Positions 1 through 64,000 of a stretch of DNA of 64,000 nucleotides are shown here, one piece after another. The stretch's first letter is position 1. Each line of letters starts with the position of its first letter. The stretch is from Candidatus Poribacteria bacterium (GTDB lineage: Bacteria > Poribacteria > WGA-4E > WGA-3G). The notes under the pieces are model-generated. The model was not told where the DNA came from. It saw only the letters and a list, made by a program, of their open reading frames with translations, and searched no databases. The translations under genes were made by a program, and so were the position numbers. The stretch spans positions 64,001 through 128,000 of the forward strand of contig CBDBFU010000002.1 of assembly GCA_965205025.1 (NCBI GenBank), read 5' to 3'.

Positions 1-59
1 AGAATAGCAGAATAAACGAAAACTAAATAACCCTAATATGTTCTGAGCAGATATTTTAC

Positions 60-88
60 TTGACACAAATCTATTTGTGATTTAATTT
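60..88 (+). promoter_or_regulatory. Putative sigma70 promoter overlapped by an inverted repeat (possible operator)
   Basis: TTGACA at 60-65 and TAATTT 17 nt downstream; CACAAAT-ct-ATTTGTG palindrome at 64-79 overlaps the -35 box and spacer; lies upstream of the PhyH gene. Confidence 0.4.
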
Positions 89-169
89 AGTGTGTAATAC
101 ATCAAGTCAACAAATGTGTAAGGAAAACTTCACAAGCAAACACGAGTCGATGCGCGAGGTTATGTATAG

Positions 170-977
170 ATGGGAATTCTAACGACAGATCAGCGTAAGC
201 AGTGGAAGACAGAGGGTTATCTCGTTTTGAAAGAAGTACTCTCGTTTGAAGAAGTGCAAGCTTTGAGAGCGACAGTAGATGAAATGGACGCGGGAGTTTC
301 GGAAAGGGGAGAACGTTACTGCGGATTCTGTTTTCGACAGGCGGAATGTGATGGAAGATAATGACATTTTTGTCAATCTGATGGATCATCCGGTGACATT
401 TCCGATCGTACGTGAGTTGTTAGGTGATTACATACAGTTGAGTATGTCCGAGGTTATCGTCCGTCCCCCGAATCCGAAAGACCAAGGTTATCTGCATACC
501 GACGGCGGACAAGCGATGCGAACTATTCGGGTCAGCAGATCGAGTTCACCACTGCAAGTCAAAATCCACTATTTCTTGACGGATCTTGAACGTCCAGACA
601 GTGGGAACTTCACCGTTGTGCCGGGTAGCCACAATCGGACTTTTCCAGCAACGGGAGTCAAGGACGGAGCCTATATCCCTGAAGCCATCCAGTTATGCGT
701 GAAAGCAGGAGATGCTGCCTTTTTTCCACACGCCTTATGGCACGGTGTTGTCGCAAATCGGTCAGAACAACCTCGAAAGACCTTGATCTATTGCTACAGC
801 CACCAGTGCTTCCGTCCCTTTGACTACGAAAAGGCAACACCAGAACTTATGGAGCGATGCACGCCTCGCCAACGTCGGTTAATTGGAGATATCGGTGATT
901 GGAAACCGGGTTCCTACTTCTATTCTCCAGGCGATCAAGAAAAGGTTATCGACGGATTAGAGGAAGTGGAAGATTAG
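170..977 (+). pseudogene. Phytanoyl-CoA dioxygenase (PhyH) family Fe(II)/2OG dioxygenase, split by a frameshift near 285-295
   Basis: ORF 170..361 has the typical N-terminus (QRKQWKTEGYLVLKEVLS). ORF 279..977 has HTD, VVPGSH and LWHG...N.S..PR motifs. One indel joins them; could be a sequencing error. Confidence 0.8.
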
Positions 978-1001
978 TCAGTCAATTTCAACGACGACAT
1001 A

Positions 1002-2021
1002 ATGATAAAAACAGAATCTCAATTAGAATCATATTTATCCGAACCGTCAGATGAAGTGATATCCGCTATTGCATCGCTTGAAGGCGATATTCTTATTCTG
1101 GGTGTTGGTGGTAAAATGGGACCGTCACTTGCTAAACAGGCAAAACGCGCTATTGATTCTGCGGGGATTGACAAAAAAGTTATAGGTGTTTCCCGCTTTT
1201 CGACCCCCGGTATTCAGTTGTCATTAATAGATGCAGGGATTGAGACTATTATCGCAAATCTACTCCGAGAAGATAATCTGAAAGACCTACCGGATATTCA
1301 AAATGTCATTTTTATGGCAGGTCGAAAGTTCGGATCAACTGATAACGAAGGTTTGACATGGGCAATAAACACCTATCTACCGGGACGTATTGCAGAAAAG
1401 TTCAGAGACTCTCGGTTAGTTGTTTTTTCTACAGGAAATGTGTATCCTTTGACACAAATTTCACACGGTGGTGCAACAGAATCTACAGAAGTAAATCCAA
1501 TTGGTGAATATGCGCAATCGTGTCTTGGGAGAGAACGGATATTTGAGCATTTCTCAGCACAATTCGGAACGCCGATGACTATTTTGCGTCTGAACTATGC
1601 AATTGATCTACGTTATGGTATACTACTCGACATAGCTGAGAAAGTATACGCTGAAGAACCAATTTCTCTTGAAATGGGACATGTAAATGTAATTTGGCAA
1701 AGGGATGCGAATGCTGTTGCTCTGCAATCTCTTGCACACTGCCAAACACCTCCACTGATTCTCAACGTAACTGGTCCTGAGATAATTTCTATTCGACATC
1801 TCGCCTTGCAATTTGGCGATATTTTCAACAAGACAATCCAACTTGAAGGTGAAGAATCTGAAACAGCATTACTTAGCAACGCGGGATTATGCCATCGGTT
1901 GTTTGGTTATCCACGAGTTTCGTTAGGGCAGATGATTGAATGGATTTCAGAGTGGGTGTTAAGTGGTGGGAAAACTTACGAAAAACCGACTCATTTTGAA
2001 GTGCGTGATGGGAGATTTTAA
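1002..2021 (+). CDS. NAD-dependent epimerase/dehydratase family protein
   Basis: Rossmann GVGGKMG, STGNVY and EYAQSCLGRE motifs; extended SDR layout. Confidence 0.85.
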   Translation: MIKTESQLESYLSEPSDEVISAIASLEGDILILGVGGKMGPSLAKQAKRAIDSAGIDKKVIGVSRFSTPGIQLSLIDAGIETIIANLLREDNLKDLPDIQNVIFMAGRKFGSTDNEGLTWAINTYLPGRIAEKFRDSRLVVFSTGNVYPLTQISHGGATESTEVNPIGEYAQSCLGRERIFEHFSAQFGTPMTILRLNYAIDLRYGILLDIAEKVYAEEPISLEMGHVNVIWQRDANAVALQSLAHCQTPPLILNVTGPEIISIRHLALQFGDIFNKTIQLEGEESETALLSNAGLCHRLFGYPRVSLGQMIEWISEWVLSGGKTYEKPTHFEVRDGRF

Positions 2022-2067
2022 GACTGAATTTGAATAATTCAGGACAATTAACCTAAATTGACAAAAA

Positions 2068-3033
2068 ATGCGAAACTTGTTAATATATCATATAGGTTTA
2101 ATACTATTATCCCTTAATGGGGTAGTAATTAATAACGCTTTTTCTAATGTAGTTCCACCAGTTCCTATTGTATTCGCTTCAGATATTAACGACAATTGGG
2201 AAATATACCTTACAGATTCAGACGGTAAGTTGCCTGTCAATCTCACACATAATCCTGAAGCGGATTACTATCCAATGTGGTCACCTGACACCACAAAAAT
2301 TGCCTTCTTCTCCCGTCGAGACGGTAATCATGAAATATATGTGATGCGGGTAGATGGGACACATCAGAGACGACTAACACACCATCCTGCAGCAGATAAA
2401 GCTCCATCATGGTCTCCTGATGGCAAACGTATAGTTTTTATCTCAAATAGGGAAGGTTTTTTTAATATCTATCTGCTTGAATTAGAGAGCGGAATAGTAG
2501 AACAAATTACGACTAACACCTTTGAAGATGAAGCACCGATCTGGTCTCCACATGGAGATTATTTAGTATTTCACTCAAAACGGAATCTAAACTGGGATAT
2601 CTATACAATAAATGTAAATACCCGTAAAGAACAAAGATTGACGAAACAGCGATTAATGGATACTTATCCTGCTTGGTCTCCTGATGGCAAACATATCGTA
2701 TACTCCTCTATGCGACAAGATGTTGATCAGGCAGATTTTGATCTTTATGTGATGGATGCTGCTGATGGTGGTAATAAAAAACCGCTAACAGATACATTAT
2801 TTGATGAAGCGGTACCGTCATGGTCACCGGATGGTAGCACAATTGCATTTCAATCCGAACAAGATGGTAGATGGGTAATTCATTTGATGAATGCTGACGG
2901 AAGTGATCGACGTGAACTAATTGACAATGGGGCATGGGCTGCACAACCAAAATGGCAACCTGATACCCAACAACTGCCTGTGAAACCTATATTTATTCAG
3001 GCACAACAATGGGGTAAACTTAAAACTCAATAA
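2068..3033 (+). CDS. Secreted TolB-like beta-propeller (PD40 repeats) with C-terminal WG motif
   Basis: Signal-peptide-like N-terminus; five PxWSP(D/H) repeats; ends QQWGKLKTQ. Confidence 0.85.
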   Translation: MRNLLIYHIGLILLSLNGVVINNAFSNVVPPVPIVFASDINDNWEIYLTDSDGKLPVNLTHNPEADYYPMWSPDTTKIAFFSRRDGNHEIYVMRVDGTHQRRLTHHPAADKAPSWSPDGKRIVFISNREGFFNIYLLELESGIVEQITTNTFEDEAPIWSPHGDYLVFHSKRNLNWDIYTINVNTRKEQRLTKQRLMDTYPAWSPDGKHIVYSSMRQDVDQADFDLYVMDAADGGNKKPLTDTLFDEAVPSWSPDGSTIAFQSEQDGRWVIHLMNADGSDRRELIDNGAWAAQPKWQPDTQQLPVKPIFIQAQQWGKLKTQ

Positions 3034-3080
3034 CAATAAATAAAAGTGTAATTTCTACACCTATATTTAGGAGATATATT

Positions 3081-3731
3081 ATGCAGACAAAGTTGTATCT
3101 ATTAGGGATTTTTCTTTTAGTCGGTTTTTTAATGGTAAACAATATCAGTTTCAGTTATGACCGTGCGTTTGAAGCAGAAAAAGCAGACACACTTGAGGCA
3201 CCAATGGTAGTAGCAGAAGAAGCCGAAGCATCTGATGGGAAATACATTTGGATGGAAGGTGAACCGGCAACTGGTGGTGGTGATCAAGGTTGGGCAGAAT
3301 ATAAACTTGATATTCCAACTGCCGGCACATACGCACTCTGGGCAAGAGTATTTGTGTGGGATGGAAATAGTGATTCCTTTTGGGTCACATGGCAACCTGC
3401 CGATCCAGATGAAGACGCACAACAAACCAAAAACACAGAATACCGTTGGAGTATTGGTAAGAAAAATGAATGGCATTGGGATCGAATCAACCACTGGTTA
3501 AATAGTGGGACATTCGACAGAGAATGGGATTTACCGGCTGGAGAATCCACTCTCCGTATTGCCGTTAGAGAAGATGGAGCTAAGTTAGATGTGGTTTTCC
3601 TTACTGACAATCTGTCTGCAGATGAAGCAGATGTCAATCCGCGCCTACCTGGACCTGAAGATAATACCACCCCTGTTGAAGCGAAAGAGAAACTTACGAC
3701 CACCTGGGGTAAAATAAAAAATCAGAGATAG
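3081..3731 (+). CDS. Secreted protein with putative carbohydrate-binding jelly-roll domain and C-terminal TTTWGKIK motif
   Basis: Signal peptide; FEAE, GTYALWARV, DSFWV and REDGAKLD pattern resembling CBM6/35-like domains; ends VEAKEKLTTTWGKIK. Confidence 0.65.
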   Translation: MQTKLYLLGIFLLVGFLMVNNISFSYDRAFEAEKADTLEAPMVVAEEAEASDGKYIWMEGEPATGGGDQGWAEYKLDIPTAGTYALWARVFVWDGNSDSFWVTWQPADPDEDAQQTKNTEYRWSIGKKNEWHWDRINHWLNSGTFDREWDLPAGESTLRIAVREDGAKLDVVFLTDNLSADEADVNPRLPGPEDNTTPVEAKEKLTTTWGKIKNQR

Positions 3732-3742
3732 AATAACTCAAG

Positions 3743-3768
3743 GAGAGTGGTAATTAATAGCCACTCTC
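3743..3768 (+). terminator. Intergenic hairpin
   Basis: GAGAGTGG-N10-CCACTCTC between the two paralogs; no clear U-tract. Confidence 0.35.
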
Positions 3769-3793
3769 ATTCTCAAATAGAAAGGAGTTCCTG

Positions 3794-4459
3794 ATGAAAA
3801 ATAGTATTTTACTTCTAATGGTTATATTTACAGTTGCCGTAATATTAAATCTTGAAGCTGAGGTAGAAATTGCTCTTGAAGCAGAATTAGCAAATGTCAT
3901 CCAAGCACCAATGGTAATAGCAGAAGATAAATTGGTATCTGATGGAAAATATGTTTGGATGGAAGGGGCACCGGCAACTGGTGGTGGTGATCAAGGTTGG
4001 GTAGAATTCATAATTAATCTACCTGAATCCGGAAAGTATGCACTCTGGGGACATACATTTGCATGGGATGGAAACAGTGACTCTTTCTGGGTGACTTGGC
4101 AACCTGCTGATCCAGATGAAAATGCTCAACAGACGAAAAACACACAGTATAGGTGGAGCATTGGCACTAAGAACGTATGGCATTGGGATCGAATCAATCA
4201 CTGGTTAAATGCTGGTACATTTGATAGAGAATGGAAGTTTGATAAAGCCGGTGAGACGGTTTTACGTATCGCTGTTCGTGAAGATGCAACGAAATTGGAT
4301 GCTATTTTCGTCACTTCAAATGAGAATGCGGTTGATTCAGGTGCTGCAAATGTGCGGCTTCCAACAGAAGAAGATCGGAAGAGACAGGTATCGGGATTAG
4401 CGGTTCATGCCAAAGGAAAGGCAACAACCACTTGGGGTTCACTGAAGATGGCATATTGA
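3794..4459 (+). CDS. Paralog of 3081..3731 (secreted CBM-like protein with TTTWG motif)
   Basis: Near-identical blocks (WMEGxPATGGGDQGW, WDGNSDSFWVTWQPADPDE, WHWDRINHWLN); ends KGKATTTWGSLK; AAGGAG RBS. Confidence 0.7.
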   Translation: MKNSILLLMVIFTVAVILNLEAEVEIALEAELANVIQAPMVIAEDKLVSDGKYVWMEGAPATGGGDQGWVEFIINLPESGKYALWGHTFAWDGNSDSFWVTWQPADPDENAQQTKNTQYRWSIGTKNVWHWDRINHWLNAGTFDREWKFDKAGETVLRIAVREDATKLDAIFVTSNENAVDSGAANVRLPTEEDRKRQVSGLAVHAKGKATTTWGSLKMAY

Positions 4460-4865
4460 TAGATCTCAAGAGTTCTTGTCTATCTGAAATATCATACATT
4501 GGAATATTCTGATCCAACAAATCAGATGTATCGTGATTAAGGAAAGAGGTGGAATAAGCCTTTTTCCTTATGAAACGATTGTTTAAAAACATGTAGAAAT
4601 GATCATGATAGTAATTGACACTCCACTTTTCAAATCCTCGTTCAAACTCAACTATTCTTTTTGGCGTACCAAGTTTGAATTGTAACTTCTCCCCCGTATG
4701 TCTATCCTGTCTAACAAGTGTGTGTGTCACATAAGCCAGTCCCGCCAGAATCCCAGCAAGAGTTAGTTTTCCTCTCAGTTTGACAGATATCCCTTCCGCA
4801 CGTATACTGAAACATCCTACCATACCAACTATTAATATAAGTGAAATTGCTTTATTTACTTTCAT
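4311..4865 (-). CDS. Hypothetical membrane/secreted protein; 3' end uncertain
   Basis: Hydrophobic N-terminus plus a second hydrophobic segment; last ~49 codons overlap the convergent gene. Confidence 0.45.
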   Translation of the reverse strand: MKVNKAISLILIVGMVGCFSIRAEGISVKLRGKLTLAGILAGLAYVTHTLVRQDRHTGEKLQFKLGTPKRIVEFERGFEKWSVNYYHDHFYMFLNNRFIRKKAYSTSFLNHDTSDLLDQNIPMYDISDRQELLRSINMPSSVNPKWLLPFLWHEPLIPIPVSSDLLLLEAAHLQHLNQPHSHLK

Positions 4866-4908
4866 TTCTTTTTATTTATGAAATATTACACTTTTATCTG
4901 TGTTATTC

Positions 4909-4937
4909 TTGACAAAAACTAATATAGTGGGTATCCT
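4909..4937 (+). promoter_or_regulatory. Putative sigma70 promoter for nadA
   Basis: TTGACA-N17-TATCCT about 150 nt upstream of the start. Confidence 0.45.
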
Positions 4938-5088
4938 AATAAGAATAATGAAGATTTGCTAATAAAGTCTGTATGCATCCATACACTTATTATACCTAAT
5001 TAGCGGTATTTAAGGAATTACGGATTCAAACAGTACAGTTGATAAATACCTTCAACATCCATTAGCGAAAACTTGGAGCGTGATTAGC

Positions 5089-6207
5089 ATGCATCCTACG
5101 GGAAAAACTCCCAATGCAGAGAAACCCCTGAATGGTAGTAAGGAACTGTCACTTGAGGACGTTAAAACCGAGTTACATAAACGACACCACCCGAGTTTAA
5201 CATCACTTGATATAGAAGCACACGCAAGAACTGTTCATAAGATACGAATATTAAAAGAAAAGCATGACGTTGTGATGTTAGGACACAACTACATGGAACC
5301 TTTAGTATTTGGTTTATCCACGAAGGAGGAACAAGGTGACTCGTTAGGGTTGAGTATGTTTGCTGCGAAAACAGAAGCACCGTATCTCATCTTTAATGGG
5401 GTACCATTTATGGCAGAAACAGCTAAAATATTGAGTCCGGACAAAACTGTTTTAGTTGCAGATAAAACCGCTGGTTGTTCATTGGCAGATAACTTCGGTG
5501 CCGAAGATGTAAAGAAGTTAAAAGAACTATATCCTGGTGCCCCAGTAATGATTTATGTAAATAGTTATGCGGATGCCAAAGCAGAATCAGATATTTGTTG
5601 TACGTCTGCAAATGCTGCCCACATTGCAAAAACCATGCCTGGAGATACAATAATATTCGTACCTGACATTTTCTTCGCCCAAAACTTAGAAGAAGAGTTG
5701 AAGGGGGAGAAAAACGTGGTATACCCAGGTAAAGACAATACCGCGCGTGGTGCTGTCTGTGAAGTACATGAACGATTTACTCTGACAGATTTAGTTGCAA
5801 TCCGAGAATCCTTCGAGATTCCAAAAGGACATGAGCGCAGGAAATTATATGCCCACTGGGAATGCCGTCCAGATGTTCTAAAAGAAGCAGACTTCTACGG
5901 TAGCACAAGTCAAATCATGAAGGATATAGCTGTCCGAGTAGAAAAGGATCAATTAGAACGAGCATTTGTTGCCTCAGAGTGTGAATTAACCTCCAATTTA
6001 TCTCAAGAATTTCCACAAGTAGAGTTTTGGACAGCCTGCTCGGTACGATGTTCACACATGGCAAAAGTTCGCTTAGATAAAATTGCTAATATCTTAGAAG
6101 CGATTGATAACGGTGATGATCTTGACGAATACGAAGTGACATTGGATGCGGATGTTATTGATAAAGCGCGGTTACCGATAGAACGAATGCTTGAAGCAAG
6201 TGTGTAG
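5089..6207 (+). CDS. nadA: Quinolinate synthase A
   Basis: GHNY, GDSL, FMAETAKIL, AGCSLA, YVNS, CCTSANA, CEVH, AHWEC and CSHM motifs; ATG at 5089 follows GGAG. Confidence 0.93.
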   Translation: MHPTGKTPNAEKPLNGSKELSLEDVKTELHKRHHPSLTSLDIEAHARTVHKIRILKEKHDVVMLGHNYMEPLVFGLSTKEEQGDSLGLSMFAAKTEAPYLIFNGVPFMAETAKILSPDKTVLVADKTAGCSLADNFGAEDVKKLKELYPGAPVMIYVNSYADAKAESDICCTSANAAHIAKTMPGDTIIFVPDIFFAQNLEEELKGEKNVVYPGKDNTARGAVCEVHERFTLTDLVAIRESFEIPKGHERRKLYAHWECRPDVLKEADFYGSTSQIMKDIAVRVEKDQLERAFVASECELTSNLSQEFPQVEFWTACSVRCSHMAKVRLDKIANILEAIDNGDDLDEYEVTLDADVIDKARLPIERMLEASV

Positions 6208-6256
6208 AGAATATATTTACTCCACACGATAAAATACATTTACGATTTATATTTTT

Positions 6257-6303
6257 AAACATAATGGGAAGCATGAATTTCATGCTTCCCATTATGTTTT
6301 TCA
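6257..6303. terminator. Bidirectional intrinsic terminator
   Basis: Perfect 21-bp inverted repeat AAACATAATGGGAAGCATGAA / TTCATGCTTCCCATTATGTTT between convergent nadA and PorV-like genes. Confidence 0.85.
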
Positions 6304-6364
6304 GTCAAAAAATAGAGAGTTTATGAACTACATAACCCTTTGTTGGAATATCTTTGATTGACTA

Positions 6365-7339
6365 TTAGAATCTTGTGATAACAGAGATTCTATGCGAATT
6401 CCCAACATAAGCGTCTGGAACAAAAGCATAATCAAATTGGAAGTCAATACCTGCTAATGAGTCCATGCCACTACGTCTTACACCCAGTCCGATTGACAAT
6501 CCGTCATTTGGGTTTTCATTTAATCCCACTCGATATCCAACACGTGCAGCAACGCTATTGAAAAACCATCGTTCGATACCGAGATGGAAACTTGGGTTGG
6601 CATCAATGAGTGGGAGATATGCATCTGCAACAAATGCCCAGACATCTTGATTCAACATAACATCTTCAGTGTCTGATTGTTGTTCATCCCATATTCTGTA
6701 AGCGAGTCCAGCACGAAGTGCCATCGGTAAATTTTCCTCTCCGCTCAATACACCTGCATTCTGCACAGTAAGTCCAACACCTAAATGATTGTCTATTAAT
6801 CGTAAAATTACACCGATATCCGCTCCGATACCATATATATTTTGTATATCCAATTGTTGTGATATTAACTTTGCAGTACCTCCGATTGAAGCCATGTTAC
6901 CAAGTGGGTACGCAAGAGATAACCCTGTAGCAAACCCACCAACCGTAACTGTGCTATCCGGGGTTTCAGTTGGTCCAATACGGCGTTCAATTTCAGTAAA
7001 ACTACCGAGAAAACTCGCTCCCCAGACCAATTGATTCGCGCGTTGTGCATACCCAATAGATTGATTGTTGATGTCAACAAACGAGAAATGCTGCATAGCC
7101 GTTAATTCTCGCGTTTGTACTGTTGTTAAACCCGCCGGATTCCAAAAAATAGTGTTAATATCATTGGCAAGTCCTGCGAATGCCCCACCCATACCGACAG
7201 GTCTGCTACCGGGTTCAATTTTGAGAAATGCCGCACCTGCCGTACCAGCACTATCATGGATATTATCAGCTGCATTACTATAGGGAATACACCATAGCAT
7301 ACAAAAAATAACGACGACTATAACCACACTCTTGTGCAT
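6365..7339 (-). CDS. PorV/PorQ family (UPF0164) outer-membrane beta-barrel
   Basis: Signal peptide, then FLKIEPGSRPVGMGGAF...WNPAGL; C-terminal DYAFVP...HRISVITRF with terminal Phe. Confidence 0.85.
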   Translation of the reverse strand: MHKSVVIVVVIFCMLWCIPYSNAADNIHDSAGTAGAAFLKIEPGSRPVGMGGAFAGLANDINTIFWNPAGLTTVQTRELTAMQHFSFVDINNQSIGYAQRANQLVWGASFLGSFTEIERRIGPTETPDSTVTVGGFATGLSLAYPLGNMASIGGTAKLISQQLDIQNIYGIGADIGVILRLIDNHLGVGLTVQNAGVLSGEENLPMALRAGLAYRIWDEQQSDTEDVMLNQDVWAFVADAYLPLIDANPSFHLGIERWFFNSVAARVGYRVGLNENPNDGLSIGLGVRRSGMDSLAGIDFQFDYAFVPDAYVGNSHRISVITRF

Positions 7340-7375
7340 TATCTATCTCCTTTTCTGTTTTCCGTTATTGATGCC

Positions 7376-10300
7376 TTAGTCAACGACAAGTATCTTGCCG
7401 ACGGCGTTGGCGCGATTCCCTGCTCCATTGACTGCTTCTAAACGGAACACGTAAAGGCCACGCGCTACAGGGGTTCCAGATTGATTTTCCAAATTCCATT
7501 TTATATGTGTATCACTCCGTTCGCCGGGGATAATATCTGTGTATGTTTTGGAGTAAACCAAATCTCCACCCCAATCATAGATATACAAAACCAATTCAAT
7601 ATTCTCTTCAGCCGCTGCGTTTAGATCGAAAGAGAAGAAGGCAACATCACTCTTTGAGTGTCGTAATGGATTTGGCCATCCGAAGGTGTTTCCACTGAAA
7701 GAGAAGGAAACCGACATGGTATATTCACCAATGTCATAAACAGCGAAGTTTCCTGCTTTATCTGTAACTCTGAGATCTAAATCATACTCACCAGATCGTG
7801 TAGGTAGAAAGTCTGCTGTCCACCTACTCCACGGTTGTTCTTGTGCGTCACTCTCATCCACTGCCGGAACGGGTTCAATAGGTTGTCCATCCGGACCTGT
7901 CCCAACAATCTCCACCAACCAAACACCCGATGCCGGTATAGGAATCTCCCCATCTCCTTGTTGGGGAGGGACTCTACGGACACCTTGCGGATCGGTCGCA
8001 GTTCCTTGAAAGGGTATAGGTGCATCGGTGAGTTCTGTTTTCCCACCATCGTCTGTGACCACACCGCTCGGCTCTGTGGTTTCATATAGGAACTCCGTAG
8101 TGATGGAGCCTTTAGGAGCAAACCCAAGCAATTCAGAGTCATTACCTATACCTGTAACATTAACCTGATATATGCCTTCTATAGGTAATCCATCAGATTT
8201 GAAAATGATCGTATCCACACCGTTCTGATGTGTAGTGCCTGATACCTCTTGTCCGTTTGGATTTGTAATTATAATTTTCGACTGTGATAGATTAACTCCT
8301 AAGCCTGTATCGGTAACACTTGCTTGTACGACAACACCACCTGTGGTGGATATTGCACTGGGATAATCTTCAGCAGTAATATCCGTTAGTAAAGGCAGAT
8401 CATTAAGGAGAAGTGAGTTAGGATCTATAACAGGCGGACTTGTATCATAGGTGAACACCTTTTCATAAGTTTCTTCACCATTCCCTGCTTGGTCTACTGG
8501 TGTAACTTCAATTCGGTATTTCCCATCTGCGGACCCGTTGTCTGCCAACGGTACAGTAAGTCGGAAAATAAGGTTATTTTGTTCATCAAAAGACACTCGT
8601 CCCTCTATTTCCGTTGCATTTGGTGAAACACGTTCAAAGTTGATCCAATCTTCATCAAGATTCTCCCAATCAATACCGGATTGGTTATCCGTAATCGCAA
8701 CCTTTATTTCAATAAGCGAATTGTTAACTTCTGGTTCAGAGACAACCAAAGTTATGGCTTCGGATTCAATTTCCGGTACCTGTGTATCGTAAGTGAAAGT
8801 CAACTGTTGGACTTCACCACTCCGTCCAGAAGCACTAATCGGGGTGAACTCAATTGTATATATACCATCCTCAGATCCATCTGTCGCAAGTGGGCGAATA
8901 AGTGTATATACCAATCGACCAGATGAACGTTGTTGTTGTCCTGCTACAACCTGTCCATCGGCATTTAGTAAACGAAGTGTGGACAAATGATTGTCATCAG
9001 TTGTCTCAAGTCTAACCTCAACTTGGTCAACTTCTTCATTTGTATATGCTTCCTCTGCGGGGGCAGTGACTGGTAATGTTGAGAGGACTGCGGGTAATCG
9101 CCTTGATAATAGGAAACTATTTTCAAATACTGAATTACTTCCATTCCCTGCTCTGTCGACAGCTTGAACCCGTATCTCATACCGACCATCTGCTACAAGT
9201 TGATTAGTACGGAGTGTCAATTGCGTTCTACCATTACTCGTCAACTCACCAGAAATCGTGTCTCCATTAGGATCGACTAAGGTCACAGTTGTTAATGTCC
9301 AATCTATCCCACTATCACCTCTATCATTCAAATTCACTTGTATCTGTGTGATGTCCTCAGTAAGTTGTGCACCATTGGCTGGGACTGTACTCACAAGTGT
9401 CGGTGCCTGTGTGTCGTAGATTATTGGATGTTCAAGGGCTAATACGTTCCCCGCTTTATCAGAAAAATCGGTTACAACGGTGTATTCTCCATCTCTACTA
9501 CCATCAAGGGGTAAAGACTCATCTAATGTAAGATACAATTGGTTATTAGAATCATGTGTTAATTGTGTAGAAATAAGTGCACCACTCTGATTTCGGAGGC
9601 TAACTTTCTGGTCATCAAGTATTATATCTGCTGGACCAACATCCTGTAATGTAAAACTAAGTTGTGTCAAACTATCACTAATATAAGACACAGGTTGGCT
9701 TAGATTAATAGGAGAGGCAGAAGTAATTTCCGGTTCTTGAGTATCATAAATGAACTCTCGGTACCCAGTATTACCAGAACGTCCCTTTTTATCTACAGGG
9801 GTGACATATACTGCATATCTACCATCAGAACTTCCATCAGTAGAAAGGGTTATCGGTTCCCATACAAGTAAATCTGTTCCATTCGTTGCAGTTGATCCTC
9901 GTACAATGATATTATCAAGGGTTGCTACCAATATATTCGAGCCGGTGGTAACATCAAAAGATAAACCTGTTTCTGCTGGATCAAGTAAGTTGGCAATGAT
10001 TCTCAAGTTATCCGCATTAACATAAGCAATGTCCCCACTTCCCAAAGTTACAGTATCACCAATTACGATAGATTCGATTTCTGGAAGGATAAACTCAAGT
10101 ATAAATGAGTATTGGATTGGATTCTGTGCAGTATTTCCCGCCACATCTTGTGGAATTAAAGTTAGCGTATACTGACCAATCTGCGTTAAACCAACAAAAT
10201 TCAATGTTAGTTGGGAAACACCGTCATTTTCTAAGTTTATTGGAATTGTTGCGTCATCAGGATCAAGTAGGGATACGGTTGTATTAGTAAAGTCAACCAA

Positions 10301-13300
10301 CGTGGCTTCTGCGAACTTTATAATAATTGTACTGATAGACTCCGAAATATCTGTAACTTGATTTTGGACAAGTTCCGTAGGATTGCCTACAGTATTTGCT
10401 GTAACTGACGACACTTGTGGCATTTTAGAATCGTAAATAATTTTATACCGAGAATTCAGTCGATTTCCAGCTTTATCTATCAGCAGTACATTTAATGTAT
10501 ATATACCGTCCATACTTCCATCATTTGCGAATGGTTGGGTAAGCGTCAGATATAACTGCCCCGCAATTTCATCGTATGTCAGGGTGGCAAGAATTGAGTC
10601 TCCTGAAGAATCTTGTAAGGCAGCAACTTGAGAAGCTAAGTCAATACCAGATGGGCCAACATCTTCAATATTAATCACAAATTGACTTAATCCACCTCCA
10701 ATATAAGAAACTGGAGCATGTATTGTTAACGGTGTAGCTGAAGTTATACGAGGTGCTTGACTATCATAGATAAACTGCTGATTCACAACAGTTCCTGTTC
10801 GACCAGATTTATCTACAGGTGTGATAGTAACAGCGTATGTACCATCGGCGCTACCATCTGTTGGGAGTGGTGTCGCTCTCCAAGTCAACTGATCTGATCC
10901 GTTGGATGTGGTAACACCAGACACAAGCATGCCTTCAGAATTCTTCACAACAATTGTTGAACCGTCATCTTCAAGTGATAAGGCAATACCATTGTTATCT
11001 GAGAATGTGGCAATTATTATAGGAATAGATTTACTTACGTAAACAGTCGATCCAGGTTTTCCATCAATTAGAACAGAACTGACCGAGGGAAGTGGAAAAA
11101 CAAGTCTAAACTGGTATTGAGTAGCATTTTTAGCGATATTTCCTGTTATATCTTGTGGTGTAACTGAAAGTGTATACACACCACTTTGCATTAACGGTAC
11201 AAAGCGAACTACCAACTGAGATGCCTCATCTTCTTCTGTTGTTACTGCAATTCCTTCTTCGTTTGGTCCCGTCAAAAGTATATTAGTATTCTCAAAGTCA
11301 ATCTGTGACGCATCGATGAATTCAAGTGTGAGGGCATTGACAGAATCCGAAAATTCAGTAACATCATGCTGAATGAGTTCAACAGATGTCTTTTCAGTAG
11401 TTGCTTTCACAGATGCTATTGCAGAAACTTGAAACTTGAGTTGGAAAGGATATATTACAGACCCTTGTGCAGCATTACCCGCTATATCTTGTGGGGTGAT
11501 AGAAAGTGTATACATTCCACCTTGCGTTAATGACACAAAACGCACATACAAATGAGTAGCATCAGTTTCCATACTCACAGGGATCTCTTGACCATTGTCA
11601 CCTGTTAGTGAGACACCTGTATTTTCAAAGTCAATTCGACTTGAATCTGTAAATACTAAGGTGAAGCTGCTCACTGATTCAAAAATATCGACAGTCTCGT
11701 AGGATATAAGTTCTACTGAACCCACATCTGTATTCGCTGCTACTGAAGAAAGACCGGGAACTTCAAACTTAAGACGAAACGGATACAAGACTGCTCCTTG
11801 AGCAGTATTACCTGATATATCTTGTGGGGTGATAGAAAGTGTATACATGCCACTTTGGGTTAAAGAAACAAAACGCACATTCAAACGATTAGCATCAACT
11901 TCTAAACTGATAGGTATCTCTTGACCGTTGCCACCTGTGAGACTCACACTTGTATTCTCAAAGTCAATCCGATTTGAATCCGTAAATACAAGTGTAAAAC
12001 TGTTGATGGACTCTGAAATATCAACAGCCTCGTAGGATGTAAGCACTACAGAACCCACATCTGTATTCGCTGCTACTGAAGAAAGTCCGGGAACTACGAA
12101 CTTAAGGTGGAAAGGATATAGGACTGCTCCTTGAGCAGTATTACCTAATATATCTTGTGGGGTGATAGAAAGTGTATACATGCCACTTTGCGTTAAAGAA
12201 ACAAAACGCACATACAAATGAGTAGCATCAGTTTCCAAACTCACAGGGATCTCTTGACCATTGTCGCCTGTTAGTGAGACACCTGTATTTTCAAAGTCAA
12301 TTCGACTTGAATCTGTAAATACTAAGGTGAAGCTGCTCACTGATTCAAAAATATCGACAGTCTCGTAGGATATAAGTTCTACTGAACCCACATCTGTATT
12401 CGCTGCTACTGAAGAAAGTCCGGGAACTTCAAACTTAAGACGAAACGGATACAAGACTGCTCCTTGAGCAGTATTACCTGATATATCTTGTGGGGTGATA
12501 GAAAGTGTATACATGCCACTTTGCGTTAAAGAAACAAAACGCACATTCAAACGATTAGCATCAACTTCTAAACTGATAGGTATTTCTTGACCGTTGCCAC
12601 CTGTGAGAGTCACGCTTGTATTCTCAAAGTCAATCCGATTTGAATCCGTAAATACAAGTGTAAAACTGTTGATGGACTCTGAAATATCAACAGCCTCGTA
12701 GGATGTAAGCTCTACCGAACCCACATCTGTATTCGCTGCTACTGAAGAAAGTCCGGGAACTACGAACTTAAGGTGGAAAGGATATAGGACTGCTCCTTGA
12801 GCAGTATTACCTAATATATCTTGTGGGGTGATAGAAAGTGTATACATGCCACTTTGGGTTAAAGAAACAAAACGTACATTCAAATGAGTAGCATCAGTTT
12901 CCAAACTTACAGGGATCTCTTGACCATTGTCGCCTGTTAGTGAGACACCTGTATTTTCAAAGTCAATTCGACTTGAATCTGTAAATACTAAGGTGAAGCT
13001 GCTCACTGATTCAAAAATATCAACAGTCTTGTAGGATATAAGTTCTACTGAACCGTCAGTTGTATTCGCTGCTACTGAAGATAGTCCGGGAACCTCAAAC
13101 TCAAGCTGAAATGGATACTGTGTCGCACCTTGTGACACATTACCTGTTATATCTTGAGGCGTTATAGATAATGTATACAAACCACTCTGGGTTAAGGATA
13201 CAAAACTTGCAGTAATTTGGTCCACCCCATTGTTCTTTAGGGTGAGAGGTATTACTGAATTCTCCGGTCCCATAAGTGTTACAGTAGTATTTGAAAAATC

Positions 13301-16300
13301 AACGCCGGTAGACTCGGTAAATATGAGGGATACTTCATTTATAGTCTCTGATAAATTGGCAACCTCATAAGGTACAAGTTCCATCGGGGTTTCAGTACTC
13401 AGAGAAACTGAAGATATTTGCGGTGCTTGAGAATCGTAAAAAATGTCGTGTTCAGTCTGATATACATTACCCGCTTTGTCAACAAGTGTAATATTTAATG
13501 TATACTTCCCATCAGCACTCCCATCAGTTGGTAATGGATTAGATAGGGTGAAGAAAAGTTGGTTTGTTCCATCATGTGTGATTTCACCTTCAACGGGTTC
13601 GCCGTCCATCTGGTTTAAACCAATAATTTGGGAATCAATATCAAATGATGCTGGACCAATATCTTCAATAGCAAACTGCAACTGTGTCAAACTACCACCG
13701 ATATTTGAGATAGGTTGATGGAGGGTTGCAGGTGAAGAAGAGGTGATCCGAGGTGCTTGTGTATCATAAATAAACTCTTGATTGACAACTTTACCTGTAC
13801 GTCCGGCATTATCTATCGGTGTAATAGAAACAGTATATCTTCCATCTGCACTTCCATCGGATGGTAGTGCTGTGGTACTCCAGTTAAGTTGATCCGAACC
13901 ATTAGATTCTGTTATTCCTTGAATGATAAGTCCATTTGCATTTGTAACAACAATATTTGACTCGTCATCACCAAACGCTAATCCTACACCAGTTGGCTCA
14001 ATGAAAGTAGCAATTATGGAAAAATCAGTATCATTGACATATATAGTTGAGCTTGATTTTCCATCAATCAGAACTGAACTGACTGTTGGCAAGGCAATAT
14101 CAAGTCGGAACTGGTAGGGAATTGCTGTTTGGGCAGTATTTCCTGATCTATCCTGTGGTGTGACAGTTAGCATATAGAGACCGCTTTGCGTCAGTGAAAC
14201 AAACCGTACCACCAACTCAGTATCCACATTCTTTTCCTTGGTGATAGGAATCTCTTCTCCATTTATATCTGTCAACATTACCTGTGTATTCTCAAAGTCT
14301 ATCCTTGAGGCATCAGTAAAACTGAGTACTAAACTATTGATGGATTCAGTTATTTGAATAATCTCATGTTGTACAAGTTCTATTGAAGTATCCGCTGTGT
14401 TGGCGATTACAGATGATATGCCGGGAACATCAAACTCAAGTTGAAATGGATACTGTGTCGCACCTTGTGCCACATTACCTGCTATATCTTGGGGGGTTAC
14501 TGATAAAGTATATAAGCCTCCTTGTGTCAAGGATACAAAACTTACAGTCAATTGGTCCACCCCATTATTTTCTAAGCTAAGTGGAATGGACGAACCACCA
14601 GGTCCTATTAAGTCGATAACAGTATTCGCAAAATCAACGCGTGTCATCTCAACAAAATTAAGTGTAAGTTGGCTGATAGACTCAGAGAGATTGATGACCT
14701 GATAAGGTGTCAGTTCTAAAGGTGTATCTGTGCTCAAAGAGACCGATGACAGACTGGGGGCTTGCGAATCATAAAAAATGTCGTGTTCAACCTGATAGGA
14801 ATTTCCTGCCTGATCTACGAGGTTAACTGTCAGCGTATATTCTCCATCAGCACTCCCATTAGTCGGTAACGGTGCGGAAAGTGTATAGAAGATCTGATTA
14901 ATACCATCGTGTGTTATATGTCCTGAAACTGCTTCTCCATCTTTCTTTTGCAAACCAATTGTCTGAGCATCAAGATCAAGGAGGGCAGGACCAATATCTT
15001 CAACTGTAAACTGGAATTGTGACAAACTCCCACCAATATAGGAAATAGGTTGATGTAATGTCACAGGCGAAGATGCAGAAATACGAGGTAATTGTGTATC
15101 AAATATGAATGAACGAAATACAACATTCCCAGTTCTACCCGCTTTATCTACTGGCGTGATAGCAACAATATACTGTCCATCAGCACTGCCATCCGTCGGT
15201 AACGCTATGGGTCGCCAGATCAACTGATTAACACCTTTTGACGTTGTGATTCCTGGGACAGGCAGTCCTGATTCAGTGGTCACAACAATGCGGGATTCAC
15301 CTTCTCCTAATGCCAAACCTGTTCCAGTTGAATCAGTTAAAGTTGCTATAATCTCATCATCACTGCCATTAACATAGACAACCGCACCAATCTGACCACC
15401 AATCAATACTGACGTAACGACAGGCACATCTATATCTAACTGGAATCTATACACAAACGGTGTAGTAGAAACATTACCTATTCTGTCTATGGGTATAACC
15501 GAAAGGGTATATGTTCCAAGTTGGGCAAGGTTTTGAAATTCAAGTGTTAAATGGGTATTACCATCATCACTCCGATGTGATGCAATTTCTGTCGCACCAG
15601 GACCTGTTAACGTGACAACGGTGTTTTCAAAGTCAATATCTTGACTATCAAATCCAACAGTAATTTGTGAAAAAGCCTCAGATATGTCAGTTGTAGTATT
15701 AATTGAAAGGTTCAGTGGGGGATCTGTCCCAACCGAAACAGTGTTTATTCCAGGAAATTGGGTATCTAATACGAGAGAAAACTGTTGGGTATAAGATTGT
15801 CCTGAGAAATCAACAAAAACGACACTAACAGTATATTCGCCATCTGCAGTACCGTTTCGTGGAATTACAGCTTCTGTGCTCCAGGTTAACTGGTTATTTG
15901 CTTCATCCGCCTCAACCTTAGATTGTGGTACAGCGATTCCTTGTACGTCACTTACTGTTATGGTTGAATCATCAAAATTAATCCCTGAACCTATATAATT
16001 CTCAATTTCTACAGTGATGTCTCCCAAACTACTAACAGTACCGGTTTCAGGTGTTGTTAGTCTAATTTTAGGTTGTGTCTGGCTGACAAGGTAGAATTGC
16101 CGACGTACAACTGCCCCGGAATTCCCCGCAAGGTCTGTGGGGGTAATTTCGATTGTATAAGTGCCATCATCGGAACCATCTAAAGCAATCGGTTGTAATG
16201 GAGTGAGAGTAGCGGTATCTGTCCCATTGGTTTGAATATTTACAGGCACTTCCACCTGATTTTCCCCATCAGAACGTTTCAATTGGAAATTGCTCTGAGT

Positions 16301-18358
16301 AAAGTCTATTCCGCTGGTCACTTCATTAAGCTTGATAACAACTTCAGATAGATTCGAGACTGTTTGATTTGCTGCAGGAACTGTTGAACTTAGTGTTGGA
16401 AGTTGTGTGTCAAACACGAACCTATGGGGATAAGTTTCAGTATTTCCAAGTTTGTCTGTAGCTGTGACGTTAATAACATATTCACCATCTTGGCTGCCGT
16501 CGGTTTTTATAAGGGGTGTATTCAATATATAGGTAAGAACGTCATTGTTGATGTCTGGAAATGCACGACCCTCCCTTATGTCAAGGTCTCCATCTTCTTT
16601 GGGAATACCGAAAACAATTCGAGAGTTTTCAGCACCTGTAAAGACGACCCCAGTACCAAACTCTCCATCAGAGAAAGTCGCAACAAATTGGTTAATAGGG
16701 GAATTGTAATAAACTGTATCACCTAAGAAATTAAAGGGGTCTCCATCTCTGGACGGTTTAAGTGAAACAAGCTTCGGTGCAAGATTATCGAATAGAAAGG
16801 AAATCTGAATAGTCGAGGTATCATTCTCTGCTTTATCCTTCCCAATAATTTCTATAGTATATTGTCCATCCTGAAGTCCATCTTCTGCTAATAGAGGAGA
16901 CAGCAGGTTCCAACGTATTTTCCCATCAGCATGTTGGGATTGCTGTCCGACTATACGGCTTCCGTCAGGCCCAATCAGTCGTATAGATGACCCCGCAAGA
17001 TTCAGTTGGATGTTGTCTTCCAATTCGACTTCAACATAATTCGTCCTTCCGTTTACTCCGGTACCTGAAGATAATTCCCCTCTGTTGGTAGCAACGGTTT
17101 TTATGATAGGTGGAACGTTATCAAATGTAAATTTCACACTGTCTGAGGAAAGATTTCCGACTCTATCTGCGATAATGACAGTAACCTCATATTCTCCATT
17201 TTCTTGTAGGTCATCAAGCGGATTCTCAAGGGCAAAGGTAGGTTGATTACCATAAGTTAACGCACCCTTTATATCCTTACCTCCAACAGGTCTAATAGAT
17301 ATTTCTGTATCAGCACCACTCGGATCAAGAGGTGTCCCTTCTCCAGCATCTGCACTAAAACTAATTCTCTGTATAGAGGCATTGGTAAACATACCGTTTA
17401 CGAGTGATAATGAATCATTTAATGTAATACCTGTAATACGGGGCTTTTCGGTGTCAATTGTGATTTCTTCTGTTTTACTACTTATTACTTCATTTCCACC
17501 CTTATCTATTACACGGAGTCTTAATGTATATTTTCCATCATCAAAGGTTCTGCTTCCATAATCGTCCCCTTTCCATTGGTATGTATGACTACCACTGGAA
17601 ATATTTAGAGGAATAGGTCTGCCCGTTGAGGCATCCCCAGGAGATCTTTGGAATAGTAGCCACGATTTAGATACATCCTCGTCAATACTATAGTAAACAG
17701 GAAGAGAATATAAATCTGGTGAAAACTCATTAAAATTAAAACCAATATCAATTGTAATCTCCGGAGCTTTGGTATCTATAGTAACATCTGCTGTCAGTTC
17801 TAAAACCAATTCGACTGGTTGAACAACAGTTTCGACTTGTTCATCATCAGTTTCGACTAGTATAGGAGCAGTTTGCGGTGGTGGAGGATCAGGTGTAAGT
17901 TTGACCCGTATTGTATAGTCTCCATCCGGTAATTGCTCACGTATTGTACTACTTTCTCCATCAGATCCACGAACCTCCCCTTTTACTACCTTACCATCCC
18001 ATTGTAGACTTACAGTTTGGTTCTTTGATATATCACCCTTAGAAATATAACCAACATGATTATCCACAAGAACTTCATACGTATATTTTTGATTTTCACC
18101 GCCAAAATCACTGGTAGAAAAGGTGATCGTTAACTTTTCATTTGCTCCATTAAATACGGAATCCCCGTTGGCATCTACTGATAAATTTGTAAGTCCTGCC
18201 CAAGCCATTGGCTGCAAAACCAATAGAGTGAAAAATACATTAAAAATGATTATAGGTAACCACCTAAAACCAAACGGAAATATGAGCTTCTTTTTATTTT
18301 TGTCCAGAACCGATAAACAATTTATGATTTTTGACACGCGTTTCCCCCGATATCGCAA
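7376..18358 (-). CDS. Giant secreted Ig-like repeat protein (3660 aa) with FlgD-Ig-like N-terminal domains and T9SS-CTD-like C-terminus; start uncertain
   Basis: Signal-like segment ending MAWA; many DG(E/Q/T)Y..D.AGN / YDTQ.P Ig-like units; C-terminal WPNP...IYDWGG...WNLENQSG..VARGLY..R..A..G...GKI.VV. Confidence 0.85.
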   Translation of the reverse strand: MRYRGKRVSKIINCLSVLDKNKKKLIFPFGFRWLPIIIFNVFFTLLVLQPMAWAGLTNLSVDANGDSVFNGANEKLTITFSTSDFGGENQKYTYEVLVDNHVGYISKGDISKNQTVSLQWDGKVVKGEVRGSDGESSTIREQLPDGDYTIRVKLTPDPPPPQTAPILVETDDEQVETVVQPVELVLELTADVTIDTKAPEITIDIGFNFNEFSPDLYSLPVYYSIDEDVSKSWLLFQRSPGDASTGRPIPLNISSGSHTYQWKGDDYGSRTFDDGKYTLRLRVIDKGGNEVISSKTEEITIDTEKPRITGITLNDSLSLVNGMFTNASIQRISFSADAGEGTPLDPSGADTEISIRPVGGKDIKGALTYGNQPTFALENPLDDLQENGEYEVTVIIADRVGNLSSDSVKFTFDNVPPIIKTVATNRGELSSGTGVNGRTNYVEVELEDNIQLNLAGSSIRLIGPDGSRIVGQQSQHADGKIRWNLLSPLLAEDGLQDGQYTIEIIGKDKAENDTSTIQISFLFDNLAPKLVSLKPSRDGDPFNFLGDTVYYNSPINQFVATFSDGEFGTGVVFTGAENSRIVFGIPKEDGDLDIREGRAFPDINNDVLTYILNTPLIKTDGSQDGEYVINVTATDKLGNTETYPHRFVFDTQLPTLSSTVPAANQTVSNLSEVVIKLNEVTSGIDFTQSNFQLKRSDGENQVEVPVNIQTNGTDTATLTPLQPIALDGSDDGTYTIEITPTDLAGNSGAVVRRQFYLVSQTQPKIRLTTPETGTVSSLGDITVEIENYIGSGINFDDSTITVSDVQGIAVPQSKVEADEANNQLTWSTEAVIPRNGTADGEYTVSVVFVDFSGQSYTQQFSLVLDTQFPGINTVSVGTDPPLNLSINTTTDISEAFSQITVGFDSQDIDFENTVVTLTGPGATEIASHRSDDGNTHLTLEFQNLAQLGTYTLSVIPIDRIGNVSTTPFVYRFQLDIDVPVVTSVLIGGQIGAVVYVNGSDDEIIATLTDSTGTGLALGEGESRIVVTTESGLPVPGITTSKGVNQLIWRPIALPTDGSADGQYIVAITPVDKAGRTGNVVFRSFIFDTQLPRISASSPVTLHQPISYIGGSLSQFQFTVEDIGPALLDLDAQTIGLQKKDGEAVSGHITHDGINQIFYTLSAPLPTNGSADGEYTLTVNLVDQAGNSYQVEHDIFYDSQAPSLSSVSLSTDTPLELTPYQVINLSESISQLTLNFVEMTRVDFANTVIDLIGPGGSSIPLSLENNGVDQLTVSFVSLTQGGLYTLSVTPQDIAGNVAQGATQYPFQLEFDVPGISSVIANTADTSIELVQHEIIQITESINSLVLSFTDASRIDFENTQVMLTDINGEEIPITKEKNVDTELVVRFVSLTQSGLYMLTVTPQDRSGNTAQTAIPYQFRLDIALPTVSSVLIDGKSSSTIYVNDTDFSIIATFIEPTGVGLAFGDDESNIVVTNANGLIIQGITESNGSDQLNWSTTALPSDGSADGRYTVSITPIDNAGRTGKVVNQEFIYDTQAPRITSSSPATLHQPISNIGGSLTQLQFAIEDIGPASFDIDSQIIGLNQMDGEPVEGEITHDGTNQLFFTLSNPLPTDGSADGKYTLNITLVDKAGNVYQTEHDIFYDSQAPQISSVSLSTETPMELVPYEVANLSETINEVSLIFTESTGVDFSNTTVTLMGPENSVIPLTLKNNGVDQITASFVSLTQSGLYTLSITPQDITGNVSQGATQYPFQLEFEVPGLSSVAANTTDGSVELISYKTVDIFESVSSFTLVFTDSSRIDFENTGVSLTGDNGQEIPVSLETDATHLNVRFVSLTQSGMYTLSITPQDILGNTAQGAVLYPFHLKFVVPGLSSVAANTDVGSVELTSYEAVDISESINSFTLVFTDSNRIDFENTSVTLTGGNGQEIPISLEVDANRLNVRFVSLTQSGMYTLSITPQDISGNTAQGAVLYPFRLKFEVPGLSSVAANTDVGSVELISYETVDIFESVSSFTLVFTDSSRIDFENTGVSLTGDNGQEIPVSLETDATHLYVRFVSLTQSGMYTLSITPQDILGNTAQGAVLYPFHLKFVVPGLSSVAANTDVGSVVLTSYEAVDISESINSFTLVFTDSNRIDFENTSVSLTGGNGQEIPISLEVDANRLNVRFVSLTQSGMYTLSITPQDISGNTAQGAVLYPFRLKFEVPGLSSVAANTDVGSVELISYETVDIFESVSSFTLVFTDSSRIDFENTGVSLTGDNGQEIPVSMETDATHLYVRFVSLTQGGMYTLSITPQDIAGNAAQGSVIYPFQLKFQVSAIASVKATTEKTSVELIQHDVTEFSDSVNALTLEFIDASQIDFENTNILLTGPNEEGIAVTTEEDEASQLVVRFVPLMQSGVYTLSVTPQDITGNIAKNATQYQFRLVFPLPSVSSVLIDGKPGSTVYVSKSIPIIIATFSDNNGIALSLEDDGSTIVVKNSEGMLVSGVTTSNGSDQLTWRATPLPTDGSADGTYAVTITPVDKSGRTGTVVNQQFIYDSQAPRITSATPLTIHAPVSYIGGGLSQFVINIEDVGPSGIDLASQVAALQDSSGDSILATLTYDEIAGQLYLTLTQPFANDGSMDGIYTLNVLLIDKAGNRLNSRYKIIYDSKMPQVSSVTANTVGNPTELVQNQVTDISESISTIIIKFAEATLVDFTNTTVSLLDPDDATIPINLENDGVSQLTLNFVGLTQIGQYTLTLIPQDVAGNTAQNPIQYSFILEFILPEIESIVIGDTVTLGSGDIAYVNADNLRIIANLLDPAETGLSFDVTTGSNILVATLDNIIVRGSTATNGTDLLVWEPITLSTDGSSDGRYAVYVTPVDKKGRSGNTGYREFIYDTQEPEITSASPINLSQPVSYISDSLTQLSFTLQDVGPADIILDDQKVSLRNQSGALISTQLTHDSNNQLYLTLDESLPLDGSRDGEYTVVTDFSDKAGNVLALEHPIIYDTQAPTLVSTVPANGAQLTEDITQIQVNLNDRGDSGIDWTLTTVTLVDPNGDTISGELTSNGRTQLTLRTNQLVADGRYEIRVQAVDRAGNGSNSVFENSFLLSRRLPAVLSTLPVTAPAEEAYTNEEVDQVEVRLETTDDNHLSTLRLLNADGQVVAGQQQRSSGRLVYTLIRPLATDGSEDGIYTIEFTPISASGRSGEVQQLTFTYDTQVPEIESEAITLVVSEPEVNNSLIEIKVAITDNQSGIDWENLDEDWINFERVSPNATEIEGRVSFDEQNNLIFRLTVPLADNGSADGKYRIEVTPVDQAGNGEETYEKVFTYDTSPPVIDPNSLLLNDLPLLTDITAEDYPSAISTTGGVVVQASVTDTGLGVNLSQSKIIITNPNGQEVSGTTHQNGVDTIIFKSDGLPIEGIYQVNVTGIGNDSELLGFAPKGSITTEFLYETTEPSGVVTDDGGKTELTDAPIPFQGTATDPQGVRRVPPQQGDGEIPIPASGVWLVEIVGTGPDGQPIEPVPAVDESDAQEQPWSRWTADFLPTRSGEYDLDLRVTDKAGNFAVYDIGEYTMSVSFSFSGNTFGWPNPLRHSKSDVAFFSFDLNAAAEENIELVLYIYDWGGDLVYSKTYTDIIPGERSDTHIKWNLENQSGTPVARGLYVFRLEAVNGAGNRANAVGKILVVD
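11430..13100 (-). repeat. Five near-identical 333-bp (111-aa) coding repeats in A-B-A-B-A order
   Basis: AGGATATAAGTTCTACTGAACC recurs at 11701, 12367 and 13033 (666-bp period); two unit variants alternate. Confidence 0.9.
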
Positions 18359-18607
18359 AGTTTATTCTATACCTAATCTCTTAACTCCGTGGAATTACAC
18401 ATAAGATCTCTTTTGAACAGATGGCAATCAACACAAAATGGATTCACACCAAGTACAGCAAGTACTACGTCTCATAGTGTTGGTGCACCCTTATATCTAT
18501 TTTAAGATGTCAATTTTTAACAGTCAGGGCATGATGTAAAATTGTTGTTAAGACGCAATATTTCAAATTAGGTTGATAAAAACCGATTCATCCTTAAAGC
18601 ATCGTTA

Positions 18608-18636
18608 TAGTTAGGCAGTTTAAACCTGCCTAACTA
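18608..18636 (-). terminator. Hairpin downstream of the Gfo/Idh/MocA gene
   Basis: TAGTTAGGCAG-N7-CTGCCTAACTA, 25 nt after the stop codon. Confidence 0.6.
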
Positions 18637-18661
18637 AGAATAAAAATTCTGAGTCCCTAAT

Positions 18662-19666
18662 TTACCCAATATCCCCGTTAGCAACCATAGTTAAGAGAGC
18701 AGAATCGTCTGCTGTAAGAGGTAAAGTAATCTTTGCCCGTTCTCTACTGGAGTGATAGGTTGCAAAAATAAGCTCTGTCGCCTGAATAGCTTTACGTCCA
18801 CTAAGTTCAGGTTCACGCCCCGTTTTAACGCTATCAATAAGATCAAGTACAGAAAGTGTTGTATCATTACCTTTAGGTGTAACATCGCTTAAATCTGGTA
18901 CTTCCCATTCACTTGAACCTTCACGTAGCATACGGACCGGAGCACCACCGCCAACATCAACGATACCTTTCGTACCAATAATTCGATTGGAAAATCCACT
19001 TAAAGAAACACCACCAGTTGTCAACAAGCCCTCAACACCATTTTTCCACCGTATCCATGATAAGCCACTTGTCTCAACTTGGGTACCAAAGACGATTCTT
19101 TCTTCTGTTACCCCTATTTGACCGATAACCCACTCTGCAGGTTCGTCATTATTATAAAAAAAGAACATATCGAACCAGTGTGTTCCCCAGTCAAGTAGAT
19201 TTGAACACGAACCCTCAAGCCGTCGTATGTCACCAATTGATCCATCATTAGCCAATTGTTTAGCTTTAATGAATTGCGCGCCAAAACGTCTTTGATGACA
19301 AAAAGTAATGACGACGTTATTGTCCTCGCAAGCCTGATAAAGTGCTTTGGCGTCCCCCCATGTAGGTGCCATTGGTTTCTCGGAATGTATGGCTTTGATA
19401 CCACTGTTTGCCGCAGCAATCACCATATCCCTATGAAGCGCAATCCACGTACAAACACTCACAAAATCAAGGGTTTCTTTTTCTAACATTTCATTATAAT
19501 CTTCATAAGTCCGTGGAACATCAAACTGTTTAGAGAAATTATCTCGTGCACCTTCAGCTGGGTCTGAACAAGCTACAATCTCAACATCTGGAGATGCCTG
19601 ATACCCTTGTGCATGGGCACGTCCACGACCACCACAACCTATAACACCTGCTTTAAAAGTTGCCAT
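18662..19666 (-). CDS. Gfo/Idh/MocA family oxidoreductase
   Basis: GVIGCGGRG, SEKPMA and DWGTHWFD motifs; start at MATFK. Confidence 0.9.
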   Translation of the reverse strand: MATFKAGVIGCGGRGRAHAQGYQASPDVEIVACSDPAEGARDNFSKQFDVPRTYEDYNEMLEKETLDFVSVCTWIALHRDMVIAAANSGIKAIHSEKPMAPTWGDAKALYQACEDNNVVITFCHQRRFGAQFIKAKQLANDGSIGDIRRLEGSCSNLLDWGTHWFDMFFFYNNDEPAEWVIGQIGVTEERIVFGTQVETSGLSWIRWKNGVEGLLTTGGVSLSGFSNRIIGTKGIVDVGGGAPVRMLREGSSEWEVPDLSDVTPKGNDTTLSVLDLIDSVKTGREPELSGRKAIQATELIFATYHSSRERAKITLPLTADDSALLTMVANGDIG

Positions 19667-19711
19667 ATATTTTCCTTTCAATTGAATAAATTCGTAGATT
19701 GTTCACTCTGT

Positions 19712-19873
19712 TGATACTTATTCCTGGTAGGCGGATAAATCCATGTGTTTTCGTCCACGCAGTTCAGCTTCCATTAGTATATCTGTAATTACAGCAGCAT
19801 CATTTACAGACATTCCGCATTTTTTCAAGTAAGATTCAGAGAGTTTCCGCGCTGCATCAATAGATATTTGCAC
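19712..19873 (-). pseudogene. Truncated 5' remnant of an Ldh_2 (type II malate/L-lactate dehydrogenase, YbiC/ComC-like) gene
   Basis: Minus strand reads MQISIDAARKLSESYLKKCGMSVNDAAVITDILMEAELRGRK and, with one extra A, THGFIRLPGI; this matches the family N-terminal A(D/E)LRG..(S/T)HG..RLP motif. Confidence 0.7.
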
Positions 19874-20173
19874 GTTTTTCCTATGTTCTTAGTATACATT
19901 TATTATACTCTACCATTAAATCTTAGGTAACTCAAGACTCTTTAGTGGCAGGGTAGGGTTATTTAGTAAGTGAATGGTAAATTTGTTAATATTTATCGTT
20001 TTGAAATGGTTGCACTTTCACGGAAACCTTCACGGAGCAATTTTACGAAGCCTTATTCTATATAGGTTTATAATTTTAATGATACCAATTCTCCGTGAAT
20101 CACATTCGTTAATTATACTATAACTCAATTGTATGTTGAGTGCTTATATGTTTTTCATACGAAGTGTATAGGG

Positions 20174-20245
20174 ACATAGCACTCCGCTGGAGTGCTAGAC
20201 TGTTCCGATATTGTTTTCTATAGACATAGTACTCCGCTGGAGTAC
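20174..20245 (+). repeat. Two tandem REP-like palindromic units
   Basis: ACATAG(C/T)ACTCCGCTGGAGT(G/A)C at 20174-20197 and 20218-20245; related inverted copy at 26271-26296. Confidence 0.7.
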
Positions 20246-20434
20246 GGTATTTTTGGTATAGAAAACTCAAAAAATAGACTTATCATTAGATTCTTAGTTA
20301 CCCCCTGAAATAGAATTGTCAAAATTATAGTAGTGAAGAATAAACTGTAATTCTCGAAAGGGTGTGTAAAGTTTTTGGCATGAATATTACGGAATCATAG
20401 GGTTCTTTTTTCCATGTATTATATTGAACCGAGG

Positions 20435-20467
20435 GTAATTTTACTGTAATTTTACTGTAATTTTGCT
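20435..20467 (+). repeat. 11-bp tandem repeat x3
   Basis: GTAATTTTACT GTAATTTTACT GTAATTTTGCT. Confidence 0.8.
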
Positions 20468-20517
20468 GTTTTTTGATGTTCACAATAGTAATATTTTAGT
20501 TATTTACGTGTTGAATA

Positions 20518-20550
20518 AAGTTACACTTTTTGTCACATGGTGTGACATTG
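20518..20550 (-). repeat. 33-bp palindrome-containing motif (copy 1)
   Basis: Reverse complement matches 31680-31712 with one mismatch; core TGTCACA-N3-TGTGACA. Confidence 0.85.
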
Positions 20551-21314
20551 ATAAAACCCCTCTCCCGTCAGTACTACACTGGGTTTAGATCCACATTTTT
20601 AAGGTCACAAGAATTTGTTAAAATTATAAAGTGGTGATGAATTTTGTGTCTTTTACTTTTCTCTTTGATCCATTGATTTAGGATTGTTTGAATGTGAAGT
20701 TTCTTATCCATCCATTTTGACAAGATATTGAAACATATCTCATAAATCATAGATTTGGAGGATTCATTAGTCTTACCATTTGCTATATTTTGAACCAACG
20801 GACAGGGAAACATCAATCCTATGAAGAGAATTATATCTGTATGGACGATTCGTAGTAATGAGATACACTGTAGTTTTCTGTTGTGCATGATAGTCTGTTT
20901 TGTTTGAAGTCGGTCTAATTTTTAGTTTTTCAAGTTTTTTTAGTTTTTCAATTTTTTTTAGTTGCTTTTTAAGAAATGATTTTTTAATGAGCCGTAAACC
21001 CTGTTGGGGATTGGGATAACAAAGAATTTGAGTAATAGGTGTAAAATTTTAAAATTTGAAAAACTAAAAAAATATTCGGTTGAATTCGCATTGATTTTCC
21101 TCTGTATCTGCTTATGAGGTGATAATTCTGAATGTTTTCGTTGTAATTCTAACATGGATTTTCCTATTTCCCAGATAGTGGATTTGGTTGAATTTGGCAT
21201 AAAGTTTAGAAGCCAACATAATTAGTAAATAGTTACACTTTCACGGTATAAACAATATTTCGTATCTTCCAAGTAATGTGTTAGTTTTAGTTTATAATTA
21301 ATGAACGATATAGT

Positions 21315-21343
21315 ATTGTATCATTTTGTTTGCATTTTGACAA
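21315..21343 (-). promoter_or_regulatory. Putative outward-facing sigma70 promoter (left module)
   Basis: Minus strand TTGTCA-N17-TACAAT; same boxes and spacing at 31362-31390. Confidence 0.6.
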
Positions 21344-21546
21344 ATATTTTTAATTTATTTTATATTATTGTGATATATGTGTGTTAGTTGTGATATGTTT
21401 ATATTTTCTTCAAATTATTTTAAGTCTTATGGAAAAAGTGTGAAATTAGAATTTGATACAGTTTATATTAAGAACCTGTATTTGATCCGTTTCTATTACG
21501 TAAATTAATGCCAAAAACTTTACACACCCTGATAACACCAAACACC

Positions 21547-21575
21547 TTGACTCTCGTTGTAAAATGTGTTAAAAT
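21547..21575 (+). promoter_or_regulatory. Putative sigma70 promoter for the restriction gene
   Basis: TTGACT-N17-TAAAAT, 100 nt upstream of the ATG at 21675. Confidence 0.55.
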
Positions 21576-21674
21576 ACCCACTTATTATTACTCATTCGTT
21601 ATATTGATTATTGTAAGATATAATTGTTTTCTATCCAAATTTACGTCCACTCTGTTAAAAGCAAAGAGATAATT

Positions 21675-24360
21675 ATGGCTTTACATCCCGATTTTCCTGA
21701 GTCTCCACATACAGTTATTGACCCCTCAGTACGTTGGACACCAGATGCAACGCAATTGTCCTTAATGGATAGCGATGTTTTACTCCCGCCACTTGTTCAA
21801 AAGATTCGTGAGGCAGTCAAAACGTGGCGTGATGATAACTACAAAGGTGCTTCCGAAACAAGCAAGGCACTGCTCAATTGGTGGTTCAAGACACCACACC
21901 TGCAAGAACAGTCTGATGGTACGACAACAGAGTTTCAATATTACTTTGCCCAACGCGAAGCAATGGAAACTATTGTTTATCTATATGATGTTGTCAAGGT
22001 CCAAGACGAAGTTGATCTGATAAGATTTGACAGTTCAAATGCTGTTTCAAGAGGGATGTTCGATGAAAATTGGCGACGGTTTGTCATAAAAATGGCAACA
22101 GGCACAGGTAAAACAAAGGTAATGAGTCTCGCTATCGCTTGGAGTTTCTTTAATAAGTTGTATGAACCCGATTCTGAACTTTCTCGAAATTTCCTTGTCA
22201 TCGCACCAAACATCATCGTCCTTGACAGACTTTATCACGATTTTCAAGGATTACGTATTTTCTTTGGCGACCCTGTTTTACCTGATAACGGTTTTGAAGG
22301 ACAGAATTGGCGAAACGATTTTCAACTCACCTTACATGTCCAAGATGAAGTGCGGACCACTCGCGCTACCGGAAACATCTTTCTCACAAACATCCACCGC
22401 GTCTATTCTAGTGATCAAACGCCACCATCACCGGATGACGACAATACTATGGACTACTACTTAGGTGAAAAACCAACCGGGGCAACCACAGATTCCAAAG
22501 TGGACCTTGGAGACATCGTCCGAGACATTGACGAATTGATGGTACTAAACGACGAGGCACATCATATCCATAACCCTAAGATGGCATGGTTTAAGTCTAT
22601 TGAGGATATTCACAATCGCCTTGTGCAAAAAGACAGCGAATTGGCTTTGCAGATTGACGTAACGGCAACTCCAAAACACAACAACGGTGCAATCTTTGTC
22701 CAAACTGTCTCGGATTATCCGCTTGTTGAGGCTATTTCGCAAAATGTCGTTAAACATCCAATTCTCCCAGATGATTCAAGCAAGTCAAAACTTAGAGAAA
22801 AACAGAGTGTAAAGTTCACAGAGAGGTATGTGGATTATCTTAATCTCGGCGTTATTGAGTGGCGTAAAGCCTATGCAGAACATGAGAAATTGGGCAAAAA
22901 AGCAATTCTTTTTGTGATGACCGATGACACACGAAATTGTGATGAAGTGGCAGAATTCCTCGAAAATTTCTATCCTGAACTTAAAGATGCTGTACTCACA
23001 ATTCATACCAAGAAAAACGGTGAAATCTCTGAAGCAACAACTGGAAAGAAAAAGGAAGAACTTGAAAAAACTCCGTAAACAAGCGAATGAGATTGATTCA
23101 TGGGAGAGTCCATACAAAGCAATCGTTTCTGTGTTAATGCTCAAGGAAGGATGGGATGTCAAGAACGTCACAACCATTGTGGGACTCCGTGCCTATTCTG
23201 CCGAAAGTAACATCCTACCGGAACAGACTTTAGGACGCGGACTCAGACGAATGTATAATAACCCAGTGGATGAGTCTGTGAGTGTCGTCGGGACCGATGC
23301 CTTTATGGATTTTGTGGAAAAGATTCAAGAAGAAGGTGTTGAATTAGAACGTCAAGAAATGGGTGAGGGGGTTGGTCCTCCACCAGTTCTTGTGATTGAG
23401 GTGGACAAAGAGAATGTCAACAAGGACATTGGCGCACTTGATATTGAAATTCCGATACTGACGCGGCGCGTCTATCGTGAATACAAGAATCTTGAAGACT
23501 TGGATGTTAGAAGTCTTGTCTTTAAACCGATTATCTATCAGTCTTTTGGTGTAGATCAGTTACGAGAGATTGAATTCCGTTATATGACAACAAGTGAGGT
23601 TGCACATACAACAGTTTTAGAAAGTCCCGGTATCGAAGATTATCGTAATGTCCTCGGTTATTTTGCACAAACCCTTATGAAAGAACTCCGACTCGTCAGC
23701 GGTTATGATGTCTTGTATGCAAAGGTAAAAGTATTTATACAACATCATCTATTTGGTGAGACTGTAGCGTTAGATAATCCCAATACTTTGCGTAATCTCG
23801 CGGAGCTTCCCGCTACAAAAACTGTCATTGAAACGTTCAAGCAAGCCATCAACGACTTAACGGTCCAAGACAAAGGCGATGCACAGCTAATCGAAACCAC
23901 TAAAATAAGCAGTACAAGACCCTTTAGGGTGAAAGATAGAGAACATTTGGTTCCAGCAAAATCTGTGTTCAACAAAATCGTTGGTGATAGTCATTTTGAA
24001 TTGGAATTTGCCAGATTTTTGGAAGTATGTCCAGATGTTGTTTCCTACGCTAAAAACTACTACGGGGTGCATTTCAAACTTGATTATGTCAATGCAGATG
24101 GCGATATTTCAAACTACTATCCTGACTTTATTGTCAAGTTGACAGATGAGAGTGTCGTTGTCGTCGAAACGAAAGGATTAGAGGATTTAGATGTACCGCT
24201 CAAAATGGAACGTTTATCGCAATGGTGTAAGGATGTTAACAATATCTCATCAGATGTAAGTTATGATTTTGTTTTTGTTGATGAGGAGAGTTTTCGGACA
24301 TATCAACCAACAACATTTCAGATGTTGCTTGACGGGTTTACTGAATATAAAACAACATAA
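21675..24360 (+). pseudogene. res: Type III restriction endonuclease Res subunit (SF2 helicase plus nuclease), frameshifted at an A6 run (23065-23070)
   Basis: MATGTGKT, NDEAHH, TATP, EGWDV and QTLGRGLRR helicase motifs; YYPDFIV...VVETKG nuclease motif; removing one A joins ORFs 21624..23078 and 22924..24360 (EELEK-LRKQ). Confidence 0.88.
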
Positions 24361-24486
24361 CGATGCCTTAAACCGCAATGATAATGTAGTGTTGTAAAGT
24401 AATAATTTTTGACATTCATACTAATTTGTGTTAGGATTTTAAACGAGATTTATTACATATTTTACCTTTTGAGAGGAGATAGCATT

Positions 24487-25581
24487 ATGAAAGCTTACGC
24501 ATTCTGGAACAACAAAGGAGGTGTCGGAAAAAGTTTCTTAAGTTTTGTTGCAGCAACTGAGTATGCCCGTACTTACCCAAACACCGATGTCTATGTTATA
24601 GACCTTTGCCCGCAGGCAAATATCTCTGAGATGTTGCTATTAGATTCCGAAATCTTAATTAATTCCAAGGACCAACTGCCAATATTTAGTTATGAGGTAG
24701 TCCGTGAAAATTTTGATCCAATACACAAACTGATAGGAAAAAATCCGCGTGCTACAGTTGCGGGCTACCTTGAAGCGCGACTGAATTCTCCATTCAAACT
24801 GATTGAGGATGTATCTCCTTATGTGTGCCGTCCTCAGAACTTCAATACAAAACTACCCGAAAACTTACTTTTGGTATGTGGTGATTATCTGTTGGAAATC
24901 CTCTCAGAAGCAATTAGACAAACCTCTCAACTCGCCATTCCAGTAGATGCATGGAAGCAGGTCCTCAGTTGGATCAAAGATCTAACATCTGCGTTACGTA
25001 AGCGCAGCGGAAGCAGAAATGCCCTTTTTATCCTTGACTGTAATCCGAGTTTCGCTGTCTATACGCAATTGGCTCTCGCTGCAGCTGAAAACCTTGTAAT
25101 ACCTTTTACACCTGATGATAGTTCGCGGAGAGCTGTGGAGAATGTCGTTGCGCTACTTTATGGTCACGGTATAGGTGACCCGAAGATAGAAACTTATGCG
25201 AAAATCAACTTCGCTGATAAAGCAAAGGAAGAAAGTTTAGATGTTCCGAAGCTTCATACCTTTGTCAGTAATCGCGTAACCCTTTACCGTGGCACAGCAA
25301 GTAAGGCTTTTGAAGCAATGAGTGAATCCATCAAAGAAACAGTGAATAGGCTTCATGAGGAACATCCGAAGATCTATGCAACTCCAAAGGAGTTCCCGAG
25401 TAAAAGGTTCATAGAGGTCCCCGACTATCACAGTGCATGTGTCGTCATGACAGTTAAAGGAATACCCTTAGACAGCCTTCATGCCAGAGAATATATGATT
25501 CGCAAAAAGCGGGTTCAACTTAGTCCTGAACCTTTAGATCGGTATCGTGAAGCACTCACCGAATTTGTAAGTTATCTTTAA
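24487..25581 (+). CDS. ParA/MinD-family ATPase
   Basis: NNKGGVGKS deviant Walker A, IDLCPQAN, LDCNPS; AGGAG RBS before ATG 24487. Confidence 0.88.
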   Translation: MKAYAFWNNKGGVGKSFLSFVAATEYARTYPNTDVYVIDLCPQANISEMLLLDSEILINSKDQLPIFSYEVVRENFDPIHKLIGKNPRATVAGYLEARLNSPFKLIEDVSPYVCRPQNFNTKLPENLLLVCGDYLLEILSEAIRQTSQLAIPVDAWKQVLSWIKDLTSALRKRSGSRNALFILDCNPSFAVYTQLALAAAENLVIPFTPDDSSRRAVENVVALLYGHGIGDPKIETYAKINFADKAKEESLDVPKLHTFVSNRVTLYRGTASKAFEAMSESIKETVNRLHEEHPKIYATPKEFPSKRFIEVPDYHSACVVMTVKGIPLDSLHAREYMIRKKRVQLSPEPLDRYREALTEFVSYL

Positions 25582-25590
25582 AGGTTTCTT

Positions 25591-26193
25591 GTGCCATCAC
25601 CAGCAGCATTGAAGTACACGGACTCGGCAAATCGCATACAGACGCTTCGTAGAGCAGCAACAGATAGGCGATTACGCCCTATGTCCCATGATGAGATACA
25701 GGTTTTCTATCACGCAGCTCTTACCAGTTACGTCGCAGCGTGGAATGCATACATTGATAACTTAGTGCGTAACTTCTATGATGTGATAGTAGATCCTGCG
25801 AACCCTGAATTTGACGCTATACATACACTCGCCAAAGGTGTAGTAGAAAATGCCTTGGTAAGATTCAATACTCCAAACTGGGAAAACACACGCGATCTCC
25901 TCAATCAATACACGGGATACGATCCTATCAACGATTGGGGCGGATCTCAAGGGAATATGAATCTCCAACAGATCCATCAACGATTAAATGAGATATTACG
26001 GGTACGCCATAGTCTTGCACACGGTTCCGATATGCCTGCTTATAATTGGACACAATCACCAAGTCGCAGTGTCCGCCTAACCAGCAAAGCTATTCAAGAG
26101 ACTGAGGCTTTCTTCAAAAATCTTGTTAAGGTTACGGACAAGGGCATGAAAGAACATATTAAAGACACTTATAAACTTACCAACATTTGGTGA
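25591..26193 (+). CDS. HEPN-domain protein (putative RNase)
   Basis: N-terminal helix YVAAWNAYID and RHSLAH (Rx4H) motif; starts 9 nt after the ParA gene. Confidence 0.72.
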   Translation: MPSPAALKYTDSANRIQTLRRAATDRRLRPMSHDEIQVFYHAALTSYVAAWNAYIDNLVRNFYDVIVDPANPEFDAIHTLAKGVVENALVRFNTPNWENTRDLLNQYTGYDPINDWGGSQGNMNLQQIHQRLNEILRVRHSLAHGSDMPAYNWTQSPSRSVRLTSKAIQETEAFFKNLVKVTDKGMKEHIKDTYKLTNIW

Positions 26194-26270
26194 CTAATAC
26201 CTTAATAATTCCAACTCACACTGTTTTTCTGAAGGCACATTATAGTAAAAACCCTTTATTCTCAGTTTTC

Positions 26271-26333
26271 GCTCCAGCGGAGAAATATGTCTATAGTAGT
26301 TGATAAATCCCGTAAAGGCGAGGTACCCTCGCC
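26271..26333. repeat. REP-like elements
   Basis: GCTCCAGCGGAGAAATATGTCTATAG (inverse of the 20218 family) and hairpin GGCGAGG-tac-CCTCGCC. Confidence 0.55.
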
Positions 26334-26365
26334 AATTCAATAGTTGATCGGTGGTGGTATATGAT

Positions 26366-27109
26366 ATGAAGGTTAACTACTCCGAAGAACTACCACATGC
26401 TTTTGTTGTTGGACCAGATGAACTAAAAAAACTGGTTGGACTACTGCAAGAGTGTATCGGTGAAGTTAGTCTTAGTGTTGATTGTATAGATAAATTACAA
26501 CGCGAATTCCCTACAGTAAAAGATCTCATTGATTATGAAAATCCCAAGTCAAAAAGGATTTGTCGTATCTATCTGAGTGCCCGCGAAGATATTGAAAAAT
26601 CCGCCACAATTACTTTCCGTGATGCCTCCTCTTTTAGCGGAGGCGTATCACTTAGTATAACTGCACGCGAAGACGTTGTTTTGAGATTAAAAGATAAAAT
26701 GTTGGATATTGTTGCGGGGACGCGTCCATGGTATAACTCACTCGCTCGCTCTGATTTAGCCTCCCAAACTGGACTTGTCTTTTATTTTTTATCTTTTCTG
26801 GGAGTAATTGTCTTGAGCACATTCATTGCCTTCAAATTTGGACTTATCTCGGATTCCAAAGAAGGAATGGAATTCGGTGATCAATTAAGGTCCTTTATCT
26901 GGTTCACATCTGCTATTTTTGTCATTGTGTATTTAGCATTCTTTTCTAAACTACTCAAGTGGTTATTTCCATTAGCTGTTTTTACTATCGGTCAAGGAGA
27001 ATATCGATTTGAGACATTGAAACGAGTTCAGTGGGGTGTAGTAATCTCTTTGGCAGTTTCACTTGCTGCTGGATGTCTACTTCTGATTTTTCAAGTAATT
27101 GCTGCATGA
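26366..27109 (+). CDS. Hypothetical protein: soluble N-terminal domain plus ~3 C-terminal TM helices
   Basis: Hydrophobic stretches LVFYFLSFLGVIVLSTFIAF, FIWFTSAIFVIVYLAFF and VVISLAVSLAAGCLLLIF. Confidence 0.7.
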   Translation: MKVNYSEELPHAFVVGPDELKKLVGLLQECIGEVSLSVDCIDKLQREFPTVKDLIDYENPKSKRICRIYLSAREDIEKSATITFRDASSFSGGVSLSITAREDVVLRLKDKMLDIVAGTRPWYNSLARSDLASQTGLVFYFLSFLGVIVLSTFIAFKFGLISDSKEGMEFGDQLRSFIWFTSAIFVIVYLAFFSKLLKWLFPLAVFTIGQGEYRFETLKRVQWGVVISLAVSLAAGCLLLIFQVIAA

Positions 27110-27160
27110 TATTATACTACCCCAAAACTCATAGTATAATCCTAATTAAAAGAGAAACCT

Positions 27161-29395
27161 ATGTCACGACTCACAGAACAAGAACAACAGGAAATCATCC
27201 GCTTCATAGAAGCAGACAAACCACTACCCGAAAAATACCGATTTCTACTATTTGAAGACAAACGCGAAGTAGAACTCGTTTGGAACGGCAAGACCAACGA
27301 AGTTTGCAACATTGTGCTGCCATTTCAGACAATTGAGCATGTAGATGAACCTCGTGCAGAATCCAATGAACAACTTGATCTTTTTGATATGCGTGGAAGA
27401 CAACAGAAAGGGTGGACAAACAAGTTAATCTGGGGTGACAACAAACTAATTTTATCATCACTCAAGAACGGACCGCTACGCGAGGTAATTGAAGCACAAG
27501 GCGGTCTCAAACTTATCTATATTGACCCACCCTTTGACGTAGGCGCGGATTTTTCTATGGATATTGAGATCGGTGAGGAGACCCTCACTAAAAAACCAAA
27601 CATCCTTGAAGAAATTGCCTATCGTGATACATGGGGAAAAGGTGCTGACTCATTTATGGCAATGATATATGAAAGACTAATTCTCATGCGTGACTTACTT
27701 GCAGATGATGGTAGTATTTATGTTCATTGTGATTGGCGAGTGAGTGGATATATACGACTTATATTGGATGAAGTATTTGGAAAGGACTACTTTCAAAATG
27801 AGATTATATGGCAAGGAGCTATAGGGGACACATCTGATAAGAACAAGAAATTTATCAAGTCACATGAGACCATTTACTTCTATCGTAGGAATAAGATATT
27901 ATGGAATGATGTTTTTCAAGAGTATAGTGATACAAGTAAGAAACTTTATAGGTTTGAAGATGAAAAAGGTCGTTATAGATTAGGACCTGTTGATAATCCA
28001 GGAGGAGGAGGTTACCTGTATGACCTCGGATTCGAAGAAAAACCCCCAGCAGGTGGATATAGAATGCCTCTTGAAACTGCTCTTATCTGGATTGAAAATG
28101 GTGAACTTTTTATTGAAAAAGGTAAAGTTCCTTCTAGAAAACTATACATGGGAGAGGGTGTTAGATGTCGTGATGTTTGGGTAGATATCAATTCCATACA
28201 AGGTTCCGAATATTTAAAATATCCAACACAAAAACCTGAAGCATTAATTGAACGTATTATCAAAGCATCCTCTAACGAAGGTGACCTTATTGCTGATTTC
28301 TTCTGTGGTTCTGGCACAACTGCCGCCGTTGCTGAAAAACTTGGGCGTAAATGGATCGTTACGGACCTCGGTAAGTTTGCTATCCACACAACACGCAAGC
28401 GGATGATAGGGGTTCAGCGGGAACTCAAAACAGATGGAAAAGATTATCGAGCCTTTGAAATCCTCAATCTCGGCAAATATGAACGTCAACACTACGTTGG
28501 CATCAATCCGAATCTACGAGAAGTTGAACAGCAGAAACAATTAGAGGAAAAAGAAAATGCATTTATGGAGTTAATCCTGCGTGCCTACGCTGCAGAAAAA
28601 GCTGAAGGCTTTGAAAGTTTTCAAGGTAAAAAAGCGGGTAGACTTATCGCCATCGGTCCCGTCAATTTACCCGTGACGCGTCTATTCATAGAGGAAATTA
28701 TCCTTGAATGCCGTAAGCATCAGATCACCCGTGTTGACGTTCTCGGATTTGAGTTTGAGATGGGACTATTCCCTAACCTGTTAGAAGAAGCGAAAAGCAA
28801 AGGTATTGACCTTGCACCGAAATACATCCCTGCCGAAGTATTTGACAAGCGTGCTGTGGAGCAAAATCAGGTTGTGTTTCATGATGTGGCATTTATTGAA
28901 GTTAAACCTCATGTAACAGCAGCAGAAAAAGATAAACCAACTACAGTAGCAGTAGAACTAACCGATTTTTCTGTCTTTTACTCCCAAGATTCTATCTCCG
29001 ATGCTACACAAACATTAAAGAACAAGAGCAGTAAGATCGTGGTGAAAGAGGGAAAGGTCATAAAGGTTAGCAAAGATGCAGATGGGATTGTTAGTCCTGA
29101 GGAGTTAACTAAGCACTGGACGGACTGGATTGATTATTGGTCAGTTGATTTTGACTTTGAGAGCAAACGCGAAATTATCCGCGTACAGAATCCTGATACA
29201 GAAGAATGGGAAGAACAGTGGTCAGGTGACTTTATCTTTGAGAATGAGTGGCAAAGTTTCCGCACCAAAAAAGATCGTTCTTTGGAGTTGACGAGTATAG
29301 CGCATGAATGTGAACCCGGCCCCCGCAAAATTGCAGTTAAGGTTGTAGACATTTTTGGTAACGATACGATGACAATTGTTGAGGTGACAATTTGA
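27161..29395 (+). CDS. mod: Type III R-M modification methyltransferase (beta-class N6/N4 MTase)
   Basis: IYIDPPF catalytic motif, YPTQKPE and DFFCGSGTT SAM-binding motif; long C-terminal extension; linked to res. Confidence 0.9.
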   Translation: MSRLTEQEQQEIIRFIEADKPLPEKYRFLLFEDKREVELVWNGKTNEVCNIVLPFQTIEHVDEPRAESNEQLDLFDMRGRQQKGWTNKLIWGDNKLILSSLKNGPLREVIEAQGGLKLIYIDPPFDVGADFSMDIEIGEETLTKKPNILEEIAYRDTWGKGADSFMAMIYERLILMRDLLADDGSIYVHCDWRVSGYIRLILDEVFGKDYFQNEIIWQGAIGDTSDKNKKFIKSHETIYFYRRNKILWNDVFQEYSDTSKKLYRFEDEKGRYRLGPVDNPGGGGYLYDLGFEEKPPAGGYRMPLETALIWIENGELFIEKGKVPSRKLYMGEGVRCRDVWVDINSIQGSEYLKYPTQKPEALIERIIKASSNEGDLIADFFCGSGTTAAVAEKLGRKWIVTDLGKFAIHTTRKRMIGVQRELKTDGKDYRAFEILNLGKYERQHYVGINPNLREVEQQKQLEEKENAFMELILRAYAAEKAEGFESFQGKKAGRLIAIGPVNLPVTRLFIEEIILECRKHQITRVDVLGFEFEMGLFPNLLEEAKSKGIDLAPKYIPAEVFDKRAVEQNQVVFHDVAFIEVKPHVTAAEKDKPTTVAVELTDFSVFYSQDSISDATQTLKNKSSKIVVKEGKVIKVSKDADGIVSPEELTKHWTDWIDYWSVDFDFESKREIIRVQNPDTEEWEEQWSGDFIFENEWQSFRTKKDRSLELTSIAHECEPGPRKIAVKVVDIFGNDTMTIVEVTI

Positions 29396-30954
29396 AAATA
29401 GAGTCAATACATTTACAGAATTTCAAGCGATTTACTGACTTGAAAATTCAAAACATTCCAGCGACAGCAAAATTAGTAGTACTTCTTGGACCTAACGGCT
29501 GTGGAAAATCATCTTTGTTTGATGCGCTACATCAAAAATCTTATGAGTATAGGCAAATAGGACACTCCAAAGATCCTGATTACTATTTTAAGATGTCGTC
29601 TACTACAATACAACAGCAAGTACCTCTTACTATTGAATTTCACAATGCTTCACAAGCCGATCTAAGAAAATCCATTTATGTGCGAACCGCCTACCGTAAT
29701 GATCCGGTGATAGATATTGGTTCGATACGAACAATGTCCTCGGTTTTGCAAGAGACAAGATTCATGAGGATGATTGAAAACGATGCTGCAGCTGGGACGA
29801 ATTTTCAAAGGCTTGCTTCTAATGCCCTTGAACGTGCGTATAGAAGAGAAGATCGCGCAAAAACTTTAGCGGACTTTCAAGACGAGACACTTGGTGAGAT
29901 TCAGGACGCTATGAGAAGACTTTTCCCTGATTTAGTCCTCAATAGTTTAGGAAATCCGCTTACGGACAGAAGTTTTACTTTTGACAAAGGAACAAGTAGA
30001 AACTTTCATTATAAGAATCTTTCCGGTGGAGAAAAGTCTGCTTTTGATTTGCTTCTTGACATTTTCGTCAAGAAAGTAGAATACGATGACACTGTGTTTT
30101 GTATAGACGAACCAGAAGCACACATGAATCCAAGATTACAAGGAAAACTCCTTGAAGAACTCTTTCGCCTTGTAGATGATAAATCGCAATTGTGGATTGC
30201 AACGCATGCGATCGGAATGATGCGAATGGCATTGAAATTGTACGAGCAACATAGAGATCAAGTTGTATTTCTTGATTTTACTGATGGAAACTTTGATGAT
30301 TCAGAAATTATAGAACCTGCCACACCCAATCGTAGATTCTGGGAACAAACACACGCGATTGCTTTAGACGACTTAGCTGCCCTGGTCGCCCCAGATCAAA
30401 TTATAATTTGCGAGGGAAAACAAGGAAGTGAAGGCTTTGACGCATCATGCTACAACTATATCTTTTCTGAAGAATTTCCGAATACAAAATTCGTTTCGGC
30501 AGGTGGGAAAAGAGACTTACAAAATTATATTTCAGTTGTTGAAGCCGTTACGATGGGGACAAAGGTCTTTGGACTCAGAGATTCTGATAGGAATACTTCA
30601 CCTGAAGATGTAGTCCGATTAGAAAAGGAAGGAATAAAGGTTCTACAACGTGGGAAAATCGAAAACTACCTGCTTGCTGATGATGTATTGGATGTCCTAT
30701 GTAAAAATAAGGGATTAGAACCTCATCCGGAAAAGGTAGCTGAATTGATAAAATTACGAGACAATGCTGAAGATATAAAAAGTGCTCCTATTCAAATCCG
30801 GAACAAGCTAGATAACTGGGGAGTGCACGGGGTCGGAGAAAATTATCAAGGCTTTCTGAGCAATACACTTGCTCCGTTAATCAAGCCAGGGATGCAAACT
30901 TACGATGACTTGAAAGAAATAATTTTTGGCAATGACCCCATGACAAATCAATAG
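29392..30954 (+). CDS. OLD-like ABC ATPase fused to a TOPRIM nuclease domain
   Basis: GPNGCGKS, LSGGEK, IDEPEAH and ATH; C-terminal ICEG...D and RDSD TOPRIM-like residues; TTG start overlaps the mod stop. Confidence 0.78.
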   Translation: MKIESIHLQNFKRFTDLKIQNIPATAKLVVLLGPNGCGKSSLFDALHQKSYEYRQIGHSKDPDYYFKMSSTTIQQQVPLTIEFHNASQADLRKSIYVRTAYRNDPVIDIGSIRTMSSVLQETRFMRMIENDAAAGTNFQRLASNALERAYRREDRAKTLADFQDETLGEIQDAMRRLFPDLVLNSLGNPLTDRSFTFDKGTSRNFHYKNLSGGEKSAFDLLLDIFVKKVEYDDTVFCIDEPEAHMNPRLQGKLLEELFRLVDDKSQLWIATHAIGMMRMALKLYEQHRDQVVFLDFTDGNFDDSEIIEPATPNRRFWEQTHAIALDDLAALVAPDQIIICEGKQGSEGFDASCYNYIFSEEFPNTKFVSAGGKRDLQNYISVVEAVTMGTKVFGLRDSDRNTSPEDVVRLEKEGIKVLQRGKIENYLLADDVLDVLCKNKGLEPHPEKVAELIKLRDNAEDIKSAPIQIRNKLDNWGVHGVGENYQGFLSNTLAPLIKPGMQTYDDLKEIIFGNDPMTNQ

Positions 30955-31361
30955 AACTTATGCACTTCCTTTAAAATCATCTGATAAGGGCATTTAGGGG
31001 TGCGTTTTAGTGGACAGTCAAGTAAGTATATAGAAATGTAAAATCAGTAGGTACGGTACAGATATACAGTCAAAAAGATACATAACACCATAGGAAAGGT
31101 ATTTATCCTTACCCTTGATTACGAACCTTGTAAAATTGTAATACCATTTCTTTTTAAAATTTAAACAGTTCACATTACGAATACTCTTAGTAGTCCCTCT
31201 GATAAGGGGGATTTAGGGGATTTCTTCAATTGCAGGGTTCCTTCAGATGCTGGGGTTTCTTCAATTGCTAATGAACAATCATTATTTTGGATAAAATAAA
31301 AAAATGAAGAAAACATCTACCGCCAACAACTAACATACATATCACAATAATATAAAAATAC

Positions 31362-31390
31362 TTGTCATAATGAAAATATAATTATACAAT
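31362..31390 (+). promoter_or_regulatory. Putative outward-facing sigma70 promoter (right module)
   Basis: TTGTCA-N17-TACAAT inside a ~110-bp block (31326-31433) homologous to the reverse complement of ~21283-21392. Confidence 0.6.
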
Positions 31391-31679
31391 ACTATATTGT
31401 TCAATAATTGTAAACCAAAACTAATAGGTTTTTAATAGGAATATGAGTCCGAAAAATAATGACACAAACTAAAAACCAATGACTATCTATAAAAACGATC
31501 CTAATTACGAAATTTCATTTACATCAAAAAAGCATCTCTTTTTAACGGGTGGGAATGTCAAAATCAGAAAGGACAACAGAAACACAAAATCACACATTTC
31601 TGATTTTTTTATAAATCAAGTTCAAAATGGCGTAAAGCAAGTCTATGACAGGGTTTATAGGGATAATTTACACGATTTT

Positions 31680-31712
31680 CAATGTCACACCGTGTGACAA
31701 AAAGTGTAACTT
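31680..31712 (+). repeat. 33-bp palindrome-containing motif (copy 2)
   Basis: CAATGTCACACCGTGTGACAAAAAGTGTAACTT; inverted copy at 20518-20550. Confidence 0.85.
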
Positions 31713-32360
31713 TTTTCATTTTTGCGACGCACAGAGTAATGCAACATCTACACAATCTATTGTCTAAGTATTTAGGATTAAATGTCTATTTTTATACCTC
31801 ATTTTCTTGCTATATATTAGGATTAAATATCTGTTTTATACCTTTTCACAACATTCACAACAAGTTGTGAAAAATTTCAGAAATTATAAACCCTTCAAAA
31901 CCTATACCAGCACAGGGTTTGTCTTACAATATTTGATAAACTAAAAATCATGTTAAAAAAATAATGAAAATTAGACTAAATCTCCTAAACCCTTTCTACA
32001 TCTAACTTTAGAGCGATAAAAAATATGTCTTGGAAAAATTGTGTTGTGAAAATAGAATTCAGGAAATCCTAAGTGTCATGTCAAAATGTGTGTATCCGAT
32101 ATTTCACCTTAAACAAATCCAAATTTCGTTTTCTACTCAATTTGCGTAAGTCCTGAGGAATATAATTCCTATTTTCAGAGTATTCAGAGTAAATCAGAAA
32201 AATTTAAAATGTAGAAAACCACCAGGAAACCATACTATAACTAACTTTATAGATATTATTAAACTTCACCTATGAGCATTTACTCTGAAAATTTACTGTT
32301 ACTTGAAAACAACTAAAATCTGAAATCTGAAAACAAAATTATTTGATGGAGGAACGACAG

Positions 32361-32768
32361 ATGGCAAACCAAAAACATGATATGGTTGTATATCCTATCC
32401 AAGACGATGTACGATTAGAAGTATATTGGCGGGACGATGCAGGTGGTCGAGGTCCTGCAGCATCACTCTATGTCTATGATGATGAGATCATGCGATTTGA
32501 TTGTTTTGGCGGAGATAATGGACATTGTCATTTTAATTTGCGGCAAACACGCGGCAGGAGATGGATGTATCCACAAGGATCTTTCCAAGATCACATTAAA
32601 CAGAGTTTATTTGATCTACGAACCAATCTTCCTTTTTGCCTACAAACACATCAGGATCAACGTATACAGGAAACTCAGATAAACCGAGAAAGTCTGGATA
32701 GGGCAGCGGAGAAAATGGAAACACAGTTGTTGGATTTTGCAGTCAAACTACAAGGCAATCCTGCATGA
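32361..32768 (+). CDS. Hypothetical protein
   Basis: GGAGG RBS; 135-aa ORF with RFDCF..GHCH motif; stop overlaps the nnr start (ATGA). Confidence 0.75.
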   Translation: MANQKHDMVVYPIQDDVRLEVYWRDDAGGRGPAASLYVYDDEIMRFDCFGGDNGHCHFNLRQTRGRRWMYPQGSFQDHIKQSLFDLRTNLPFCLQTHQDQRIQETQINRESLDRAAEKMETQLLDFAVKLQGNPA

Positions 32769-34363
32769 AAGTTGTAACAGCAGCTGAAATGCGAAATATC
32801 GACCAGAATACCATTGAAAACATTGGTATTCCCGGCATAGTCCTGATGGAAACTGCGGGGAGTGAGATCGTCCAAAGTATTGTAAATTATTATCCGAATG
32901 CACATCAGATAGGTATCTTTGTAGGCAAAGGGAACAATGGTGGGGATGGGTTAGTAATTGCTCGCCAACTTGCCCACTCTGGACGGGATGTATCTATTTT
33001 TCTCGTCTCCCCACAGGACAGTTTCACAGAAGAAGCTCAAATCAATCTGGAAATATCCAAGAATCTGGGATTGCATATTGACGAAATCCTTACTGATACT
33101 GCGTTCTCCGATGCACTTGGCTATAATTTTTCAACAAAAAGATTTCTACACAACAATATAACAAGTTGTGATTTAATTGTAGATGCCATTCTCGGCACTG
33201 GGTTACGAGGTGATGTACGTCCTCATATCTCTAATGTAATCAATGCGATAAATAACCTCTCTATCCCTATCCTTGCTGTGGATCTACCATCCGGACTGGA
33301 TGCTGATACTGGAAATCCTTTGGGAACATGTATTCAGGCAGATAGAACAGTAACAATCGGATTACCTAAACGGGGATTATTAGTCCACCCCGGTGCGGAA
33401 CTTTCAGGAAAATTGGATGTTGTAGATATAGGTTTTCCACATCAAGTTATTGAAGCACAGGACATCAAGGTAACTTGGGTAACTGAGAAGCAAGCGATCA
33501 AATGGCTACCACAACGTCCACCTGCTTCTTATAAAGGTAGTTATGGTCGTGTTCTTGTTGTAGCAGGTTCAACAGGTATGACTGGGGCAGCTGCATTAAC
33601 AAGTGAAGCAGCTTTGCGTACTGGGGCAGGTTTAGTGACACTTGCAATTCCTGAAAGTCTTAATCCAATTCTGGAGGAAAAATTATCTGAGGTAATGACT
33701 TTACCCTTGCCTGAAACAGAGGAAGGCAGTTTTACGGTATCTTCAGTATCACCTATCCTTGAATATGCAGAAAAGAACAAATCTGTTCTTGCCATAGGAC
33801 CTGGTGTATCACAACATCCTGAAACGGTAGCATTCATACATCAACTGATACAAGAAAACCGTCGCCAGGAACTCGACCTTCGTATAGTTATTGATGCGGA
33901 TGGGTTAAATGCTTTAGCACAGAAAAAGGAGTTTTTACAATTACTAAATGAAAAGGCAGTACTAACGCCACACCCAGGAGAAATGTCTCGGTTGATAGAC
34001 ATTCCTGTTTCAAAATTAGAGGCAGATAGGATTCGTACATCAGAAGAATTTGCAAAGGAATATGGTGTAACACTTGTACTAAAAGGTGCACCCACCATAA
34101 CTTCAGATTCAAATAGTAACACATGGATAAACTCGACAGGTAATGCTGGCATGGCAACAGCAGGAATGGGAGATGTATTGACAGGTGTAATTGCTGGTTT
34201 GATTGCACAAAATATACACAGCGAAATGGCAGCACCACTTGGAGTTTATTTACACGGTTTAGCAGGGGATATTGTCGCAGAGCAGAAAGGCATGCACGGA
34301 CTCATTGCAAGTGATGTGCTTAATGCATTACCACAAACAATCTCATCATTGGTATCAAACTAA
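32765..34363 (+). CDS. nnr: Bifunctional NAD(P)H-hydrate epimerase/dehydratase
   Basis: YjeF-N motifs (LMETAG, GKGNNGGDG, DAILGTG, DLPSG) and YjeF-C motifs (KGSYG, IDADGL, TPHPGE, AGMGDVL). Confidence 0.95.
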   Translation: MKVVTAAEMRNIDQNTIENIGIPGIVLMETAGSEIVQSIVNYYPNAHQIGIFVGKGNNGGDGLVIARQLAHSGRDVSIFLVSPQDSFTEEAQINLEISKNLGLHIDEILTDTAFSDALGYNFSTKRFLHNNITSCDLIVDAILGTGLRGDVRPHISNVINAINNLSIPILAVDLPSGLDADTGNPLGTCIQADRTVTIGLPKRGLLVHPGAELSGKLDVVDIGFPHQVIEAQDIKVTWVTEKQAIKWLPQRPPASYKGSYGRVLVVAGSTGMTGAAALTSEAALRTGAGLVTLAIPESLNPILEEKLSEVMTLPLPETEEGSFTVSSVSPILEYAEKNKSVLAIGPGVSQHPETVAFIHQLIQENRRQELDLRIVIDADGLNALAQKKEFLQLLNEKAVLTPHPGEMSRLIDIPVSKLEADRIRTSEEFAKEYGVTLVLKGAPTITSDSNSNTWINSTGNAGMATAGMGDVLTGVIAGLIAQNIHSEMAAPLGVYLHGLAGDIVAEQKGMHGLIASDVLNALPQTISSLVSN

Positions 34364-34401
34364 CACCATTTCTAATAATAAAAGTCTCTTTAATGTGGCA
34401 T

Positions 34402-34528
34402 AAACTTCATGAAGATTAAAATAATAATTCGGTAATGTGTTAGAAATTCGGTTCGGTTAGGAAACCGAACCTACCAAGTTTGGGAAAATGGGAATTGCCG
34501 AATTTAAAACTTAATCTTCATCCAGTTT
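34402..34528. mobile_element. MITE-like element enclosing a REP hairpin
   Basis: Imperfect termini AAACTTCATGAAGATTAA / TTAATCTTCATCCAGTTT; internal CGGTTCGGTTAGGAAACCGAACCTACCAA, also present inverted at 50731-50759. Confidence 0.6.
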
Positions 34529-34594
34529 GTGCGGTATTTCAAGACATGCTTTACAATTGTTCATGGGATAAACATCTATAGAAATGGTATAATA

Positions 34595-34739
34595 TAACGT
34601 GAGTTTGATAAGACACATTGTAACCGAACTTTTAGTTAACACCAGAGTGCACAAACTGGAAAGTTTGTGCTACAAAGACTATCTTCAGGACAAAATTCTG
34701 TTTATCGAACTAACATTTTTTATTATCAAACTGACGTTA
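34595..34739. mobile_element. MITE-like element enclosing a GTAG-type REP hairpin
   Basis: Termini TAACGTGAGTTTGATAA / TTATCAAACTGACGTTA; internal GCACAAACT-ggaa-AGTTTGTGC-TAC; identical left terminus at 51398. Confidence 0.65.
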
Positions 34740-34755
34740 ATATAATAAAGAGGAA

Positions 34756-35166
34756 ATGAAAACATACAAAATCTACCCAGTAGCAGCAGCAGATGCATCG
34801 ACAGCTTTTCAGATCGAATTAGACCCACGCGCAATTGCTGCAGCTGAAGAACTTGAGAATAGTAATGTGCAAGGTGCTGAAAGAGAAGGAATCTTACAAA
34901 AGCATTTCGACCAAGACTATGAAAAAGGTTACCGTGGTACGGCGTGGGGCTTGCACGGTATTTCCGTTGGAATGACACCTGCTCGTTTGGCTGAATTATT
35001 GGCTGAACATGGTGAATCTTTTGATCCTTGTGCCGAACGTGAGACATTTGATCATAGTCTGATGGTGAATGTTGAAGAGGAGTTAGCATCTCAGTTAGAA
35101 TATATTCCAAAAACTGTTTTGAATCAAATTGTTGAAACATATAAGAATGCCCTGTTAGGTGTGTAA
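34756..35166 (+). CDS. Hypothetical protein at the head of the permease array
   Basis: AGAGGA RBS; 136-aa ORF ending 15 nt before the first permease. Confidence 0.7.
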   Translation: MKTYKIYPVAAADASTAFQIELDPRAIAAAEELENSNVQGAEREGILQKHFDQDYEKGYRGTAWGLHGISVGMTPARLAELLAEHGESFDPCAERETFDHSLMVNVEEELASQLEYIPKTVLNQIVETYKNALLGV

Positions 35167-35181
35167 GATGGAGATGACTAA

Positions 35182-36600
35182 ATGCTACTAACCTTAATAC
35201 GAAAAGAGATGATGCATCATCTCCTGAGTGTACGATTTATCGTACTGCTTCTGATGTGCTTGTTCTTGGTACCACTCACCCTTTCAATAAATTATCAACA
35301 ATACCGTCAAAACCTTGTTGACTACCAAGAAGCAGTGAAACTTGCGAAAATTGAAGAAACCACAGTTAATCCAAGCATGGAACTCAAACCAAAGATGGAA
35401 ATATCTAAACTTTTCCTGAAACCAACACCACTGAGTACATTTGCTAACGGATTAGCGGATGCTCTGCCGAGTTATCTTGGAATGACACGAAATGGTGTAA
35501 CTCATGGACCTCCTGCACTGGTTTCTGCTTCTCTCTCTTATCTATTGGGACATCTTGACTTCCTTTTCCTTGTCGGAACAGTTTTCAGTCTACTTGCGTT
35601 GTTGTTCACTTTCGATGCCGTTGCAGGAGAAAAGGAAGCAGGAACACTACGAATTACATTATCAAATGCACTACCCCGAGATCTATTTTTATGGAGTAAA
35701 TTGATCGGAGGTTATATTGTCTTTGTTGTCCCATTCTTAGTGTCGTTTTTATTTAGTTTACTGTTATTAGTTACACAAGGATTCCCATTTAGTGAACCAG
35801 AGGTATTATCACGTATCTTCAGTCTGTTACTTGTTTCATTACTTTATATAGGTGTCTTTTTTGCAATAGGAACACTTATTTCCACCTACTTAGACAATAC
35901 CAAAACCGCACTCATAATCGCCTTTACTGTTTGGGTATTTACAGTCCTAATTACGCCACGGGTTGGATTTATTGCGGCTAAATTTATTGTTCCAACACAG
36001 ACTTCTCAGAGTGTCTATCTTGAAAAAACCACAGTCCGTGAAAATTATATAGAGGAATTAGAAGAAAAGAAAAAGGATGCCTATAATGCCTTCTGGCGTG
36101 ACAGACCTCAACCGACTACATCTGAAGAACGGTTTTCAATCTATGGTGAATTTGATAAACATATAAAACCGCTTGAGGAGGAATTACGCCAGAAGTACAA
36201 CGACAGTGCAAATGAGATCAATAAGCGATATAAACGTGATCAGTCAAGGCAAGAAGCCGTAGCTGAAACACTCTCCAGAATCACACCAACGTCTTCTCTT
36301 ATCTATGTCGTTACAAACATAACACGGACAGGAAAAGTAAAGAGAACGAACTACTTTCAAGCAGGAGAACGGTATTACGAGGCACTTGATGTAGATCTGT
36401 TCAGTAACCTCAGAGATTACATACCGGTAAGAGTGTTTATACCAACAGATTCTGTCCAAATTACACAACCACCTCCTATAAAAACACTTTCATTGAGTGA
36501 GACAATTCGCTTTTCCTTGATGGATTTACTTTTGTTATGCTTTTTTGCAATCTTACTAACGACAATAGCGTTCTTAAAGTTCTTTCGCTCAGATATCTGA
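35182..36600 (+). CDS. ABC-2 type transporter permease, subfamily A
   Basis: MLLTLIRKEMMHH; FDAVAGEKEAGTLRITLSN; about six TM segments with two large loops; ends FFRSDI. Confidence 0.88.
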   Translation: MLLTLIRKEMMHHLLSVRFIVLLLMCLFLVPLTLSINYQQYRQNLVDYQEAVKLAKIEETTVNPSMELKPKMEISKLFLKPTPLSTFANGLADALPSYLGMTRNGVTHGPPALVSASLSYLLGHLDFLFLVGTVFSLLALLFTFDAVAGEKEAGTLRITLSNALPRDLFLWSKLIGGYIVFVVPFLVSFLFSLLLLVTQGFPFSEPEVLSRIFSLLLVSLLYIGVFFAIGTLISTYLDNTKTALIIAFTVWVFTVLITPRVGFIAAKFIVPTQTSQSVYLEKTTVRENYIEELEEKKKDAYNAFWRDRPQPTTSEERFSIYGEFDKHIKPLEEELRQKYNDSANEINKRYKRDQSRQEAVAETLSRITPTSSLIYVVTNITRTGKVKRTNYFQAGERYYEALDVDLFSNLRDYIPVRVFIPTDSVQITQPPPIKTLSLSETIRFSLMDLLLLCFFAILLTTIAFLKFFRSDI

Positions 36601-36947
36601 GAGGCAGGAATTGTGCCAAATCGCACCTCCATCTTATCACATCAGATTTGGGTTTTCTATCAATTGATACGCAGGTTGTACTTCATGGAAATCCCAATTT
36701 CTCTGGTGTATGCTTACCTATCCGCATGGAACCGGATGTATCTAAGATTGATCTGCCAGACCTCAAGAAACTTTCTATTTCTTCAATTAAGTTTGGTGGA
36801 GATTTCATAGAAGAGTAACTCACCCTCTTTTCCTTTTTCTGCTCAATATGCGTAAGTCCTGACAAATAATCCGCTAAAGTGCATCCGAAAATTGTATAAG
36901 TATAGCCTACGCGGAAATCATCTTGAAGAAACTGGCAAGAATAAACC

Positions 36948-38450
36948 ATGCTCCTAACACTTATCCGTAGAGAGATTCTTGACAATCTAATGACATTTCG
37001 ATTTGCGGCAGCAAGCTTTATTATGCTACTCCTTGTTGTTGCAACGACCGGTGTACTTATTAGAGACTACGAACGTAGGTTAGAAAGTTTTGACACTGCT
37101 GTCAAAAAACATCGCCAAGAAATGATGGATACAACTACCTATTCAGCAGTAGACTTAACGATTGATCGTCCTCCAAATCCTTTGAGCATTTTTAATGTTG
37201 GTTTAGACAAACGATTAGGAAACACACTCGGTATTAGTCACTTTTTCGTACCATCACTTTGGGATGCAGGAAAGCATGGGGCAGATAACCCTTATCTGAA
37301 TCTATTCGCATCTATAGATCTTGTTTTTATTTTTCAGGGAATTCTCAGTCTTTTAGCACTCATCTTTGCCTACGATACACTTGCTGGTGAGCGTGAACGT
37401 GGCACGTTGCGACTTGTACTTACACACCCTGTTCGACATGGTCAAATCATATTTGCCAAATACATGAGTGGTATGATATGTCTATTAATACCTTTACTGA
37501 TGTGTATTCTCCTTGTGTTAATAATGCTAACCACATCTTCATCTGTTTTTCTGAGTGTAGATGATTTTCTACGCATCGGTGGAGTTGTTTTTACATCCTT
37601 CGTTTATCTGTCTCTGTTTTTCCTTATCGGCATGTTAATCTCAGCCCTAACTCGTCGAACGAGTACTGCACTTATGGTTGCTATGTTTGTATGGGGATTT
37701 TTGGTGCTGGTGTATCCAAATCTTATACTTACGGCAGTTGACACTGATCCACACCCAGATACCGAACCTTCTGCTTACAACCAAATCAAGCAGATTTGGG
37801 AAGAATTTGACAAGGATCGACTACAATACCTCAGAAATGATCCTGTAGAAGGTGAAGATTATGATTTTGACCTGTCAGGTGATGGTTACACTTTTCGGGG
37901 TCCTACGGATAATTCATCAAGATTGCTATATTACTACGTTACTGGATTCCACCATAAAAAACTTAAAGAGGAGTCTGAACCTAATGTACCACACGCTCAA
38001 GACTATCATCGCTTTTTCGGGACGCAGGTCACCCACACTGCAGAGCGTATGTGGCTTGTTCGAGAACCCGCTTTGGAGGCATTATATACACAACCCGCAA
38101 AATTGGAACAGATGCTATTAAAGTTTTCTCCTGTTGGTTTGTATGATGCAGCAACCGAAGCTTGGACAGGAACAGACTTGAATGGGTTACAAGATTTTTT
38201 CACAGCAAGTCAAAGGCATCATCAGTCAGTAATGGATTATTATCATGACAATAAGGTATTTGAGTCTCGACTATGGATCGTTGGTGCAGAAGGTGAAATT
38301 GACTGGAATCAAATGCCGCAGTTTTCCTTTCAAAGAAGTGAAATTGGTGTCAATGCCAAACGTGCAGCTCCAGAATTAAGTCTGTTGGTCATGCTTAACC
38401 TGGTCCTGTTCACTATAATCTTTCTGATTTTCGTTCGTAGTGAGGTATAA
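36948..38450 (+). CDS. ABC-2 type transporter permease, subfamily B
   Basis: RREILDNLMTFRF; RPPNPLSIFNVG; AGERERGTLRLVLTHP; ends FVRSEV. Confidence 0.88.
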   Translation: MLLTLIRREILDNLMTFRFAAASFIMLLLVVATTGVLIRDYERRLESFDTAVKKHRQEMMDTTTYSAVDLTIDRPPNPLSIFNVGLDKRLGNTLGISHFFVPSLWDAGKHGADNPYLNLFASIDLVFIFQGILSLLALIFAYDTLAGERERGTLRLVLTHPVRHGQIIFAKYMSGMICLLIPLLMCILLVLIMLTTSSSVFLSVDDFLRIGGVVFTSFVYLSLFFLIGMLISALTRRTSTALMVAMFVWGFLVLVYPNLILTAVDTDPHPDTEPSAYNQIKQIWEEFDKDRLQYLRNDPVEGEDYDFDLSGDGYTFRGPTDNSSRLLYYYVTGFHHKKLKEESEPNVPHAQDYHRFFGTQVTHTAERMWLVREPALEALYTQPAKLEQMLLKFSPVGLYDAATEAWTGTDLNGLQDFFTASQRHHQSVMDYYHDNKVFESRLWIVGAEGEIDWNQMPQFSFQRSEIGVNAKRAAPELSLLVMLNLVLFTIIFLIFVRSEV

Positions 38451-38536
38451 GATGGTTATCAATTATCAGCAGTCAGCATATAGCATGGGATTCATAGAGG
38501 TTAAAAACCAACAACAAGAATAGTGATAACAAGAAT

Positions 38537-39946
38537 ATGATATTACATATAACAAAACGCGAACTCTACGACAATCTAAATAGTCTTCGTTTTGCCCTTG
38601 CAACTATTCTGTTGTTAGCATTGATGATAACCAACGCAATTGGATTCCTCCGTGAACATCCAAAACGGATGCAGCAATATAACGAGTCTGTAAACAAATC
38701 TCTAACGCTAATGAATTCCCATGCAGAAGACAGTTTGTATAAACTGGCACAACAGGGACCTGGAAAACTCTATAAAAAACCATCACCCCTTAGTTTTTGT
38801 GCGGAAGGTGGAGAGCACCTGCTGCCTAACATTATTGAAGGGAGTAGTCCTTTTGTATACTCATCAAACTTGACAGGTGTTTGGAAACTGAAATACCCAA
38901 ATGCTAACGTAAACCTGAAGGATGTCGGACCAGATGTTCCGAAAGTGGATTGGACATTCATTATCGCGTTTGTCATGAGTTTAATTGCACTCTTATTTAC
39001 TTTTGATAGTATCTCTGGTGAACGTGAATACGGTACACTTAGGTTAATGTTGGCAAACTCAGTGCCTCGTCACACCATATTGATCGGGAAGTTCTTAGGA
39101 TCGTTGATAAGTGTCAGTATCCCTTTCACGCTTGCGGTATTAACGAACCTTTTGATGGTTTCAACTGCCCGTAATGTTCACCTGAACATAGAAGCATGGG
39201 AACGATTAGGTATGATCTTCTTTATTGGTCTCCTATACACGTGTTTCTTTCTTGCGTTAGGATTGTTAGTATCTGCGCGTGTTCAACGGAGTTCTGTGAG
39301 TCTGGTGATACTCCTATTGATTTGGGTAACTTTTGTTATTTTTATGCCGAGTACACTTGCATCAATTGCAGGAGAATTCGCACCGGCACTACCCACTGAA
39401 GCAAAATGGATACGACATAACGAAATGCAAGACGAACTCTGGGACAAATACGGTTATATACTCTGGTCAGATGAAGTCGACAGAAAAACGTTAGAAGCGA
39501 AAAGTGGGTTCTTTAAAGAAGATTCCGAAGCCGATGAACAACTAAACCAAGAATACCTAACGAGTAAGTTGGCACAGGTACAACATGCCCGTTCCATTAC
39601 TCGTACCTCCCCTGCTACTCTCCTTCAACATCTTCTTGAATCCTTTGCTGGAACAGGATTTGAACGGCATCTACAATTTGTTGATAATGTGGAAGATTAC
39701 GCACGACAATATCGTGAATTTGTAATTGATATTGATAAATCTGACTCTGAAAGTCTCCATCTTATCGGTGTCCGTGAAGGCATGACGAAGAAAAAGATCT
39801 TGCCATCGGCAGTTCCCAAATTTGATGATACACTGAATCTCAGCAAGGATTTTGACAGTTCGGTGATGGATATACTATTGTTAAGCATGTTTGTTGTAGT
39901 ACTACTGTCTGGTGCTTATCTCGCTTTTGTACGCGTTGAGGTATAA
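38537..39946 (+). CDS. ABC-2 type transporter permease, subfamily C
   Basis: MILHITKRELYDNLNSLRF; FDSISGEREYGTLRL; ESFAGTGFERH; ends AFVRVEV. Confidence 0.88.
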   Translation: MILHITKRELYDNLNSLRFALATILLLALMITNAIGFLREHPKRMQQYNESVNKSLTLMNSHAEDSLYKLAQQGPGKLYKKPSPLSFCAEGGEHLLPNIIEGSSPFVYSSNLTGVWKLKYPNANVNLKDVGPDVPKVDWTFIIAFVMSLIALLFTFDSISGEREYGTLRLMLANSVPRHTILIGKFLGSLISVSIPFTLAVLTNLLMVSTARNVHLNIEAWERLGMIFFIGLLYTCFFLALGLLVSARVQRSSVSLVILLLIWVTFVIFMPSTLASIAGEFAPALPTEAKWIRHNEMQDELWDKYGYILWSDEVDRKTLEAKSGFFKEDSEADEQLNQEYLTSKLAQVQHARSITRTSPATLLQHLLESFAGTGFERHLQFVDNVEDYARQYREFVIDIDKSDSESLHLIGVREGMTKKKILPSAVPKFDDTLNLSKDFDSSVMDILLLSMFVVVLLSGAYLAFVRVEV

Positions 39947-39952
39947 AATAAC

Positions 39953-41458
39953 ATGTTAGCTTCACTTATCAGCAGAGAACTACTTAACAATCTCATGACA
40001 TTCCGATTCGCTGCGGCAATCTTCATCATACTATTACTTGTAGTTGCTAATACAATTGTACTCATCAATGATTATGAGGGACGATTAGATAGCCATAACG
40101 ATTCGGTCAATATGCATAAGCGACAACTACAAGAAATTAAGACATATTCAGCAGGTAATGTACGTATTGATCGTCCTCCAAATCCTTTGAGCATTTTTAA
40201 CGTAGGATTTGATAAACAACTTGGCAATGAGGTACGAATCGCACCTGTATTTGTTCCGTCATTGTGGGATGCTCAGAATCACGGATCTTCTAACCCATTA
40301 ATGGATATGTTTGCTTCAATGGATATTGCATTCATCTTTGAAGTTATACTAAGTCTTCTTGCACTAATTTTTGCTTATGATGCATTTGCAGGAGAATACG
40401 AAACCGGTACATTACGCTTAGTCTTAACGCATCCAGTAAGACGGGGGATTATATTAGTTGCAAAATATATCAGTGCCATGATCTGTCTAATTGTTCCTTT
40501 AATATTGAGTCTACTCCTATCGCTTATTTTACTGACGGTATCCAACCATATCAACTTAAATAGCCAAGATTTTCTTCGTGTTGGCGGAATTATACTAACA
40601 TCTATAATCTATCTTTCCATATTTTACTTAATAGGATTATTGATTTCTGCGGTAACTCGAAGGACAAGTACTGCACTCATGTTGTCAATTTTTGTTTGGG
40701 GTTTCTTAGTGTTAGTTTATCCAAATATGATTCTTGCTATGATCGGTCCTAATCAACCATCGCAGGAACGTCAGACATCTGCTTACAACACTATTGAACA
40801 AATGTGGCTGGAATTCGACAAAGAACGTAAGCAATACTTAGCAACTGACGATTTTCCGGGAGAAGATTGGGGATATGAACTAAGAGGGTGGGGATCCCGT
40901 TCTGCTTATTTAACCGGTTCTCCTCACAACCTGTTTTATAAATACCGTTGCGTCATGAATTTTAGCGGATTTGGCGAGGAAGATGAACCTAAGATCCCAC
41001 ATGCACGGAAGCATTTCCGGTACCTCGTTCCAAAAATTATTGATACTGCAGATAAAACTTGGATAATTCGAAAACCTGCTCTTGAAGATATTTACATTCA
41101 TCCAGCAAAAATGGAAAGAATCTGGTTCAAATTATCTCCTGTTGGTTTGTATGATGCGGCAACAGAAGCTTGGGCAGGTACTGATGTAAATGGCATTAGA
41201 GATTTTTTCAATACTGCCAGACAATATCGAAAACAAGTAATTGATTTTTTCTACGATAAAGATGTGTTTGGATCTCGAGAATGGTTTTCATCTGATAAAG
41301 AGGCAGCGGATTGGAGCGACCTACCACATTTTAACTATCAAAGAGTCGATAGTCACATAAATGCAATGCGCGCATTACCAGATGTATGCTTACTATTCAT
41401 AATAAATATCTTACTTTTTGTTGTAATATTTATGATTTTCGTCAAAAGTGAGGTATAG
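39953..41458 (+). CDS. ABC-2 type transporter permease, subfamily B
   Basis: RELLNNLMTFRF; RPPNPLSIFNVG; EAWAGTD; ends FVKSEV. Confidence 0.88.
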   Translation: MLASLISRELLNNLMTFRFAAAIFIILLLVVANTIVLINDYEGRLDSHNDSVNMHKRQLQEIKTYSAGNVRIDRPPNPLSIFNVGFDKQLGNEVRIAPVFVPSLWDAQNHGSSNPLMDMFASMDIAFIFEVILSLLALIFAYDAFAGEYETGTLRLVLTHPVRRGIILVAKYISAMICLIVPLILSLLLSLILLTVSNHINLNSQDFLRVGGIILTSIIYLSIFYLIGLLISAVTRRTSTALMLSIFVWGFLVLVYPNMILAMIGPNQPSQERQTSAYNTIEQMWLEFDKERKQYLATDDFPGEDWGYELRGWGSRSAYLTGSPHNLFYKYRCVMNFSGFGEEDEPKIPHARKHFRYLVPKIIDTADKTWIIRKPALEDIYIHPAKMERIWFKLSPVGLYDAATEAWAGTDVNGIRDFFNTARQYRKQVIDFFYDKDVFGSREWFSSDKEAADWSDLPHFNYQRVDSHINAMRALPDVCLLFIINILLFVVIFMIFVKSEV

Positions 41459-41459
41459 A

Positions 41460-42887
41460 ATGGTTTGGCATATTGCACTTTTCAATATAATTTGGCGTGA
41501 ACTCTACGACAACCTGAATAGTCTCCGATTTGCGCTTGCAACTGTGTTGCTGCTGGGATTGATGTTGACAAATGCGGTTGTCCATCTTCGGGAACATCCA
41601 GATCGGGTGAAGCAGTATCAAAAAAGTGTCACCGAATACCAGAATCAATTAACATCTCATGCTGAGAACAGTTTATATGACCTTGCGCAAGAGGGGCCTG
41701 GTAATCTATACAAAAAACTATCCGATCTCCGTTTTTGTGCTGAGGGTGGAGAAGCGTTTTTGTCAGAATACGCTGATGGAGGATACAACCGATGGAGTAC
41801 CGACACGTTAAAAAGTTTTTGGATCTTAGCGTATCCAGTAGCAACACCTAATCGGCATAATGTCCGTGTAGTTGTCACCAAAGTTGATTGGAACTTTATA
41901 ATTGGCTATGTCTTAAGTCTTATTGCTCTACTATTCACCTTCGATTCGATCTCAGGAGAACGCGAGCGTGGTACGCTTCGTCTGACGTTAGCAAATTCAA
42001 TTCCGCGGCACTTGTTACTAATTGGCAAGTTTTTGGGGGCACTGATAAGTATTAGCATTCCATTCATACTTTCGATATTGATGAACCTATTGATAATTTC
42101 CACCGCAAGTGGTATTCATCTTCGTCCAGAGATATGGGAACGTATAGGAATTATCTTCTTTATATCTATCCTTTATACTTGTCTTTTTCTGGGGTTGGGT
42201 TTACTCGTATCTGCGAAGGTAAAACGTAGTGCAGTAAGTCTTGTGATACTTCTATTAGTTTGGGTTGTATTTGTGGTATTCATGCCGATTACCCTCGCAT
42301 CAATTGCGGGTAAATATTCATCTTCAGGTCCTACGCATGACTTATGGGAAGTTTCATCAAAAATTTATAAAGAGCAGCGTTCCGAATACTACTCTCGGCT
42401 ACATAATGAAATTGAGGGTTCAATCAAGAGAATAGAATTGGATGGTGAGCATGTCATCAAAGACGCTGAACAGCAGGAACGATTACGTACAGAACAGTTA
42501 TCAGAACGGATTGCTGAAGTGAAACAGGCACGTATTATCACGCGCTTTTCACCTGTCACGATTTTTCAACATCTACTTGAGTCTTTCGCTGGAACAGGTT
42601 TTGAACGACATTTACAGTTCTTAGAGAATGTACAATCTCATGCCCGTGAATTTCGGGAGTTTATCATGGACACAGATAGAGCAGATCCAGATAGTCTCCA
42701 TATCTTAGGGGTTCGCGAGGGGATGTCAAAAAAACCTGTTATTCCTGAATCGGTACCACTGTTTGAAGATACAATCAATCTCAGTAATGATTTTAACCGT
42801 TCATTGATGGATATACTATTGTTAACTCTATTTGTTGTGGTGCTACTGTCTGGTGCTTATCTCGCTTTTGTACGCGTTGAGGTGTGA
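41460..42887 (+). CDS. ABC-2 type transporter permease, subfamily C
   Basis: RELYDNLNSLRF; GPGNLYK; ESFAGTGFERH; ends AFVRVEV. Confidence 0.88.
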   Translation: MVWHIALFNIIWRELYDNLNSLRFALATVLLLGLMLTNAVVHLREHPDRVKQYQKSVTEYQNQLTSHAENSLYDLAQEGPGNLYKKLSDLRFCAEGGEAFLSEYADGGYNRWSTDTLKSFWILAYPVATPNRHNVRVVVTKVDWNFIIGYVLSLIALLFTFDSISGERERGTLRLTLANSIPRHLLLIGKFLGALISISIPFILSILMNLLIISTASGIHLRPEIWERIGIIFFISILYTCLFLGLGLLVSAKVKRSAVSLVILLLVWVVFVVFMPITLASIAGKYSSSGPTHDLWEVSSKIYKEQRSEYYSRLHNEIEGSIKRIELDGEHVIKDAEQQERLRTEQLSERIAEVKQARIITRFSPVTIFQHLLESFAGTGFERHLQFLENVQSHAREFREFIMDTDRADPDSLHILGVREGMSKKPVIPESVPLFEDTINLSNDFNRSLMDILLLTLFVVVLLSGAYLAFVRVEV

Positions 42888-43081
42888 CTGCTATATGTTT
42901 TCAATTACCAATACCCTTTGATTCCGTATTTTTTTGAACTTTTAAGCAAAGAGTGTGTGTAACCCAATAAGTTGTATTGAAATCCAATGCATATCTAAGC
43001 ACTACAGATCGGAATTCGTAGTCACACAATATATTTGGATTGTCTTATACCTCAAAATTCTAACGCTTAAGGGGATTAAAA

Positions 43082-44683
43082 ATGCTGCAATCAATCTTAC
43101 AATTGAGAACTTTTTATCACAGACCGTTTCTGTCTTCGAAATTGATAACATTTCTACTCGTTACTACACTATTTGTTGGGTTTCAACTTGCTACACACGC
43201 AAACGCTGGTGAACTGCTACTACAGTTAGAAGATTTCAAAGACCCAGGCAGTTTAACTGTGAAACTTCAAGATGAGCGCGCTGCCGTATCAAAATTCATA
43301 GTCGAACAATTGTCTGACAAAACACAACGACTTTTAAACGAATATGATGGTGTAAACACCCCAACTGTCCCCCTTCAAAAAGCACTACTTTCCGATTTAA
43401 ATCGACTACTCCAAACGTCTCAGTTCTACGACACCCAAAGTTTTGCTAAAATCAAACTTAGTAAGCAGACCCAGCAACTACTTGCGCAAAACCCGCAACG
43501 TGGAGAAACGTTAGTTCGTCTGAATCGTCTTCTTTTAGCAGACACATACCCTTATGAATTAACTGCACCATCCGAACAGCACACCCATGAAGATTCCAAA
43601 GAGATTGAGAAATGTAGAGAGAATTTAAGACAGATAAAACTTGCACTTGAGAAATATCGTGCCAAAGAAAATAATAATCCAAAATGGCTTTCTGAACTGT
43701 CTCCACAATATTTAGACAAAAAAGTACTGCTTTGTCCTGCGGATGCGACAAAGGGTAATCCTGGCGTTTTAACAGTAGACGCCGAGGATCCGACGTTACC
43801 GTGTAGTTATCTCTACGAATTTCGTTCTTCTCAGAAAGTAGGTCAGGATATCTTATTGGAACATCAGGGTGATATGCTACCTATTGTCCGATGTCAGCAT
43901 CACCAGCTCAATTTGAGTGTCAGCGGCAAACTTTATCGTAATGGTCCTCAAAGAATTATTTACAATAACAGCACAGTGAAAATTACGCAAACCTCCTCCG
44001 TGTCAAACCCTTCCTCAGCAAATCTGCCTCCAGAAGTTAAAAAGCAAATGCAGGAAGAACACCTAAAAAAAGGTCATGGAACAACACATACCACTACCAT
44101 TCAACTTGACGGATCTAAGGACTTTCGAGCGCAACTCAAAGCGCAATTCGGTGAGGCGTACCTTGAATCACCGGAGGGAAAAGCACTACTAAAGCAGTTG
44201 GGATCGGCACAACCCACGTCATCAAATCAGGAAATACTGGCAAACCTTAAAGACAAACCGATGCCAGACATTGATTTGACTGATCTATCGGGAAAACCTA
44301 TTAAGTTAGAGGAATTGCGCAGCAAATTCGTTCTTATGAATTTCTTTTCGTTAGACTCTGACACCAGTGGGAAAAAGTTACAACATCTGGAGAAACTGCT
44401 TAAAAACCATAAAACCTCCCAATTGAAGACAATCGGTATTAGCTACAACGATTCTACAAAGGTGATTGATACGTTCAAGAAAAAACATAAACTTTCAATG
44501 CCTATCTGGCGCGCTAAAAACGACCAGATACAAGACCACCTTAATATAGATATGTCTAAATCACAAACGGAACTTATAACGATTCTTTTAAATCAGGAAC
44601 TACTTGTAATAGATGTATTTATAGATTTGAATCCAGAAAACCTTTCAGAAAAGGTTAAACAGCTAATTGAGTCGAAAGAGTAA
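43082..44683 (+). CDS. Exported multidomain protein with Cys-containing middle domain and C-terminal TlpA/AhpC-TSA-like redoxin domain lacking CxxC
   Basis: Signal-like N-terminus; CRENLRQIKLALEKY...LLCPAD..SYLYE..VRC; PDIDLTDLSGKPIKLEELRSKFVLMNFFSLDSDTS. Confidence 0.7.
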   Translation: MLQSILQLRTFYHRPFLSSKLITFLLVTTLFVGFQLATHANAGELLLQLEDFKDPGSLTVKLQDERAAVSKFIVEQLSDKTQRLLNEYDGVNTPTVPLQKALLSDLNRLLQTSQFYDTQSFAKIKLSKQTQQLLAQNPQRGETLVRLNRLLLADTYPYELTAPSEQHTHEDSKEIEKCRENLRQIKLALEKYRAKENNNPKWLSELSPQYLDKKVLLCPADATKGNPGVLTVDAEDPTLPCSYLYEFRSSQKVGQDILLEHQGDMLPIVRCQHHQLNLSVSGKLYRNGPQRIIYNNSTVKITQTSSVSNPSSANLPPEVKKQMQEEHLKKGHGTTHTTTIQLDGSKDFRAQLKAQFGEAYLESPEGKALLKQLGSAQPTSSNQEILANLKDKPMPDIDLTDLSGKPIKLEELRSKFVLMNFFSLDSDTSGKKLQHLEKLLKNHKTSQLKTIGISYNDSTKVIDTFKKKHKLSMPIWRAKNDQIQDHLNIDMSKSQTELITILLNQELLVIDVFIDLNPENLSEKVKQLIESKE

Positions 44684-44786
44684 CAGATGCGTAAGTCAGC
44701 GCCTATTCTACGTATCAATGTTATAAGTACTTCAAAACTGAGAAAAAACATGCTAACAAAACTTAGTAAAGAGGTTCCACAAGAAC

Positions 44787-46238
44787 ATGTTATTATCGCT
44801 AATTCAAAAAGAGATTATGCATCATATTCTGAGTGTTCGGTTTGTAGCACTTCTCTTAATGTGTGTTTTACTTGTCCCGCTTACGCTCTCTATCAATTAT
44901 CAAAATTATCGCCAAAATCAGATAGACTATCAAGAAGCAGTCAAACGTGCTAACGCTGAAGCAAAAGAAAATCCACCAAATGCATTAGATCCTGACAAGG
45001 AAGTTTCCAAACTTTACCTCAAACCCACGCCATTAAGCGTATTCGCTAACGGGTTAGAAGAGGCACTGCCTACCTATCTTGGAATGACCCGTAATGGTGT
45101 AAAGCAAAGTTCAACAGAACTTACCCAGGCGAGACTTTCTTTTGCGCTGGGTAATCTTGATTTTCTATTTGTTGTTAGCACGGTGTTTAGTCTGCTCGCT
45201 TTGTTATTTACGTTTGATGCTGTTGCGGGGGAAAGGGAAACAGGAACGATACGAATTACCCTCGCAAATTCCCTCCCTCGCGACCGCTTCCTGTTAGGAA
45301 AGCTGATTGGCGGATATCTTGTGTTCGTTGTTCCATTTTTTGTATCGTTTTTATTTGGTTTGTTGTTGCTTGTTTGGCAAGGGTTTCCCTTGGGTGAACC
45401 TGATATCTTCCCCCGAGTAATGACTTTGACCCTTGCCGCATTGCTCTATATTGGGGTGTTTTTTGGGATAGGCACGGTTATTTCCACTTACTTAGACAGT
45501 GCCAAAACTGCGCTCATTGTCGCATTTACCGTCTGGGTGTTCACTGTACTGATCGCACCACGTGTTGGATTTCTTGGAGCGAAAATCATCGCACCCACCC
45601 GAACAGAGCAGAGTGTCTATATGGAAAAAGCATTACTACGACAGGACCTCTTGAAAGAAAAACAACAAAAATTAAATAATAAATTTTTTGAAACCCTTGG
45701 CGATGGTAGATTCAGTTTAACAGAGGATCTTAAAGAAAAAATGGATGAACTTAGGGTACCTCTTGAAGAGGAATACCGACAGAAATTTCAGGACCAGGTG
45801 AGCAAAATTGATCGGGAGTACCAACGCCAGCAGGACCGACAAGAACGGATGGGAGAGATGTTTTCCCGAATCACGCCAACATCTTCTTTAATCTATCTGG
45901 CAATGAACTTATCACAGACAGGAAAACTGAAAAGAAACACCTATTTTGATACAGGAAACCTTTATTACGATCAACTTGATGAAGAATATTTTAAGGATGT
46001 TTCAGATGACGCCCTCGCCATGGCGACAAATCTGTCAGATCGTATGACAGCTCGTATGAATCCTTTTGCAGTATCTTCTAATCAAGAAACAGAAAAAATT
46101 TCACCTGCCCCTGACCTAATAGAATCTTCATTATTTGACACATTGAGACATTCTATGTTAGATACATTTCTTCTCTGTGTTTTTGCTGTCGCACTCACAA
46201 CGGTAGCGTTTTTGAAATTCTTCAGGTTAGATATTTGA
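44787..46238 (+). CDS. ABC-2 type transporter permease, subfamily A
   Basis: MLLSLIQKEIMHH; LKPTPLSVFANG; FDAVAGERETGT; ends FFRLDI. Confidence 0.88.
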   Translation: MLLSLIQKEIMHHILSVRFVALLLMCVLLVPLTLSINYQNYRQNQIDYQEAVKRANAEAKENPPNALDPDKEVSKLYLKPTPLSVFANGLEEALPTYLGMTRNGVKQSSTELTQARLSFALGNLDFLFVVSTVFSLLALLFTFDAVAGERETGTIRITLANSLPRDRFLLGKLIGGYLVFVVPFFVSFLFGLLLLVWQGFPLGEPDIFPRVMTLTLAALLYIGVFFGIGTVISTYLDSAKTALIVAFTVWVFTVLIAPRVGFLGAKIIAPTRTEQSVYMEKALLRQDLLKEKQQKLNNKFFETLGDGRFSLTEDLKEKMDELRVPLEEEYRQKFQDQVSKIDREYQRQQDRQERMGEMFSRITPTSSLIYLAMNLSQTGKLKRNTYFDTGNLYYDQLDEEYFKDVSDDALAMATNLSDRMTARMNPFAVSSNQETEKISPAPDLIESSLFDTLRHSMLDTFLLCVFAVALTTVAFLKFFRLDI

Positions 46239-46315
46239 TACTGATAGACAAAATGAAGAATTTTACCCAGAATTGTGCTTGCGTCTCATGAAATCCTTGT
46301 TGTACTATTCTTTTC

Positions 46316-46342
46316 TGCAACTTTTCTGGTCAGAGTGTGTTA
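46316..46342 (+). promoter_or_regulatory. Putative ECF sigma promoter
   Basis: TGCAAC-N16-TGTT upstream of the secreted protein; recurring motif. Confidence 0.45.
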
Positions 46343-46430
46343 AAAACAATTAACAAAGGTTTGATGACACAAAAGTGTGCTTATAAACAGTGGTAGCACC
46401 TCAATAATTTACACTAACAAAGGAGACATT

Positions 46431-47225
46431 ATGAAACGGAAAATTGTTATGTCAATGTTCACATTTTTGATAATTATGGGATGTGTATTCTTTTTTGGGT
46501 CTCAAGCAAATTCTTTCACTTTCACATTCGGCGAAACGATGGAATTCAAGCAAATACCATCTGACCTCCCAGAAGAATATTCAGGACCGCAAACCGTGCA
46601 AGCATTGATGGATGTCTTTGATGCCGAGTACAATCGGGTCCATTTAAAGACCACGATACGTATATCTGCCGATGAACATAGCCAATCCAGCCAATTTACA
46701 AATAATGAGATAGAGGCACGATATCCGCGGGGCGAGTGGCTTAAAATCTTGTTGGACAAAGGTTTCACCATACAGAATTTCCGAAAATATGCATCCTGTC
46801 TAACGAAAAGGCATATTTTGGCGTTTCTGGAAGATAATCCAGATTTTTGGAAAACCGGGTTCCATGGTATGCCCCTATTTTCTGGTATGCCCGTGACGAA
46901 TGATTGGGAAACTTATAAAGCCGCTTATATTGATAAGTTGGTAAACAAACATCTCAAGAAGATTCGTGAAGCAGAACAGGTTGAACAAGCCAAAACACAA
47001 ACTGAACAAGCTAAAGCACAGGTTGAACGCGCCAAGGTGCTGGCTGAACAAGCAAAGAATAAGTTCAATTCACAACAACTTGAGAACGTTAGGAAGCAGA
47101 TTGAACACGCCAAGGAACAGATTGAGCGTTTACGCGAGACTTTAGAACGTCTTAATGAATCAATGCCTCCTCCCCAAAATCCAAAACAAAAGATGAAAAA
47201 GAAACCTCGCACTATTCAAATATAG
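46431..47225 (+). CDS. Secreted protein with an unnamed domain (shared with the ECF sigma extension) and a coiled-coil tail
   Basis: AAGGAG RBS; signal peptide; YSGPQTVQALM...YPRGEWL...DWETYKAAY; EQAK heptad repeats. Confidence 0.8.
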   Translation: MKRKIVMSMFTFLIIMGCVFFFGSQANSFTFTFGETMEFKQIPSDLPEEYSGPQTVQALMDVFDAEYNRVHLKTTIRISADEHSQSSQFTNNEIEARYPRGEWLKILLDKGFTIQNFRKYASCLTKRHILAFLEDNPDFWKTGFHGMPLFSGMPVTNDWETYKAAYIDKLVNKHLKKIREAEQVEQAKTQTEQAKAQVERAKVLAEQAKNKFNSQQLENVRKQIEHAKEQIERLRETLERLNESMPPPQNPKQKMKKKPRTIQI

Positions 47226-47387
47226 CATAACGTTATAGACGTTGTGTCTATTTTGTATTCATTAATATAAATAAAACTTGCACATCTAACGTATTTGCTG
47301 GCATAGTTGTTATAACCGCCCTGCAAAAAAGAGGTTTTGTGTGAGTCATGAGGGGTTGTTTTTGCCATCATATATAGAGAATGCTAA

Positions 47388-47545
47388 ATATTACTAACGC
47401 TAATTCGTAAAGAGATGATGCATCATATTCTGAGCGTCCGCTTCGTCGCGCTCCTTGTGATGTGTCTCCTTCTCGTCCCGCTCACACTTTCTACAAATTA
47501 CCGAAATTATCGACAGAACTTAGTAGATTACTAAGAAACCGTCCT
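47388..47545 (+). pseudogene. 5' remnant of a subfamily A permease
   Basis: Start codon is ATA instead of ATG; reads LLTLIRKEMMHHILSVRF...RQNLVDY, then TAA where paralogs have CAA. Confidence 0.85.
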
Positions 47546-47563
47546 ATACTTTAAGGAGTCGTT

Positions 47564-49039
47564 ATGCTACGAACAATTATTAGACAAGAACTTTTGGCAT
47601 ACCTGATGAGCGCAAGGTTTTTTGCTGCTGTCATCATTACGCTCCTGCTTGTTGTTGCGAATGCTGTCGTTCTTCTTGAAGATTATGAACGCCGATTGGA
47701 GAGATATAGTCATCAAGAAAATGTGCATCGCGAGAAAGCACAAGAAGCAAAAACTTATTCATTTCTAAAACTTTATGTTGAACGTCCTCCTAATCCCTTA
47801 GGTCTCTTTAGTGCTGGATTGGACAAACGACTTGGGGGAACCCTTGAAATTTATCACGGTTCCGTCCCGATGATTTCAAATGCTTCAGCGCGTAGCCTTG
47901 ATAATCCATTTCTAAACCTCTTTTCAAAGATTGATCTCGTCTTTATTTTCCAAGTAGTGCTAAGTTTAATAGCACTGCTTTTTGCTTACGATGCCATAGC
48001 AGGTGATCGGGAAACAGGCACCTTGCGTTTGGTTATATCACATCCAGTGAGGCGTGGAAACATTTTGTTTGCAAAATATATTAGTGCCATGGTTTGCCTA
48101 CTACTCCCCGTGCTTATGAGTCTGTTGATGGTTATGTTTCTGTTATCTATTACCGGTTCAATTCAACTGGACGGGCAGGATTATGTTCGGATAGGTGGAA
48201 TAGTGTTGACAACAAGTATTTATCTTTCTGTATTTTACCTAATTGGACTGCTGATTTCTACGACGACGCGCCGCACAGCCACCTCCCTGATGCTCTGTAT
48301 GTTTGTATGGGTCGTTTTGGTTCTCGTTTATCCGAACTGGAGTCGGTTTACTATCAATCCAGTGGGTGATATGCAAGCAGTAAGAACATCTACTGAAGAA
48401 CATGTGAATCAGATTTGGGAAGAGGTTGACAGAGAAGAACAGCGATTTGTTGCAAATAGCCCACTTGAGGAAGACCCTCCGTGGTTTAATTTGAGTTACC
48501 ATGAACAGGGGCGCAACTACGGAGATCGTCGACAAATGCTTACATCCAAAGTAAAAGAGAAATCTGAGCATTTAGTTCCTCACGTTCAAAGATACCATGA
48601 AACGATGGAAACTTTACGTATCCGTTTGGCAGAACAAACCGCTTTAATACAAAAACAGTCTTTAGATAAAACGACCTTGCGAGAGGCGAAATGGCATGAA
48701 CACCTGATGAAACTCAGTCCGGCAGGTTTATATACGTTTGCAGCTTCCGCGTGGGCGGGTACCGATTTGGATGGAATGTTTGATTATGTTGACACTGCGC
48801 AGCAGTATCGACGTTCCCTCATAGACTATTTACATGAAAAAAACGCATTCGGCAGCCGGCAATGGTTCGACACGAGCAAAGGTGAAGTAGATTGGTGGGA
48901 TTTACCGCAGTTCCGCTATGAGCAGGCAGACGTTTGGGAGAACGCAACGCGAGCATTCCCCGAGTTGTTTTTGTTGCTACTCATCAATACGGTTTTGTTC
49001 ACAGTGGCATTTCTGCTTTTTGTCAAAATTGAAGTTTAG
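47564..49039 (+). CDS. ABC-2 type transporter permease, subfamily B
   Basis: RPPNPLGLFSAG; AGDRETGTLRL; SAWAGTD; ends FVKIEV. Confidence 0.88.
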   Translation: MLRTIIRQELLAYLMSARFFAAVIITLLLVVANAVVLLEDYERRLERYSHQENVHREKAQEAKTYSFLKLYVERPPNPLGLFSAGLDKRLGGTLEIYHGSVPMISNASARSLDNPFLNLFSKIDLVFIFQVVLSLIALLFAYDAIAGDRETGTLRLVISHPVRRGNILFAKYISAMVCLLLPVLMSLLMVMFLLSITGSIQLDGQDYVRIGGIVLTTSIYLSVFYLIGLLISTTTRRTATSLMLCMFVWVVLVLVYPNWSRFTINPVGDMQAVRTSTEEHVNQIWEEVDREEQRFVANSPLEEDPPWFNLSYHEQGRNYGDRRQMLTSKVKEKSEHLVPHVQRYHETMETLRIRLAEQTALIQKQSLDKTTLREAKWHEHLMKLSPAGLYTFAASAWAGTDLDGMFDYVDTAQQYRRSLIDYLHEKNAFGSRQWFDTSKGEVDWWDLPQFRYEQADVWENATRAFPELFLLLLINTVLFTVAFLLFVKIEV

Positions 49040-49157
49040 CTGAATACGTAGTTTGCGTAGGTTGAATAGAACGTAGTGAATCCTATAAATGTTAATTTAG
49101 TACCTGAATTACATACTCACCTTAACTAAACAATCAGCATTCTAAGGGAGAAGATGA

Positions 49158-50693
49158 ATGATATTACATATTATCAAACGAGAACTCTTCGACCACATCA
49201 ATAGCCTACGATTTGTCTTAACGACGGCAATACTTATAATCTTAATGTTTACCAACGCCTGGGTACATATAAACACACACCCCGATAAGGTGCGTAAATA
49301 TTCCAATAATATTACCAAATCTCTTGATGACTTGAAATCCCGAACAGAGTTGTACACGCTGATACGAAAGGGACCAGGCAATCTCTACAAAAGTCCGTCT
49401 TCGCTTTCTTTCATCGCCGATGGAGATGATGCTTATTTACCGAGTAACATATACAGTCCTGGGTCTTGGTCGAAATCCGGTATTGGTGGTAGAGTAAGAA
49501 GCAATTGGTGGTTAAGTTATGTCAGCGTGAATCCTGATGCGAAAGACCTCCGTCCACAAGCAACAAAGATAGATTGGGTATTTGTTATCACCTACCTACT
49601 CTCTCTTATCCCGCTCTTGTTTACATTTGACTCGTTTTCCGGTGAACGCGAACGAGGCACTCTACGCTTGTGTCTGGCAAACCCAATTTCGCGTCCTACT
49701 TTATTAGTCGGTAAATTCTTAGGAAGCTTGATAGCCATTCTCATTCCTTTTGTTTTTGCTGTGTTGCTGAATCTTGCAGTGATTTCCGCAGATAGTTGGA
49801 CACAACTGAATGCTATGGACTGGGGACGTTTGGGAATAATCCTGCTCATTGCAGTAAGTTACGCTGGAATCTTCATTGGATTGGGTTTAATGATTTCAGC
49901 GGGTACACGAGAACCTCGACTCAGTTTGATCGTTGTCCTGTTGATTTGGGTAACAGTTGTGGTTTTTGTTCCCTCAACACTTGGAACACTTTCCACAAAA
50001 TGGATGCCGACTCTACAAACAAACGATCAATTTCAAGCCGAGAAAAAATTAGCAATTGACGAGAATAACGCAGACTATAATGAGAAAATAAAGAAAGTCA
50101 AGGAGCAGAAACTTTCTGGTGCGCAAAGTAAACTTCAGCAACTGGCGAAAATGCCTCGCGAAAATGTCTCCCCTGAAGATATTAAAGCCGCTCAAGAAGA
50201 ATATAATTCAATTTGGCAGAAAGATGGAAATGAAGAATTACAAATCAAGTCAGATTTTGTTAAAAAAGATGTTGAAATCCGAGAACAGTTTAACCGCTCC
50301 CATTTAGACGCACAAACCGCTCAGATTCGGAGTGCAAGAGCAGCAACCCGGTTTTCTCCTGCAGCGATTGTCCAATACGCGCTTGAATCCATGGCAGGCA
50401 CCGGTTTTAATCGGCACTTACAATTCTTAGACAACGTGTATCTTTACAAGAAACAATTTCGGCAATTTATTGCTGATACTGATAGAGCAGACAACGAAAG
50501 TCTACACCTTATCGGTATCCCTGAAGGTATGTCTAAGAAGACGGTAACGATTGAGGCAATTCCTAAATTTGAGGACAAAATCACCTTCAAGGATACGTTC
50601 AACTCCGCGACTTTGGATCTGTTATTACTCGTCCTACTTCTCGTGATATTTTTTTCAGGAGCGTTCCTCGTCTTTTTACGCACCGAGGTCTGA
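49158..50693 (+). CDS. ABC-2 type transporter permease, subfamily C
   Basis: MILHIIKRELFDHINSLRF; GPGNLYK; ESMAGTGFNRH; ends FLRTEV. Confidence 0.88.
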   Translation: MILHIIKRELFDHINSLRFVLTTAILIILMFTNAWVHINTHPDKVRKYSNNITKSLDDLKSRTELYTLIRKGPGNLYKSPSSLSFIADGDDAYLPSNIYSPGSWSKSGIGGRVRSNWWLSYVSVNPDAKDLRPQATKIDWVFVITYLLSLIPLLFTFDSFSGERERGTLRLCLANPISRPTLLVGKFLGSLIAILIPFVFAVLLNLAVISADSWTQLNAMDWGRLGIILLIAVSYAGIFIGLGLMISAGTREPRLSLIVVLLIWVTVVVFVPSTLGTLSTKWMPTLQTNDQFQAEKKLAIDENNADYNEKIKKVKEQKLSGAQSKLQQLAKMPRENVSPEDIKAAQEEYNSIWQKDGNEELQIKSDFVKKDVEIREQFNRSHLDAQTAQIRSARAATRFSPAAIVQYALESMAGTGFNRHLQFLDNVYLYKKQFRQFIADTDRADNESLHLIGIPEGMSKKTVTIEAIPKFEDKITFKDTFNSATLDLLLLVLLLVIFFSGAFLVFLRTEV

Positions 50694-50730
50694 TTTTACT
50701 GAAATTAGCCACAGGAGTCAATTGAACGGC

Positions 50731-50759
50731 TTGGTAGGTTCGATTTCCTAACCGAACCG
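50731..50759 (+). repeat. GTAG-type REP-like repeat
   Basis: TTGGTAGGTTCGATTTCCTAACCGAACCG, the inverse of 34449-34477 with one mismatch; partial relative at 54613. Confidence 0.75.
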
Positions 50760-50922
50760 GACTTAGTTGAGTTCCTAATCATGGCACTTGTTTTTACGGA
50801 ATTATTTGTAATACGCTGAAAATCAAGGATTTTCATGAATGATCTGGAACGATTAGGAAACTGCTCCTACCGTAGTGTAAAACAATTAATAGAGATGCAC
50901 AAACTGACAAAAGGAATATATT

Positions 50923-51395
50923 ATGAAAAAACATACACTCGTTATTATTCTGATTATTGTTTTCCTGATTGTTGCATGGGTTAGCAGCACTATGATCACG
51001 ATCACCGATGAGATTAATATCGTGGATAGAATAACACATAATCACTACAAAGTTGATCCGAAAGGCCAGTTAATCGGTTAATGCGGAGATTGGCGAGGTT
51101 TCTGTTGAGGAATCAGATCATCACGTGTCTGATATTGATATTGATATCAAAAAGGAATGGAAATCAGGTATGCTGTTTCAACCGAAGTCAAAACGATGGA
51201 TTAAGGATATGCTCAAAGATTTAGAAGTCAAAATCATACGGGACCCACCCAGATGTACGGATTGACGTTAAATTCAAACGCGGAAAGCGACGTTGGAAAA
51301 GGGGATTAAAATGGTTGACGGTTAACATTCAGCTTAGAGTACCGCGTCAATATAAGGTCGTTTCAAAATGCCATGTCCAAGTGAGAGTTTGTATA
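50923..51395 (+). pseudogene. Frameshifted, truncated exported protein resembling the DUF4097 (adhesin-like) N-terminus
   Basis: AAGGA RBS; MKKHTLVIILIIVFLIVAW...YKVDPKGQL, then in shifted frames VNAEIGEVSVEES and LTVNIQLRVPRQY; ends at a MITE terminus. Confidence 0.55.
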
Positions 51396-51460
51396 AATAA
51401 CGTGAGTTTGATAAACGATATCCACGGACAAAGTGGCTTCAACTGATTTTGGAGATAGGA

Positions 51461-51562
51461 GAGACATTCCGTCAATCTCTTGTAGATATACTCCTGCTCT
51501 GCTTCTTTGCGGTCGTGTTGACAACTGTGTCATTTCTGAGATTTTTCCGTTCTGATATTTGA
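51461..51562 (+). pseudogene. 3' remnant of a subfamily A permease
   Basis: Reads ETFRQSLVDILLLCFFAVVLTTVSFLRFFRSDI*, matching the paralog C-termini. Confidence 0.85.
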
Positions 51563-51616
51563 CACAACAAATTGTGATAAACCGTAGCATATCCAAAACG
51601 CTTGGCGTGAAATAGA

Positions 51617-51642
51617 TGCAACTTTTACCAGAGTCATTTGTA
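51617..51642 (+). promoter_or_regulatory. Putative ECF sigma promoter
   Basis: TGCAAC-N16-TGTA upstream of permease 51715. Confidence 0.45.
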
Positions 51643-51714
51643 GTAAGTGTTGAAAACAATCCTATCGCATGAGATCACACAAATTAGATAAATGCAAAAT
51701 AAAGGAAATTCAAC

Positions 51715-53132
51715 ATGTTAATGACACTGATTCGGAAAGAGATGATGCATCATATCCTGAGCGTTCGTTTTGTCGCATTGCTTTTGATGTGTCTCTTGCT
51801 TGTTCCTCTTACTCTGCACATTAATTACCGCACTTACCTACAAAACCAGATAAATTACCAGGAATCAGTCAAACTTTCTGGAGCAGAAGATGAGGAAAAG
51901 CCACCAGATACCCCCGCCCCGGGACTTGGAAGTTTCTAAACTCTTTCTTGAACCGACGCCTTTAAGCGTGTTTGCGAAAGGTTTAGAGGAATCCCTTCCG
52001 AGTTATCTTGGCATGACACGCAATGGGGTAAAACAAGGTTCAACTTCAACCGCAGATGCGCCTCTCTCCTCAGCTTTGGGAAACCTTGATTTTCTGTTTG
52101 TCGCCAGTACTGTCTTTAGTCTGCTGGCACTATTATTTACGTTTGATGCTGTCGCCGGTGAAAGAGAAGCAGGCACACTTCGGATTACCTTGGCAAACGC
52201 TCTCTCCCGCGATCTATTTTTGTGGAGCAAACTGATTGGTGGATACATTGTTTTCGTTGTTCCGTTCCTTGTATCGTTTCTCTTAGGTTTGCTCCTAATT
52301 GTCTCACAAGGATTTCCTTTGGGCGAGTCTGACATTTTTTCTACGCGTGCTCAGTTTGACTTTAGTTTCGTTGCTCTACATAGGTGTATTTTTTGCAATA
52401 GGAACAGTAATTTCTACTTTTTTAGATAATTCCAAGACAGCACTCATTGTCGCCTTTACAGTGTGGGTGCTTGCAGTATTAATTACGCCACGCGTTGGAT
52501 TTCTAACCGCTAAACTCATTGCACCGACACGCGCTGTGCAAAGCGTCTATATGGAAAAAAACTGCAATTCGGAAACAATCTCAATAAAGAAAAGGATGCA
52601 ATAGTCGTGAAAAAAATTATTGAAACTTTGGGAACTTCATTTGACTTTAATAAGAATGCCACTAAAAATCGCTGAAATCAGAAAACCGATTGATGCCGAA
52701 TATCGACAGAAATTTCAGGAACAGGTTGAAAAAGTGGAACGCGAGTATGAACGTGAAAAAAAGCGACAAGAATCGGTAGGAGAAACCATTTCACGAATCA
52801 CACCGACGTCTTCGCTCACATATCTCGTCATGAATTTAGCAGAGACCGGAAGAATCAAAAGAAACACCTATTTTCAAACAGGCACTCTTTATTATAACCA
52901 ACTTGAGGATGAGTATTTTAGTGAAATTGCAGATGACCAGTTTGCAGCAATAATGCGATTCACATCAAGTCAACCTTCCGAATCGAAAAAAATCGCTCCA
53001 CCGCCAGACATTATAGAAACCTCTTTATCAGAAACCCTTCGCCACTCCGTCACAGATCTACTCTTGCTCTGCTTCTTAGCCGTTGTGTTGACAACTGTGG
53101 CGTTTCTGAAATTCTTCCGTGTTGATATTTGA
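51715..53132 (+). pseudogene. Subfamily A permease with several frameshifts
   Basis: ORFs 51715..51939, 51890..52429, 52299..52604 and 52620..53132 tile one full-length paralog; breaks lie near C, T and A homopolymers. Confidence 0.85.
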
Positions 53133-53330
53133 AATAGTAGACTATTGTATGCCAACAAAACTAACCGCACAGGACATTTTTCTGATTTTTTATGAAAGAA
53201 TTATCTCAATAACAAGTGTCGGGACCGTGGATTGATGGATACGGTTAGAAGTCTCACTTACCAGGAAATTACGTAAGTCCTAAATATAAATTGAAGGTTT
53301 CTATCTCGATTTTACAATTTTCTCAAGTTA

Positions 53331-53357
53331 TGCAACTTTTTTACTTCAAATTGTGTC
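53331..53357 (+). promoter_or_regulatory. Putative autoregulatory ECF promoter
   Basis: TGCAAC-N17-TGTC, ~40 nt upstream of the ECF sigma start; degenerate copy at 54673 before a sigma remnant. Confidence 0.55.
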
Positions 53358-53394
53358 ATGTATATCGTAAGTCCATTTATTGTGGAGAACTTTG

Positions 53395-54513
53395 ATGATA
53401 AAAGACGATATTGAACTCATTAACAATACTTTGTCCGGCGACGATACAGCTTTCAATTCTTTAGTTGAAAAACACCAGAAGAATATCCACGCTCTCGCGT
53501 GGCAGAAAATAGGGGATTTTCACATTGCCGAAGAAATTACCCAAGATGTTTTCCTACTGGCATATAATAACCTGTCTACACTAAAAGACCCAAATAAGTT
53601 TGACAGATGGATATATGTAATTACGAAGCGACTTTGTACAAACTGGATCGAAAGGAAAAAACCGTCAATGCTATCCTTAGACGCCGCCGATAAAGCAACC
53701 TTGGACAAATCCGCTTTAGCACATTATGTTGCAGAACAACATGAGAAAGAGGCAACTGAGCATTACCGAGAAGTTGTGAATAATCTATTGGAAAAATTAT
53801 CTGATAAAGAACGTACGGTGATAGTACTCTATTACCTTCGTGAAATGTCATACAAAGAAATTAGCAAATTTCTGAATGTGTCTATCAGTGCGATTAAGAG
53901 TAGACTCAGCCGTGCCAGACAACGTTTGAAGGAGGAAGAACTGATGATTTGTGAAACTCTTGGCAGCATCCAGCCACCTATTGACTTAACCGATCATATA
54001 TTTTGTGATAGCATGGAATTCAAAGCGAACACACCATATTTTCAAGACGAGCATACAGAGTATACAGGGCCGCAAACTGTGAAAGCATTGATGAATGCCT
54101 TTGACACCGAGTTTGACAGTTGTATTACAAAAATCAAAGTGGGTATAATTGGAGGCAAATCAAGCAGTCTCACAATTAATGAGATAATTAATGAGATAGA
54201 TAAACGATATCCACGGACAAAGTGGCTTCAACTGATTTTGGAGAATGGACTTACCATAGAAAACTTTATGCATTATGCATCTTGTTTGTCTAAACGGCAT
54301 ATTTTGGCTTTTTTAGAAGACAACCCAGACTTTCAAAAAGTAAACTTTTTCGGTATACCCCCCATTCAAGATGACTGGGAAAAGTATAAAATAGCTTTTG
54401 TCAGAGATGTTATTGCCAGTGAGAAAATGGTTAGAGAACAAGATGGACAAAAGCATAAAGACGAGGTTGCAGACTCCGCATTAAAAAGGGCATTGGAACA
54501 TTGGAACGTTTAA
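53395..54513 (+). CDS. ECF sigma-70 factor with a C-terminal extension
   Basis: Region 2 (AEEITQDVF...FDRWIY.I) and region 4 (MSYKEIS..L.VS...IKSRLSRAR); extension begins YTGPQTVKALM. Confidence 0.9.
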   Translation: MIKDDIELINNTLSGDDTAFNSLVEKHQKNIHALAWQKIGDFHIAEEITQDVFLLAYNNLSTLKDPNKFDRWIYVITKRLCTNWIERKKPSMLSLDAADKATLDKSALAHYVAEQHEKEATEHYREVVNNLLEKLSDKERTVIVLYYLREMSYKEISKFLNVSISAIKSRLSRARQRLKEEELMICETLGSIQPPIDLTDHIFCDSMEFKANTPYFQDEHTEYTGPQTVKALMNAFDTEFDSCITKIKVGIIGGKSSSLTINEIINEIDKRYPRTKWLQLILENGLTIENFMHYASCLSKRHILAFLEDNPDFQKVNFFGIPPIQDDWEKYKIAFVRDVIASEKMVREQDGQKHKDEVADSALKRALEHWNV

Positions 54514-54739
54514 AATCTTGTCCGTAGCAGCTTGAGTTATTTCAATAGCACCCGCAAGTACAAGTTTTGTAAATCATGAGGGTAGTTATACCAAATTAAC
54601 ACGATTCGTCTCGGTAGGTGCGGTTTCCTGGGGATGGTCGAGTATTTATTATATGAAAATAAAATCTCAATTATGCACGTTTTTTATCTTTAAATTGTGT
54701 CATGTATTATCGTAAACATTTCGATTGTGGAGTAGACTC

Positions 54740-54793
54740 ATGAATAAAACAGATGTTGAACTTATTAACAGTATCCTATCAGGGGATAATTAG
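54740..54793 (+). pseudogene. 5' remnant of a second ECF sigma gene with its upstream region
   Basis: MNKTDVELINSILSGDN* versus MIKDDIELINNTLSGDD; upstream 54671-54739 resembles 53328-53394. Confidence 0.7.
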
Positions 54794-54848
54794 GCTTAAG
54801 ATAAATCCAGTTAATTTGGTACTATACCTGATATTTGGAGAATGCAAA

Positions 54849-55322
54849 ATGCTACTAACGCTAATTCGAAAAGAGATAATGCATCATATTCTGAGCATTC
54901 GATTTATTGTACTGCTTTTGATGTGTCTTTCACTTGTCCTACTCACCTTTTCCATTAATTATCAAAATTACCGTCAGAACCTCGTTGACTATCAAGAAGC
55001 TGTCAAACTTGCCAACACCGAAAAAGCTAAAGTTAACACGAACATGGAACTGAAACCGGAGTTGGAAAATCCACAACTCTTTCTGAAACCAACACCGCTG
55101 AGCGTGTTCGCTAACGATTTAGGAGATGCACTACCGAGCTATCTTGGTATGACACGCAACGGCATCACACAAGGACCACTTGCACTGGTTTCCGCTTCAC
55201 TTTCCTATCTTTTGGGACATCTTGACTTTCTTTTTCTTATCGGCACTGTTTTCAGTTTGCTCGCGATCTTGTTTACTTTTGATGCCGTAAGTAAATTTTT
55301 TCGGTATACCCGTTCAAGATGA
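54849..55322 (+). pseudogene. Truncated subfamily A permease
   Basis: Closely matches the first ~145 aa of 58174..59595 up to FTFDAV, then switches into ECF-extension-derived sequence. Confidence 0.85.
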
Positions 55323-55431
55323 CTGGAACAAATACCAAACGAATTTTCTCAATAGGATTATTGCCAATGAGAAAATGGTTAGAGAACAAGAGAAACAGAG
55401 GCATAAAGATAAGGGAACTGCAGACTCCGCA
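55291..55431 (+). pseudogene. 3' remnant of an ECF sigma extension
   Basis: Homologous to 54340-54480 (TTTTTCGGTATACC..TTCAAGATGACTGG..GAGAAAATGGTTAGAGAACAAGA..TGCAGACTCCGCA). Confidence 0.8.
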
Positions 55432-55486
55432 ACATAATGACTGAGAAAATAAAATTATGGTAATCCTGATATATGGAGAATGCTAA

Positions 55487-56905
55487 ATGTTGCTACCACT
55501 AATTCGAAAAGAGATGATGCATCATATCCTGAGCGTTCGATTTATTGTACTGCTTCTGATGTGTCTTTTGCTTGTTCCACTAACCCTTTCTATCAATTAT
55601 CAAAATTACCTCCAAAATCTTGTTGACTATCAAGAAGCGGTTAAACTGGCAAATATTGAAGAGAAGACAGTAAACCCCAAGATGCCGCTGGAACCGGATA
55701 TTGAGGTTTCTAAACTCTTTCTCAAACCGACACCTTTGAGTGTATTTGCAAAAGGATTAGGAGACGCGCTGCCAAGTTACCTTGGCATGTCCCGTAATGG
55801 GATTATTCAAGGAGTTTCAACTTTGGTTTCGGATTCGCTTCCCTATCTTTTCGGACATCTCGACTTTCTTTTTCTTGTAGGCACTGTTTTCAGTTTGCTC
55901 GCGCTGCTATTTACCTTTGATGTAGTTGCCGGAGAACGAGAAGCGGGTACCCTTCGGATCACCTTGGCAAATTCTCTGCCGCGTGACCTTTTTCTGTGGA
56001 GTAAATTAATTGGCGGATATATAGTGTTTGTAGTGCCGTTTTTGGTATCCTTTCTATTCGGCTTATTGGTACTTGTTTGGCAAGGTTTTCCCCTCGGTGA
56101 ACCCGAAATTTTTCCACTAGTGATCAGTCTAACCCTTGTCTCGCTGCTCTATATTGCTGTCTTCTTTGCGATAGGTACAGTCATTTCAACCTACTTAGAT
56201 AATTCCAAGACTGCCCTCATCATAGCCTTTACGGTTTGGGTATTTGCTGTACTAATTACACCACGTGTTGGGTTTATCGCGGCAAAAATCATCGCCCCGA
56301 CACAAACTTTACAGAGTGTCTATCTGAATAAAACGGCTCTCCGTGAGAATTTCAACGCAGAACTTGAAGAGAAAAAAAGGGAAATATACAAAGAACTCTG
56401 GCAGAATCGTCGGCAACCTTCCTATGAAGAACAGGGGGAAATCGGAGAACAGGTGGATGAACAGATGAAACCTCTCGAAGAGAAATTTCGGCAGAAATTC
56501 AAAGAGCACGCTGATGAAATAGATCGAAACTATCAGCGTGAAAAGAAGCACCAAGAACAGGTAGGTGAAACGCTTTCACGAATCACACCGATATCCTCCC
56601 TAACCTATCTCGCTACAAATTTAACACAGACTGGAAAACGAAAGAGAAACGATTACTTTCAAGCAGGTGAGCATTACTATGATGCGCTTGATACGGATGT
56701 GTTCAGTAAAATTATAGATCATGCTGAGATAAGAATGTTCCATCCAAAGACCGACATCGTCAAAATCAGGCAGCCATCATTTTTGGAAACCCCAACCTTA
56801 AGAGAGACATTCCGTCAATCGGTGGTGGATGTCCTGCTGCTCTGCTTTTTTGCGGTCATATTGACAACTGTGGCGTTTCTGAAATTCTTCCGTTCGGATA
56901 TTTGA
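55487..56905 (+). CDS. ABC-2 type transporter permease, subfamily A
   Basis: MLLPLIRKEMMHH; AGEREAGTLRITLAN; ends FFRSDI. Confidence 0.88.
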   Translation: MLLPLIRKEMMHHILSVRFIVLLLMCLLLVPLTLSINYQNYLQNLVDYQEAVKLANIEEKTVNPKMPLEPDIEVSKLFLKPTPLSVFAKGLGDALPSYLGMSRNGIIQGVSTLVSDSLPYLFGHLDFLFLVGTVFSLLALLFTFDVVAGEREAGTLRITLANSLPRDLFLWSKLIGGYIVFVVPFLVSFLFGLLVLVWQGFPLGEPEIFPLVISLTLVSLLYIAVFFAIGTVISTYLDNSKTALIIAFTVWVFAVLITPRVGFIAAKIIAPTQTLQSVYLNKTALRENFNAELEEKKREIYKELWQNRRQPSYEEQGEIGEQVDEQMKPLEEKFRQKFKEHADEIDRNYQREKKHQEQVGETLSRITPISSLTYLATNLTQTGKRKRNDYFQAGEHYYDALDTDVFSKIIDHAEIRMFHPKTDIVKIRQPSFLETPTLRETFRQSVVDVLLLCFFAVILTTVAFLKFFRSDI

Positions 56906-56977
56906 TACTGATAGACAAATTGAAGAATTTTCCCAGAATTGAGCTTGCTTCTCATGATACCTTTGTTGTACTTTTTC

Positions 56978-57003
56978 TGCAACTTTTCTGGAAAGATTGT
57001 GTA
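56978..57003 (+). promoter_or_regulatory. Putative ECF sigma promoter
   Basis: TGCAAC-N16-TGTA upstream of secreted protein 57090. Confidence 0.45.
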
Positions 57004-57089
57004 AAACAATTAACAAAGGTTTGATGGCACAAAAGTGTGCTTATAAGCGGAGATAGCACTCAATAATTTACACTAACAAAGGAGACATT

Positions 57090-58013
57090 ATGAACGGTAA
57101 AATCACTATGCGGATACTTTCACTTTTGACAGTTCTGGGTATAACTATCTTTTTTGGATCGGAAGCGAACTCAGAAACACCAGAGAATACAGAAGGGTAC
57201 GGTTTGATTGAAAAGACAGAAATAACGAACAATTCTGGAAAGTTCAGTTTAAGTGAAATGACAAAATTAACGAAAGGCACACTAAGTACCATTAAAGACT
57301 ATACTGGGCCGCAAACCGCGCAAGCATTGATAGAAACGTTTGATAATATTTACAATCACAACCATTTAAAAACCACAGTGGCAGTGATTGTATACCGTAA
57401 AACCGACAGTGGAACTATTCTAAAAAACGGAAAAAGACATGTCAGCCAGTTTACAAACGAAGAAATTGACACACGATATCCGAAAGCAGCATGGCTTCAG
57501 CTTCTTTTAGACAACGGTATAACCATAGAAAATTTCGGAGATTATACATCTTATCTGTCAAAGCGATACACTTTGGCTTTTCTGAAAGACAATCCTAGTC
57601 TTCGCAACCCTGGGATGATCCACATTCCACCAACAGATAATTGGGAAGCTTATAAAGCCGCTTTTCATAATTGGGAAGCTTATAAAGCCGCTTTTATCTA
57701 TAAGTTGGTAAACAGACATATTAAGAAGATACAGGAAGCAGCAGAACGGGCTGAACGGAGAAAAGAACAGGGTGAACAGGGTAAGGAACAAGTTAAACAA
57801 GTAATGGCAGAGATTGAACGTGCTAAAGCGCAATTTGAACGAGCCAAGGAACAAATTGAACGGGCAAAGAATAAGTTCAATTCACAACAACTTGAAAACG
57901 TTAGGAAACAGATTGAACACTTACGAGAGACCTTAGAACGTCTTAAAGAATCAATGCCTTCTCAGAATCCAAAACAAAAGATGAAAAAGAAACCTCGCAC
58001 TATCCAGATATAG
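57090..58013 (+). CDS. Secreted protein, paralog of 46431..47225
   Basis: Signal peptide; YTGPQTAQALI...YPKAAWLQLLL; shared tail AKNKFNSQQLENVRKQIEH...KQKMKKKPRTIQI. Confidence 0.8.
   Translation: MNGKITMRILSLLTVLGITIFFGSEANSETPENTEGYGLIEKTEITNNSGKFSLSEMTKLTKGTLSTIKDYTGPQTAQALIETFDNIYNHNHLKTTVAVIVYRKTDSGTILKNGKRHVSQFTNEEIDTRYPKAAWLQLLLDNGITIENFGDYTSYLSKRYTLAFLKDNPSLRNPGMIHIPPTDNWEAYKAAFHNWEAYKAAFIYKLVNRHIKKIQEAAERAERRKEQGEQGKEQVKQVMAEIERAKAQFERAKEQIERAKNKFNSQQLENVRKQIEHLRETLERLKESMPSQNPKQKMKKKPRTIQI
57637..57695 (+). repeat. 30-bp in-frame tandem duplication
   Basis: ATAATTGGGAAGCTTATAAAGCCGCTTTT twice (NWEAYKAAF x2). Confidence 0.9.
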
Positions 58014-58173
58014 TATAATGCCATAGACCTTTACGGACGACTCTGTATTCATTAATATTAATAAAACTTGCACACCTAACGTATTTGCTTGTTTAGTTGT
58101 TATAACCGCCCTGCAATACAGGTTTTGTGAGTCAGGAAGGGTTGTTTTTGCCATCATATATGGAGAATGCTAA

Positions 58174-59595
58174 ATGTTACTAACGCTAATTCGTAAAGAG
58201 ATGATGCATCATATCCTGAGCATTCGGTTTATCGTCCTACTTTTGATGTGTCTGTTACTTGTCCCACTCACCCTTTCCATTAATTATCAAAATTACCGTC
58301 AGAACCTTGTTGACTATCAAGAAACTGTCAAACTTGCCAACACCGAAGAAAACAAAGTTAACACAAACATGGAACTGAAACCGGAGTTGGAAGTTTCAAA
58401 ACTTTTTCTGAAACCAACACCGCTGAGCGTGTTTGCTAACGGATTAGGCGATGCGCTGCCGAGTTATCTTGGTATGACACGCAACGGCATAACACAAGGA
58501 CCCCCTGCGTTGGTTTCCGCTTCACTCTCCTATCTTTTGGGACATCTTGACTTTCTTTTTCTTATCGGCACTGTTTTCAGTTTGCTCGCGCTCCTGTTTA
58601 CTTTTGATGCCGTTGCAGGTGAAAGGGAAGCTGGAACACTCCGGATAACTTTGGCAAATTCCTTGCCACGCGACCTGTTTTTGTGGAGCAAATTGATCGG
58701 TGGATACATTGTGTTCGTTATCCCATTTTTAGTGTCACTCCTATTCGGTTTGCTGTTATTAGTTGCGCAAGGATTCCCGTTGGGTGAGTCGGAGATTTTC
58801 CCTCGAGTCCTCAGTCTTACACTTGTCTCTTTAATCTACATTGCAGTCTTTTTTGCGATAGGCACGGTGATTTCAACCTACATAGACAATTCTAAGACAG
58901 CACTCATCGTCGCGTTTGCCGTATGGGTATTTGCTGTACTAATTACACCACGTGTTGGATTTATCGTGGCAAAAATCATCGTACCGACACAAACTTTACA
59001 GAGTATCTATCTGGAAAAGACAGTCGCCCGCGAGAATATCAATGCAGAAAAGAAAGGAAAGAGGGATAAGATACATGAAGAGGTTTGGAAGGGACACTCT
59101 CACTCTCAAAGTTCTTTTGAAGAACAGATCGCATTGGGACAAGAGATTGATAAACAAATGGAACCGATTCATGAGGAATTTCGACAGAAATTCAATGACA
59201 GTGTTGACGAGATAGACCGACGATATGAACGTGAACAAGCAAGACAAGAAGGCGTAACTGAAACACTATCCCGCATTTCACCGACATCCTCTCTCATTTA
59301 TCTCACTACAAACTTGACACAGACCGGAAAAACGAAAAGGAAAAACTACTTTCAAGCTGGGGAACGCTACTATGTTGCGCTTGATGAAGATTGGTTTAGT
59401 AAAGTCGTAGACAATCTCTCCTTTAGAACGATGGATCCAAAGAAAAACATCCAAATTACGCAGCCACCTCCTTTGGAAACTCCAACCTTAGTTGACACAT
59501 TTCGTCAATCCTTAGTAGATGTACTGATGCTCTGTTTCTTTTCGGTTGTGTTGACAACTGTGGCGTTTCTGAAATTCTTCCGTGTTGATATTTGA
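58174..59595 (+). CDS. ABC-2 type transporter permease, subfamily A
   Basis: MLLTLIRKEMMHH; FDAVAGEREAGT; ends FFRVDI. Confidence 0.88.
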   Translation: MLLTLIRKEMMHHILSIRFIVLLLMCLLLVPLTLSINYQNYRQNLVDYQETVKLANTEENKVNTNMELKPELEVSKLFLKPTPLSVFANGLGDALPSYLGMTRNGITQGPPALVSASLSYLLGHLDFLFLIGTVFSLLALLFTFDAVAGEREAGTLRITLANSLPRDLFLWSKLIGGYIVFVIPFLVSLLFGLLLLVAQGFPLGESEIFPRVLSLTLVSLIYIAVFFAIGTVISTYIDNSKTALIVAFAVWVFAVLITPRVGFIVAKIIVPTQTLQSIYLEKTVARENINAEKKGKRDKIHEEVWKGHSHSQSSFEEQIALGQEIDKQMEPIHEEFRQKFNDSVDEIDRRYEREQARQEGVTETLSRISPTSSLIYLTTNLTQTGKTKRKNYFQAGERYYVALDEDWFSKVVDNLSFRTMDPKKNIQITQPPPLETPTLVDTFRQSLVDVLMLCFFSVVLTTVAFLKFFRVDI

Positions 59596-59727
59596 AATAG
59601 AAGACTATTGTATGCCAACAAAACTAACCGTACAGGACATTTTTCTGATTTTTTTTGAAAGAATTATCTCAATAACAAGTGTCGGTATCGTGGATTGTTT
59701 AAGGACAGACCACATCATTAAAATTAA

Positions 59728-59756
59728 TGCAACCTTTATACCATAAAACGCGTCTA
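59728..59756 (+). promoter_or_regulatory. Putative ECF sigma promoter for the ATPase-NEW3-TolC operon
   Basis: TGCAAC-N17-CGTCTA, the canonical ECF AAC...CGT arrangement. Confidence 0.55.
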
Positions 59757-59819
59757 AGCAACATAAGTTCATGTTGCTTGAATATCCAGAATAGAACACA
59801 AGATTACAAGGAGTACCAG

Positions 59820-60554
59820 ATGTTAGAAACGCGCGAACTAACTAAAGTCTATAACGAGGAAGTTTTAGCTGTCAATAAACTAAACCTAAAAGTCGAAGAT
59901 GGGGAAATCTATGTTGTTCTGGGAGCAAACGGGGCAGGCAAAAGCACAACTATATCCATGTTATTGAATTTCATTGAACCCACAAGCGGTACTGCACTGG
60001 TGGGTGACATTGAAATCCCTAAGTTCCCATTGGAAGCAAAAAAACATCTCGCTTATGTTTCTGAAAACGTTGAACTCTACAGGAATTTTACTGCGCGTCA
60101 GAACTTATCCTTTTTCGCTAAATTAGGCGGTAAAAAGAAGGTCTCAAACGATGAGTTGGATGCTACACTCGAAAGAGTTGGATTACCTAAAGAAGCATTT
60201 ACGAGACGAGTAAAGACATTTTCAAAGGGAATGCGTCAACGTCTTGGAATCGCAATTGCCATTATGAAAGACGCACAAGCTGTATTGCTTGATGAGCCAA
60301 CTTCCGGACTTGATCCTAAAGGTGGCGCGGATTTCCTGAATCTATTGCGTGAATTAAAAGAGGAAGGGAAAGCTATCTTTATGTCTACCCACGATATTTT
60401 CCGTGCGAAAGAAATTGCGGATAGAATTGGAATTCTTGTACAGGGAAATCTTGAACAAGAATTATCCAGAGATGAAATCCAAGATGCTGATCTGGAAGCA
60501 CTATATCTGCATTATGTGGCTGGATATGAACCATCAGAAGACCCCAGTCCGTAA
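59820..60554 (+). CDS. ABC transporter ATP-binding protein (ABC-2/DrrA-like)
   Basis: GANGAGKST, FSKGMRQR, LLDEPTSGLD and STH motifs; AAGGAG RBS. Confidence 0.95.
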   Translation: MLETRELTKVYNEEVLAVNKLNLKVEDGEIYVVLGANGAGKSTTISMLLNFIEPTSGTALVGDIEIPKFPLEAKKHLAYVSENVELYRNFTARQNLSFFAKLGGKKKVSNDELDATLERVGLPKEAFTRRVKTFSKGMRQRLGIAIAIMKDAQAVLLDEPTSGLDPKGGADFLNLLRELKEEGKAIFMSTHDIFRAKEIADRIGILVQGNLEQELSRDEIQDADLEALYLHYVAGYEPSEDPSP

Positions 60555-62862
60555 ATCCCAAATATCACTTACTTATCACCAAACCGTAAATTACAATAAT
60601 TGGGGAAAAGCCTTGCGAATTATATTTTTTATACTGGTTTGCGTCGTCTTAGTGGGGATAGCACATCACGTTGTGTTGGCAGTAGAATCTGAAGAACCAG
60701 CAAGCGATGTAAATGCTACAAAAACCAGAGATGAACAAAGCCGTCAAATCCTTATTGAAACTGCACGTTTAGAGATGGAATTGGCGGAAAACCTTATGAA
60801 TAAGAAAAAGGTTGAACTTGATAACTTACGAAAGATGGTTGAAGAGGAAAACAATATCATCACTGTAGCTGAAGTAAACAATGCTGAGGAGGCTTATGAA
60901 AGTGCTGTTTCCGAACATGAAAAAGCTAAACTAAATCTACAGAAAGTAGAATTGGATTCACTCAAGAATGCTTGGCACATTACTGTTGAGAGCACACGGC
61001 TTTATGAATCTCGTGAGGGTCGTGAGATGTTTTCAATTACACTTCAAAACAGTTCATTACCTGTAAAATTAGTTGAGAGTTCCAAAGTTATGGGACGAGA
61101 TATCGTGATTAGTGCACAAATTGATGATATCTTCGTATCAATAAAAGAAAAAGAGGAATTTGGTTCAGGTGGAGCGATTATTGCTGAACCCTACGAACGG
61201 CGTATCAAAACACTCAAAGAGGATGAATCTACTACTTTGGAATTTGAACTTATCAAAGAAGATGTGCGGGATGTTGTTGTCCATTTAAAATACCTTGATA
61301 CAACGGATGAACGGAACATACATCTAAAACAGGAAGATCCATATATCTCTGTAGTTTCAACAAGGCGATATAAAGAAGGTGATCGTAGACGTATTGAAAT
61401 TGTTCTGACTTATGGTGCGGTGAAGGATGAAACCGAAGAGACTAACGTTAACACTGCCCAAGAAATTAACAATGTCTATGTTTCTATCAAAGATGAGAAT
61501 GCAGCCATTATCGGTTTCCCTTATGAATTCCGTATTCCGACACTAAAAGATGGACAAAAAAAGACACTTGATTTTGAATTACGACGCAACGTGGATAGTC
61601 TCACGGTTAATCTAAGATACTTAGATAGGGAATATCCGTATAAAATCCACCTTGAAGAAGACACCCGTCACATTTCAATTCTCAGCGCCAAGAAATTCCG
61701 AATTGAGAACCAAATGATGGTAACTATTCAACTGAAGAATACATCAACAACAGAGGCAATGCCAAGTAATGCTACACCTGAAGAAATTGCTGCAGCAAAT
61801 GAAATTCGCTCTATATATGTCTCTTTACTTGATGCAGTAGACAGCACAAATATCGTTAAACCGTATGAAGAGAAAATACCGGTACTCGGTTACAATGAAA
61901 CAGTAGATTTGACATTCCAACTTCAGAAAGACGTTGATAGTCTTAAGGTTTCAATGAAGTATCCTGAACTTGCTGAACCTGATATGCGTCTGATCTATCT
62001 TCAGAAAGAATCTGCATTGGATGTTGTAAATGTCAGTTCGTTAAGGTTTTCTCAGGAAGGGAATTTGGGTAGCAGTGTAACCTATGATTTAACCTTGGAT
62101 AGGTTGGCAGAAACAGAAAATACCTTCCAGTTGCGTGTCATCAACCTATTGAATCGTCTCTCGTTTGAATTCCAAGACCCGGAAACAAAATCTCGACAAT
62201 CTCAAGTAAAATTTACACAAGAACAATCTAAGCGAAACCTATCATTAATTGTGTATCTACCGGAAGAACTGGATGCGACCTACCTTGACAATACCCTGGA
62301 GTTCTATGTTGCTGTGGTTGATGAAACAGAGGCGAATGAACTTGGAGGAGTTAATAATCGGTTAGATTTACCAGATGAAAAGATTGCCAGTATACAAGGT
62401 GGCGTTGAGCGTTTTGAATTAATTCCAAAAGGAGTACCGGAGATTGAGGTGTCTGTTCAAAATGCGTTTCAGACGATAAAGATCGATGAGCAAGTTAACA
62501 TGACTGCCAAGTTGAAGAACATCGGCACACGCGATCTTATTGATCTTCGTATGATTGTGGATGTTAATCCAGATTGGAAATACACAGTCACACCAGAAGT
62601 CATCAGTTCACTTCAACGGAACGAGGAAAAAGAAATACAACTAACACTAAATCCTCCAGGGGATATTAGTGTGGGTGAATATCAAGCAAAGTTAACTGCT
62701 GAGGTGACCGTTGATAATCGAGAATTTGAAGCACGCGACCGTTCCATCACAATACTGATTGAATCAAAATCACAATTATCAATCACAACAATGTTGGTTG
62801 GTGCATTGATACTTATAATGATTGGTATTGTTATTGTCACAGTCCGAATTAGTCGACGATAA
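60526..62862 (+). CDS. Membrane-anchored extracytoplasmic protein: coiled coil, repeated Ig-like modules, C-terminal NEW3/NPCBM-associated-like domain
   Basis: N-terminal TM; three internal repeats of I..(I/V)(F/Y)VS...PYE..I..L; KNIGTRDL..PDW...PGDISVGEY; C-terminal TM followed by RR; start overlaps the ATPase. Confidence 0.7.
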   Translation: MNHQKTPVRKSQISLTYHQTVNYNNWGKALRIIFFILVCVVLVGIAHHVVLAVESEEPASDVNATKTRDEQSRQILIETARLEMELAENLMNKKKVELDNLRKMVEEENNIITVAEVNNAEEAYESAVSEHEKAKLNLQKVELDSLKNAWHITVESTRLYESREGREMFSITLQNSSLPVKLVESSKVMGRDIVISAQIDDIFVSIKEKEEFGSGGAIIAEPYERRIKTLKEDESTTLEFELIKEDVRDVVVHLKYLDTTDERNIHLKQEDPYISVVSTRRYKEGDRRRIEIVLTYGAVKDETEETNVNTAQEINNVYVSIKDENAAIIGFPYEFRIPTLKDGQKKTLDFELRRNVDSLTVNLRYLDREYPYKIHLEEDTRHISILSAKKFRIENQMMVTIQLKNTSTTEAMPSNATPEEIAAANEIRSIYVSLLDAVDSTNIVKPYEEKIPVLGYNETVDLTFQLQKDVDSLKVSMKYPELAEPDMRLIYLQKESALDVVNVSSLRFSQEGNLGSSVTYDLTLDRLAETENTFQLRVINLLNRLSFEFQDPETKSRQSQVKFTQEQSKRNLSLIVYLPEELDATYLDNTLEFYVAVVDETEANELGGVNNRLDLPDEKIASIQGGVERFELIPKGVPEIEVSVQNAFQTIKIDEQVNMTAKLKNIGTRDLIDLRMIVDVNPDWKYTVTPEVISSLQRNEEKEIQLTLNPPGDISVGEYQAKLTAEVTVDNREFEARDRSITILIESKSQLSITTMLVGALILIMIGIVIVTVRISRR

Positions 62863-62904
62863 AGTCTGAGCGTTGACAACTATTCCCAAAAAATGGAGAT
62901 AGAA

Positions 62905-64000
62905 ATGACCCAAAGGATTACACATCTGTGTGATTATCATAATTTATTTTTTATTTTGCTTGTAAACGCTATGTTCATGTTTAGTGGAATTGGTGATGTA
63001 CCTGGTCAAGAAATGGTATCACTTCAGGCAACGCGTGCCATAGAACTCGCCTTACAAAACAACGAAGCAGTAAAAAAAGCAGAAAAAGTAGTGCAACGAG
63101 CAAAGGCAAACCTCGGCGTATCCAAAGCAGTATACTTACCTCAGGTTGGTATTACCAGTGAATATAAACGGCAAAAAGATGGTGATTTTGAAGATAGAGA
63201 TTATCTCACTCGCGCACAAATGAGTTTTCTCTTTGCACAATTCGGTGAAATACCAGACGGACTTGATAATGCACATGAACAGGTACGTAAGGCAGAAATT
63301 GAGTACGAAAGAGTAAAGAAGGAAACTGTTCATGCTGTGCGAAATCTCTGGCATGACATTACACTTACACAAGAGGAAATTACACAACGACAAGCAATTG
63401 AGGTAGAACTACAAAAGAAGCTAAAGGGAACTCAAATCAAACATAAAGAAAAACGTATTCCTTTTCTTAGTCGACTCAATACGGAACTTGAACTATCTGA
63501 ACAACAACTTTCACTAAACAGACTACAACGTCGACTTGATGTTGACACTGCAGAACTCATCCGTCTTACTGGATTGGATCCACTTGCACAGGTGTCTTTA
63601 TCTCAACCACTCACTGACGACGAAGTGACATTGGAAGAAGCAGTTGAACTTGCACTTACAAATCGACTTGATCTGCAAGACTTACAAGGTGATATTACTC
63701 GGCAAGAACGATTGGTTGCAGAGACAATATGGAACAGATTTCCTGAACTCTCCGCTGAAGCACGTTATAGAGACCTACACCTACTATTGGAACAACACCA
63801 ACAGAATAATACCTGGGATGCAAAGGCATTGTATGATCCTGCGATTCTTAATCGGGAAGGCAATCTACCGAGTCCTTTTGAAATAAACCCTCGAACACAA
63901 GATGGTTGGGAACTTCGTTTCAATATCAATATTCCGTTATATGATGGCAAAAAGACTGAAAACCTTCGTTCAGCAGAACTGGCTGAATTGGAACGTCTCC
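62905..64000 (+). CDS. TolC family outer-membrane efflux protein (runs off the window end; not in ORF track)
   Basis: Open frame from ATG 62905: signal-like N-terminus, AIELALQNN...AKANLGVSKAVYLPQV, TLEEAVELALTNRLDL, FNINIPLYDG. Confidence 0.85.
   Translation, partial: MTQRITHLCDYHNLFFILLVNAMFMFSGIGDVPGQEMVSLQATRAIELALQNNEAVKKAEKVVQRAKANLGVSKAVYLPQVGITSEYKRQKDGDFEDRDYLTRAQMSFLFAQFGEIPDGLDNAHEQVRKAEIEYERVKKETVHAVRNLWHDITLTQEEITQRQAIEVELQKKLKGTQIKHKEKRIPFLSRLNTELELSEQQLSLNRLQRRLDVDTAELIRLTGLDPLAQVSLSQPLTDDEVTLEEAVELALTNRLDLQDLQGDITRQERLVAETIWNRFPELSAEARYRDLHLLLEQHQQNNTWDAKALYDPAILNREGNLPSPFEINPRTQDGWELRFNINIPLYDGKKTENLRSAELAELERL

Follow-up and report, generated by a model that had tools for sequence, protein, structure and literature searches.

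Gene content of the array

The window, the whole stretch of 64,000 nucleotides of DNA analysed here from the sponge symbiont Candidatus Poribacteria, carries an array of NosY-like (type V) permease genes followed by one ABC ATPase gene, one gene for a NEW3/Ig-stalk protein and one OEP/TolC gene (Table 1). Based on the ORF list and tblastn, the array holds 14 permease copies in 24.4 kb: ten intact ORFs of 469-511 aa, all on the + strand, and one frameshifted and three fragmentary copies that were added by tblastn. An earlier note, made from the sequence alone, had given the same count of co-oriented copies over about 24 kb and the same order of the three genes behind them, and both were exact.

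Table 1. Features of the permease array and of the genes that follow it
Feature	Position	Strand	Basis or remark
Permease, clade A, intact, 472 aa	35182..36600	+	PF12679 113 bits; clade by tree
Permease, clade B, intact, 500 aa, pair 1	36948..38450	+	Model pLDDT 87.5, NosY fold Z 27.6
Permease, clade C, intact, 469 aa, pair 1	38537..39946	+	PF12679; DUF3526 38 bits
Permease, clade B, intact, 501 aa, pair 2	39953..41458	+	ORF list, tree
Permease, clade C, intact, at most 479 aa (start uncertain), pair 2	41448..42887	+	ORF list, tree
533-aa protein, N-terminal hydrophobic segment and C-terminal AhpC/redoxin domain	43082..44683	+	Domain match
Permease, clade A, intact, 483 aa	44787..46238	+	ORF list, comparison of copies
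Family X: start resembling a signal peptide, coiled coil, and a domain outside known families	46431..47225	+	
Clade A permease fragment, first 52 codons	47388..47543	+	tblastn
Permease, clade B, intact, 491 aa, pair 3	47564..49039	+	ORF list, tree
Permease, clade C, intact, 511 aa, pair 3	49158..50693	+	ORF list, domain match, tree
Decayed small gene (about 150 aa)	50920..51400 (limits approximate)	+	DNA read by eye against family F9
Clade A permease fragment, last 33 codons	51461..51562	+	tblastn
Clade A permease, frameshifted	51715..53132	+	tblastn; copy in genome G004 intact, 96% DNA identity
ECF sigma-70 domain fused to X domain, 377 aa	53380..54513	+	
Clade A permease fragment, first 148 codons	54849..55292	+	tblastn; same fragment in G004
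Permease, clade A, intact, 472 aa	55487..56905	+	ORF list, comparison of copies
Family X protein, 307 aa	57090..58013	+	
Permease, clade A, intact, 473 aa	58174..59595	+	ORF list, comparison of copies
Single ABC ATPase, 244 aa	59820..60554	+	Walker A, signature (FSKGMRQR), Walker B and H-loop read intact
Putative adaptor, 778 aa	about 60526..62862	+	Signal-like helix, hairpin, about five beta-sandwich domains including NEW3, TM helix
TolC/OEP-family channel, 473 aa	62893..64000	+	Ends at 64314, 314 bases past the window

The frameshifted permease carries three 1-base differences, either real or assembly errors. Besides the permeases, the array contains a redoxin gene and three genes of family X, which corresponds to no known family; one of them is the ECF sigma fusion, in which no TM segment was found. 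The redoxin-domain protein is a singleton among the mapped loci with five paralogs elsewhere in the genome, and is probably a passenger of the array. In relatives, the small gene that is decayed here sits after the ortholog of the pair-3 C gene. The ORF list and domain scan revealed no recombinase gene within the array, and no sigma-54 -24/-12 match occurs anywhere in the window. No single repeat is common to all cassette borders, the spacer repeats either tracking A+X duplications or being short elements found genome-wide.

Fold and conservation of the permeases

All ten intact copies matched PF12679 at 97-118 bits against a cut-off of 27.2. The model of the permease at 36948 has the six-helix transmembrane domain (TMD) fold of type V (ABC-2) transporters, and its top 12 structural matches were all type V (NosY, ABCA4, ABCG, PmtD). 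The match to NosY reached a Z of 27.6 with an rmsd of 2.6 over 254 residues, as compared with a background-level Z of 7.9 for MacB. No MacB_PCD or FtsX Pfam match, as type VII (MacB/FtsX, ADOP) would call for, was obtained in the four copies scanned, and type VII TMDs have four helices instead of six.

The best-conserved region across 225 permeases is the GE(R/K)E.GTLR loop, which faces the ATPase; its mean top-residue share was 0.63, versus 0.22 in the second loop. Same-clade paralogs of the window genome have an identity of 62-83% in the TM2-5 core and of 36-46% in the second loop, in agreement with the contrast that had been read from the sequence beforehand. The variable loops are periplasmic in orientation. 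The intact copies are 23-76% identical to one another at the protein level, and synonymous sites are near saturation between A paralogs, indicating that the A copies are old. Orthologs of each paralog exist in other species, and their loops are 66-93% identical, in groups that were cut from the same tree and are thus biased toward high within-group identity. The dN/dS of both loops was 0.06-0.50, below 1 in all 22 ortholog groups with at least four members, as computed from pairs with pS <0.45 by a pooled method that still allows selection at single sites. Since the loops differ between paralogs yet are under purifying selection within ortholog groups, the permease set is a repertoire of stable specialisations and not a contingency locus.

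Three clades and fixed B+C pairs

In a tree from which 16 of 210 ORFs outside 430-560 aa had been removed beforehand, the permease copies fall into three old clades, A, B and C, rather than one series. All four broken copies belong to clade A. A B gene is followed by a C gene in 72 of 75 cases, with the copies of genome G038, which belong to other clades, excluded from the pair counts. The distances within B and within C correlate at 0.96; when partners were shuffled within genomes, the correlation was 0.14 (maximum 0.53, with 0 of 1000 shuffles reaching 0.96). B and C are fixed, co-evolving partners and are not freely interchangeable. Clade A copies are single and subject to turnover, with decay and reordering between close strains, and two of them look mosaic by nearest neighbour. 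Genomes differ in which cassettes they carry and in how these are ordered, and the gain or loss of one ortholog group is independent of that of the others.

Of 40 intact A genes, 19 have a family X gene immediately upstream, versus 1 of 75 B genes. Family X did not turn up in 80 distant loci (the best 80 of 132), and the ESM Atlas gave no usable match for its domain. Locus maps and neighbours revealed no conserved periplasmic partner beside the B+C pairs. The neighbours of satellite pairs (peptidases S9 and M61, penicillin amidase, sigma fusions, transposases) indicate no common substrate, and the neighbouring genes overall point to no one substrate.

One ATPase and many permeases

Searches of the 95%-complete genome turned up neither a further permease of the subfamily nor a second close ATPase, the next one being 36% identical; a genome-wide search for the additional dedicated ATPases that could have undone the earlier note's proposal thus found none close. 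Among 20 relatives searched, exactly one cognate ATPase was present in each of the 14 that bear permeases and in none of the six that lack the module. The ATPase orthologs are 84-93% identical, with the next best match at 39% or below. In relatives, the counts per Poribacteria genome are one ATPase, one NEW3 protein and one TolC versus 4-20 intact permeases; in G017, assembled as one contig, 20 intact permeases at six loci accompany a single ATPase. Permease matches range from 2 to about 30 per genome, and multi-copy arrays recur in relatives, single-contig genomes included. The fetched stretch contains no ABC ATPase in 22 of 42 mapped permease-bearing regions, 14 of which are clearly distant loci in near-complete assemblies. 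Close orthologs of the NEW3 protein and TolC co-occur in single copy in the same 22 of 40 relatives, and G011 has an adjacent NEW3/TolC pair of distant homologues; the remaining 17 have neither, and 16 of these 17 are also without a permease match.

By these Poribacteria counts, several TMD sets would have to be powered by one ATPase, presumably by physical sharing. A shared motor would also account for the permeases that stand alone, with no ATPase, in Poribacteria and Latescibacterota genomes. The first interpretation of this DNA thus survives in part: many permeases on a shared motor and channel are supported by the counts in relatives and by the many ATPase-less loci, but free interchange of permeases does not hold for B and C, and the diversifying contingency locus is contradicted by the conserved ortholog loops. 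The suggested role in symbiosis or phage-receptor variation found no support here; the loops are periplasmic, and the module is also carried by lineages whose sources, sediments among them, are not sponges.

Several other phyla also carry the module, and different pair types again occur there in combination. In the best 80 of 132 distant loci, a biased sample found with one motif pattern, a permease was present in 67, the cognate ATPase in 62, at least three permeases in 31 and TolC in 24. Outside Poribacteria, only 13 of the 44 long loci include an adjacent TolC; the gene lies upstream there and downstream in Poribacteria. In three of five distant genomes, two of them permease-rich, the TolC subfamily was not found, though other OEP genes are present. 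Two cognate ATPases occur in 2 of 10 distant genomes searched and in 5 of the 80 loci, and 3 of the 10 genomes have only two permease matches, so ATPase sharing is not universal. A sigma-54 activator is present in 27 of the 80 loci, and about ten loci show a -24/-12 match ahead of the gene for TolC or the adaptor. An apparent adaptor-permease fusion (L096) proved to be an off-frame extension, and two further long ORFs (L131, L068) match one family only.

The putative adaptor and TolC

In the model of the NEW3 protein, helices 45-83 and 91-125 form an alpha-hairpin. A signal-like helix precedes this MexA/MacA-like hairpin, which is followed by about five Ig-like beta-sandwich domains ending in NEW3 and by a C-terminal TM helix. 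A profile of 12 adaptor relatives matched only hairpins, those of CmeC (E 4e-4), MacA/MexA (E 0.008-0.016) and ZneB; these matches are weak, come from non-Poribacteria relatives and are of a kind that short coiled coils give easily, and the tip of the window protein is atypical. The MexA match covers profile positions 40-93 only. All 72 of the full-length distant relatives retain the hairpin. The adaptor-like role read from the sequence earlier has gained a hairpin match to MexA/MacA. Foldseek returned generic multi-Ig matches only (TM-score at most 0.2), the ESM Atlas generic NEW3 clusters only, and a complex prediction with two TolC chains and two hairpins a score of 0.02 and a mark of 0.32. 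The protein is about 500 aa long in most phyla and about 780 aa in Poribacteria.

Periplasmic adaptors (MFP/PAP) are typically anchored at the N-terminus. Here the N-terminal helix reads as a putative cleavable signal, and the conserved C-terminal TM helix ends in basic residues. Lipoyl, beta-barrel and membrane-proximal domains flank the hairpin in adaptors as described in a part of PMC4446572; none was found around this hairpin, and no HlyD/lipoyl family appeared in 25 of the 27 families listed (60 members).

Proposed mechanism and alternatives

We regard it as moderately probable, judging from sequence and models, that the locus encodes a tripartite ABC exporter in which type V permease dimers plug into a shared motor, adaptor and channel. 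One ATPase dimer would power any of several alternative transmembrane dimers. Three of these would be the fixed B+C heterodimers, and as many as four would be A-type units, built either as homodimers or as A+A' pairs. On every dimer, a tall periplasmic domain would end in a tip of its own, and this tip would select one class of substrate, taken either from the periplasm or from the inner membrane's outer leaflet. The Ig stalk, anchored in the inner membrane, would contact the permease and raise its MexA-like hairpin to dock with the dedicated TolC, and the substrate would exit through TolC in the manner of MacAB-TolC but with unrelated parts. The repertoire would evolve by gain, loss and reordering of whole cassettes, with each module conserved. 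Our guess is that the exporter handles amphipathic peptides, lipids or small proteins and that its role is an inducible protection of the envelope.

A rather doubtful extension would make these loci a structurally distinct third class of ABC-driven machines that export across the envelope, distributed over many uncultured phyla. Type V TMDs would bear tall receptor-like periplasmic domains, the adaptor would be inverted with an Ig stalk whose length is fitted to the periplasm, and as many as ten or more TMD dimers, encoded across the genome as a library of plug-in parts, would serve as selectivity cartridges for different secreted peptides or proteins, competing for one motor and channel.

NosY being the nearest structure in both sequence and fold, the permeases might instead belong to a mechanical system like NosDFY, in which the dimers share the ATPase, no substrate passes through TolC and the Ig stalk is a scaffold or outer-membrane tether. 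The dimers would act on dedicated periplasmic partners, X for clade A and peptidases or others for B+C, as the position of X upstream of A genes and the non-adjacent TolC of most distant loci would allow. We consider this unlikely: single-copy TolC accompanies the adaptor in all 22 Poribacteria relatives with a close ortholog of either, the hairpin is universally retained, the B+C pairs have no conserved periplasmic partner beside them, and none of the 80 distant loci yielded an X gene.

That the array encodes subunits of one large machine, with several permease dimers at once around an oligomeric adaptor, would suit its co-oriented, operon-like layout and the recurring mixes of pair types in other phyla; it is improbable, as copy numbers from 2 to about 30 and the independent gain and loss of groups fit no fixed stoichiometry. 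Marginally more improbable still is an importer or scavenger related to DUF3526 permeases, with variable loops standing in for solute-binding proteins. The C-type copies do exceed the DUF3526 cut-off, and shared ATPases are on record for importers (PMC7658222, in part). The domain scan of the window locus, however, found neither a solute-binding protein nor a TonB-dependent receptor, the linked outer-membrane protein is of the OEP/TolC type, and the fold is that of type V exporters.

Cassettes that all vary a single function, diversified to counter phage or host immunity, would explain loops diverging more than TM segments, the decay and reordering of clade A and its mosaic-looking copies; the dN/dS of the 22 groups, the age of the A copies, the periplasmic loops and the lack of a recombinase gene in the array largely refute this reading, which we hold to be very improbable. 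Least probable of all is that the array is debris of neutral duplication, or an assembly artefact of collapsed strains, with a single working pair, a reading raised by the 4 of 14 broken copies and the metagenome-type source assembly of 33 contigs. The paralogs are 23-76% identical, purifying selection maintains their orthologs across species, several pieces of the array are matched without any difference by contigs from runs X1 and X2, and arrays occur in single-contig genomes; the identities and the recurring arrays rule out the collapse against which the earlier note had cautioned.

Comparison with known systems

Under the preferred reading of an exporter with plug-in permeases, the array points to an export machine that has not been described, in which specialised membrane modules could be swapped. 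Our literature searches, which covered main texts mostly outside subscription journals, returned no description of such a system. In the part of a 2021 review that bears on tripartite assemblies, only type IV and type VII ABC transporters are named as partners (PMC8277102); the present system would add a type V motor, a hairpin-only adaptor and ATPase sharing on the export side. The B+C pairs with their matched trees are naturally suited to studying what encodes heterodimer specificity and the choice of substrate at a constant motor interface, and the smallest versions (one ATPase, two permeases, adaptor and TolC) are small enough to express and solve.

NosDFY, the nearest solved relative, acts on a periplasmic partner and, to our knowledge, has neither TolC nor an adaptor. 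The NosDFY(L) system of nitrous oxide reductase maturation (type V; PDB 7o0y) shares the TMD fold, the PF12679 family and a separate short NBD, but NosY is a single-copy protein of 276 aa that lacks the two large periplasmic insertions. NosD, NosZ and NosL had no match among the locus proteins scanned, and a NosD-like beta-helix gene was seen at one distant locus (31 proteins scanned). PmtABCD, GldAFG and LanFEG likewise combine an ABC-2 TMD with related NBDs, and LanEG is a heteromeric TMD pair; unlike the present system, they have no large periplasmic domain, adaptor or array. The scores fell far below the cut-offs of those families: 31-35 bits against 288.5 for GldF (TIGR03518), 144 against 402.6 for TIGR03522 and 28 against 220 for PmtD.

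Shared ATPases are documented mainly for sugar importers, where a multitask NBD such as MsmX or MsmK drives several TMD sets encoded elsewhere, a trait described as uncommon in the portion of PMC7658222 that treats it. Those are type I importers with binding proteins, whereas here the TMDs have an exporter fold and the ATPase would be shared. The 'duplicated orphan permease' (ADOP) arrays are likewise clusters of old paralogous permeases with few ATPases; ten such paralogs are highly translated in Psychroflexus torquis, according to a section of PMC3914696. ADOPs are of the MacB/FtsX type, in contrast to the NosY-type TMDs, fixed heterodimer pairs and non-canonical adaptor described here, and are a parallel solution in an unrelated family. 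With MacAB-TolC (type VII) the system shares an ABC motor, a periplasmic TMD domain, a hairpin adaptor, TolC and, likely, the working principle. The TMD fold differs, as given by the Z for MacB, and in place of the MacAB-TolC arrangement there is a hairpin-only adaptor on an Ig stalk with a C-terminal anchor, and there are many TMD pairs per motor.

Results

The window holds 14 permease copies (ten intact, one frameshifted and three fragmentary, from the ORF list and tblastn), with a single ATPase, NEW3-domain protein and TolC after them, as the earlier note had described. All four broken copies belong to clade A. Outside the array, the genome (95% complete) yielded no further permease of the same subfamily and no second close ATPase. 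Named homologs of the NEW3 protein, with up to 96% identity, belong to Ca. Poribacteria.

Coordinates of features in the window, at locus L006 and in a KSB1 record (L090)
Feature	Position	Strand	Remarks
Intact permease genes (10)	35182 to 59595	+	469-511 aa
Frameshifted permease copy	51715-53132		tblastn
Family X genes	46431-47225, 57090-58013		domain of ~100 aa, no known family
Family X gene with ECF sigma domain	53380-54513		same ~100-aa domain; ECF sigma domain has 78 matching ORFs genome-wide, many fused to 900-1400 aa C-terminal regions (relatives: WD40, peptidase, others)
Repeated intergenic elements	34364-34755		immediately 5' of the array; 503 BLAST pieces genome-wide
Ig-like repeat protein, 3660 aa	7376-18358	-	C-terminal FlgD-Ig domain; looks like a giant surface adhesin
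UPF0164/PorV-like gene	6365-7339		adjoins the 3660-aa protein
Defence-like island	21624-30954		type III restriction gene as two overlapping ORFs, ParA-like ATPase, HEPN (RiboL-PSP) protein, DNA methyltransferase-like gene (by eye), AAA/DUF4435 protein
Conserved protein F14, 231 aa	L006:11575-12267	-	adjoins B+C permease pairs at L006 and five further loci
Module neighbourhood in KSB1 record	L090:5117-9943		module followed by phosphoesterase, B12 radical SAM and PqqD-SPASM radical SAM genes

The ATPase was searched for in 20 relatives. Each of the 14 with permeases has exactly one ortholog (84-93% identity; next match 39% or less), and none was found in the six without the module, one of which (G026) has a lone weak permease match. 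In the single-contig genome G017, one ATPase stands against 20 intact permeases at six loci. The fetched stretch lacks an ABC ATPase in 22 of 42 mapped permease-bearing regions, of which 14 lie at clearly distant sites of near-complete assemblies and some of the remaining ones are contig ends. One and the same set of 22 among 40 relatives carries close NEW3 and TolC orthologs, each in single copy, 17 have neither gene and G011 has a distant, adjacent NEW3-TolC pair, although shared kinship means that these are not 40 independent tests. On contig G006:C1 (L034-L036) the ATPase lies 1.4 Mb from the adaptor-TolC pair with permeases beside each, so even the core need not stay in one piece. The cytoplasmic GE.E.GTL loop, likely the ATPase contact, is the best-conserved part of the 225 permeases compared, which span several phyla.

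The ten intact permeases fall into clades A (four), B (three) and C (three), with identities of 57-76%, 46-54% and 42-60% inside the clades and 23-30% between them. In the mapped loci of 20 of 21 genomes (G038 was excluded), a C gene stands directly 3' of 72 of the 75 intact B genes. The B and C subtrees are mirror images of each other, and their presence patterns agree group by group. Pairwise distances over the 72 adjacent pairs correlate at 0.96; when partners were shuffled within genomes the correlation was 0.14 (maximum 0.53), and the observed value was reached in 0 of 1000 shuffles. From this adjacency, mirroring, matching presence and correlation we infer that B and C form heterodimers. 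Clade A genes are single or in runs, with family X upstream in 19 of 40 cases and another A gene in 13. Family X, which has a signal-like start or is joined to an ECF sigma domain, is tied to clade A permeases, and all 33 copies lie in the main arrays of a single genus. The F14 protein is absent from the window; by eye, it resembles a lone Cas7/Csf2-type RAMP with a glycine-rich loop near the C-terminus, with no Pfam match at 1e-5 and no recognised cas genes adjoining it.

The B permease encoded at 36948, as modelled (pLDDT 87.5), matches NosY (Z 27.6, with an rmsd of 2.6 for 254 residues) and, next, other type V transporters. Two insertions that NosY lacks are predicted to build a helical stalk in the periplasm, bearing a beta-hairpin (~311-339) where the paralogs differ most. 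In the NEW3 protein model (pLDDT 88.3, pTM 0.58), a signal-like helix precedes a two-helix hairpin, after which come some five beta-sandwich domains in a row and, at the C-terminus, a TM helix. The profile built from 12 distant relatives gave weak matches, confined to the hairpin, to CmeC (E 4e-4), MacA/MexA (E 0.008-0.016) and ZneB. The lipoyl and beta-barrel domains that define normal adaptors (PMC4446572) were not found by family and profile searches. Given the hairpin matches, the protein may work in an adaptor-like manner despite failing the family test.

Same-clade paralogs of the window's genome are 36-46% identical in the second loop as compared with 62-83% in the TM core, which bears out the loop differences first noticed between copies. 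Orthologs in other species share 68-93% of their second-loop residues (22 groups). For these groups, which were delimited on the same tree, dN/dS, pooled and not site-wise, ranges over 0.05-0.20 for TM segments and 0.06-0.50 for loops and stays under 1 throughout. These values contradict the diversifying contingency locus of the earlier note; judged by sequence, the array is not one. The many-permeases, one-ATPase part of that interpretation is supported by the counts in relatives. What changes fast is the content and order of cassettes: G004, whose TolC is 100% identical to the window's, has a different order and an intact counterpart of the frameshifted copy immediately 5' of the ATPase, and a contig of sequencing run X4 has the same joint.

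Adaptor relatives, mostly ~500 aa, form 410 clusters at 50% identity. We mapped 80 distant loci, from records named Aminicenantes, Latescibacterota, KSB1, Gemmatimonadota, Ignavibacteria, Bacteroidota, Calditrichota and others. Of these, 67 contain a permease (31 contain at least three), 62 the cognate ATPase and 24 a TolC, and the hairpin is retained in 72 of 72 full-length adaptors. B-like and C-like clades reach distant phyla, where additional pair types occur. Ten distant genomes searched whole have 2 to 30 permease matches and 1 to 2 ATPases. The Latescibacterota genome G043 (L102) yields two ATPases and 30 permease matches spread over seven loci; the 21 kb fetched around its adaptor gene contains none of them. 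Sigma-54 activators (27 of 80 loci) and -24/-12 matches 5' of the TolC or adaptor gene (about ten of 80; not found in the window) suggest an inducible module. The neighbours at L090 are reminiscent of a cluster for modified peptides and may hint at the substrate.

Discussion

The anatomy, pairing, copy counts and selection of the module were observed; its binding, direction and substrate are our inference. We lean towards a shared-ATPase exporter, in which one ATPase dimer would power alternative TMD dimers, the periplasmic domain of each would pick a substrate class, and the substrate would be handed through the Ig-stalk adaptor to TolC. Several observations count against it: only 13 of 44 long distant loci have TolC alongside, the window's TolC subfamily was not found in three of five distant genomes, which do carry other OEP genes, and some distant genomes have two ATPases or just two permeases. 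We consider the main rival unlikely: in it the module would act mechanically, in the manner of NosDFY, upon partners in the periplasm, and the X genes would be candidates for these.

No published description of the module was found in the literature searched, which covered few subscription journals and no supplements. E. coli YbhFSR-type systems are ABC-2-like, with a normal adaptor. They narrow the gap left by a review of tripartite assemblies, the available part of which names only type IV and VII ABC transporters (PMC8277102). Other papers demonstrate ATPase sharing for sugar importers (PMC7658222), describe clustered orphan permeases in the ADOP family, which is unrelated to the array permeases (PMC3914696), or have no bearing on the module (PMC10849945, PMC8546597). 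This analysis adds the count showing one motor, the satellite loci, the B+C pairs as fixed units, a test of selection and the phylum range. The working principle proposed is that of MacAB-TolC, whereas the parts are unrelated.

Follow-up and report, generated by a model that had tools for sequence, protein, structure and literature searches.

The window, a stretch of 64,000 nucleotides, comes from Candidatus Poribacteria, an uncultured sponge-associated phylum. It contains an array of ABC-2 permease genes in which genes for an unnamed domain, here called DOM, are embedded (Table 1). P0001 and P0003 are stand-alone DOM proteins, and P0002 is an ECF sigma factor fused to DOM (sigma-DOM). An earlier note on this DNA had claimed that the three genes share one domain motif. 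Their coordinates were confirmed, and alignment of the three DOMs gave 55 invariant columns, including YxGPQT, RYP..WL, TI.NF, LAFL.DNP, and WE.YK. P0001 consists of a signal-peptide-like N terminus, DOM (about residues 29-175), a charged helical tail, and a conserved C-terminal KKKPRTIQI. P0003 carries an internal 10-residue duplication (residues 184-202). The signal peptides of both proteins were judged from a basic N terminus, a hydrophobic stretch, and an ANS-type site, and their coiled-coil tails from composition and weak matches to coiled-coil families. The description of these copies as secreted proteins beside permeases agreed with their export-signal-like N termini and their setting in the permease array. 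Two broken permeases (51715-53132 and 54849-55292) lie inside the array, and the latter sits between two sigma-DOM fragments.

Table 1. Features of the sigma-DOM locus (positions in the window)
Feature	Position	Strand	Basis or remark
ABC-2 (ABC2_membrane_2 / DUF3526) permease gene array with embedded DOM genes	35182..59595	+	
533-aa exported protein with C-terminal AhpC/TSA thioredoxin-like domain	43082..44683	+	
TGCAAC-N14-TGTGT	46316..46340	+	Upstream of P0001
Stand-alone DOM protein P0001, 264 aa	46431..47225	+	Sister subfamily of fused DOM
Scar: 22 sigma-DOM-type DOM codons in frame with the last 33 codons of a permease	51401..51562	+	82% identity
TGCAAC-N15-TGTGT	53331..53356	+	39 nt 5' of sigma-DOM start; within longer block
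Sigma-DOM gene P0002, 372 aa	53395..54513	+	Sigma domains, linker alignment, junction, dN/dS per part
P0002 sigma region 2, residues 23-89	53461..53661	+	PF04542 (Sigma70_r2), E 2e-10
P0002 sigma region 4, residues 128-180 (Sigma70_r4_2 at 128-178)	53776..53934	+	PF08281 (Sigma70_r4_2), E 6e-16; PF04545, E 4e-15
P0002 linker EELMICETLGSIQPPIDLTDHI	53938..54000	+	Homologue of the sigma4-to-membrane-helix segment in sigma-TM paralogues
P0002 DOM, unnamed ~145-aa alpha/beta domain, no export signal	54001..54429	+	AF2; family searches
Scar: promoter-like block and codons 1-17 of another sigma gene, then stop	54671..54793	+	
Scar: permease 5' fragment, residues 1-148	54849..55292	+	90.5% identity to the 58174-59595 permease
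Scar: sigma-DOM-type 3' end (DOM residues 116-145, tail, stop)	55291..55437	+	Repeat D13
TGCAAC-N14-TGTGT	56978..57002	+	Upstream of P0003
Stand-alone DOM protein P0003, 307 aa	57090..58013	+	Second subfamily; alignment, tree
Array end	59727..63999	+	ABC ATPase 59727-60554; NPCBM_assoc-domain protein 60403-62862; TolC-like outer membrane protein from 62893

A soluble ECF sigma factor with a C-terminal DOM

P0002 is made up of an ECF sigma core (residues 1-181), a linker (182-202), DOM (203-345), and a poorly conserved helical tail (346-372). ECF (group 4) sigma-70 profiles fitted the protein: PF04542, PF08281, PF04545, and PF07638 all scored above their cut-offs, and TIGR02937 (sigma70-ECF) gave 93.5 bits (cut-off 42.9). 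The best NCBIfam rows were of SigW type and, with 112 bits, stayed far below their cut-offs (209). About 190 residues follow sigma4 in sigma-DOM, and they were conserved in 34 aligned orthologues and in 17/17 genomic copies. As had been claimed, the sigma-fused copy is free of an obvious membrane helix; the highest Kyte-Doolittle 19-residue mean of P0002 was 0.86, and it did not exceed 1.64 in any of the 17 genomic copies or of the 27 database proteins (P0002, the window's own, and the 26 search matches P0004-P0029). In contrast, all 20 clusters of sigma-TM-DOM proteins have a TM helix around residue 222, where 20/20 proteins gave values of 1.72-2.24. A membrane-tethered sigma/anti-sigma hybrid (IutY-like, ECF52-like) was rejected for sigma-DOM on account of the missing TM helix after sigma4. 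A zinc-finger anti-sigma domain was not detected in P0002 with Pfam, and no candidate ORF of at least 30 aa was seen in the window from the sigma gene out to the permease gene on either side, in keeping with the remark that no anti-sigma gene is evident nearby. P0002 is a genuine, conserved, soluble poribacterial ECF sigma factor with a C-terminal DOM extension. Among its relatives, P0004 carries DOM twice, and P0018 is joined to a thioredoxin-like fragment.

Modeled alone in AlphaFold (AF2), DOM gave a confident alpha/beta structure (pLDDT 89.2, pTM 0.85). The description of the domain as unnamed was borne out by family and structure searches. With 101 DOM sequences, Pfam returned nothing below E 0.0097; no NCBIfam family spanned DOM, and the best E value of a PDB profile search was 0.58. 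Foldseek found no real match of the model in the PDB (best E 2.0, TM ≤0.26), its best E value in BFVD was 0.67, and a search of the ESM Atlas gave no usable match. DOM is a domain without a named family. Two known types of extension were considered and rejected. A SnoaL-like (NTF2) extension, as in ECF41, ECF56, ECF294, and ECF295, was not supported, because Pfam detected no SnoaL up to E 1 and no NTF2-like chain was among the Foldseek matches listed. A TPR extension (ECF42) disagreed with the missing TPR match in Pfam and with the model, which is alpha/beta and not a helical repeat.

Distribution and origin of the fusion

The 71 loci sampled represent 54 Poribacteria isolates; 14 of these isolates contained sigma-DOM, in 17 intact genomic copies altogether. 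The search for domain architectures called for in the earlier note yielded 27 sigma-fused DOM clusters among 88 protein matches and, in addition, the 20 sigma-TM-DOM clusters. The fusion is therefore not a one-off, and DOM matched no known family; a known family, or a fusion missing from every relative, would by the earlier note have refuted the idea of a new regulatory module.

In this repeat-rich region, the gene might not be real at all: it could be a pseudogene, a chimera of the assembly, or the product of a single recent recombination. The surrounding 5 kb contain the broken permeases and three chimeric sigma-DOM/permease scars, indicating that the region manufactures chimeras and that some fusions are plainly junk; odd derivatives such as P0004 and P0018 occur elsewhere. 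Nevertheless, 27 protein clusters and 14 isolates, each assembled independently, share the same frame and junction; in several of these isolates the contig is listed as a chromosome of roughly 5 Mb. The gene is also under purifying selection and preceded by a conserved upstream region that includes a ribosome-binding site. An artifact is hardly credible.

In the DOM tree, the fused DOMs formed one clade (17 rows, SH-aLRT 100, one change on the tree), which was sister to the P0001-type clade (support 88) and had a long stem of 0.78 changes per site. In the sigma-core tree, the sigma-DOM proteins likewise formed one clade (17 rows, SH-aLRT 94); the other module types required one change each, with support of 62 for sigma-TM-BNR and 98-99 for the rest. 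The trees show that the sigma-DOM lineage gained its DOM extension once. The C-terminal modules of this sigma family are highly diverse; one is beta/gamma-crystallin-like and comes with no TM helix, and sigma-TM-beta-propeller paralogues of about 995 aa are present in Poribacteria.

The junction was mapped from both sides. P0002 residues 3-202, linker included, aligned with residues 4-205 of a sigma-TM-BNR protein, and residues 203-366 aligned with residues 33-201 of P0001, i.e. the part after the signal peptide (44% identity; the BLASTP E value of 3e-43 is far too low for a chance match). The fusion can be traced to a recombination between the juxtamembrane linker of a sigma-linker-TM-sensor protein and the mature part of a Sec-exported P0001-type protein, a step in which the membrane helix of the one and the signal peptide of the other were lost. 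The earlier note had offered as an alternative that sigma genes and secreted genes are being shuffled into each other. The junction map, the sigma-TM-DOM proteins, and the three scars bear out shuffling as the origin of the fusion; as a reason to dismiss the fusion it did not hold up against purifying selection and the presence in at least 14 genomes.

Sigma-TM-DOM is a second fusion, independent of sigma-DOM. Together with the sigma genes that lie directly behind 17 of 84 stand-alone DOM genes, this architecture suggests that DOM and this sigma family are functionally connected. Evolutionary intermediates persist in related genomes as the exported stand-alone protein, the membrane-tethered sigma-TM-DOM, and the anchor-less fusion, so that the step from an anti-sigma-dependent system to a self-contained sigma factor becomes a directly testable question.

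Selection was evaluated by NG86 over 17 sigma-DOM genes, part by part. The dN/dS values were 0.24 for sigma, 0.13-0.15 for the linker, 0.40-0.41 for DOM, and 0.70-0.73 for the tail. The linker, nearly invariant over 34 orthologues, was the most tightly constrained part. The fused DOM is under purifying selection; its value falls inside the range of the exported DOM paralogues (0.25 and 0.42). Constraint on DOM was weaker than on sigma in six matched genomes as well (0.47 versus 0.23). The long stem of the fused-DOM clade and this weaker constraint could reflect adaptation, but selection that was relaxed for a time would fit equally well.

Proposed regulation of and by sigma-DOM

The TGCAAC element noticed earlier proved to be real. 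TGCAAC-N13-16-TGTRT occurred three times in the window, 5' of exactly P0001, P0002, and P0003; 0.44 occurrences were expected by chance, and three were reached in 2 of 100 shuffles. The longer block around the sigma-DOM element was conserved across 16 upstream regions. The window and the 71 loci together contained 49 distinct matches, every one of them on the gene strand. Of these, 45 were situated 47-336 nt 5' of a labelled ORF (20 DOM, 12 thioredoxin-like, 8 sigma-DOM, and 5 permease), and orthologues of the 533-aa protein in 12 related loci carry the element. The element may serve as the promoter that sigma-DOM recognizes. It also precedes DOM and thioredoxin-like genes at many loci of isolates without a retrieved sigma-DOM; thus, paralogous sigma factors may read it, and sigma-DOM is not needed for it. 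The shared promoter-like motif and the sigma family provide a first handle on how the large ABC-2 permease arrays of Poribacteria are regulated.

We propose that P0002 is an autoregulated soluble ECF sigma factor whose DOM extension senses something or binds a partner and so serves as an on-board regulator, a reading to which we give about an even chance. The sigma-DOM gene would be autoregulated from its TGCAAC-N15/16-TGTRT promoter, and its product would drive those DOM and thioredoxin-like genes of the array that carry the element as well. Cytoplasmic DOM would take the place of the absent anti-sigma factor and recognize a small ligand or protein partner tied to the transporter array; the signal would reach sigma2/sigma4 via the invariant linker, as for the extensions of ECF41, ECF42, and ECF238. 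Both the regulation of sigma by DOM and the nature of the signal are what we infer.

DOM might instead be a passenger. Loss of the anchor would have freed sigma from proteolytic control, its activity being set by transcription (autoregulation) only and DOM being kept as a stabilizer or solubilizer. The AF2 model of full-length P0002 (pTM 0.43) showed no confident interdomain packing and no docking of DOM onto the sigma core, which speaks against the regulatory proposal; pLDDT stayed below 50 at residues 182-200 of the linker and 89-117 of the loop joining sigma2 and sigma4. DOM has about twice the dN/dS of sigma, the tail is nearly neutral, the sigma family tolerates very different C-terminal modules, and transcription-only regulation is described for some ECFs (PMC8999054). 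However, the core DOM motifs were all invariant over 34 orthologues, and the dN/dS of 0.41 resembles that of the presumably functional exported paralogues. The linker is the most constrained part, DOM was joined to this sigma family twice independently, and a useless 145-aa appendage should have vanished somewhere in 14 genomes, yet it is kept in 17/17 intact copies. A mere passenger is doubtful.

Alternatively, DOM could tether sigma to a partner. It would hold sigma on the cytoplasmic face of the permease/ATPase or on a signal-peptide-less DOM protein, replacing the lost membrane helix, and release it when the transporter is busy (flux sensing). Such tethering is a special case of the regulatory extension. 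A permease gene lies directly ahead of 58 of 84 stand-alone DOM genes and, counting labelled genes only, is the next one downstream for 14/17 sigma-DOM copies; moreover, the sigma-DOM ancestor was membrane-tethered, and extensions of the ECF42 type are thought to act via partner proteins (PMC8999054). In 7 isolates, stand-alone DOM proteins lack the hydrophobic N-terminal segment, by clean in-frame deletion at loci L052 and L057 and by replaced or absent sequence in the others, and sigma-TM-BNR genes adjoin in most loci holding such genes. Among the retrieved loci, however, these isolates and those with sigma-DOM did not overlap. In addition, both large soluble regions of the 58174-59595 permease were placed in the periplasm (hydrophobic segments read by eye), which would put the natural partner surface of exported DOM on the wrong side. 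We regard tethering as distinctly improbable.

A wider form of the regulatory proposal treats DOM as a new sensor domain in three topologies round one transporter array: exported (SP-DOM-coiled coil), sigma-TM-DOM, and cytoplasmic sigma-DOM. A proteolysis-dependent cell-surface signaling sigma would have become a soluble one-component sigma in one recombination, reading inside the same ligand (e.g. ABC-2 exporter cargo) that its paralogues meet outside. We consider this unlikely; if true, it would be a natural case of a sensor domain crossing the membrane with its signaling role kept.

Comparison with known ECF systems

Among sigma factors, ECF proteins that carry an extension on board are regarded as the counterpart of one-component systems. 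To our knowledge, only a handful of extension types (SnoaL, TPR, Cys-rich) are understood; sigma-DOM adds one built from a domain without a named family or known fold. With 19 of 157 groups, C-terminal extensions are reported to rank second in frequency among the modes of ECF regulation, and they are associated with an absent anti-sigma factor (PMC7826278; PMC8999054). ECF41 (e.g. SigJ of M. tuberculosis, fused to SnoaL_2) resembles sigma-DOM in being soluble, with sigma2, sigma4, and a folded domain of some 100-150 aa at the C terminus, and is described as lacking an anti-sigma gene and having a conserved extension type that co-clusters with the sigma core (PMC5766207; PMC7826278). The sigma-DOM extension, however, is not SnoaL/NTF2-like, and exported paralogues of the extension in the same locus are a feature of sigma-DOM. 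Furthermore, the ECF41 crystal structure is a compact sigma2-sigma4-extension body, whereas no packing was predicted for sigma-DOM by AF2.

ECF42 (TPR) and ECF57 (WD40-like), thought to be activated by protein interaction, share with sigma-DOM a probable partner-binding extension, although the folds differ. A related protein is conserved near ECF42 as well, described as YCII-related and also fused to other ECFs (PMC8999054); there, neighbor and extension are different domains, whereas the neighbors of sigma-DOM are the same domain with an export signal. The layout of IutY (ECF243) and ECF48/52/53 (e.g. SCO4117), namely sigma, a short linker, one TM helix, and an extracytoplasmic sensor, is matched by the poribacterial sigma-TM-DOM and sigma-TM-BNR proteins, and sigma-DOM shares sigma core and linker with such paralogues. 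Sigma/anti-sigma hybrids with a membrane helix are described as being freed by regulated proteolysis (PMC8999054). Sigma-DOM has lost the helix; its sensor-type domain is therefore predicted to lie in the cytoplasm, and there is no membrane anchor left from which proteolysis could release it.

The extension of ECF01-Gob comprises a TM region and WD40 repeats and would thus resemble the sigma-TM-beta-propeller paralogues; sigma-DOM has neither TM helix nor propeller. This planctomycete group is named among those with an extra C-terminal domain (PMC5766207). ECF264 (DUF1835 extension), like sigma-DOM, is presented as a group defined by an uncharacterized fused domain (PMC7826278); the domains of ECF264 and other DUF-extension groups differ from DOM, which is without any Pfam entry.

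A domain shared by a sigma factor and two exported-type proteins

Reading of the ORFs and alignment confirmed that P0001, P0002 and P0003, the three window proteins proposed in the earlier note to have a domain in common, indeed share it (Table). This domain of ~145 residues is designated DOM. Residues 33-201 of P0001 aligned with residues 203-366 of P0002 at 44% identity (E = 3e-43). P0002, designated sigma-DOM, contains Sigma70_r2 (residues 23-89) and Sigma70_r4_2 (128-178) and scored 93.5 bits against TIGR02937 (cut-off 42.9). It is an ECF sigma factor consisting of a sigma core (1-181), a linker (182-202), DOM (203-345) and a tail. P0001 and P0003 are stand-alone DOM proteins that start with a basic and then a hydrophobic stretch and end in long, charged, helical tails. 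The signal peptides and coiled-coil tails claimed for both are putative, the former judged from the N-termini and the latter from composition and weak matches to coiled-coil families. Assignment of P0001 as a lipoprotein (IMGC) was dropped because the cysteine is missing in P0003 and most relatives. Beyond the tail, the stand-alone proteins carry a conserved basic C-terminal motif, PQxPNxNMKKxSxYPPL or KKKPRTIQI, which is missing from sigma-DOM and suggests a candidate sorting or docking signal. In P0003, the last conserved DOM motif contains a direct duplication of 10 residues (NWEAYKAAFH NWEAYKAAF).

As had been supposed, DOM proved to be unnamed. Neither Pfam-A nor NCBIfam contained a family for it, 101 DOM sequences searched singly against Pfam gave nothing below E 0.0097, and a sequence-profile search of the PDB returned nothing significant (best E 0.58). 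AlphaFold2 yielded a confident alpha/beta model from the 101-sequence alignment (pLDDT 89.2, pTM 0.85). With this model, Foldseek found no match at E <= 0.001 in the PDB (best E 2.0, TM <= 0.26) or in BFVD (best E 0.67), and look-alike searches of the ESM Atlas with two DOM versions gave no usable match. Distant relatives amounted to 186 cluster representatives at E <= 1e-3. Proteins of ~430-660 aa among them (P0133, P0143, P0146, P0128, P0141 and P0224) combine a hydrophobic segment at the N-terminus with a W..W.DEQT region, DOM and a long C-terminal part that is conserved and matches no Pfam family; a word-index search with P0143 gave 9 relatives.

Conservation and origin of the fusion

With the DOM part of P0002 as query, 88 proteins were retrieved, 27 of them with sigma Pfam domains. 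All but one of these 27 were full-length (351-512 aa, DOM identity 71-95%), the exception being the truncated P0090 (228 aa); the remaining matches were stand-alone proteins of 221-315 aa (42-51% identity). In genomes, 17 distinct sigma-DOM genes were found, in the window and, among the best 80 of 123 matches, in 14 isolates out of the 54 represented. Hence, the fusion is kept in relatives. All 71 related loci (L001-L071) belong to Candidatus Poribacteria MAGs, and every named database match is from Poribacteria. A membrane-helix-like stretch was absent from all 17 genomic and all 27 database sigma-DOM proteins (P0002, P0004-P0029), the highest Kyte-Doolittle 19-residue mean being <= 1.64 in both sets. 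In a DOM tree obtained by quick search over 147 columns, the fused copies formed one clade (SH-aLRT 100) on a long stem (0.78), with the P0001-type exported clade as sister (support 88). The sigma cores of sigma-DOM again formed one clade (94) in the sigma-core tree. The sigma-DOM fusion is conserved and arose once. Derivatives were also seen: DOM occurs twice in tandem in P0004 (512 aa), P0018 (448 aa) runs on into a fragment of a thioredoxin-like protein, and one locus holds two sigma-DOM genes, one of 522 aa.

Over the sigma core and the ~20 residues after it (EELMICETLGSIQPPIDLTDHI), P0002 aligns with Poribacteria proteins of ~995 aa. In these, a sigma factor and the same linker precede a single membrane helix, behind which lies a propeller of the BNR/sortilin type (sigma-TM-BNR). 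Homology to P0001 starts at residue 203 of P0002, corresponding to residue 33 of P0001, which probably lies a few residues beyond the signal-peptide cleavage site. From these two alignment borders, it is deduced that the fusion arose by attaching the mature portion of an exported DOM protein to a membrane-tethered sigma factor at its juxtamembrane linker. In this step the two hydrophobic segments, the membrane helix and the signal peptide, were deleted.

The sigma-core tree placed these proteins in a Poribacteria-specific clade (SH-aLRT 100 against plain ECFs) with five C-terminal module types: sigma-TM-BNR, sigma-TM-other (441-454 aa), sigma plus a beta/gamma-crystallin-like domain without a TM helix, sigma-DOM and sigma-TM-DOM. 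One change on the tree suffices for each type; sigma-TM-BNR appears as two groups within an unresolved polytomy. Sigma-TM-DOM comprises 20 clusters, and in every one of them a TM helix lies near residue 222. Sequence identity between its DOM and the P0089-type exported proteins, their pre-DOM segment included, is 62%, and its sigma core falls with the sigma-TM-other clade (99). Sigma-TM-DOM is therefore an independent fusion, and DOM was thus joined twice to this sigma family, once per membrane side. The sigma-TM-BNR-type proteins of ~985-1005 aa (ECF sigma, short linker, one TM helix, BNR/sortilin/Ycf48-like propeller) were encoded in two listed loci (Table) and 24 further ones. In the crystallin-like proteins (262-284 aa), the segment is fused directly to the ECF sigma and matched Pfam Crystall at E 5.5e-5, below the cut-off; they are another anchor-less extension type.

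Genomic context and the upstream element

The three DOM genes are part of an array of roughly twelve ABC-2 permease genes on a single strand (PF12679, frequently accompanied by DUF3526). At the end of the array come one ABC ATPase, an NPCBM_assoc protein and a TolC-like protein. Gene order is regular across the window and the loci. Among 84 distinct stand-alone DOM genes, 58 are directly preceded by a permease gene and 9 by another DOM gene, while 17 have a sigma gene directly downstream, mostly of the ~990-aa sigma-TM-BNR type. Three chimeric scars in the window show the fusion process failing, and the permease/DOM array is an active recombination zone.

A hydrophobic N-terminal segment is encoded by 76 of the 84 stand-alone genes. 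One subclade has lost this segment, which its close relatives (L069, L067, L071) have, and retains both DOM and the helical tail. In L052 and L057 the loss is a clean deletion in frame; in other members, the N-terminal sequence is replaced or missing. Genes for ~990-aa sigma-TM-BNR proteins lie close by at all these loci but L070, which is too short. In these proteins, DOM may have moved to the cytoplasm a second time.

Ahead of 16 sigma-DOM starts, the 150-nt upstream regions have in common a strongly conserved block, which includes TTATGCA(A/C)C and TGT(A/G)TCATGTAT. The TGCAAC element was borne out as a motif: TGCAAC-N13-16-TGTRT occurs 3 times in the window, ahead of P0001, P0002 and P0003, versus 0.44 expected, a count reached in 2 of 100 shuffles. 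Across the window and the 71 loci (1.28 Mb), 49 matches were found, each on the gene strand; 45 preceded a labelled ORF by 47-336 nt (20 DOM, 12 thioredoxin-like, 8 sigma-DOM and 5 permease). A stricter pattern (TGCAMC-N14-20-TGTRTCA) matched the sigma-DOM site only, and the 9-mer TTATGCAMC with one mismatch was not enriched (25 versus 31.5 expected). A -35-like TGCAAC with a short downstream box is similar in shape to ECF promoters, and sigma-DOM may read this element. Within the best 80 of 123 matches, the element was also present in loci of isolates without a retrieved sigma-DOM, so paralogous sigmas may use it.

Table. Features of the window and of related loci
Feature	Location	Length	Remark
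P0001	46431-47225	264 aa	stand-alone DOM protein
P0002	53395-54513	372 aa	sigma-DOM
P0003	57090-58013	307 aa	stand-alone DOM protein
Basic C-terminal motif	47196-47222		example
Basic C-terminal motif	57984-58010		example
Duplication in P0003	57639-57695		
Cys186	53950-53952		linker of P0002
Cys297	54283-54285		DOM of P0002
Scar	51401-51562		in-frame fusion of 22 DOM codons and a permease 3' end
Scar	54671-54793		second sigma start, 17 codons, with upstream block
Scar	54849-55292		permease 5' fragment, forming one scar with the next row
Scar	55291-55437		3' end of sigma-DOM-type gene, after permease fragment
Two sigma-DOM genes	L006:1332-2900		
Sigma + crystallin-like	L008:12754-13608		
Sigma + crystallin-like	L019:19219-20073		
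Sigma + crystallin-like	L020:12449-13303		
Sigma + crystallin-like	L004:5171-5959		
Sigma-TM-BNR type	L021:11918-14905		
Sigma-TM-BNR type	L044:10977-13937		
DOM without hydrophobic segment	L052:1908-2606		
DOM without hydrophobic segment	L057:9887-10486		
DOM without hydrophobic segment	L068:4434-5171		
DOM without hydrophobic segment	L044:6457-7140		
DOM without hydrophobic segment	L070:9938-10642		
DOM without hydrophobic segment	L041:633-1277		
DOM without hydrophobic segment	L055:9953-10705		may be truncated
Probable defence/restriction island	21624-30954		
Ig-like protein	7376-18358 (-)	3660 aa	

Selection and the possible role of the extension

Pairwise dN/dS (NG86) among the 17 sigma-DOM genes was 0.24 for the sigma core, 0.13-0.15 for the linker, 0.40 for the fused DOM and 0.70-0.73 for the tail. 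Exported DOM gave 0.25 (P0001-type) and 0.42 (P0003-type); constraint on the fused DOM is therefore similar to that on its exported relatives, and it is weaker than that on the sigma core. Conservation and selection led us to reject the reading of sigma-DOM as an artefact or pseudogene. The main rival reading is that DOM is a passenger, tolerated on a sigma factor freed from the membrane. In the window and L001-L015, dS of the sigma-DOM genes was 0.17-0.27 in the DOM part, about half the 0.45-0.49 of the sigma part within the same genes, and exported DOM paralogues were equally low. This may stem from gene conversion, from constraint on codons or from exchange among lineages.

The best-supported reading is that sigma-DOM would be a soluble, autoregulated ECF sigma factor without a membrane anchor, its DOM extension taking the place of the missing anti-sigma factor. 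According to PMC7826278, PMC8999054 and PMC5766207, C-terminal extensions stand in for the anti-sigma factor in 19 of 157 ECF groups, which sigma-DOM resembles in its fused extension. The full-length AlphaFold2 model (pTM 0.43, low linker confidence) would count against simple docking in cis. A complex prediction for sigma core (1-181) versus linker plus DOM (182-345) scored 0.00, without controls, and was weighed neither way. As a variant of the autoregulated reading, DOM might act as a tether by binding a partner protein. A thiol switch is conceivable because the thioredoxin-like gene, an array neighbour, has the same promoter motif. Across 34 sigma-DOM orthologues, Cys186 in the linker never varies, and the one sigma-TM-BNR protein compared has Ser at this position; Cys297 is common only to sigma-DOM and the P0001-type clade; the idea was noted, but its support is this conservation.

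ECF sigmas with fused extensions are already known as a kind. What is new is an extension domain without a family or known fold, its derivation from an exported protein family still present at the same locus, and a membrane-tethered sister architecture (sigma-TM-DOM) alongside sigma-DOM. In the open-access full-text literature, we found no paper on sigma-DOM and none pairing Poribacteria with an ECF sigma or an ABC-2 permease; the consulted passages of PMC6081418 (Poribacteria, sigma factor) are silent on the sigma-DOM protein.

Elsewhere in the window, a ResIII helicase, an N6_N4 DNA methylase, an AAA_15/AAA_21 plus DUF4435 ATPase, a HEPN RiboL-PSP protein and AAA_31 form a probable defence/restriction island, flanked by stretches of low GC (0.32 at 20-22 kb, 0.34 at 30-32 kb). 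The 3660-aa protein with many bacterial Ig-like domains (Big_13, Big_3_2, Big_5, FlgD_ig and others) is probably a surface adhesin.
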